The notes under the pieces are model-generated. The model searched no databases. It saw only the letters and a program-made list of their open reading frames with translations, and was not told where the DNA came from. The translations under genes were made by a program, and so were the position numbers. A stretch of DNA of 20,000 nucleotides, taken from the IMG/VR virus record IMGVR_UViG_3300005461_000009; one strand, 5' to 3'. Below are positions 1-20,000 of this stretch, piece by piece. The stretch comes from an uncultured virus (IMG/VR IMGVR_UViG_3300005461_000009). Its lineage: Duplodnaviria; Heunggongvirae; Uroviricota; Caudoviricetes. Numbering within the stretch: the stretch's first letter is position 1; the number at the start of each line of letters is the position of its first letter.

Positions 1-177
1 ATTAAACGCATATGTCATTTTAGAAACCAACACGCCCATGCATTCGGTACATAAATTTATTTTTAATGGATTCAAATTTCCTATAGTAATTGAATATATT
101 TTTCTATATTCATCTTGCTTCTCGTTACAATTTAAACACGAAGTATATTTACCATTATCTAATCCAACATCAAGCAT
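1..177 (-). CDS. Small CxxC...CxxC zinc-finger hypothetical protein (runs off the window start)
   Basis: Hand translation MLDVGLDNGKYTSCLNCNEK...NLCTECMGVLVSKMTYAFN; GGAGG at 183-187; not in ORF track. Confidence 0.7.
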   Translation of the reverse strand, partial: MLDVGLDNGKYTSCLNCNEKQDEYRKIYSITIGNLNPLKINLCTECMGVLVSKMTYAFN

Positions 178-198
178 GATATCCTCCAATCTAAAAAT

Positions 199-579
199 TT
201 ACTGTTGCAAATTTATATCATAAATATTTTCCACAACATTTAGCAATGAGTATCCGTACCCACCAAGCAATCCTTCCCACTCACAATATTCATTAAACAC
301 ATCCTGTTTCGCCATACTCATAATATCACTATCTTGTGACGCATCGCCAGGTTTTAATCCTCTACGCTGCCTAAGGGCTTCCATAACTTTCTTATTATAT
401 GTCTTCTGTGCTGGTTCCAACCAATTCACACTGACATGTTTCTGTTCTATATATCCATCTTCGGCTTCAAATTCAACATCACATTCTTCTTCAGTTTCCC
501 ATGCATAATCAACAAAAGTACCATACTGTTTTAAATTTCTGTGATAAACTCTATCGCCATGTTTGAATTTTTTATCCAT
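199..579 (-). CDS. Hypothetical phage protein
   Basis: ORF track 199..603; GGAGG at 588-592 favours the start MDKKFKHG at 579. Confidence 0.75.
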   Translation of the reverse strand: MDKKFKHGDRVYHRNLKQYGTFVDYAWETEEECDVEFEAEDGYIEQKHVSVNWLEPAQKTYNKKVMEALRQRRGLKPGDASQDSDIMSMAKQDVFNEYCEWEGLLGGYGYSLLNVVENIYDINLQQ

Positions 580-595
580 GCTTATGTCCTCCAAT

Positions 596-823
596 CTATA
601 CATTACAAGGTAAATAATGCCCTTCTATGTGATATTCTCCATCTTCCAAAACCAATGACGTATTTTCCTTTGTCCATTCTACTAACTCTTCTGTACTAAG
701 AAAATATTTTGCCACCATAAAATCATTACACACCGGAATACCATCACCAGGAACTTCTCTACCCTCTACAATATCCTCTTTATCATTATTGAGAACTATA
801 AAATATCTCCATTCACATTTCAT
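596..823 (-). CDS. Hypothetical protein
   Basis: 75-aa ORF with GAGGTGA RBS; tightly packed with neighbours. Confidence 0.7.
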   Translation of the reverse strand: MKCEWRYFIVLNNDKEDIVEGREVPGDGIPVCNDFMVAKYFLSTEELVEWTKENTSLVLEDGEYHIEGHYLPCNV

Positions 824-827
824 ACAA

Positions 828-989
828 TCACCTCACACCACATCCGGTAGCATATTTCAAAATATCATTATCTGTTGGATATGTATCTTCCCATCCAGAA
901 ACAGTATAACTTTCACCGTTCTTGATATCATTTACTATTCCTGCCAATTCTTCTTTGTCTAATTTATATAAACATTTCCAAGTGATCAT
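828..989 (-). CDS. Hypothetical protein
   Basis: ORF track 828..1031; AGGAG RBS favours the start MITWKCLY at 989. Confidence 0.6.
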   Translation of the reverse strand: MITWKCLYKLDKEELAGIVNDIKNGESYTVSGWEDTYPTDNDILKYATGCGVR

Positions 990-1002
990 ATCGTGTAATC
1001 TC

Positions 1003-1221
1003 CTAAATATTTTCTGCCCATCTAAAAGCAATTGTTCTCAATAAATCAATCATACATACTGTATGCCATCCAACACCCAATTTATCAAAGTACGCATCAC
1101 GCATTTTTCCTAACTCATTATTTGGAATTGAACCCGTTTTCTCAGATTCTAAAAACTGCTCAAATAATAAGATTAATTCTTCATGAGTTTTACTATAAAA
1201 AACATTATTGTTGTCTACCAT
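1003..1221 (-). CDS. Hypothetical protein
   Basis: ORF track 1003..1233; GGAGG at 1227-1231 favours the start MVDNNNVF at 1221. Confidence 0.7.
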   Translation of the reverse strand: MVDNNNVFYSKTHEELILLFEQFLESEKTGSIPNNELGKMRDAYFDKLGVGWHTVCMIDLLRTIAFRWAENI

Positions 1222-1255
1222 ATATACCTCCATACTACTAAATAAAATCAGACAT

Positions 1256-1606
1256 TCATCGTGTCATAACTTCTTTCCAATCAACCTGTCCCATAACACT
1301 ATTACTAAATAATTCTAACTCTTCCTTCTGAGCACAACTATCAGATTCACAATACTTATCTACGTCATCAAAATAATCATCACCTGTTTCTAAATACCAA
1401 TCATTCCACTCGCCTTCCAATTCGTCAAACATCTGCAAACCACCAACATTACAATAATCTGGCTTAACTCTATTTTGATACTGAAACGCATCATAAGCTG
1501 CCAATACATCTATCATCTTTTTACCTTCTTCTACACTATTAACTGGTATATAGAAAGTCTCCTTTATTCCCACTTGCGGAATCCACCACACTCTTAATTT
1601 ACTCAT
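1256..1606 (-). CDS. Phage P22 gp17-like protein (often annotated superinfection exclusion protein)
   Basis: KLRVWWIPQV...SVEEG...L.AYDAFQY.N..KPDYCN.GGL.M.D resembles the P22 gene 17 family as I recall it; RBS GGAGG at 1616-1620. Confidence 0.7.
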   Translation of the reverse strand: MSKLRVWWIPQVGIKETFYIPVNSVEEGKKMIDVLAAYDAFQYQNRVKPDYCNVGGLQMFDELEGEWNDWYLETGDDYFDDVDKYCESDSCAQKEELELFSNSVMGQVDWKEVMTR

Positions 1607-1643
1607 AGTTTTAATCCTCCAATAAAATCAAGTATTCAACTGC

Positions 1644-2339
1644 TTATTCCATGTTAATATCAACAGGATTTTCCAACTTTAAAAAATCATCTCTATGTTC
1701 TACTAAAGCTGCACTTGCAATGGAATTAATTTTATTCTGGCAGAAAGATTCAATCTCACCTTTTGCTTCCATTACCGTCTTATCCATTTGTTCATTAAAT
1801 TGATCTGCAATAAAATCCATATTACACCCGATTTCCATACTCAGTTTATTCAATTTACTGAGAATTTCCTGCTTATCTGATTTAGTAAGTGTTTTCTTTT
1901 GATTAAATAATTCTGTTACATCTTTAATAATTTGCTGTGATTCCATAGTCACTTCTTTTCTTTTTTCTTTAAACTCATCAGCAAATTGTTCTCTCTTACT
2001 AATAAAATCACAATCTGGTATACGTCCATCTCTTTCTGTCCAACGTACAGTAACAGGAACACCACTCCCCATATTCATAGATGTAATAGCTTCAGCAAAT
2101 TGTGAATAACTCATTTCTACTTCTACAATTTTTTTATCGCCATAAATAGAATCATAATGCAATCCTCTTGTAATATCTGCATGATACAAAGTCATTGCAA
2201 TTGTGTCTCTATGTTCTATACTACTTCCAAATAAAGACGTACCTCTCCCACCAGTTCTTCTACCAAAAGCCAACGTTCCGTAACTCGGATGACTTGTTTT
2301 TGTTCCAAATTGCGTATTTTCTACTTTATAATCATTCAT
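1644..2339 (-). CDS. Conserved phage/plasmid hypothetical protein with a helical C-terminus
   Basis: 231 aa with HPSYG...LFGSS...EVEMSYSQFAEAITSMN.G.GVPVT; RBS GGAGG. Confidence 0.8.
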   Translation of the reverse strand: MNDYKVENTQFGTKTSHPSYGTLAFGRRTGGRGTSLFGSSIEHRDTIAMTLYHADITRGLHYDSIYGDKKIVEVEMSYSQFAEAITSMNMGSGVPVTVRWTERDGRIPDCDFISKREQFADEFKEKRKEVTMESQQIIKDVTELFNQKKTLTKSDKQEILSKLNKLSMEIGCNMDFIADQFNEQMDKTVMEAKGEIESFCQNKINSIASAALVEHRDDFLKLENPVDINME

Positions 2340-2363
2340 AATATTTCCTCCGTTCCAATAAAA

Positions 2364-2594
2364 TCAATCATTCATTTCCATTTTCTTGCGTTTCTCATTC
2401 CAATACTTATTTGCTTCTTCGGAACCTCTAATATACAATGTTGTATATATCCCTTTTCAGAAACAGCCAGGACACAAGCAACCATGATACGCCATAATAT
2501 CTCTTATAGAATACATATTGTGTCCACAATCTGTAAAGAAAAATGTTCCATCTCCATGCTTTTCTGGTGTTGTTTGATATGTTGCAATATTCAT
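2364..2594 (-). pseudogene. Zn-ribbon-like small gene with an in-frame TGA at codon 46 (2457-2459)
   Basis: MNIATYQ...DCGHNMY...CLCPGCF*KGIYTTLYIRGSEEANKYWNEKRKKMEMND*; the frame stays open 30 codons past the TGA; preceded by an extended -10. Confidence 0.65.
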
Positions 2595-2614
2595 CTATGT
2601 TTCACCCACTTCCC

Positions 2615-2623
2615 ATTATACCA
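2615..2623 (-). promoter_or_regulatory. Extended -10 promoter element just downstream of the recombinase gene
   Basis: Minus strand TGGTATAAT (TGnTATAAT), about 20 nt upstream of the ATG at 2594. Confidence 0.55.
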
Positions 2624-2631
2624 TACATTTT

Positions 2632-3627
2632 CTATTCTAGTGCTAGTTTTTCTCTAATACCATATCCCCCATCTACATAAGTATTTACTGTGACATTCAC
2701 ATTCTTATGCCCTAACTGTTGCTGTGCGAATGCAACTCCATATTTTTCTGTTATTACAGTTCCATACCAATGCCTGATCATATGTGGAGTAAGTTTTTTA
2801 CCACTATATACAAAAAACATTGCTCTCAAGTCAGACTCTTGCATTCTTTTCCCTGTCTTATTTAAGAAAATAGCTCTGTCATCTATGACATTTATTGTAT
2901 TTCTGACTTCAAGCCATTTCAAAAATGCATCTTTTGCGGTAAGATTAAGCAAAATATTTCTTCCTAGTGCAGAATAATATACCCCTTTTCCCATTACTCT
3001 GATATGTGGCGTTTTTTCTATTTCGTTTCCATCTAAGAATAATGAAGAAAATTCTAATTCTATAAGTTCACATGCCCTCAAACCTGTATTCATCAGGATT
3101 GTAAGTATAAGCAGGTTCCTGTCCCTTACAAAACGGTCATTCTTCTTTTTCTGATTAATATTTTTCCTCATTTCTTCCAGATCGTCCTTTGATGGCATTT
3201 TAACATAGCGATTATATCCAGAATCCAAACCTTCATATGCTACATCTTCAATAATGTTACATTTTACAGGTACACTAGGAGAATTAACCATAGACTTCCA
3301 AAAACTTCTAAAAATGTTTTTCCTTGTGTTCAATGTTGTCGGCGATATTCCTTCATTTTGTTTTTCTTCTAAATACATATTTATATAAGCTGACTCTATA
3401 TATTCCATATCTGGCGGTGTAATTTCTGATATACTATTCTTTTGAATCAGCCTTTTATCTATCATCCATCGTAACAAATTTTTAATAACAGAATAATAAT
3501 TTAATGCACCTAATTTACTTTTTCTGTTTAAAAGATATAACTGTATGAACATTGGTATATTGTCTTCATTCATTTTCCTTTGTAATTTTTCCGCATTTTT
3601 CTTCTGAATTTCATCCTTATAACACAT
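2632..3627 (-). CDS. Tyrosine recombinase/integrase (XerC/D-like), catalytically intact
   Basis: R (TGLRACE), K (MGKG), H-x-x-R (PHMIRH), H (LGH) and Y (NTYV); 331 aa with an N-terminal core-binding-like region. Confidence 0.95.
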   Translation of the reverse strand: MCYKDEIQKKNAEKLQRKMNEDNIPMFIQLYLLNRKSKLGALNYYSVIKNLLRWMIDKRLIQKNSISEITPPDMEYIESAYINMYLEEKQNEGISPTTLNTRKNIFRSFWKSMVNSPSVPVKCNIIEDVAYEGLDSGYNRYVKMPSKDDLEEMRKNINQKKKNDRFVRDRNLLILTILMNTGLRACELIELEFSSLFLDGNEIEKTPHIRVMGKGVYYSALGRNILLNLTAKDAFLKWLEVRNTINVIDDRAIFLNKTGKRMQESDLRAMFFVYSGKKLTPHMIRHWYGTVITEKYGVAFAQQQLGHKNVNVTVNTYVDGGYGIREKLALE

Positions 3628-3674
3628 AATAAATCCATCCTTTCTATGTTTTTCTACATTATACTTCTACATTC

Positions 3675-3709
3675 AAAAAGAAAAGCACTAACGTTTCCGT
3701 CAATGCTTC
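3675..3709 (-). terminator. Intrinsic terminator after yoeB
   Basis: Minus strand AAGCATTGACG-GAAA-CGTTAGTGCTT followed by TTCTTTTT. Confidence 0.8.
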
Positions 3710-3727
3710 TCAACACACTCTAAACTA

Positions 3728-3982
3728 TCAATAATGATATCTACATGTATACACAATCAAATTATTTCCTTCCACTTGATACACTAACCTATGTTCATCC
3801 GTTATTCTTCTACTCCACTTTCCAGCTAAATCGTATTTTAGCGGTTCTGGCTTTCCAAGTCCCTCAAATGGATTTCTCTTTATATCTTTAATCAATTCAT
3901 TTATTCTTTTTACAATTTTCTTGTCCATCTTCTGCCAATAAAGATAATCCTCCCAAGCATTTTCCGTGAAAGATACATTCAT
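3728..3982 (-). CDS. yoeB: YoeB/Txe family toxin (ribosome-dependent mRNase)
   Basis: AWEDYLYWQ...GLGKPEPLK...WSRRITDEHRLVY...CRYHY; 84 aa. Confidence 0.95.
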   Translation of the reverse strand: MNVSFTENAWEDYLYWQKMDKKIVKRINELIKDIKRNPFEGLGKPEPLKYDLAGKWSRRITDEHRLVYQVEGNNLIVYTCRYHY

Positions 3983-3985
3983 AGA

Positions 3986-4237
3986 CTAATCCTCCACATC
4001 AAAACTTACAAGTTTTCCATCTTCAGCTTGCTTGATAGACTCTTTCAACCACTCATAATTCGCTTTACTTTCCCTTATATGAAGATTTTCCATCAGATTA
4101 TCATACTGTGCCTGAGACATAAGCACAACATTTTCATCGTTTTTTCTCGTAATTATTGCGATATCAGAATCATGTACAACCCGATCGCAAACTTCTTTGA
4201 AGTTATTCCTTACATTTGAAAAATTTGTTGCTATCAT
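3986..4237 (-). CDS. yefM: YefM/Phd (Axe) antitoxin
   Basis: NFSNVRNNFKEVCDRV...IITRK...VVLMS...Y..L.E; directly upstream of yoeB. Confidence 0.95.
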   Translation of the reverse strand: MIATNFSNVRNNFKEVCDRVVHDSDIAIITRKNDENVVLMSQAQYDNLMENLHIRESKANYEWLKESIKQAEDGKLVSFDVED

Positions 4238-4259
4238 ACAATCACACTCCTTTGAATAT

Positions 4260-4311
4260 AGTATATTCTATATTCTTAGTATTGTCAATATTTTGTACAA
4301 TATTCTGTGCA
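4260..4311 (-). promoter_or_regulatory. SigA promoter and autoregulatory operator of yefM-yoeB
   Basis: TTGACA (4283-4288), 17 nt, TATACT (4260-4265); TGTACA at 4294-4299 and TGTGCA at 4306-4311, 12 bp apart as in known YefM-YoeB operators. Confidence 0.8.
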
Positions 4312-4340
4312 ACTATGTATCACAAGTTGAAACGATGATT

Positions 4341-4904
4341 TCAAGTCTGTTTTAAAATTCTTCTCATTACTATTAAAAATCTATTTTTCTGTTTCAATCG
4401 CCTTATGTAATATAATTTTTTCCATAAGTCATCATCATATGATTTCTTCATTTGATATAAGATAATTTCCGTTAATTTCTTCATTAAATCTTCTGGTAAA
4501 ATATCCTGTTTAATAAGATTACATACGCTACAGGCAACTTGAAGATTATCCATTGCATTAGTTCCACCTTTTGCTAAAGGAACAATATGATCGACTGTAA
4601 AACTGTCATATGGAATAAATTTTCCGCATATTGCACATCTCCCTTTACCCTTATTATAAATTTTAATTCTTTCCTCTGACGAAAATTGTTTGCGCTTAAT
4701 TTTATGAATATCTCCTACCTGTTGCATGGTTTCCATATCAACAATCTTATAGTCTTTCAATTTCTTTGTCGCTTTATTTAGCATAGCTCTGGCACTACCT
4801 TGTGTTTCAAACCTTGTTGCCAAATTTAGGTTTTGTGTTTTACATATTGTATGTTTGCCATCCAGATAGCAATAATAAGCGTCTTTTTGCAAAATATATG
4901 CCAT
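4341..4904 (-). CDS. HNH endonuclease domain protein
   Basis: CAICG...TVDHIVPLAKGGTN...NLQVACSVCNLIK; GGAGG favours the start MAYILQK at 4904 (ORF track extends to 4997). Confidence 0.9.
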   Translation of the reverse strand: MAYILQKDAYYCYLDGKHTICKTQNLNLATRFETQGSARAMLNKATKKLKDYKIVDMETMQQVGDIHKIKRKQFSSEERIKIYNKGKGRCAICGKFIPYDSFTVDHIVPLAKGGTNAMDNLQVACSVCNLIKQDILPEDLMKKLTEIILYQMKKSYDDDLWKKLYYIRRLKQKNRFLIVMRRILKQT

Positions 4905-5020
4905 ATATTTTATCCTCCAAATCGTTTTATATAAACTACTTCTCTTTTTCGTGTTGAAGTATAGAACACGATTCCATGCATATACAGCATGAAACAATCT
5001 ATATCAAATCATATACACTT

Positions 5021-6064
5021 TCAACTTGCTTCGGCCAAAGATTTCGTATTTCCAAAATACCTATCATAATCCTTTTTGATTTCCTCCACCCTCTTCATAA
5101 CAGCAGAATTCTTTCCAGTTCCTCTTCCGGCAGCGTCATTATATGCTTTAGAAGTTGTAGCAGATTTCTTTCCGCTAAAGAAATTTACAAACCATTCCAT
5201 CATTTGTTTGTCAGAATATCCGTCATTAAGCGACTCTGCAACAATCGGCACAATACTAATCATATGCGTCCTGGCATAAATCCTCTTTGCAATTTTCTTA
5301 TCCTCTATCATGGCATGTATATTGTAAATACGGTCGAATACTTCGCTAAGTAAGAATTCATCATCCTTTGTAATATCTGCCATTCTCATGTAAGGACGAA
5401 TCCATTTTGCATCTGTAGAAACTTCACTGTCATTTAAGATTGCATGTGCTTTGGCCACCATATCTTCATTCACATGTCCATCTAAAGCTGTCTGACTTAA
5501 AGCATCAGCAAACAACTTATGCTTCCCAAGATTGATAATCTGTTCCTTTGATTTTGCTTTTACACGGTTCATCGTAGCAGCGTTTAATGCCTGACCATTA
5601 TTCAGATTATAGAATGTATCCGCCTGTTCTTCCTGATTCGCATTGTCCGTATAGCAAATTGTGAATGAATACTCCTTAATAGCGTTCTGGAAACATTCAG
5701 GAAGATCACTAAACTTGTACCCGTTGATGTCAATTTCCTCTGTTTCGCTCTCATCATTTATAACTGTAAATTCTTCAAGTCCGCTCAATTCAAACTCATT
5801 ATTCAAGAATTTGATGATAGTTAATGTCCGCTGTTTCCCATCTTCGCCCTCATAAACATCTTCCACTTTATTGAAATACAGAGGAGGAACATGTCTATCC
5901 AATATCAAAGAGCGAATCAAAGCAGATTTCTTGTCATTATCTTTCCACACATAACCCCTTTGAATATCAATGTTAAAATTCACTGTTCCATCTTCCACTA
6001 ATTCAACAAGTTTCCGTGCTGTCCACTCTGTTCTTCCACGATCCGCACCTTTAATTATCTTCAT
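5021..6064 (-). CDS. DUF262 (GmrSD N-terminal, ParB/Srx-like) protein, no C-terminal HNH
   Basis: IQRGYVW, LIRSLI...VPPLYF, DGKQRT, FYNLNNGQAL. Confidence 0.85.
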   Translation of the reverse strand: MKIIKGADRGRTEWTARKLVELVEDGTVNFNIDIQRGYVWKDNDKKSALIRSLILDRHVPPLYFNKVEDVYEGEDGKQRTLTIIKFLNNEFELSGLEEFTVINDESETEEIDINGYKFSDLPECFQNAIKEYSFTICYTDNANQEEQADTFYNLNNGQALNAATMNRVKAKSKEQIINLGKHKLFADALSQTALDGHVNEDMVAKAHAILNDSEVSTDAKWIRPYMRMADITKDDEFLLSEVFDRIYNIHAMIEDKKIAKRIYARTHMISIVPIVAESLNDGYSDKQMMEWFVNFFSGKKSATTSKAYNDAAGRGTGKNSAVMKRVEEIKKDYDRYFGNTKSLAEAS

Positions 6065-6087
6065 GACATTTCCTCCATTTCACCAAA

Positions 6088-7017
6088 TCATTTTGAGATT
6101 TTAACTTTCTTCCCGTTCTCTACATATATCTTCTTCTCTATTCCAAGTCCATCACATACCAAATCTTCCACATAAAGAACACAAGATACTCTGTGGTCAC
6201 GCTTCGGATATTTTGATTTTGCTTCTGCACTGAATAACGCAGGATCAATCTGCCTTAATTCCTTTGACAAATACCTATGTATTTCTTTCCTATCATTCGG
6301 ATGGGCAATCCAAACCTCCCTTAATGCCCTCATTACAAATGTCGCATATCCGTTTGTCTCTTTATTCCACCCAGCATTATCAACGATAGAAAAAATAAAG
6401 TCCAGACACTTTTCACCATGCACTTTCGCAATTGAATACGCATCTGTATAACTTCCAAGTATAGACTCTCCTCTATTTCCTTTAGTGGCTACAAATTTAA
6501 TTCCATATTTGTTTAAAAGTTTATCCAGAGAAACGGCAGCATTATCACCAATAATCACTCTTGAAAGATGCTTTTCAAGAGGCTTCACATTTTCCACTTC
6601 TGAATCCTGTCCGATAAAATACTCAGCTTCAAATTTCAGACGTTCATCCAAATCTTCAGGAGCATCCATGAGAATGATTGCATTAAGACGATCCATACCC
6701 TTCTCAGGAGCCACAAGACACCTCCCCTGACCATCTACAACCGCAAATCTGGATTCTTCTGGATGTGGTACTAAGATAATAGGTGTCAACTTTCGTTCAT
6801 CCCATTTATTCTTTAACCGATTCAGATGCTTATGTGTTCTCATGCCCTGATACCTTGAATCCACAAAACAACAAGACAACGGAACAACTGCACTCCCTGT
6901 AATTGCTCTCTGATTCTTACCTTTTCCAACAGTCATAAGTGGCTTGATATTTGCCACTATGTCATTGAACTGCTCCATCCTCCTTGTTTCCTCATTCATT
7001 GCCACAACTGTGCTCAT
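6088..7017 (-). CDS. ParB/Srx-like DGQ-R protein (DUF6551-like)
   Basis: VDSRYQ...WDERKLTPIIL...FAVVDGQGR...EAEYF. Confidence 0.65.
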   Translation of the reverse strand: MSTVVAMNEETRRMEQFNDIVANIKPLMTVGKGKNQRAITGSAVVPLSCCFVDSRYQGMRTHKHLNRLKNKWDERKLTPIILVPHPEESRFAVVDGQGRCLVAPEKGMDRLNAIILMDAPEDLDERLKFEAEYFIGQDSEVENVKPLEKHLSRVIIGDNAAVSLDKLLNKYGIKFVATKGNRGESILGSYTDAYSIAKVHGEKCLDFIFSIVDNAGWNKETNGYATFVMRALREVWIAHPNDRKEIHRYLSKELRQIDPALFSAEAKSKYPKRDHRVSCVLYVEDLVCDGLGIEKKIYVENGKKVKISK

Positions 7018-7051
7018 ACTGGAACCTCCTTGAATATGTAATTTTTTGTAT

Positions 7052-7089
7052 AATAAAAAGCATCTGGATTTTTATTTTCCAAATGCTTT
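7052..7089 (-). terminator. Terminator-like hairpin
   Basis: AAAGCATTTGGA-AAATAAAAA-TCCAGATGCTTT followed by TTATT. Confidence 0.7.
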
Positions 7090-7132
7090 ACTACCTTAAT
7101 GTATTTAGTTAAATATCACATTGTCGTGCCTA

Positions 7133-7477
7133 CTATATCACTAATGCCAATGATCTTTGCAAATCTCTTATTTCTTTTTGAAGTCCTTCAGCAATACATT
7201 TTTTTATTTCTCCCAAATAATCATCTATGTTCTGTTCATTAGTCAAGAAGATAAAATATTCATATGAATTTGAACTCCAATGTTGCATTTTCCATTTTTC
7301 AAAGCAATCAAATGGGATATGATATCCAAAGCCGAACGTTTTAAACCCGTCTTCATAAACTGCGTCTACTTCACATTCACTTTTTCTTAAATCTTCTTTT
7401 CCTGCTTCGACCTCATATGTATATTTATATATTCTTCCACCATTTTCTATCCATTTGAGAAATTGTTCTTTATCCAT
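7133..7477 (-). CDS. Hypothetical protein
   Basis: 114-aa ORF with GAGGA RBS. Confidence 0.75.
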   Translation of the reverse strand: MDKEQFLKWIENGGRIYKYTYEVEAGKEDLRKSECEVDAVYEDGFKTFGFGYHIPFDCFEKWKMQHWSSNSYEYFIFLTNEQNIDDYLGEIKKCIAEGLQKEIRDLQRSLALVI

Positions 7478-7517
7478 TTATCCTCATCCCTTCCTTAAAT
7501 ATCTAATTTCATCAATA

Positions 7518-7856
7518 TCATAAAACGGTTTCTTCTAAAACGCCTTCTCCATTTCTAAACCATATTACTTTACTTACTACTTTTTCCTCTTGAATTTTTT
7601 GAATTTCTAACTGAAGTTTTTCAATTTTCTGGTTATCATATTCAGAAAAAAGCATAATTACCTGATTGTCATTTCTCTGTAAAAGATAGCACATACCATT
7701 TATTACTTTACCAATATTTTTTGCATCAATCCTGCTATGAAATCCACCTATATCTTGATTATAATATATACTATCATTGTTTATTCCACCATATTTTGCT
7801 TTTGATTTATCAAAAACTAATTCATTTCCCTTTTTTTTGTAAATAAATATCTCCAT
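7518..7856 (-). CDS. Hypothetical protein
   Basis: ORF track to 7886; AAGGA RBS favours the start MEIFIYKK at 7856. Confidence 0.7.
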   Translation of the reverse strand: MEIFIYKKKGNELVFDKSKAKYGGINNDSIYYNQDIGGFHSRIDAKNIGKVINGMCYLLQRNDNQVIMLFSEYDNQKIEKLQLEIQKIQEEKVVSKVIWFRNGEGVLEETVL

Positions 7857-7891
7857 ATTTTTTCCTTTCCCTCTTGAAACAATCATTTTAT

Positions 7892-8056
7892 TTAATCTTC
7901 AATTCCAAACATATCTAACAGTCTAACTTTTAAACTATTAATAATTTCTTGTTCCCTTTCCTCAAACAATCTATTATAACCCATTTCTGATTCTATAGCT
8001 TGATTTATTATCTCTTTTATTTCTTTCAGATTATACGTTTCATACATATTATTCAT
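7892..8056 (-). CDS. Hypothetical protein
   Basis: ORF track to 8125; GGAGG favours the start MNNMYETY at 8056. Confidence 0.65.
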   Translation of the reverse strand: MNNMYETYNLKEIKEIINQAIESEMGYNRLFEEREQEIINSLKVRLLDMFGIED

Positions 8057-8090
8057 TATAATTCCTCCATTTTTCCATGAAATAATCCTT

Positions 8091-9140
8091 CTATTCGCTA
8101 CTACTTTCTTCCAAAAACTCCTCAAAATTTTCTAACAATATTTTCCCTCTCAGTTCAACCGCCTCTTCCGTAACTGCAACACGACCTTTTGAATATTCAT
8201 TATACTTGTTGTTAATAGATACAAATCTAGTTCCTGTTCCAAAAAACGTAATCAACCATTTTTCGACTAATTCAATATTTATATTTTCATGAATAGTTTT
8301 TTTCAATATAGACATTAAAGAAATTAAATGAACTTTTCCTAAAATCTTTTTGACAACCTTAAACTGTTCGGCATTCTGCAAAATCTTATAAACTTTTAGA
8401 AAAGCATCATATATTCTATTAATTTCTTCTACCTGATCCTTTGTAATTACTGTTTCCCGCATTACAGGACGTATATTTTTTGTTTCAAATGATTTTTTAG
8501 TGCCATATAACAATATCCATGTCTTAATTACAACATCTTCATTTGCATATGCAGCCAATGACTTTTCTGATAAAGCAACATTAAACATTTCATGTTTTGC
8601 AAGTTGACTAATTTCTATTTTAGAGATTGCATTTGCTCTTGTCAATTCTATTGCCGTCAGCGATTTTCCATTATTTAATCTACGGAACATTTCTTCGGCG
8701 TCTTCCTGATCCATATTTTCATAATAATAAATAGTCAGGTTATATGTTTTAATAGTGTCCCTTATATCTTCCGGAAGTTGAGAAAATGTCAATCCATTAA
8801 AATCATGCTCAATTCCATCCTCATCTTCAAAGGAGGGAGTATTTACAAGCGGAAATTCATCATTCAAAAATTTTATAACAGTCGTTGTTCTTTGTTTTCC
8901 ATCAAGGAAATCATATGTTTTATTTTTGATATCTTCAAATATACAATTACAATACATTGCAGGAATTGGAAACCCTCTCATCATACTGTCTATCAATATA
9001 CTCATGCGATTGTCTTTAGAAGTATTTTTCCACACAAATGATCTCTGTACTGCGTTATCAAAAGATAAATTGCCCTTATCATACATCACCTTTAAATCTC
9101 TTGCCATTCTAGGAAAAGACTTTCTCTCATAAGTCTTCAT
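8091..9140 (-). CDS. Second DUF262 (GmrSD N-terminal, ParB/Srx-like) protein
   Basis: VQRSFVW, LIDSMMRGFPIPAMY, LDGKQRT, FRRLNNGKSL; AGGAGG favours the start at 9140. Confidence 0.85.
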   Translation of the reverse strand: MKTYERKSFPRMARDLKVMYDKGNLSFDNAVQRSFVWKNTSKDNRMSILIDSMMRGFPIPAMYCNCIFEDIKNKTYDFLDGKQRTTTVIKFLNDEFPLVNTPSFEDEDGIEHDFNGLTFSQLPEDIRDTIKTYNLTIYYYENMDQEDAEEMFRRLNNGKSLTAIELTRANAISKIEISQLAKHEMFNVALSEKSLAAYANEDVVIKTWILLYGTKKSFETKNIRPVMRETVITKDQVEEINRIYDAFLKVYKILQNAEQFKVVKKILGKVHLISLMSILKKTIHENINIELVEKWLITFFGTGTRFVSINNKYNEYSKGRVAVTEEAVELRGKILLENFEEFLEESSSE

Positions 9141-9164
9141 ATTAATTCCTCCTAATATTATCAA

Positions 9165-9329
9165 TTAAGCTGTTTTATATTTTCGTTTTTTATCTCGATG
9201 TTCTAAATGTCGTTTTTTAGATGTACGTTTCCATTCATCTATATACATAACATGTGTTCCATGCTCTAATTTTACTACAACCATATGTTTTCCATAACAT
9301 ATAAAATCTAATATAATTTCTTTATCCAT
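9165..9329 (-). CDS. Small hypothetical protein (54 aa)
   Basis: MDKEIILDFICYGKHMVVVKLEHGTHVMYIDEWK...; AGGAG RBS; below the ORF-track cutoff. Confidence 0.6.
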   Translation of the reverse strand: MDKEIILDFICYGKHMVVVKLEHGTHVMYIDEWKRTSKKRHLEHRDKKRKYKTA

Positions 9330-9363
9330 ATTCTAAACTCCTATATTATAACATTTTTCCATA

Positions 9364-9397
9364 ATTAAAGCCACCAGATAATTCCAGTGGCATTTAA
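9364..9397 (-). terminator. Terminator-like hairpin after the 17-aa peptide gene
   Basis: GCCACTGG-AATTAT-CTGGTGGC followed by TTTAATT. Confidence 0.6.
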
Positions 9398-9405
9398 CCT
9401 TTGTT

Positions 9406-9459
9406 TTAATCAAGTAACCAAGCAATAATTAAAAAGATTATTCCTCCAAGTATTGACAA
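9406..9459 (-). CDS. 17-aa hydrophobic peptide MSILGGIIFLIIAWLLD (TTG start)
   Basis: GAGGAGGTG RBS (9466-9474) 6 nt before TTG; single membrane-like segment. Confidence 0.55.
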   Translation of the reverse strand: MSILGGIIFLIIAWLLD

Positions 9460-9499
9460 TTATAACACCTCCTCATATTGTTGTCTTAAAATGCGAATT

Positions 9500-9736
9500 T
9501 TAAAGATAATCTAATAATTCACTTGCTAAATTTACTTTTCCTTGTGTAATTCCAACAAGTGCAGCATTTAACATATTCCTACTTGCTTGTTCACTTTCTT
9601 TTGCTCTTTCAAAAATTGAATTTTGATATTCTTTTTCAATCTTGCTAAGTCTATTATTTTCTTTTCTTAAATACCTGTTCTCTCTAACAATATCTGCCAT
9701 TGTTAAAATTATGTCTTCTACCTCATATCTTTCCAT
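9500..9736 (-). CDS. Hypothetical coiled-coil protein
   Basis: ORF track to 9754; GGAGG favours the start MERYEV at 9736. Confidence 0.7.
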   Translation of the reverse strand: MERYEVEDIILTMADIVRENRYLRKENNRLSKIEKEYQNSIFERAKESEQASRNMLNAALVGITQGKVNLASELLDYL

Positions 9737-9814
9737 GTCTTTTCCTCCAATCACTCATTCTATTATTTAACTTCCGACACAAACAATTCTTTATTATATT
9801 TGTAATCTTCTCCG

Positions 9815-10060
9815 TCACTTAGATCTATTATATCTATAATAACTTCCAAACCACACATGGTTAGGTTTCAATATCGTTCCAATATTCTCTTTTACTTGAC
9901 CACTATCTTCAAATCCTCTTTTTTTCATACGTTGTGAATGTCCATTCTTTTCTTCTTCATTCCTATAATGATACTGTTCAATTTCTTCCACAAAAGTAGT
10001 ACAACTTCCATTTTCTTCATATTGATATGACTTTGTTATTATTTCTTTTACCAATACCAT
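9815..10060 (-). CDS. Hypothetical protein
   Basis: 81-aa ORF with GGAGG RBS. Confidence 0.75.
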   Translation of the reverse strand: MVLVKEIITKSYQYEENGSCTTFVEEIEQYHYRNEEEKNGHSQRMKKRGFEDSGQVKENIGTILKPNHVWFGSYYRYNRSK

Positions 10061-10109
10061 TTATTCCCTCCAATTCTGTCTTGAAATACGAGATTCATTG
10101 TTCTAATTT

Positions 10110-10430
10110 CTATAAATATAATCCGATATCTTCAGAATATTTTAAATTGGCATTTTTTATATTGCTATAATATTTTGAAATATCAACTGATTCTCTGTCT
10201 TCCTCAACTTTATATTTTTCCAGTACATTCCAATAGGATAAATCCTCTATGCAATACACTTCATACTCAGGTGTATCCCACCAACAAAATCCAGACACTT
10301 GACTACCAACAACTGGATGATAAACATGGGCAACTTTAGTATGTCCATGCATAGAATACGACACTAAATTTCCAATATCTAAAACTTTATTGTCTCCTTT
10401 CCTAGTCACAACATAACACGCCATACACAT
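10110..10430 (-). CDS. Hypothetical protein
   Basis: 106-aa ORF with GGAAGG RBS; flanked by junction palindromes at 10082 and 10446. Confidence 0.75.
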   Translation of the reverse strand: MCMACYVVTRKGDNKVLDIGNLVSYSMHGHTKVAHVYHPVVGSQVSGFCWWDTPEYEVYCIEDLSYWNVLEKYKVEEDRESVDISKYYSNIKNANLKYSEDIGLYL

Positions 10431-10464
10431 ATACCTTCCTTTCGATGAAATTCCGATTTCATTG

Positions 10465-10617
10465 TTATTTTCTGTTCCAATTTCTGATTATACTTGTCAC
10501 ATAATTAAGTTCCGTTTTCGATAGTTTATATTCTTCTTCCACTTCATTCCAATCTATACGTCCTAATCCTGAAAAATAAACTTTTTTAGCAATTTCCGTT
10601 AATCTCTTATTCTTCAT
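10465..10617 (-). CDS. Small hypothetical protein (50 aa)
   Basis: MKNKRLTEIAKKVYFSGLGRIDWNEVEEEY...; GGAGG RBS; flanked by palindromes at 10446 and 10640. Confidence 0.65.
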   Translation of the reverse strand: MKNKRLTEIAKKVYFSGLGRIDWNEVEEEYKLSKTELNYVTSIIRNWNRK

Positions 10618-10708
10618 ATTGTCCTCCATTCATTTTCGATAAAATCCTGATTTCCAGTCTTTAATCAACTAACTCAAACCCAAAGTGGTAAAATCTAGTG
10701 TCATGCTT

Positions 10709-11338
10709 TTAGGAATTTCCCTCTTTATCATTTATTAATTCTTTATCATTTATTAATTTAATAAGTAACTTGGCTTGTATCTGAAGTTCAGGCTCTTGTA
10801 TACGTGGGATTAAAATTTCTGAAATAAATATAAAAGCATTACCATAATACCTTTTACACAAATCTCTAGCATTACATGCCTCAAGACTGTAATCATTATC
10901 ATTATAAAATTTTACAAGATTACTTGCGTAATTACGGGACATATCAAGGACATTATTCCAAAGCAATCTACATTTCGAACAATCATTTTCGCAATGTTTG
11001 CAAGCATTTTCTAACTTCTTCACAACATTTGCATGAAACAAAATTGATGAAAGATGCATTCCCAACATCGCATGAAATGAAGAATGGAAATTTGAATATT
11101 TCTTGTGATATTTAATCTGTAGATTCTCCTCAACTCCTGAAAACATGAATTGAGCAATTCCCTCCTCACAGGAGGAATTATTTAAGTTTACATGGCATTC
11201 TCTATGATTTCCATCCCAATAGTAATTACTGCATCTTGTACATTTCCCATATCCAATAATAAAGTTTACAAAATCACGCGCATCTGCACTTTTAAGTTTT
11301 TCTAAGAATATTTCTCTATTAGTCATAACAATCACCAA
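10709..11338 (-). CDS. Cys-rich hypothetical protein (probable start 11326)
   Basis: CTRC and CKHCENDCSKC motifs. Confidence 0.7.
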   Translation of the reverse strand: MVIVMTNREIFLEKLKSADARDFVNFIIGYGKCTRCSNYYWDGNHRECHVNLNNSSCEEGIAQFMFSGVEENLQIKYHKKYSNFHSSFHAMLGMHLSSILFHANVVKKLENACKHCENDCSKCRLLWNNVLDMSRNYASNLVKFYNDNDYSLEACNARDLCKRYYGNAFIFISEILIPRIQEPELQIQAKLLIKLINDKELINDKEGNS

Positions 11339-11342
11339 CCTC

Positions 11343-11591
11343 CTAAATTTCCCATCTTTTTAATATTGCATAGCCTAATAACCTTCTATACATCCTGGCT
11401 TTTGTCATCCCATTAAATGCTCTATTTACTGGATGTGTTACGGATTCATATGGAAACAGCGCAAGCATAACTTCCCTTAAGGTTTTTCTTGTGTACATAT
11501 TTAAAAAATTAGGATCTTCTATTTCCTTTTTAATCCTTTTTTCCATTTCCAACTGTTTTTTTCTTAATTCATCATTAACAACATTTTTCAT
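11343..11591 (-). CDS. Hypothetical protein
   Basis: 82-aa ORF with AGGAG RBS. Confidence 0.7.
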   Translation of the reverse strand: MKNVVNDELRKKQLEMEKRIKKEIEDPNFLNMYTRKTLREVMLALFPYESVTHPVNRAFNGMTKARMYRRLLGYAILKRWEI

Positions 11592-11620
11592 TTTTTATTC
11601 TCCTACCACATGCCTAATTT

Positions 11621-11788
11621 TTATCGACTAAACATAGATAAACCAAATTTTGTAGCCAGTGCTGCCATTGTAAGCAAACGTATATCAGTTTCATTTTTAT
11701 TAATAATTCCAAGTTTTTTCAAAAATTCAACGCACTCATCTTTAGAACCACTAAAAATAACTTTATCTTCTTTTTCAATTTCTATCAT
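11621..11788 (-). CDS. Small hypothetical protein (55 aa)
   Basis: MIEIEKEDKVIFSGSKDECVEFLKKLG...; GAGAGG RBS; hand translated. Confidence 0.6.
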   Translation of the reverse strand: MIEIEKEDKVIFSGSKDECVEFLKKLGIINKNETDIRLLTMAALATKFGLSMFSR

Positions 11789-11815
11789 TGTCTTTACCTC
11801 TCCTTTATTAGCAAA

Positions 11816-11974
11816 TTATAATATTCCATGCTCAATTTCAAATTTTACTAGGTTTTCTACAGCTTCATCATATTCCCTTTCTGTTTCTAAATTTTTACGA
11901 TTAAAAATTATATAACCAGCCATTCTGGCTTTTTCTTTCAGATCTTCCCATATTATTTCTTCATTTTTTGTCAT
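11816..11974 (-). CDS. Small hypothetical protein (52 aa)
   Basis: MTKNEEIIWEDLKEKARMAGY...; AAGGAG RBS; hand translated. Confidence 0.6.
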   Translation of the reverse strand: MTKNEEIIWEDLKEKARMAGYIIFNRKNLETEREYDEAVENLVKFEIEHGIL

Positions 11975-11998
11975 ATTTTTTATCTCCTTTATGCAATA

Positions 11999-12142
11999 TT
12001 AATAATTTCCATTGTAAATTTCTTCATTATATACTTTTTGTGCATCATTTTTTATAAAAATAAAAGCATCGTTTTCACTTGCAAATGTATCATAACTTAC
12101 AATTTTCTTTTCGTGTATTGCGTAACAAATAACAATCTTCAT
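11999..12142 (-). CDS. Small hypothetical protein (47 aa, possibly truncated)
   Basis: MKIVICYAIHEKKIVSYDTFASENDAF...; AAGGAG RBS. Confidence 0.55.
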   Translation of the reverse strand: MKIVICYAIHEKKIVSYDTFASENDAFIFIKNDAQKVYNEEIYNGNY

Positions 12143-12211
12143 TTTTATTCTCCTTTTAATTTAAAATCATTTTAACCTTATTTCGTTGCCTTTTATGGTT
12201 CAAAATCAAAT

Positions 12212-12313
12212 TCAGACAATCCATGCTGCCATATAATCCATATCGCACCATTTTTCTTTTGGATATGTATTATAATCTTTTTCTTCCGTCCATCGTCCTA
12301 AATTATCAACCAT
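12212..12313 (-). pseudogene. Probable truncated gene remnant (33 aa)
   Basis: GGAGG RBS, MVDNLGRWTEEKDYNTYPKEKWCDMDYMAAWIV, then three in-frame TGA codons in quick succession. Confidence 0.45.
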
Positions 12314-12413
12314 AACCATACCTCCATATATCTAATAATTATTTCTGACAAATTTTATCTTGTTTCTGATCACTCTCAAAAATCCTCCATTCTATGTACT
12401 TGAAACCATTGTT

Positions 12414-12620
12414 TCAAGACTTATACAGTTCTGCTTCTCGTTTCCATGTTTCTTTATCTACAATCTGGTTAATTCTCCATTCAATAGACATTCCATTATT
12501 AAGTAATTCCATTTCATCAAATATTTTAATTGCCATTTCTAAAGATTCTTTCTTTTCATATCCCTTTTTCTGAATCAATCTCACAGCTTTTAAAACGTTA
12601 TTATATGTCCTCCGCTTCAT
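12414..12620 (-). CDS. Hypothetical protein
   Basis: 68-aa ORF with GGAGG RBS; its stop lies inside the palindrome at 12401. Confidence 0.7.
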   Translation of the reverse strand: MKRRTYNNVLKAVRLIQKKGYEKKESLEMAIKIFDEMELLNNGMSIEWRINQIVDKETWKREAELYKS

Positions 12621-12637
12621 ATTAAATGCTATCCTCC

Positions 12638-13174
12638 CTATTTCAGCTTCATAACCAACTCAAAAAGTGTTTCTCTTGTCTTATATGAATTATGTCCTCT
12701 GTACTCAATAGCTTCTTCAAGCAACTTCTTATTTGGAAAATCATCAGGTAAAATTTCTACTGACAAACGGATCAACTTCTCTTTAATATCTTTTAACTGA
12801 TTTTCTGTATTAGTTTCCTCAGTATATCTTCCATCTTCATATGTAAGACCAGCAACAAAATTTTCCTTTCTGCAAATTTCCAAGAATCTGTCATAATCTT
12901 CTGTACTCATACACCATTGATCATCACTTGAAAGAATCCTATCACCTTTAGAAATTTTGTTTCCGTTCTTGAGCAGTTTACAATCACGGTCAGAATAAAA
13001 GGGATTCTCAGCTAAAACTTTGTTATACACTTCCTTAAACCTCTCCTGAACGATTTCATTTTCAATCTGTTTCAATAAATACATATGTTGTAGTTCTACA
13101 ATTTCCGCTTTTCTATTGTTTGCAAGCTCCGTAAATCTCTTTAATAATGTTTTGTTTGCCATAATATCAACCAT
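12638..13174 (-). CDS. Hypothetical protein (probable start 13162)
   Basis: 178-aa ORF with AAAGGA RBS. Confidence 0.8.
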   Translation of the reverse strand: MVDIMANKTLLKRFTELANNRKAEIVELQHMYLLKQIENEIVQERFKEVYNKVLAENPFYSDRDCKLLKNGNKISKGDRILSSDDQWCMSTEDYDRFLEICRKENFVAGLTYEDGRYTEETNTENQLKDIKEKLIRLSVEILPDDFPNKKLLEEAIEYRGHNSYKTRETLFELVMKLK

Positions 13175-13208
13175 CCTTTCTACTCTCTACTTCTCCATTT
13201 ATTCCATC

Positions 13209-13271
13209 TTTATAGCCACTATAAAAGGCATTAACGGAAATATTCGTTAGTGCCTTCTAATTGGTTATAAA
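13209..13271 (-). ncRNA. Structured intergenic motif, copy A (unassigned)
   Basis: Outer stem-UUAGAA-inner stem-loop containing GAAUAU-inner stem-UUUUAUAGUG-outer stem; same architecture as 15993-16056. Confidence 0.55.
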
Positions 13272-13279
13272 TCGCCGTA

Positions 13280-13536
13280 TCACGCTAAACAAACCCTATT
13301 TTCCATCATTTTATCCCACATATCGAATATTTCCGTGCCGTTTCCACCTTCTGCAAATACCTCATAACAAGCCGTCCATGTTGTAAGGGAATGGACTAAA
13401 CACAAGAAATATTGTTGTGTCTGACTATCCTAAAATATGAAATTGTCTAATAAACATCTCTCTGAATACTCTATATATTCATTTCCAGCTACCATCTGAT
13501 ATACTGCTTTTGCTGAAATAATCCTAAATTTTGCAT
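13280..13536 (-). pseudogene. Disrupted gene (frameshift after ATG CAA, in-frame TAG at 13430-13432)
   Basis: TAATG coupling to the upstream gene; shifted frame KFRIISAKAVYQMVAGNEYIEYSERCLLDNFIF*DSQTQQYFLCL...RVCLA*. Confidence 0.6.
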
Positions 13537-13754
13537 TATACAATCCTCCATCCGATTCCATCTGTTACCGTATTAATTCCACATTTATCTAAAATTTCTT
13601 TTACTTTTCCATTGATAAATGACGGCTTTTCTTTCTGTATAATGGAATTGTAAATGTAAACACATTCCCATATTGTTTCAGGTGGTACATCTTTTATGCT
13701 TCTGACCTGTTTACCATCAAGCCATGTCTGTATATATATTTTAAATTTTTTCAT
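13536..13754 (-). CDS. Hypothetical protein
   Basis: 72-aa ORF with GGAGG RBS. Confidence 0.7.
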   Translation of the reverse strand: MKKFKIYIQTWLDGKQVRSIKDVPPETIWECVYIYNSIIQKEKPSFINGKVKEILDKCGINTVTDGIGWRIV

Positions 13755-13784
13755 TATATCCTCCCATCTTGAAACGATTTTTCA

Positions 13785-14009
13785 TTACCTATTAAATAAT
13801 GGAATACATCTTCCCATTTTTTCAGAATCATATTCTCCATAGCATCCACTATTATTGCTCTCGTGTTCTTTATGATTTTTGCAAAATCCAGCAATTACTT
13901 TTCTTTCAGAATATCCAAGAGCATATTTATATAATCCTTTGACATAACCTTTTCAATATTTTGCTTTTTGACCACATATAATACAATTTTCTGTTTTTAA
14001 CTGTTGCAT
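13785..14009 (-). pseudogene. CxxC...CxxH small gene with an in-frame TGA at codon 19 (13953-13955)
   Basis: MQQLKTENCIICGQKAKY*KGYVKG...IAGFCKNH...RCIPLFNR*; the frame stays open 55 codons past the TGA. Confidence 0.7.
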
Positions 14010-14043
14010 AAGCCCTCTTCTATTTTTCTTTGAATTTTCCCAT

Positions 14044-14082
14044 AATAAAAGCAAGCAACATTCCCACTTGTCACTTGCTTAT
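14044..14082 (-). terminator. Terminator-like hairpin
   Basis: AAGCAAGTGACA...TGTTGCTTGCTT followed by TTATT. Confidence 0.65.
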
Positions 14083-14110
14083 TACTTCTATTTCTATGCT
14101 GTTTAATTAT

Positions 14111-14371
14111 TTATAAAACATACGCGATATACCATGTTATGCCGTCATGCTCCACAATTCCCCAATCGGTAACAGGTTTCTTATCATCAATCATTGACTT
14201 ATATTCTGCTCTGTCTTCCTCATCAATATCCCACTCGTCCATATAATCATTAAAATGCTTCTCGAAATCCTCACCCTCAAATACAGTCGTTCCATTCTTT
14301 AAATGCTTTTCCGCTTCAGTTTTTGTGCATTTATCCATCATTAAAATCTCTAAATTTGTCATAAATTTCAT
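14111..14371 (-). CDS. Acidic phage hypothetical protein
   Basis: 86-aa ORF (TKTEAEKHLKNGTTVFE...YIAYVL). Confidence 0.75.
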   Translation of the reverse strand: MKFMTNLEILMMDKCTKTEAEKHLKNGTTVFEGEDFEKHFNDYMDEWDIDEEDRAEYKSMIDDKKPVTDWGIVEHDGITWYIAYVL

Positions 14372-14391
14372 ATTCGTTTCTTTTTAAATTT

Positions 14392-14420
14392 ATCATATCA
14401 CATATTATCCAATAAATCAA
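14392..14420 (-). promoter_or_regulatory. SigA-type promoter
   Basis: TTGATT (14415-14420), 17 nt, TATGAT (14392-14397) with an extended TG. Confidence 0.6.
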
Positions 14421-14528
14421 AATTATTTCCTATTTTTATACTATTTATTTGCCTTATTTAAGGACTTAACGCAACGTACATATATATGATTTAAGGCATT
14501 AAATAGGCTTGTAAGACGCAATTTGAAA

Positions 14529-14729
14529 TTATTGCGCACTATGTCTAGTAATCCACGATTTCGCTTCTTGAATAGTCAAAAAACAATCTTGTGCGTCTAA
14601 CGCATTTGTTAAACACACTCTTCTATTTTCCGTTTTTCTGAAATAATCATAAATCAATTTACCAATAGGGTTTAATGTATTTCTAGTTATTCTCATTAAT
14701 TCAAAACTTGTCATTTTTCTTTCCTCCAT
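14529..14729 (-). CDS. Hypothetical protein
   Basis: 66-aa ORF; GGAGG favours the later start MTSFELMR. Confidence 0.6.
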   Translation of the reverse strand: MEERKMTSFELMRITRNTLNPIGKLIYDYFRKTENRRVCLTNALDAQDCFLTIQEAKSWITRHSAQ

Positions 14730-14757
14730 ATCTTAAAACAGTAGTTTCATGGGTATT

Positions 14758-15510
14758 TTAATCCCAATACCCATGATTTTCTTTTATTTCAATAAGAATA
14801 ATATTTCTGCTTTTCAAAATGATTGTATATGGTGTACCTCCTTTATATCCAAAAAATTCCCCAGATTCACGCATTTTTCTATTATCCTCTTTTGTAAATC
14901 TTTTGCCACTACTTATAATAGAACCAACTTTACGACATTCTAAAATAAGTTTTTCTCTTGCTTCCTCCTCTGTATCGGCTTCTATGTTACATGTGCATGT
15001 ATTTACTTCCTCAGAATTATTAGAACTATCTAAAAGAGTTTCTGTAACTGAAAATACATAGATATTTTTATATGCCGGAATCCCCAATTCATCACAAACA
15101 ATTTCTTTTGCTTCTGTTTCGCTGATTCCTTGTAACTCTACACGAAAGGCAGTTCTTTCATCCTTAGAAAATCTGCTATATTTTTCGTTTCTTTCCACCT
15201 CAAAAGGAAAATTATAGTTAACAACTTTTCCACTTTCAAAAAGTGAATCAGATGCAGAGTCTCCACAAGTAAAGAAAGAGCCATCAGAGCAAAGGAACCA
15301 ATTTGTTTTACCACCGCATTTTCTAACATCATCAACTGTAGCAAACTTGTAAAACATTTCTTCAGGACAATCTATCTCTCCCAAATAACGATATAACAAG
15401 TCCTTTTTGCGGCTTGCAACAATTCTGTTTTCTTCTCTTTCCATATTGGCAAATAGAGCGTTCCACTCTCTATTATCAAGGTTTTCTAACTGCGCCATAA
15501 TATTCAACAT
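14758..15510 (-). CDS. Hypothetical protein
   Basis: 250-aa ORF with AAGGAGG RBS, directly downstream of the hammerhead. Confidence 0.8.
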   Translation of the reverse strand: MLNIMAQLENLDNREWNALFANMEREENRIVASRKKDLLYRYLGEIDCPEEMFYKFATVDDVRKCGGKTNWFLCSDGSFFTCGDSASDSLFESGKVVNYNFPFEVERNEKYSRFSKDERTAFRVELQGISETEAKEIVCDELGIPAYKNIYVFSVTETLLDSSNNSEEVNTCTCNIEADTEEEAREKLILECRKVGSIISSGKRFTKEDNRKMRESGEFFGYKGGTPYTIILKSRNIILIEIKENHGYWD

Positions 15511-15532
15511 AAAGTTTTACCTCCTTCAGCTT

Positions 15533-15593
15533 GCCATCATCACTGTATAAGCCGCTATCTTATACAGACTAGCCACAAATGGCTAGTTTCGGC
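15533..15593 (-). ncRNA. Type II hammerhead ribozyme, variant core (G in place of C3)
   Basis: GCC-GAAAC-UAGCC(auuugu)GGCUA-GUC-UGUAUAAG(auagcgg)CUUAUACA-GUGAUGA-U-GGC; predicted cleavage between 15567 and 15566. Confidence 0.8.
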
Positions 15594-15619
15594 TTTATTT
15601 GTCCAATGAAATACACGAT

Positions 15620-15772
15620 TTATCTTACGTATACATTGATATTTCTCTCCATATCTCGCAGCAACTTATAGCCTAAGTGTTTTTTGCTCATTCCACAATC
15701 TACAAGTTTGTATTTCTTATCTAGCTCGTATTCATCAAATTCTTTCCAAGAACACCATATATTAGTTATCAT
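15620..15772 (-). CDS. Small hypothetical protein (50 aa)
   Basis: MITNIWCSWKEFDEYELDKKYKLVDCG...; GGGAGG RBS; its stop lies inside the palindrome at 15607. Confidence 0.6.
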   Translation of the reverse strand: MITNIWCSWKEFDEYELDKKYKLVDCGMSKKHLGYKLLRDMERNINVYVR

Positions 15773-15785
15773 ACCATAACCTCCC

Positions 15786-15962
15786 TTAATATCCAACTAT
15801 CAGCCAATGCAAAAACATTAAAATCGGCATTAGAAACATTGCAGCACCAGCAAGATAACATTCTACTATTTCATTTTTCTTTTGCCTTTCTTCTGCAAGT
15901 ATAATTTTTCTTGCCTGATCCAAGGTATAATAATCATATTCTGCAACTATATTATTCTGCAT
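15786..15962 (-). pseudogene. Doubly frameshifted small membrane-protein gene
   Basis: AGGAGG plus ATG, then RIIVAEYDYYTLDQARKIILAEERQK in a shifted frame and IVECYLAGAAMFLMPILMFLHWLIVGY* after a second shift. Confidence 0.55.
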
Positions 15963-15992
15963 TTTTCAACCTCCTACCTTTTATTTATCTTT

Positions 15993-16056
15993 TTTGTAAG
16001 CACTATAAAACGGCTATAGTCTTATATTCTCTATAGCCGTTCTAACTACATACAAA
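15993..16056 (-). ncRNA. Structured intergenic motif, copy B (unassigned)
   Basis: UUUGUAUGUA-G-UUAGAA-CGGCUAUAG(agaauauaaga)CUAUAGCCG-UUUUAUAG-UGCUUACAAA. Confidence 0.55.
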
Positions 16057-16152
16057 TTATTTGATTAGTTTTTTTGTGCTTATTTTACAAGTGTAAGTAC
16101 AATTATTCCTTTTACGTTTTTTAAGGTTTACACCTTTCTTTAAATTAATCAT
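16057..16152 (-). CDS. 31-aa basic ORF or gene remnant
   Basis: AAAGGAGG RBS; MINLKKGVNLKKRKRNNCTYTCKISTKKLIK. Confidence 0.35.
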   Translation of the reverse strand: MINLKKGVNLKKRKRNNCTYTCKISTKKLIK

Positions 16153-16186
16153 GTTGTCCTCCTTTCAAATTACAATTTCATCGGCT

Positions 16187-17836
16187 TTATGCCGTTTTCT
16201 CTTCCAGTAAATTCAGATTATTTCCATCAAACAAGTAATACTCTTTATTAGAAATAACTTTGCTATACTCTTTTTCTCCTTCAAACTCATTTACAACTGC
16301 TTTTTCTTCTGCTGTCATATCTTTATAATCCTTCTTTCCGTAGGAAGGTGGCAACCATCCTTTGTGCTGAGAACCAAATATATTAAATTTTTTCAGTAAC
16401 TCGTCATTGTTAAATACAATATGACATGTACCTTTTTTGTAGAATGTGACAGTAAAATACTTTAACTGTATATTCTTTGTCTCTCCGTATTCCTCTGCAA
16501 ACTTTAGGGATTCTTCCAGATCAACCGCTTCTGTTAGCCCTCCATCAAGATAGTTAAAACATTTTTCTATATCCTGTAATTTACTTACAACATCATGCCT
16601 TGACGGTCTGAATCCTCCCCATGAATAATTAAGGTCATAAAAACCATTTAAAGGAATAATCACTTTTTTATTGATTATCCATCCCTTGTTTGTTTTCCAT
16701 CCATTGTAATAGTGAATGTTTTTTGACGTTTCATCAAGCCAATGGTATTTATAACTTAATTCATCAAAAAGATCTATTATGGTATCCTCTATTCCTTTAA
16801 CAACTTTTTTCTGTATATCAATTTTTAACTGGTAGATATTATAAAGTGAAAAATCATAGTTACTTAATTCTTCCACTTTATTATAAAAATCTCTTTGCAG
16901 ATTATTTGTAAGCTGCCCTATAAATCTTTTATTTTCAAAAAGTGCATTCCAATATTTACTCCGCACCATTTTTATATATTCATTAACAGAAAGCCCATTT
17001 TTACTACAAGTCATGGAGATAATACAGCCGCCTTTTTGTATCGTTTCCCCTGTCTTTTCGTCTTTTCCAAACTGTGACAAAATAAACGGCTGCATTGCAT
17101 AATATTCTTTAATCAATTTTATTCCTGCTTCCACTTCTAACTGATATTGTTTTACAATAGCCTTGAAAAAATCACTATCAATTAGTTTTGTGCTTTCCTC
17201 TGCCTGAAATTCTTTTTGATCTTTTGCTTCTCTTAATCCTTCCAATATAAAAGATTCTCTTTGCACCTCTGGAAGCTGAACCTTTACAAGCGCAATTTCA
17301 ACCGCCGTTTTCCGTTCCGCATCCAGAAAAGCATTTTGTATAAACTCAATTTTTGCGTTATATTCTGTGAGTTTACGCTGTAAATACTGCCTATCATTTG
17401 TACATAGATTTTTTAAAGTTTCCGCATTGAGAAGACACACAACCGCACCGCCATTTCTTTGTTGCATTTCTAAAGCCTTTAAAAGATGTTTGCAACCGTT
17501 AGAAAAAGGCGGATTCATAATAATTAGATCGTATTCCTTCATCGTGTTATATGTAAGAAAATCATTATAAACAACACGGAAATTTTTCCCTTTAAGAATA
17601 TGCTGCAGATTCTGATCAGCTTCTATACAATCAATATCAAACTGATAGTATTGTTTGCCATAATATTTATTATGGTTTCCTTCTTTCTTCTTTAATGCCT
17701 CAACTATATCTCCCTTACCCGCCGATGGTTCCAAAATACTTTTTATCATTGTAAAATCTAAATCAAAAAGCATCTTGTCAATAATATTTTGTGGTGTAGG
17801 ATAAAACTCTTTTGGTAACATTATCATTTCCTCCAT
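16187..17836 (-). CDS. Class I SAM-dependent N6-adenine DNA methyltransferase with a DUF4942-like C-terminus
   Basis: EFYPTP, ILEPSAGKG (motif I), IIMNPPF (motif IV); C-terminal YFTVTFYKKGTCHIVF. Confidence 0.85.
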   Translation of the reverse strand: MEEMIMLPKEFYPTPQNIIDKMLFDLDFTMIKSILEPSAGKGDIVEALKKKEGNHNKYYGKQYYQFDIDCIEADQNLQHILKGKNFRVVYNDFLTYNTMKEYDLIIMNPPFSNGCKHLLKALEMQQRNGGAVVCLLNAETLKNLCTNDRQYLQRKLTEYNAKIEFIQNAFLDAERKTAVEIALVKVQLPEVQRESFILEGLREAKDQKEFQAEESTKLIDSDFFKAIVKQYQLEVEAGIKLIKEYYAMQPFILSQFGKDEKTGETIQKGGCIISMTCSKNGLSVNEYIKMVRSKYWNALFENKRFIGQLTNNLQRDFYNKVEELSNYDFSLYNIYQLKIDIQKKVVKGIEDTIIDLFDELSYKYHWLDETSKNIHYYNGWKTNKGWIINKKVIIPLNGFYDLNYSWGGFRPSRHDVVSKLQDIEKCFNYLDGGLTEAVDLEESLKFAEEYGETKNIQLKYFTVTFYKKGTCHIVFNNDELLKKFNIFGSQHKGWLPPSYGKKDYKDMTAEEKAVVNEFEGEKEYSKVISNKEYYLFDGNNLNLLEEKTA

Positions 17837-17869
17837 TTTATAAGGCGGTATATTTCAACCGTCTTTATA

Positions 17870-19555
17870 TTATCCTGTTTGTAATGCTTCCGTTGGATCA
17901 TATTTAAAAATAAAACCACGTTTAAAACTGCTATAATAGCCTTGTAGCGTTGCAAGTTTCCGCTTAACCTCCGCAAAGTCTGACTTGTTTAATTCCTTTT
18001 CAGGCTTCACAATCCAGATTTTCGCGTGTGTTTGCGTGTGCTGATCCTCTGTAATTGTATAGGAAATACTTGTTTTTTTCGCTTCTGGTTCTTCCTTTGT
18101 GCTTTGTGCTTCCTGTGCCGGTTCTGCCGTCTGTGTTGTTTCCGCTATAATTACGTTCAACTTCTCTGATGGATTTTCCTTGAATAAAAACGCATGTTTA
18201 AATTTTGAGTAATATCCGCCCAAAGATTTAATATACTTGTTTACGGTTATATACTCTTCACGGCTCAATTTTTCCGCAACCTTCACAAGATATATTTTTT
18301 CTCCTGTACGTGTGTCCGTGTCTTCTGATACTTCATATGCATAGGCGTTTACGTCTGTTTCCTCTGTCTGTGCCGTTTCCGTTGTGGTAGATGTCGTATT
18401 TTTCTTTTCTGCTTTAATAGTCTTTTTTACAACCTTTTCCACCTCATATGGCGTTTTTACCTCTTCAATATGACACCATGCAATAGAACCCTTTTCAATC
18501 CATTTTGTGAGGCATTCAGAATCACCACTACCAACAAACCAATAGTTATTACGGCTTGCGTTTCCTGTACATTCCTTTGTAAGTTTTCCATTTAGTTTAT
18601 AAGCATGAAAATGTTTCTGTCCGTTTCTCTCTGTTTCATGGATACGATATACAAGCCCTTTATAACATCCATAATTGAAATTAGATTTCAGAATGAAAAG
18701 CTGTCCCTCTTTAATGCTTCCAGTCGTATCTTCTACAACTTTATTTTCTTTTTTGTATTCTGTAACGGTTACTTTTTCATATACAGTTCCGTCACCTTCT
18801 CCAATTAAACCGCCACAAGTAGTATCAATTTTATTGATGAATGTCTCAAACTTATCTATCAGCTTGATATCTTCCTCTAAATCCTCAATATGTCTTTCTG
18901 TATTCTTTCTTGCGTCTTCCTCACTGTCATAATATCCACGGTTTACAAGGTCTTGTGTGTGCTTATCGGCATATGCTTTTTTGTCCTTCTTATATTCGTT
19001 CAACCATTCCATATCACGGTTATAATTGTAATATTTCCAGATATGGGCAAATTTCAAAATGCCGTTACCCTTTGCAATAATGATCCCATCTTTTTCAATA
19101 TGCCAATTCATTTTTGGAGGGTGTGCCATATGTCCGGGAACTGTACCAACAACAATATATTTACTTGCGTTTTCCGTTGTTTCTTCTGCTTTTTTCTGCA
19201 AACGTTCAATAGATAATTTTGCGCTTGCTTCTTCTGCTTCCGATGCTCCACGTTCAACGGTCATAGCTTCCAACTTTTTGATTTTTTCCGCTATGCTGCG
19301 ATCATATGTAAAACCAGAGTAATTATATTTTCTGATTTCCTGCGGTTCTGCTGCGCCGTAAACATCCACGCATAAGATATAACCATTCTTTTCTGCTACT
19401 CCATCCCAATGTGCCGGACTCCAATAATCTGTCATGCTGTCACTTTCATCTGGTGTATATCCATACACTTTCCAACCTTCCATGGACATAAGTTTGTGAG
19501 CGATCATAACCTTTACTTCTCTGTAATCATAGTAATTTGACATAATTTCCACCAT
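17870..19555 (-). CDS. Multidomain polyvalent-protein-like gene
   Basis: N-terminal DESDSMTDYW (LPD29-like), KIKKLEAM..RGASEAE helix (DUF2786-like) and two C-terminal repeats ending GYYS.FK..F.FK..P. Confidence 0.6.
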   Translation of the reverse strand: MVEIMSNYYDYREVKVMIAHKLMSMEGWKVYGYTPDESDSMTDYWSPAHWDGVAEKNGYILCVDVYGAAEPQEIRKYNYSGFTYDRSIAEKIKKLEAMTVERGASEAEEASAKLSIERLQKKAEETTENASKYIVVGTVPGHMAHPPKMNWHIEKDGIIIAKGNGILKFAHIWKYYNYNRDMEWLNEYKKDKKAYADKHTQDLVNRGYYDSEEDARKNTERHIEDLEEDIKLIDKFETFINKIDTTCGGLIGEGDGTVYEKVTVTEYKKENKVVEDTTGSIKEGQLFILKSNFNYGCYKGLVYRIHETERNGQKHFHAYKLNGKLTKECTGNASRNNYWFVGSGDSECLTKWIEKGSIAWCHIEEVKTPYEVEKVVKKTIKAEKKNTTSTTTETAQTEETDVNAYAYEVSEDTDTRTGEKIYLVKVAEKLSREEYITVNKYIKSLGGYYSKFKHAFLFKENPSEKLNVIIAETTQTAEPAQEAQSTKEEPEAKKTSISYTITEDQHTQTHAKIWIVKPEKELNKSDFAEVKRKLATLQGYYSSFKRGFIFKYDPTEALQTG

Positions 19556-19606
19556 TTAACCTTTCTTTGATTATCTATGTATCAATAACTATTTCTCTGT
19601 TAATTT

Positions 19607-19681
19607 CTTGTTACCCTCTGCATTTTACAGGCTTGGGACTGTCTGAAAGTTGATCAGGCTTTCAGGCTGCATTATAACAAG
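19607..19681 (-). ncRNA. Twister ribozyme (type P1)
   Basis: CUUGUUA-U^AAUGCAGC-[CUGAAAG/CUUUCAG]-ACAGUCCCAAGCCUGUAAA-AUGCAGAGGG-UAACAAG: P1 CUUGUUA/UAACAAG, conserved GUCCCAAGCC and GAGGG; predicted cleavage between 19674 and 19673. Confidence 0.9.
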
Positions 19682-19731
19682 CAAGGCAGACGGTTTTATT
19701 TTCCATCTGCCTTTAAATATCCCTTTTATTG

Positions 19732-19974
19732 TTAAAAATTTCTTAAAAATCCATTAGCCGAGTAATCATACAGTGTCCAATTAATCCACTCTAATGCTTC
19801 TGTGATTTCAAACGTTCCATCATATCCGGATGTATGGACTTCAAGAAAATGTTTTCCATTTTTGACATGTTTCTTAAGTTGCAAAAACATTCCATCATCA
19901 AAGCGCAATTCCAACGTTTTAGTTGTTGCTTTGAGGAATTTATTAATTTTTTCAATAGCTTTATTCATGACCAT
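19732..19974 (-). CDS. Hypothetical protein
   Basis: 80-aa ORF flanked by palindromes at 19713 and 19982. Confidence 0.7.
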   Translation of the reverse strand: MVMNKAIEKINKFLKATTKTLELRFDDGMFLQLKKHVKNGKHFLEVHTSGYDGTFEITEALEWINWTLYDYSANGFLRNF

Positions 19975-20000
19975 TTTCCTTTCAAATAATTGTTTTATTG

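What the first reader, a model, noticed from the sequence alone, without database searches (positions are those of the whole stretch)
1243..19997. Gene-junction palindromes with variable 6-bp spacers plus a resident tyrosine recombinase: candidate phage cassette-shuffling system
Seen: TAAAA-TCAGAC-ATTCA (1243), TAAAA-TCAAGT-ATTCA (1623), TAAAA-TCAATC-ATTCA (2359), TGAAA-CGATGA-TTTCA (4328), TAAAT-ATCTAA-TTTCA (7496), TGAAA-CAATCA-TTTTA (7875), TGAAA-TAATCC-TTCTA (8078), TAAAA-TGCGAA-TTTTA (9487), TGAAA-TACGAG-ATTCA (10082), TGAAA-TTCCGA-TTTCA (10446), TAAAA-TCCTGA-TTTCC (10640), TGAAA-CCATTG-TTTCA (12401), TGAAA-CGATT-TTTCA (13770, N5), TAAAA-CAGTAG-TTTCA (14734), TGAAA-TACACG-ATTTA (15607), TCAAA-TTACAA-TTTCA (16165), TTAAA-TATCCC-TTTTA (19713), TCAAA-TAATTG-TTTTA (19982). 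Copies sit at or just after the end of the upstream gene. Six contain the stop codon in the arm (1256, 4341, 8091, 9500, 12414, 15620), and most lie a few nt before the next RBS rather than at promoters. Several single genes are bracketed by two copies. Known: tyrosine recombinase core sites such as dif have inverted arms around a 6-bp spacer (AA-N6-TT), and integron and pdif arrays delimit cassettes similarly. Inference: these are recombination sites for inserting, excising or reordering accessory genes, possibly by the intact recombinase at 2632-3627. Alternatives are a repressor or nucleoid-protein operator, or an mRNA-level signal. The arms are shorter than in typical Xer sites.
Basis: partly seen in the sequence, partly recalled or inferred. 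Interest (0 to 1): 0.88.

Follow-up and report, generated by a model that had tools for sequence, protein, structure and literature searches.

The report
Addressed gene-swap joints in a phage
A large gut-bacterial virus carries dozens of short DNA joints between its genes, each with its own six-letter address that related viruses keep in the same order while the genes between them are replaced by unrelated ones, which points to an undescribed, targeted way for viruses to trade genes.

Summary
The motif is real. TRAAW-N6-WTTYA marks about 63 gene junctions of this 159-kb SPbeta-like provirus, whose relatives lie in mouse-gut Lachnospiraceae genomes. Every spacer in the genome is different. Relatives keep the same spacers in the same order (46 of 46 shared spacers collinear with each of two relatives; about 2 shared by chance). 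The genes between matching sites are usually unrelated (253 of 374 slot comparisons). Where two phages share only one flank, the spacer is identical in 80 of 89 pairs, and identity falls just outside it. The enzyme is not identified. The window's recombinase is intact but replaced by an unrelated one in address-sharing relatives; so is the YomM-position recombinase elsewhere in the genome. Only about a third of breakpoints use the sites, and no recombination was observed directly. It works like Acinetobacter pdif modules but is neither pdif nor integron. Nine literature searches found no description. This scan noted the same kind of system before in other SPbeta-like phages.

The parts
1243..1258 (.). 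Address site; holds the stop codon of the GP17-like gene
   Evidence: same spacer in 4 of 7 clade-A records
1623..1638 (.). Address site
   Evidence: Same spacer in 4 of 7 records; homology with G001 ends here, spacer one base different; joint end at 1639
2359..2374 (.). Address site
   Evidence: 5 of 7 records; homology with G001 starts here, spacer identical and arm different; joint end at 2358
2632..3627 (-). Tyrosine recombinase, 331 aa, with R184-K214-H282-R285-H307-Y317 intact; itself cargo of the slot 2359-4343; candidate enzyme, not proven
   Evidence: Pfam PF00589; below all XerC/XerD/XerS/IntI cut-offs; nearest solved structure XerH, E 2.5e-8; alignments
3728..4237 (-). YefM-YoeB toxin-antitoxin pair, in the same slot as the recombinase
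   Evidence: Pfam PF06769, PF02604; kept in this slot in G001 and G005
4328..4343 (.). Address site; holds the stop codon of the HNH gene
   Evidence: 4 of 7 records; breakpoint with G001, spacer identical; joint ends at 4345 and 4346
5021..7477 (-). Conserved block: DUF262/GmrSD_N 347 aa, 309-aa protein, 114-aa protein (slot 4343-7496)
   Evidence: the 309-aa and 347-aa genes also lie beside a recombinase homologue in unrelated record G003
6562..6577 (.). Strong motif copy inside the 309-aa gene; function uncertain
   Evidence: conserved with the gene; not counted as an address
7496..7511 (.). Address site
   Evidence: 6 of 7 records; breakpoint with G001, G002 and G005, spacer identical
7875..7890 (.). 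Address site
   Evidence: 4 of 7 records
8078..8093 (.). Address site; holds the stop codon of the second DUF262 gene
   Evidence: 6 of 7 records
9487..9502 (.). Address site with stop codon
   Evidence: 6 of 7 records; joint end at 9503
10082..10097 (.). Address site
   Evidence: 5 of 7 records; joint ends at 10079 and 10100
10446..10461 (.). Address site
   Evidence: 5 of 7 records; joint end at 10446
10640..10655 (.). Address site
   Evidence: 3 of 7 records; joint end at 10659
12401..12416 (.). Address site with stop codon
   Evidence: 4 of 7 records; joint end at 12417
13770..13784 (.). Decayed address site (one base lost, 5-bp spacer)
   Evidence: 14 of 15 bases match the site that G001, G005 and G006 hold at this rank
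14734..14749 (.). Address site
   Evidence: 4 of 7 records
15607..15622 (.). Address site with stop codon
   Evidence: 5 of 7 records; joint end at 15603
16165..16180 (.). Address site
   Evidence: 5 of 7 records; breakpoint with G018; joint end at 16178
19713..19728 (.). Address site
   Evidence: 2 of 7 records; joint end at 19732
19982..19997 (.). Address site
   Evidence: 4 of 7 records; joint end at 19977

Best explanation
[quoted passage not shown] Because each site has its own non-palindromic spacer, a site can in practice react only with the site of the same rank in a related phage genome (superinfecting phage against resident prophage, or two prophages). One crossover makes a hybrid or cointegrate; a second at another shared address swaps everything between, even if the DNA on both sides is unrelated. 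The genome is thus a fixed order of about 60-85 addresses with exchangeable slots of typically 1-3 genes. Shown: motif, uniqueness, conserved order, replaced content, identity switching at the spacer edges. Inferred: the chemistry, the two-crossover route, and the enzyme. My odds for the enzyme: recombinase at the YomM position (G000 46508-47530) 0.45; either or both phage recombinases 0.2; the window's recombinase alone 0.2; host or other protein 0.15.
For: (1) G000 shares 46 spacers with G001, 46 with G005 and 42 with G006, all collinear; chance gives mean 2.2 shared, maximum 8 in 1000 shuffles, and shuffled order gives at most 15 collinear. (2) In 85 slots held by two or more of 7 records, 253 of 374 pairs share no protein cluster and 20 are identical. 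(3) Site pairs linked only by a flank outside the site have identical spacers in 43 of 51 (upstream shared) and 37 of 38 (downstream shared); chance 4.6e-4. The variable arm position is 0.45-0.55 identical on the unshared side and 0.80-0.82 on the shared side. (4) 29 of 89 G000 alignment ends lie within 20 nt of a site (3% of the arm); junctions with a site carry an end in 22 of 55 cases, those without in 19 of 93 (p=0.013). (5) In four mouse-gut assemblies from four studies, 14 of 30 joint ends lie within 5 nt of a site, about 2% of the window (counted by hand). (6) 0 of 327 distinct spacers are self-palindromic against 6.9 expected; near-identical spacer pairs are depleted in 2 of 4 genomes tested. 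(7) Three further clades have their own address sets; SPbeta and phi3T share 24 of 24 collinear spacers, 4 with both flanks unrelated. (8) All 20 near-complete relatives scanned encode PF00589 proteins; both non-integrase loci keep the catalytic set in the 26 rows aligned. (9) Precedent: pdif recombination needs identical or near-identical 6-bp spacers (PMC13141974, passages).
Against: No recombination event or enzyme binding was observed; all evidence is comparative. About two thirds of alignment ends are not at sites (60 of 89 in G000; 427 of 583 across the clade). The clean published swap between phi3T and phi3Ts does not end at sites. Laboratory SPbeta-phi3Ts hybrids were attributed to homologous regions in 15 of 16 cases (10.1101/2020.05.06.055103, passages). 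No recombinase family tracks the array: within one address-sharing clade the YomM position holds three families about 20% identical and the window slot two families about 12% identical. Nine of 89 one-flank pairs have different spacers. Without requiring the partner to score as a site, spacer identity is 42 of 75 and 71 of 137 (the misses include small indels and other clades' arms). Pairs among 7 records are not independent (35 and 25 distinct addresses). The arms are short and degenerate for a tyrosine recombinase. Joints have short sides (20-45 nt) and unknown intervening sequence.
Confidence: 0.78

Rival explanations
1. The sites bind a protein for another purpose (repressor, nucleoid or packaging protein) and, being the only similar sequence between diverged neighbours, serve as micro-homology for a relaxed annealing recombinase, as proposed for phage 'boundary sequences'.
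For: Boundary-sequence recombination is an old proposal (PMC3029335, passages). SPbeta encodes a Sak4-like annealing protein (annotation) and uses a recombinase-fold protein, MrpR, as repressor (PMC10516654, passages). No recombinase family is constant. Most breakpoints lie elsewhere.
Against: The perfectly shared stretch is often only the spacer plus a few bases, the arm differing on the unshared side about half the time. Micro-homology would not favour spacer over arm, nor exclude palindromic spacers. No MrpR/YopR homologue was found in G000 or G001 by tblastn.
Confidence: 0.11
2. Integron-like system: single cassettes are excised as circles, reinserted and reordered by the resident recombinase at 2632-3627.
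For: Many slots hold one gene with RBS and no promoter (101 of 329 slot observations hold one gene). A few pairs join unlike spacers, G000 lacks several addresses that relatives hold, and G018 has two blocks in swapped order.
Against: Order is conserved almost perfectly. Excision by matched spacers is impossible when all spacers differ. No site-to-site circle junction (contigs drop rare forms). No attC-like hairpin: arm and outer positions do not covary. The resident recombinase is not constant.
Confidence: 0.05
3. A nuclease cuts the interrupted palindrome to leave address-specific sticky ends that the phage ligase rejoins between genomes (a natural ordered-assembly scheme).
For: Would also need unique, non-palindromic spacers; G000 encodes an NAD-dependent ligase and many HNH proteins.
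Against: All six spacer positions are kept about equally (0.92-1.00), longer than overhangs I recall for such enzymes (recalled, not tested). No conserved candidate nuclease among genes shared by at least 8 of 12 larger relatives. Cutting 60 sites would fragment the genome.
Confidence: 0.03
4. Purely regulatory: operator or mRNA signal at gene junctions, with no role in exchange.
For: Position just upstream of RBSs (mostly 11-33 nt before start codons); concentration in the early arm.
Against: Cannot explain spacers kept while both flanks are replaced. Promoter-like matches in the window are at chance level (103 vs 104.5). Watson-Crick pairing at the variable arm position is at or below expectation (20 vs 29.3 in G000). 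No Rfam match.
Confidence: 0.03

Closest known systems
pdif / dif modules of Acinetobacter plasmids (XerC/XerD; PMC13141974, passages)
   Same: Accessory genes bounded by two-armed sites with a variable 6-bp spacer; exchange needs identical or near-identical spacers; single modules replaced through cointegrate formation and resolution.
   Different: Here on a phage; one symmetric degenerate arm instead of distinct XerC and XerD arms; 60-85 sites per genome instead of a handful; spacers unique and in a conserved order across a population; phage-encoded candidate enzymes below Xer cut-offs.
Integrons and attC arrays, including those found in phages (PMC9892861, abstract and outline)
   Same: Arrays of small, often promoterless genes separated by recombination sites; tyrosine recombinase nearby.
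   Different: No hairpin site, no IntI, no stacking at one attI, and order is conserved rather than shuffled.
PeSL cassettes of T4-type phages (PMC2839356, abstract and outline)
   Same: Repeated intergenic elements at which related phages exchange non-essential genes.
   Different: PeSLs are promoter plus terminator repeats that recombine with each other and make mini-circles; these sites are 16-24 bp, carry no promoter, and each has a private spacer.
Boundary or linker sequences of lambdoid and mycobacterial phages (PMC3029335, passages)
   Same: Short conserved sequences at mosaic boundaries that keep gene position.
   Different: Those are proposed homologous-recombination substrates without dyad structure; here a common dyad frames a rank-specific core.
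MrpR/SPBRE of SPbeta (PMC10516654, passages)
   Same: A recombinase-fold protein and a repeated intergenic element in the same phage group.
   Different: MrpR lacks catalytic residues and represses at 9 ChAP-seq peaks; no YopR homologue was found in G000, and both G000 recombinases are intact.

Membership tests
pdif/dif modules | Two different arms, one for XerC and one for XerD | tested here: not met
   Left and right arms follow one symmetric consensus and assort independently
pdif/dif modules | 6-bp spacer whose identity governs exchange | tested here: met
   80 of 89 one-flank pairs have identical spacers; comparative evidence only
pdif/dif modules | Catalysis by host XerC and XerD | tested here: inconclusive
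   XerD model over cut-off in 1 of 3 host draft genomes; phage recombinases far below XerC/XerD/XerS cut-offs; activity not testable
pdif/dif modules | Alternating C/D and D/C orientation on a plasmid | tested here: not met
   Sites lie on a provirus and have symmetric arms, so no such alternation exists
Integron | IntI integrase | tested here: not met
   TIGR02249: no hit for the window protein; 30-40 bits against cut-off 265 for the YomM-position proteins that hit it
Integron | attC sites forming single-strand hairpins | tested here: not met
   No covariation between arms or outer flanks in five genomes; no dedicated attC model was run
Integron | Circular cassette intermediates and variable order | tested here: not met
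   Order conserved; no site-joined circle in contigs of four runs, which cannot show rare forms
Tyrosine-recombinase core site | Inverted arms around a 6-8 bp asymmetric overlap | tested here: met
   0 of 327 spacers palindromic
Tyrosine-recombinase core site | Exchange at the overlap edges | tested here: met
   Identity profile drops at the first variable position outside the spacer on the unshared side
Tyrosine-recombinase core site | Binding and cleavage by a cognate enzyme | not testable with these tools
   Two intact candidates per genome, neither constant
PeSL cassettes | Early promoter plus terminator stem-loop in each element | tested here: not met
   Promoter-like matches at chance level; terminator-like hits touch 3 copies (6562, 14734 edge, 15607 neighbourhood) and no others
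MrpR/SPBRE repressor system | Catalytically dead recombinase-fold repressor | tested here: not met
   No tblastn hit of YopR in G000 or G001; both candidates keep R, H-x-x-R, H/W and Y
SPbeta-like phages | YonO-type RNA polymerase, YomM-type recombinase, SPbeta-type replication block, 120-180 kb | tested here: met
   YonO E 2e-10 and YomM 32% identity in G000; helicase, primase, RecJ, polymerase. Distant relative, not Spbetavirus: no megablast match among named phages

The most novel reading that the evidence does not exclude
SPbeta-like phages have a dedicated, recombinase-driven exchange system in which a population-wide book of 6-bp addresses replaces sequence homology: it aligns non-homologous genomes position by position, lets any slot (including the recombinase genes themselves) be swapped, and defines which phages can interbreed, so that divergence of the address book acts as reproductive isolation.
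Probability: 0.5. Interest if true: 0.95.

Novelty: new variant of a known kind. Interest (0 to 1): 0.86.

Why it matters
How phage mosaic boundaries form without homology is a long-standing question, usually answered by illegitimate recombination plus selection (PMC3029335). Here a sizeable share of boundaries has a sequence rule that can be tested directly in the SPbeta/phi3T laboratory system, where the YomM and YopP recombinases were not assigned a function in the papers I searched. It would explain how these phages exchange small accessory genes (defence, counter-defence, exclusion, toxin-antitoxin) while keeping gene order and expression. A recombinase that works with dozens of mutually exclusive spacers on short arms would also be useful for multiplexed cassette exchange.

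Tried and rejected
Named-phage megablast of the window: no match. Rfam: none. Direct-repeat search: nothing longer than chance-like AT-rich pairs. Promoter overlap: chance level. RNA or DNA hairpin: no covariation. Window recombinase as dedicated enzyme: not constant in address-sharing relatives; of 69 loci of at least 12 kb around its homologues, 58 passed a rough array test, most others were borderline, and L332 (G003) and L397 showed none. YomM-type as sole enzyme: seven array-bearing records (G001, G005, G014, G009, G037, G018, G047) hold other families at that position. A site just after the stop of the YomM-position gene holds for 5 of 5 clade-A records but for only 7 of 58, 9 of 65 and 10 of 71 wider loci, so it is not general. 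Obligate pairing of the two recombinases: families occur in many combinations, so no complex prediction was run. G007 seemed to lack the array in one locus but has it (35 junction hits) and lacks the late arm, so it says nothing on the enzyme. phi3T/phi3Ts swap as a clean test: ends not at sites (the first attempt stopped at SNPs). De novo dyad scan was noisy and was replaced by per-clade profiles. In one search the numbering of addresses absent from G000 was faulty, so its 'same address' and 'within 3 addresses' tallies are not used; slot pair counts are unaffected. G003 yielded no motif (2 sites). Three runs with next to no shared words and one with 0.11 were not used.
Full report
Context. 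The window is G000:67877-87876 (minus strand) of a 159,091-bp provirus record. It is a distant SPbeta-like phage: YonO-type RNA polymerase (E 2e-10), a YomM homologue (32% identity) and an SPbeta-type replication block. Named genomes with close homologues of the 309-aa gene include Acetatifactor muris, Roseburia sp. and Eubacterium plexicaudatum, and the runs that hold the DNA are labelled mouse gut where labelled. The window lies in the early arm; its genes read on the minus strand and are mostly small and unannotated.

Observation. All 18 copies are present. The 6-bp spacing is enriched over every other spacing (15 vs 0-7 in the window; 63 vs 23-42 in the record). In the early arm 40 of 49 hits lie at junctions, which make up 21% of positions. 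A profile refined on seven related records finds 63 junction copies in G000, against 12, 0 and 1 for spacers of 5, 7 and 8. Gene calls came from my own simple ORF and RBS script, so junction assignments are approximate. The consensus is a symmetric arm (W-T-R-A-A-W, with weak outer preference) on each side of six nearly free bases. Arms assort independently, and pairing at the variable position is no more frequent than chance, so this is a double-stranded, two-half-site motif and not a hairpin.

The spacers are addresses. I fetched 19 related records, chosen from hits to span identity levels and recombinase types. Six share G000's spacers (clade A). G000 has 46 in common with G001, 46 with G005 and 42 with G006, in each case all in the same order. 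Column-shuffled spacers give 2.2 shared on average (maximum 8 of 1000) and shuffled order gives at most 15 collinear. Within a record spacers are unique: one duplicate among 16 records. None of 327 distinct spacers in four clades is self-palindromic (6.9 expected); near-identical pairs are depleted in G005 (10 vs 20.9) and G035 (2 vs 11.3) but not in G016 or G037. Neighbouring spacers resemble each other more than chance in 4 of 8 genomes, which suggests new addresses arise by duplication and mutation. Clades B, C and D have their own address sets and slightly different arms; C shares about 10 addresses with A. The same book recurs in prophage loci of different host genera: 8-16 G000 addresses, all collinear, in 4 of 12 loci, 5 and 2 in two more, none in six.

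The slots are swapped. In 85 slots present in two or more of the seven records, 253 of 374 pairwise comparisons share no protein cluster and 20 are identical. The slot between 10082 and 9487, for example, has different genes in all five relatives that hold both addresses.

Crossovers map to the spacer. Pairing sites by flank similarity outside the site, spacers are identical in 43 of 51 pairs sharing only the upstream flank and 37 of 38 sharing only the downstream flank (chance 4.6e-4); pairs sharing both flanks give 20 of 22 and intermediate pairs 19 of 22. The variable arm base is 0.45-0.55 identical on the unshared side and 0.80-0.82 on the shared side. The spacer therefore belongs to both parents and each arm to one, as expected of a 6-bp overlap region. 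An earlier version that did not require the partner to score as a site gave 42 of 75 and 71 of 137; its misses include indel offsets and other clades' arms. These pairs come from seven records and 35 and 25 addresses, so they are not independent events. Because mosaic boundaries favour gene junctions anyway, I tested junctions only: 22 of 55 with a site carry an alignment end, against 19 of 93 without (p=0.013), and 28 of 68 junction ends lie within 20 nt of a site, which covers 13% of junction positions. Contigs from four runs of four studies show 15 joints; 14 of 30 ends lie within 5 nt of a site and four joints run site to site (1639/2358, 9503/10079, 10100/10446, 19732/19977) (counted by hand; short sides, intervening sequence unknown, no circles at sites). 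In SPbeta 80-134 kb against phi3T 76-126 kb, 24 of 36 and 28 motif hits share spacers, all collinear: 9 in conserved DNA, 2 partly so, 9 with one flank unrelated and 4 with both; 7 of 23 block ends lie within 20 nt of a site.

Results against. Most alignment ends are not at sites (60 of 89; 427 of 583 across the clade). The phi3T/phi3Ts replacement ends at a stop codon and an RBS, not at sites. Laboratory hybrids were ascribed to homologous regions; the supplement listing their 16 sites was not visible to me and bears on this claim. The system explains a substantial minority of boundaries, not all.

The enzyme. G000 has two PF00589 genes: the window gene and the YomM homologue at 46508-47530. 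Both keep the catalytic set, as do the aligned counterparts in relatives. Neither is constant. At the YomM position clade A carries three families about 20% identical; in the window slot it carries two about 12% identical; families combine freely and cross clade borders. Twenty of 21 near-complete relatives match the YomM-position protein at E<=0.001 and 10 of 21 match the window protein (many of these records were found with the former as query, which biases the count). The window type also occurs, with the 309-aa and DUF262 genes, in an unrelated record without the array, which suggests it belongs to a module like SPbeta yopP-yopQ (inference). In clade A the YomM-position gene ends 4-11 bp from a site in 5 of 5 records whatever its family, but this is not general. 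G033, whose YomM-type gene has two internal stops, has a weaker array (18 vs 5-6), a single weak hint, and it has another intact recombinase. A canonical host XerD passes its cut-off in 1 of 3 host drafts. I rank the YomM-position gene first, without proof.

Mechanism. Inferred from established tyrosine-recombinase chemistry and the pdif precedent: when two related genomes meet in a cell, the recombinase joins sites with the same spacer; a second exchange at another shared address swaps the segment between. Unique, asymmetric spacers prevent deletion and inversion within one genome and keep genes in register and orientation behind existing promoters. Rare reactions between unlike spacers may explain lost addresses and the nine discordant pairs.

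Comparison and novelty. It works like pdif modules but fails their defining features (distinct XerC/XerD arms, alternation, plasmid location); it fails the integron, PeSL and MrpR/SPBRE tests as listed. Full-text searches found no description of address-conserving sites in SPbeta-like phages; the word yomM did not occur in the three SPbeta papers searched. The library lacks most subscription journals. Papers seen: passages of PMC10516654, 10.1101/2021.11.22.469490, PMC13141974, PMC3029335, 10.1101/2020.05.06.055103, PMC11984713 and PMC8270828; abstract and outline of PMC9892861 and PMC2839356; no supplements. The label 'ParB-like' sometimes given to DUF262 neighbours and the overhang lengths of restriction enzymes are recalled, not from a call. 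Earlier notes of this scan describe the same kind of system on other DNA; I had written the address reading before seeing them, and they are not independent support.

Verdict. Observation confirmed; interpretation partly supported and sharpened. Best explanation 0.78; enzyme open; new variant of a known kind; interest 0.86.

Noticed in passing
window 7057-7090, 13205-13260, 14049-14105, 14444-14490, 15993-16050: A second class of junction: terminator-like hairpins with similar flanks where contigs also branch (loose ends at 7089 in three runs and 15993; joints 14101/14444, 14105/14448, 13236). Possibly PeSL-like exchange points that complement the address sites.
   Followed up: no
window 1256-1606: Homologue of superinfection-exclusion protein gp17 (PF17420) as a single-gene slot; three relatives hold other genes there.
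   Followed up: partly
window 5021-7017 and L261:585-3769: The 309-aa unknown protein, DUF262 protein and tyrosine recombinase travel together into an unrelated 50-kb record (G003) at 94%, 88% and 48% identity; resembles the SPbeta yopP-yopQ arrangement.
   Followed up: partly
window 16187-19555: DUF4942 methyltransferase-like gene (546 aa) with a 561-aa partner; the pair is shared with G005 and G018.
   Followed up: no
G000 98230-99865 (L009:18230-19865): Avd plus reverse transcriptase, i.e. a diversity-generating retroelement, 98-99% identical in G007.
   Followed up: no
G018 65785-87515 (L210-L211): Two address blocks are in swapped order relative to other clade-A records, and the 309-aa gene is cut after about 92-109 residues; rearrangement or misassembly.
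   Followed up: partly
G033 157278-158294 (L309): YomM-type recombinase with two internal TAG stops in a complete 185-kb phage with a weaker site array.
   Followed up: partly
window 6562-6577; G000 32731 and 135295: Strong motif copies inside conserved genes, kept in relatives; may be intragenic exchange points or coding coincidences.
   Followed up: no
G000 64144-66200: A run of short blocks conserved with G001, G002, G005 and G018 between the two genome arms, with few good ORFs; possibly non-coding RNAs or an origin/regulatory region.
   Followed up: no
G000 15880-16338 and 92295-92645: Two MazF-like genes in addition to the YefM-YoeB pair in the window.
   Followed up: no
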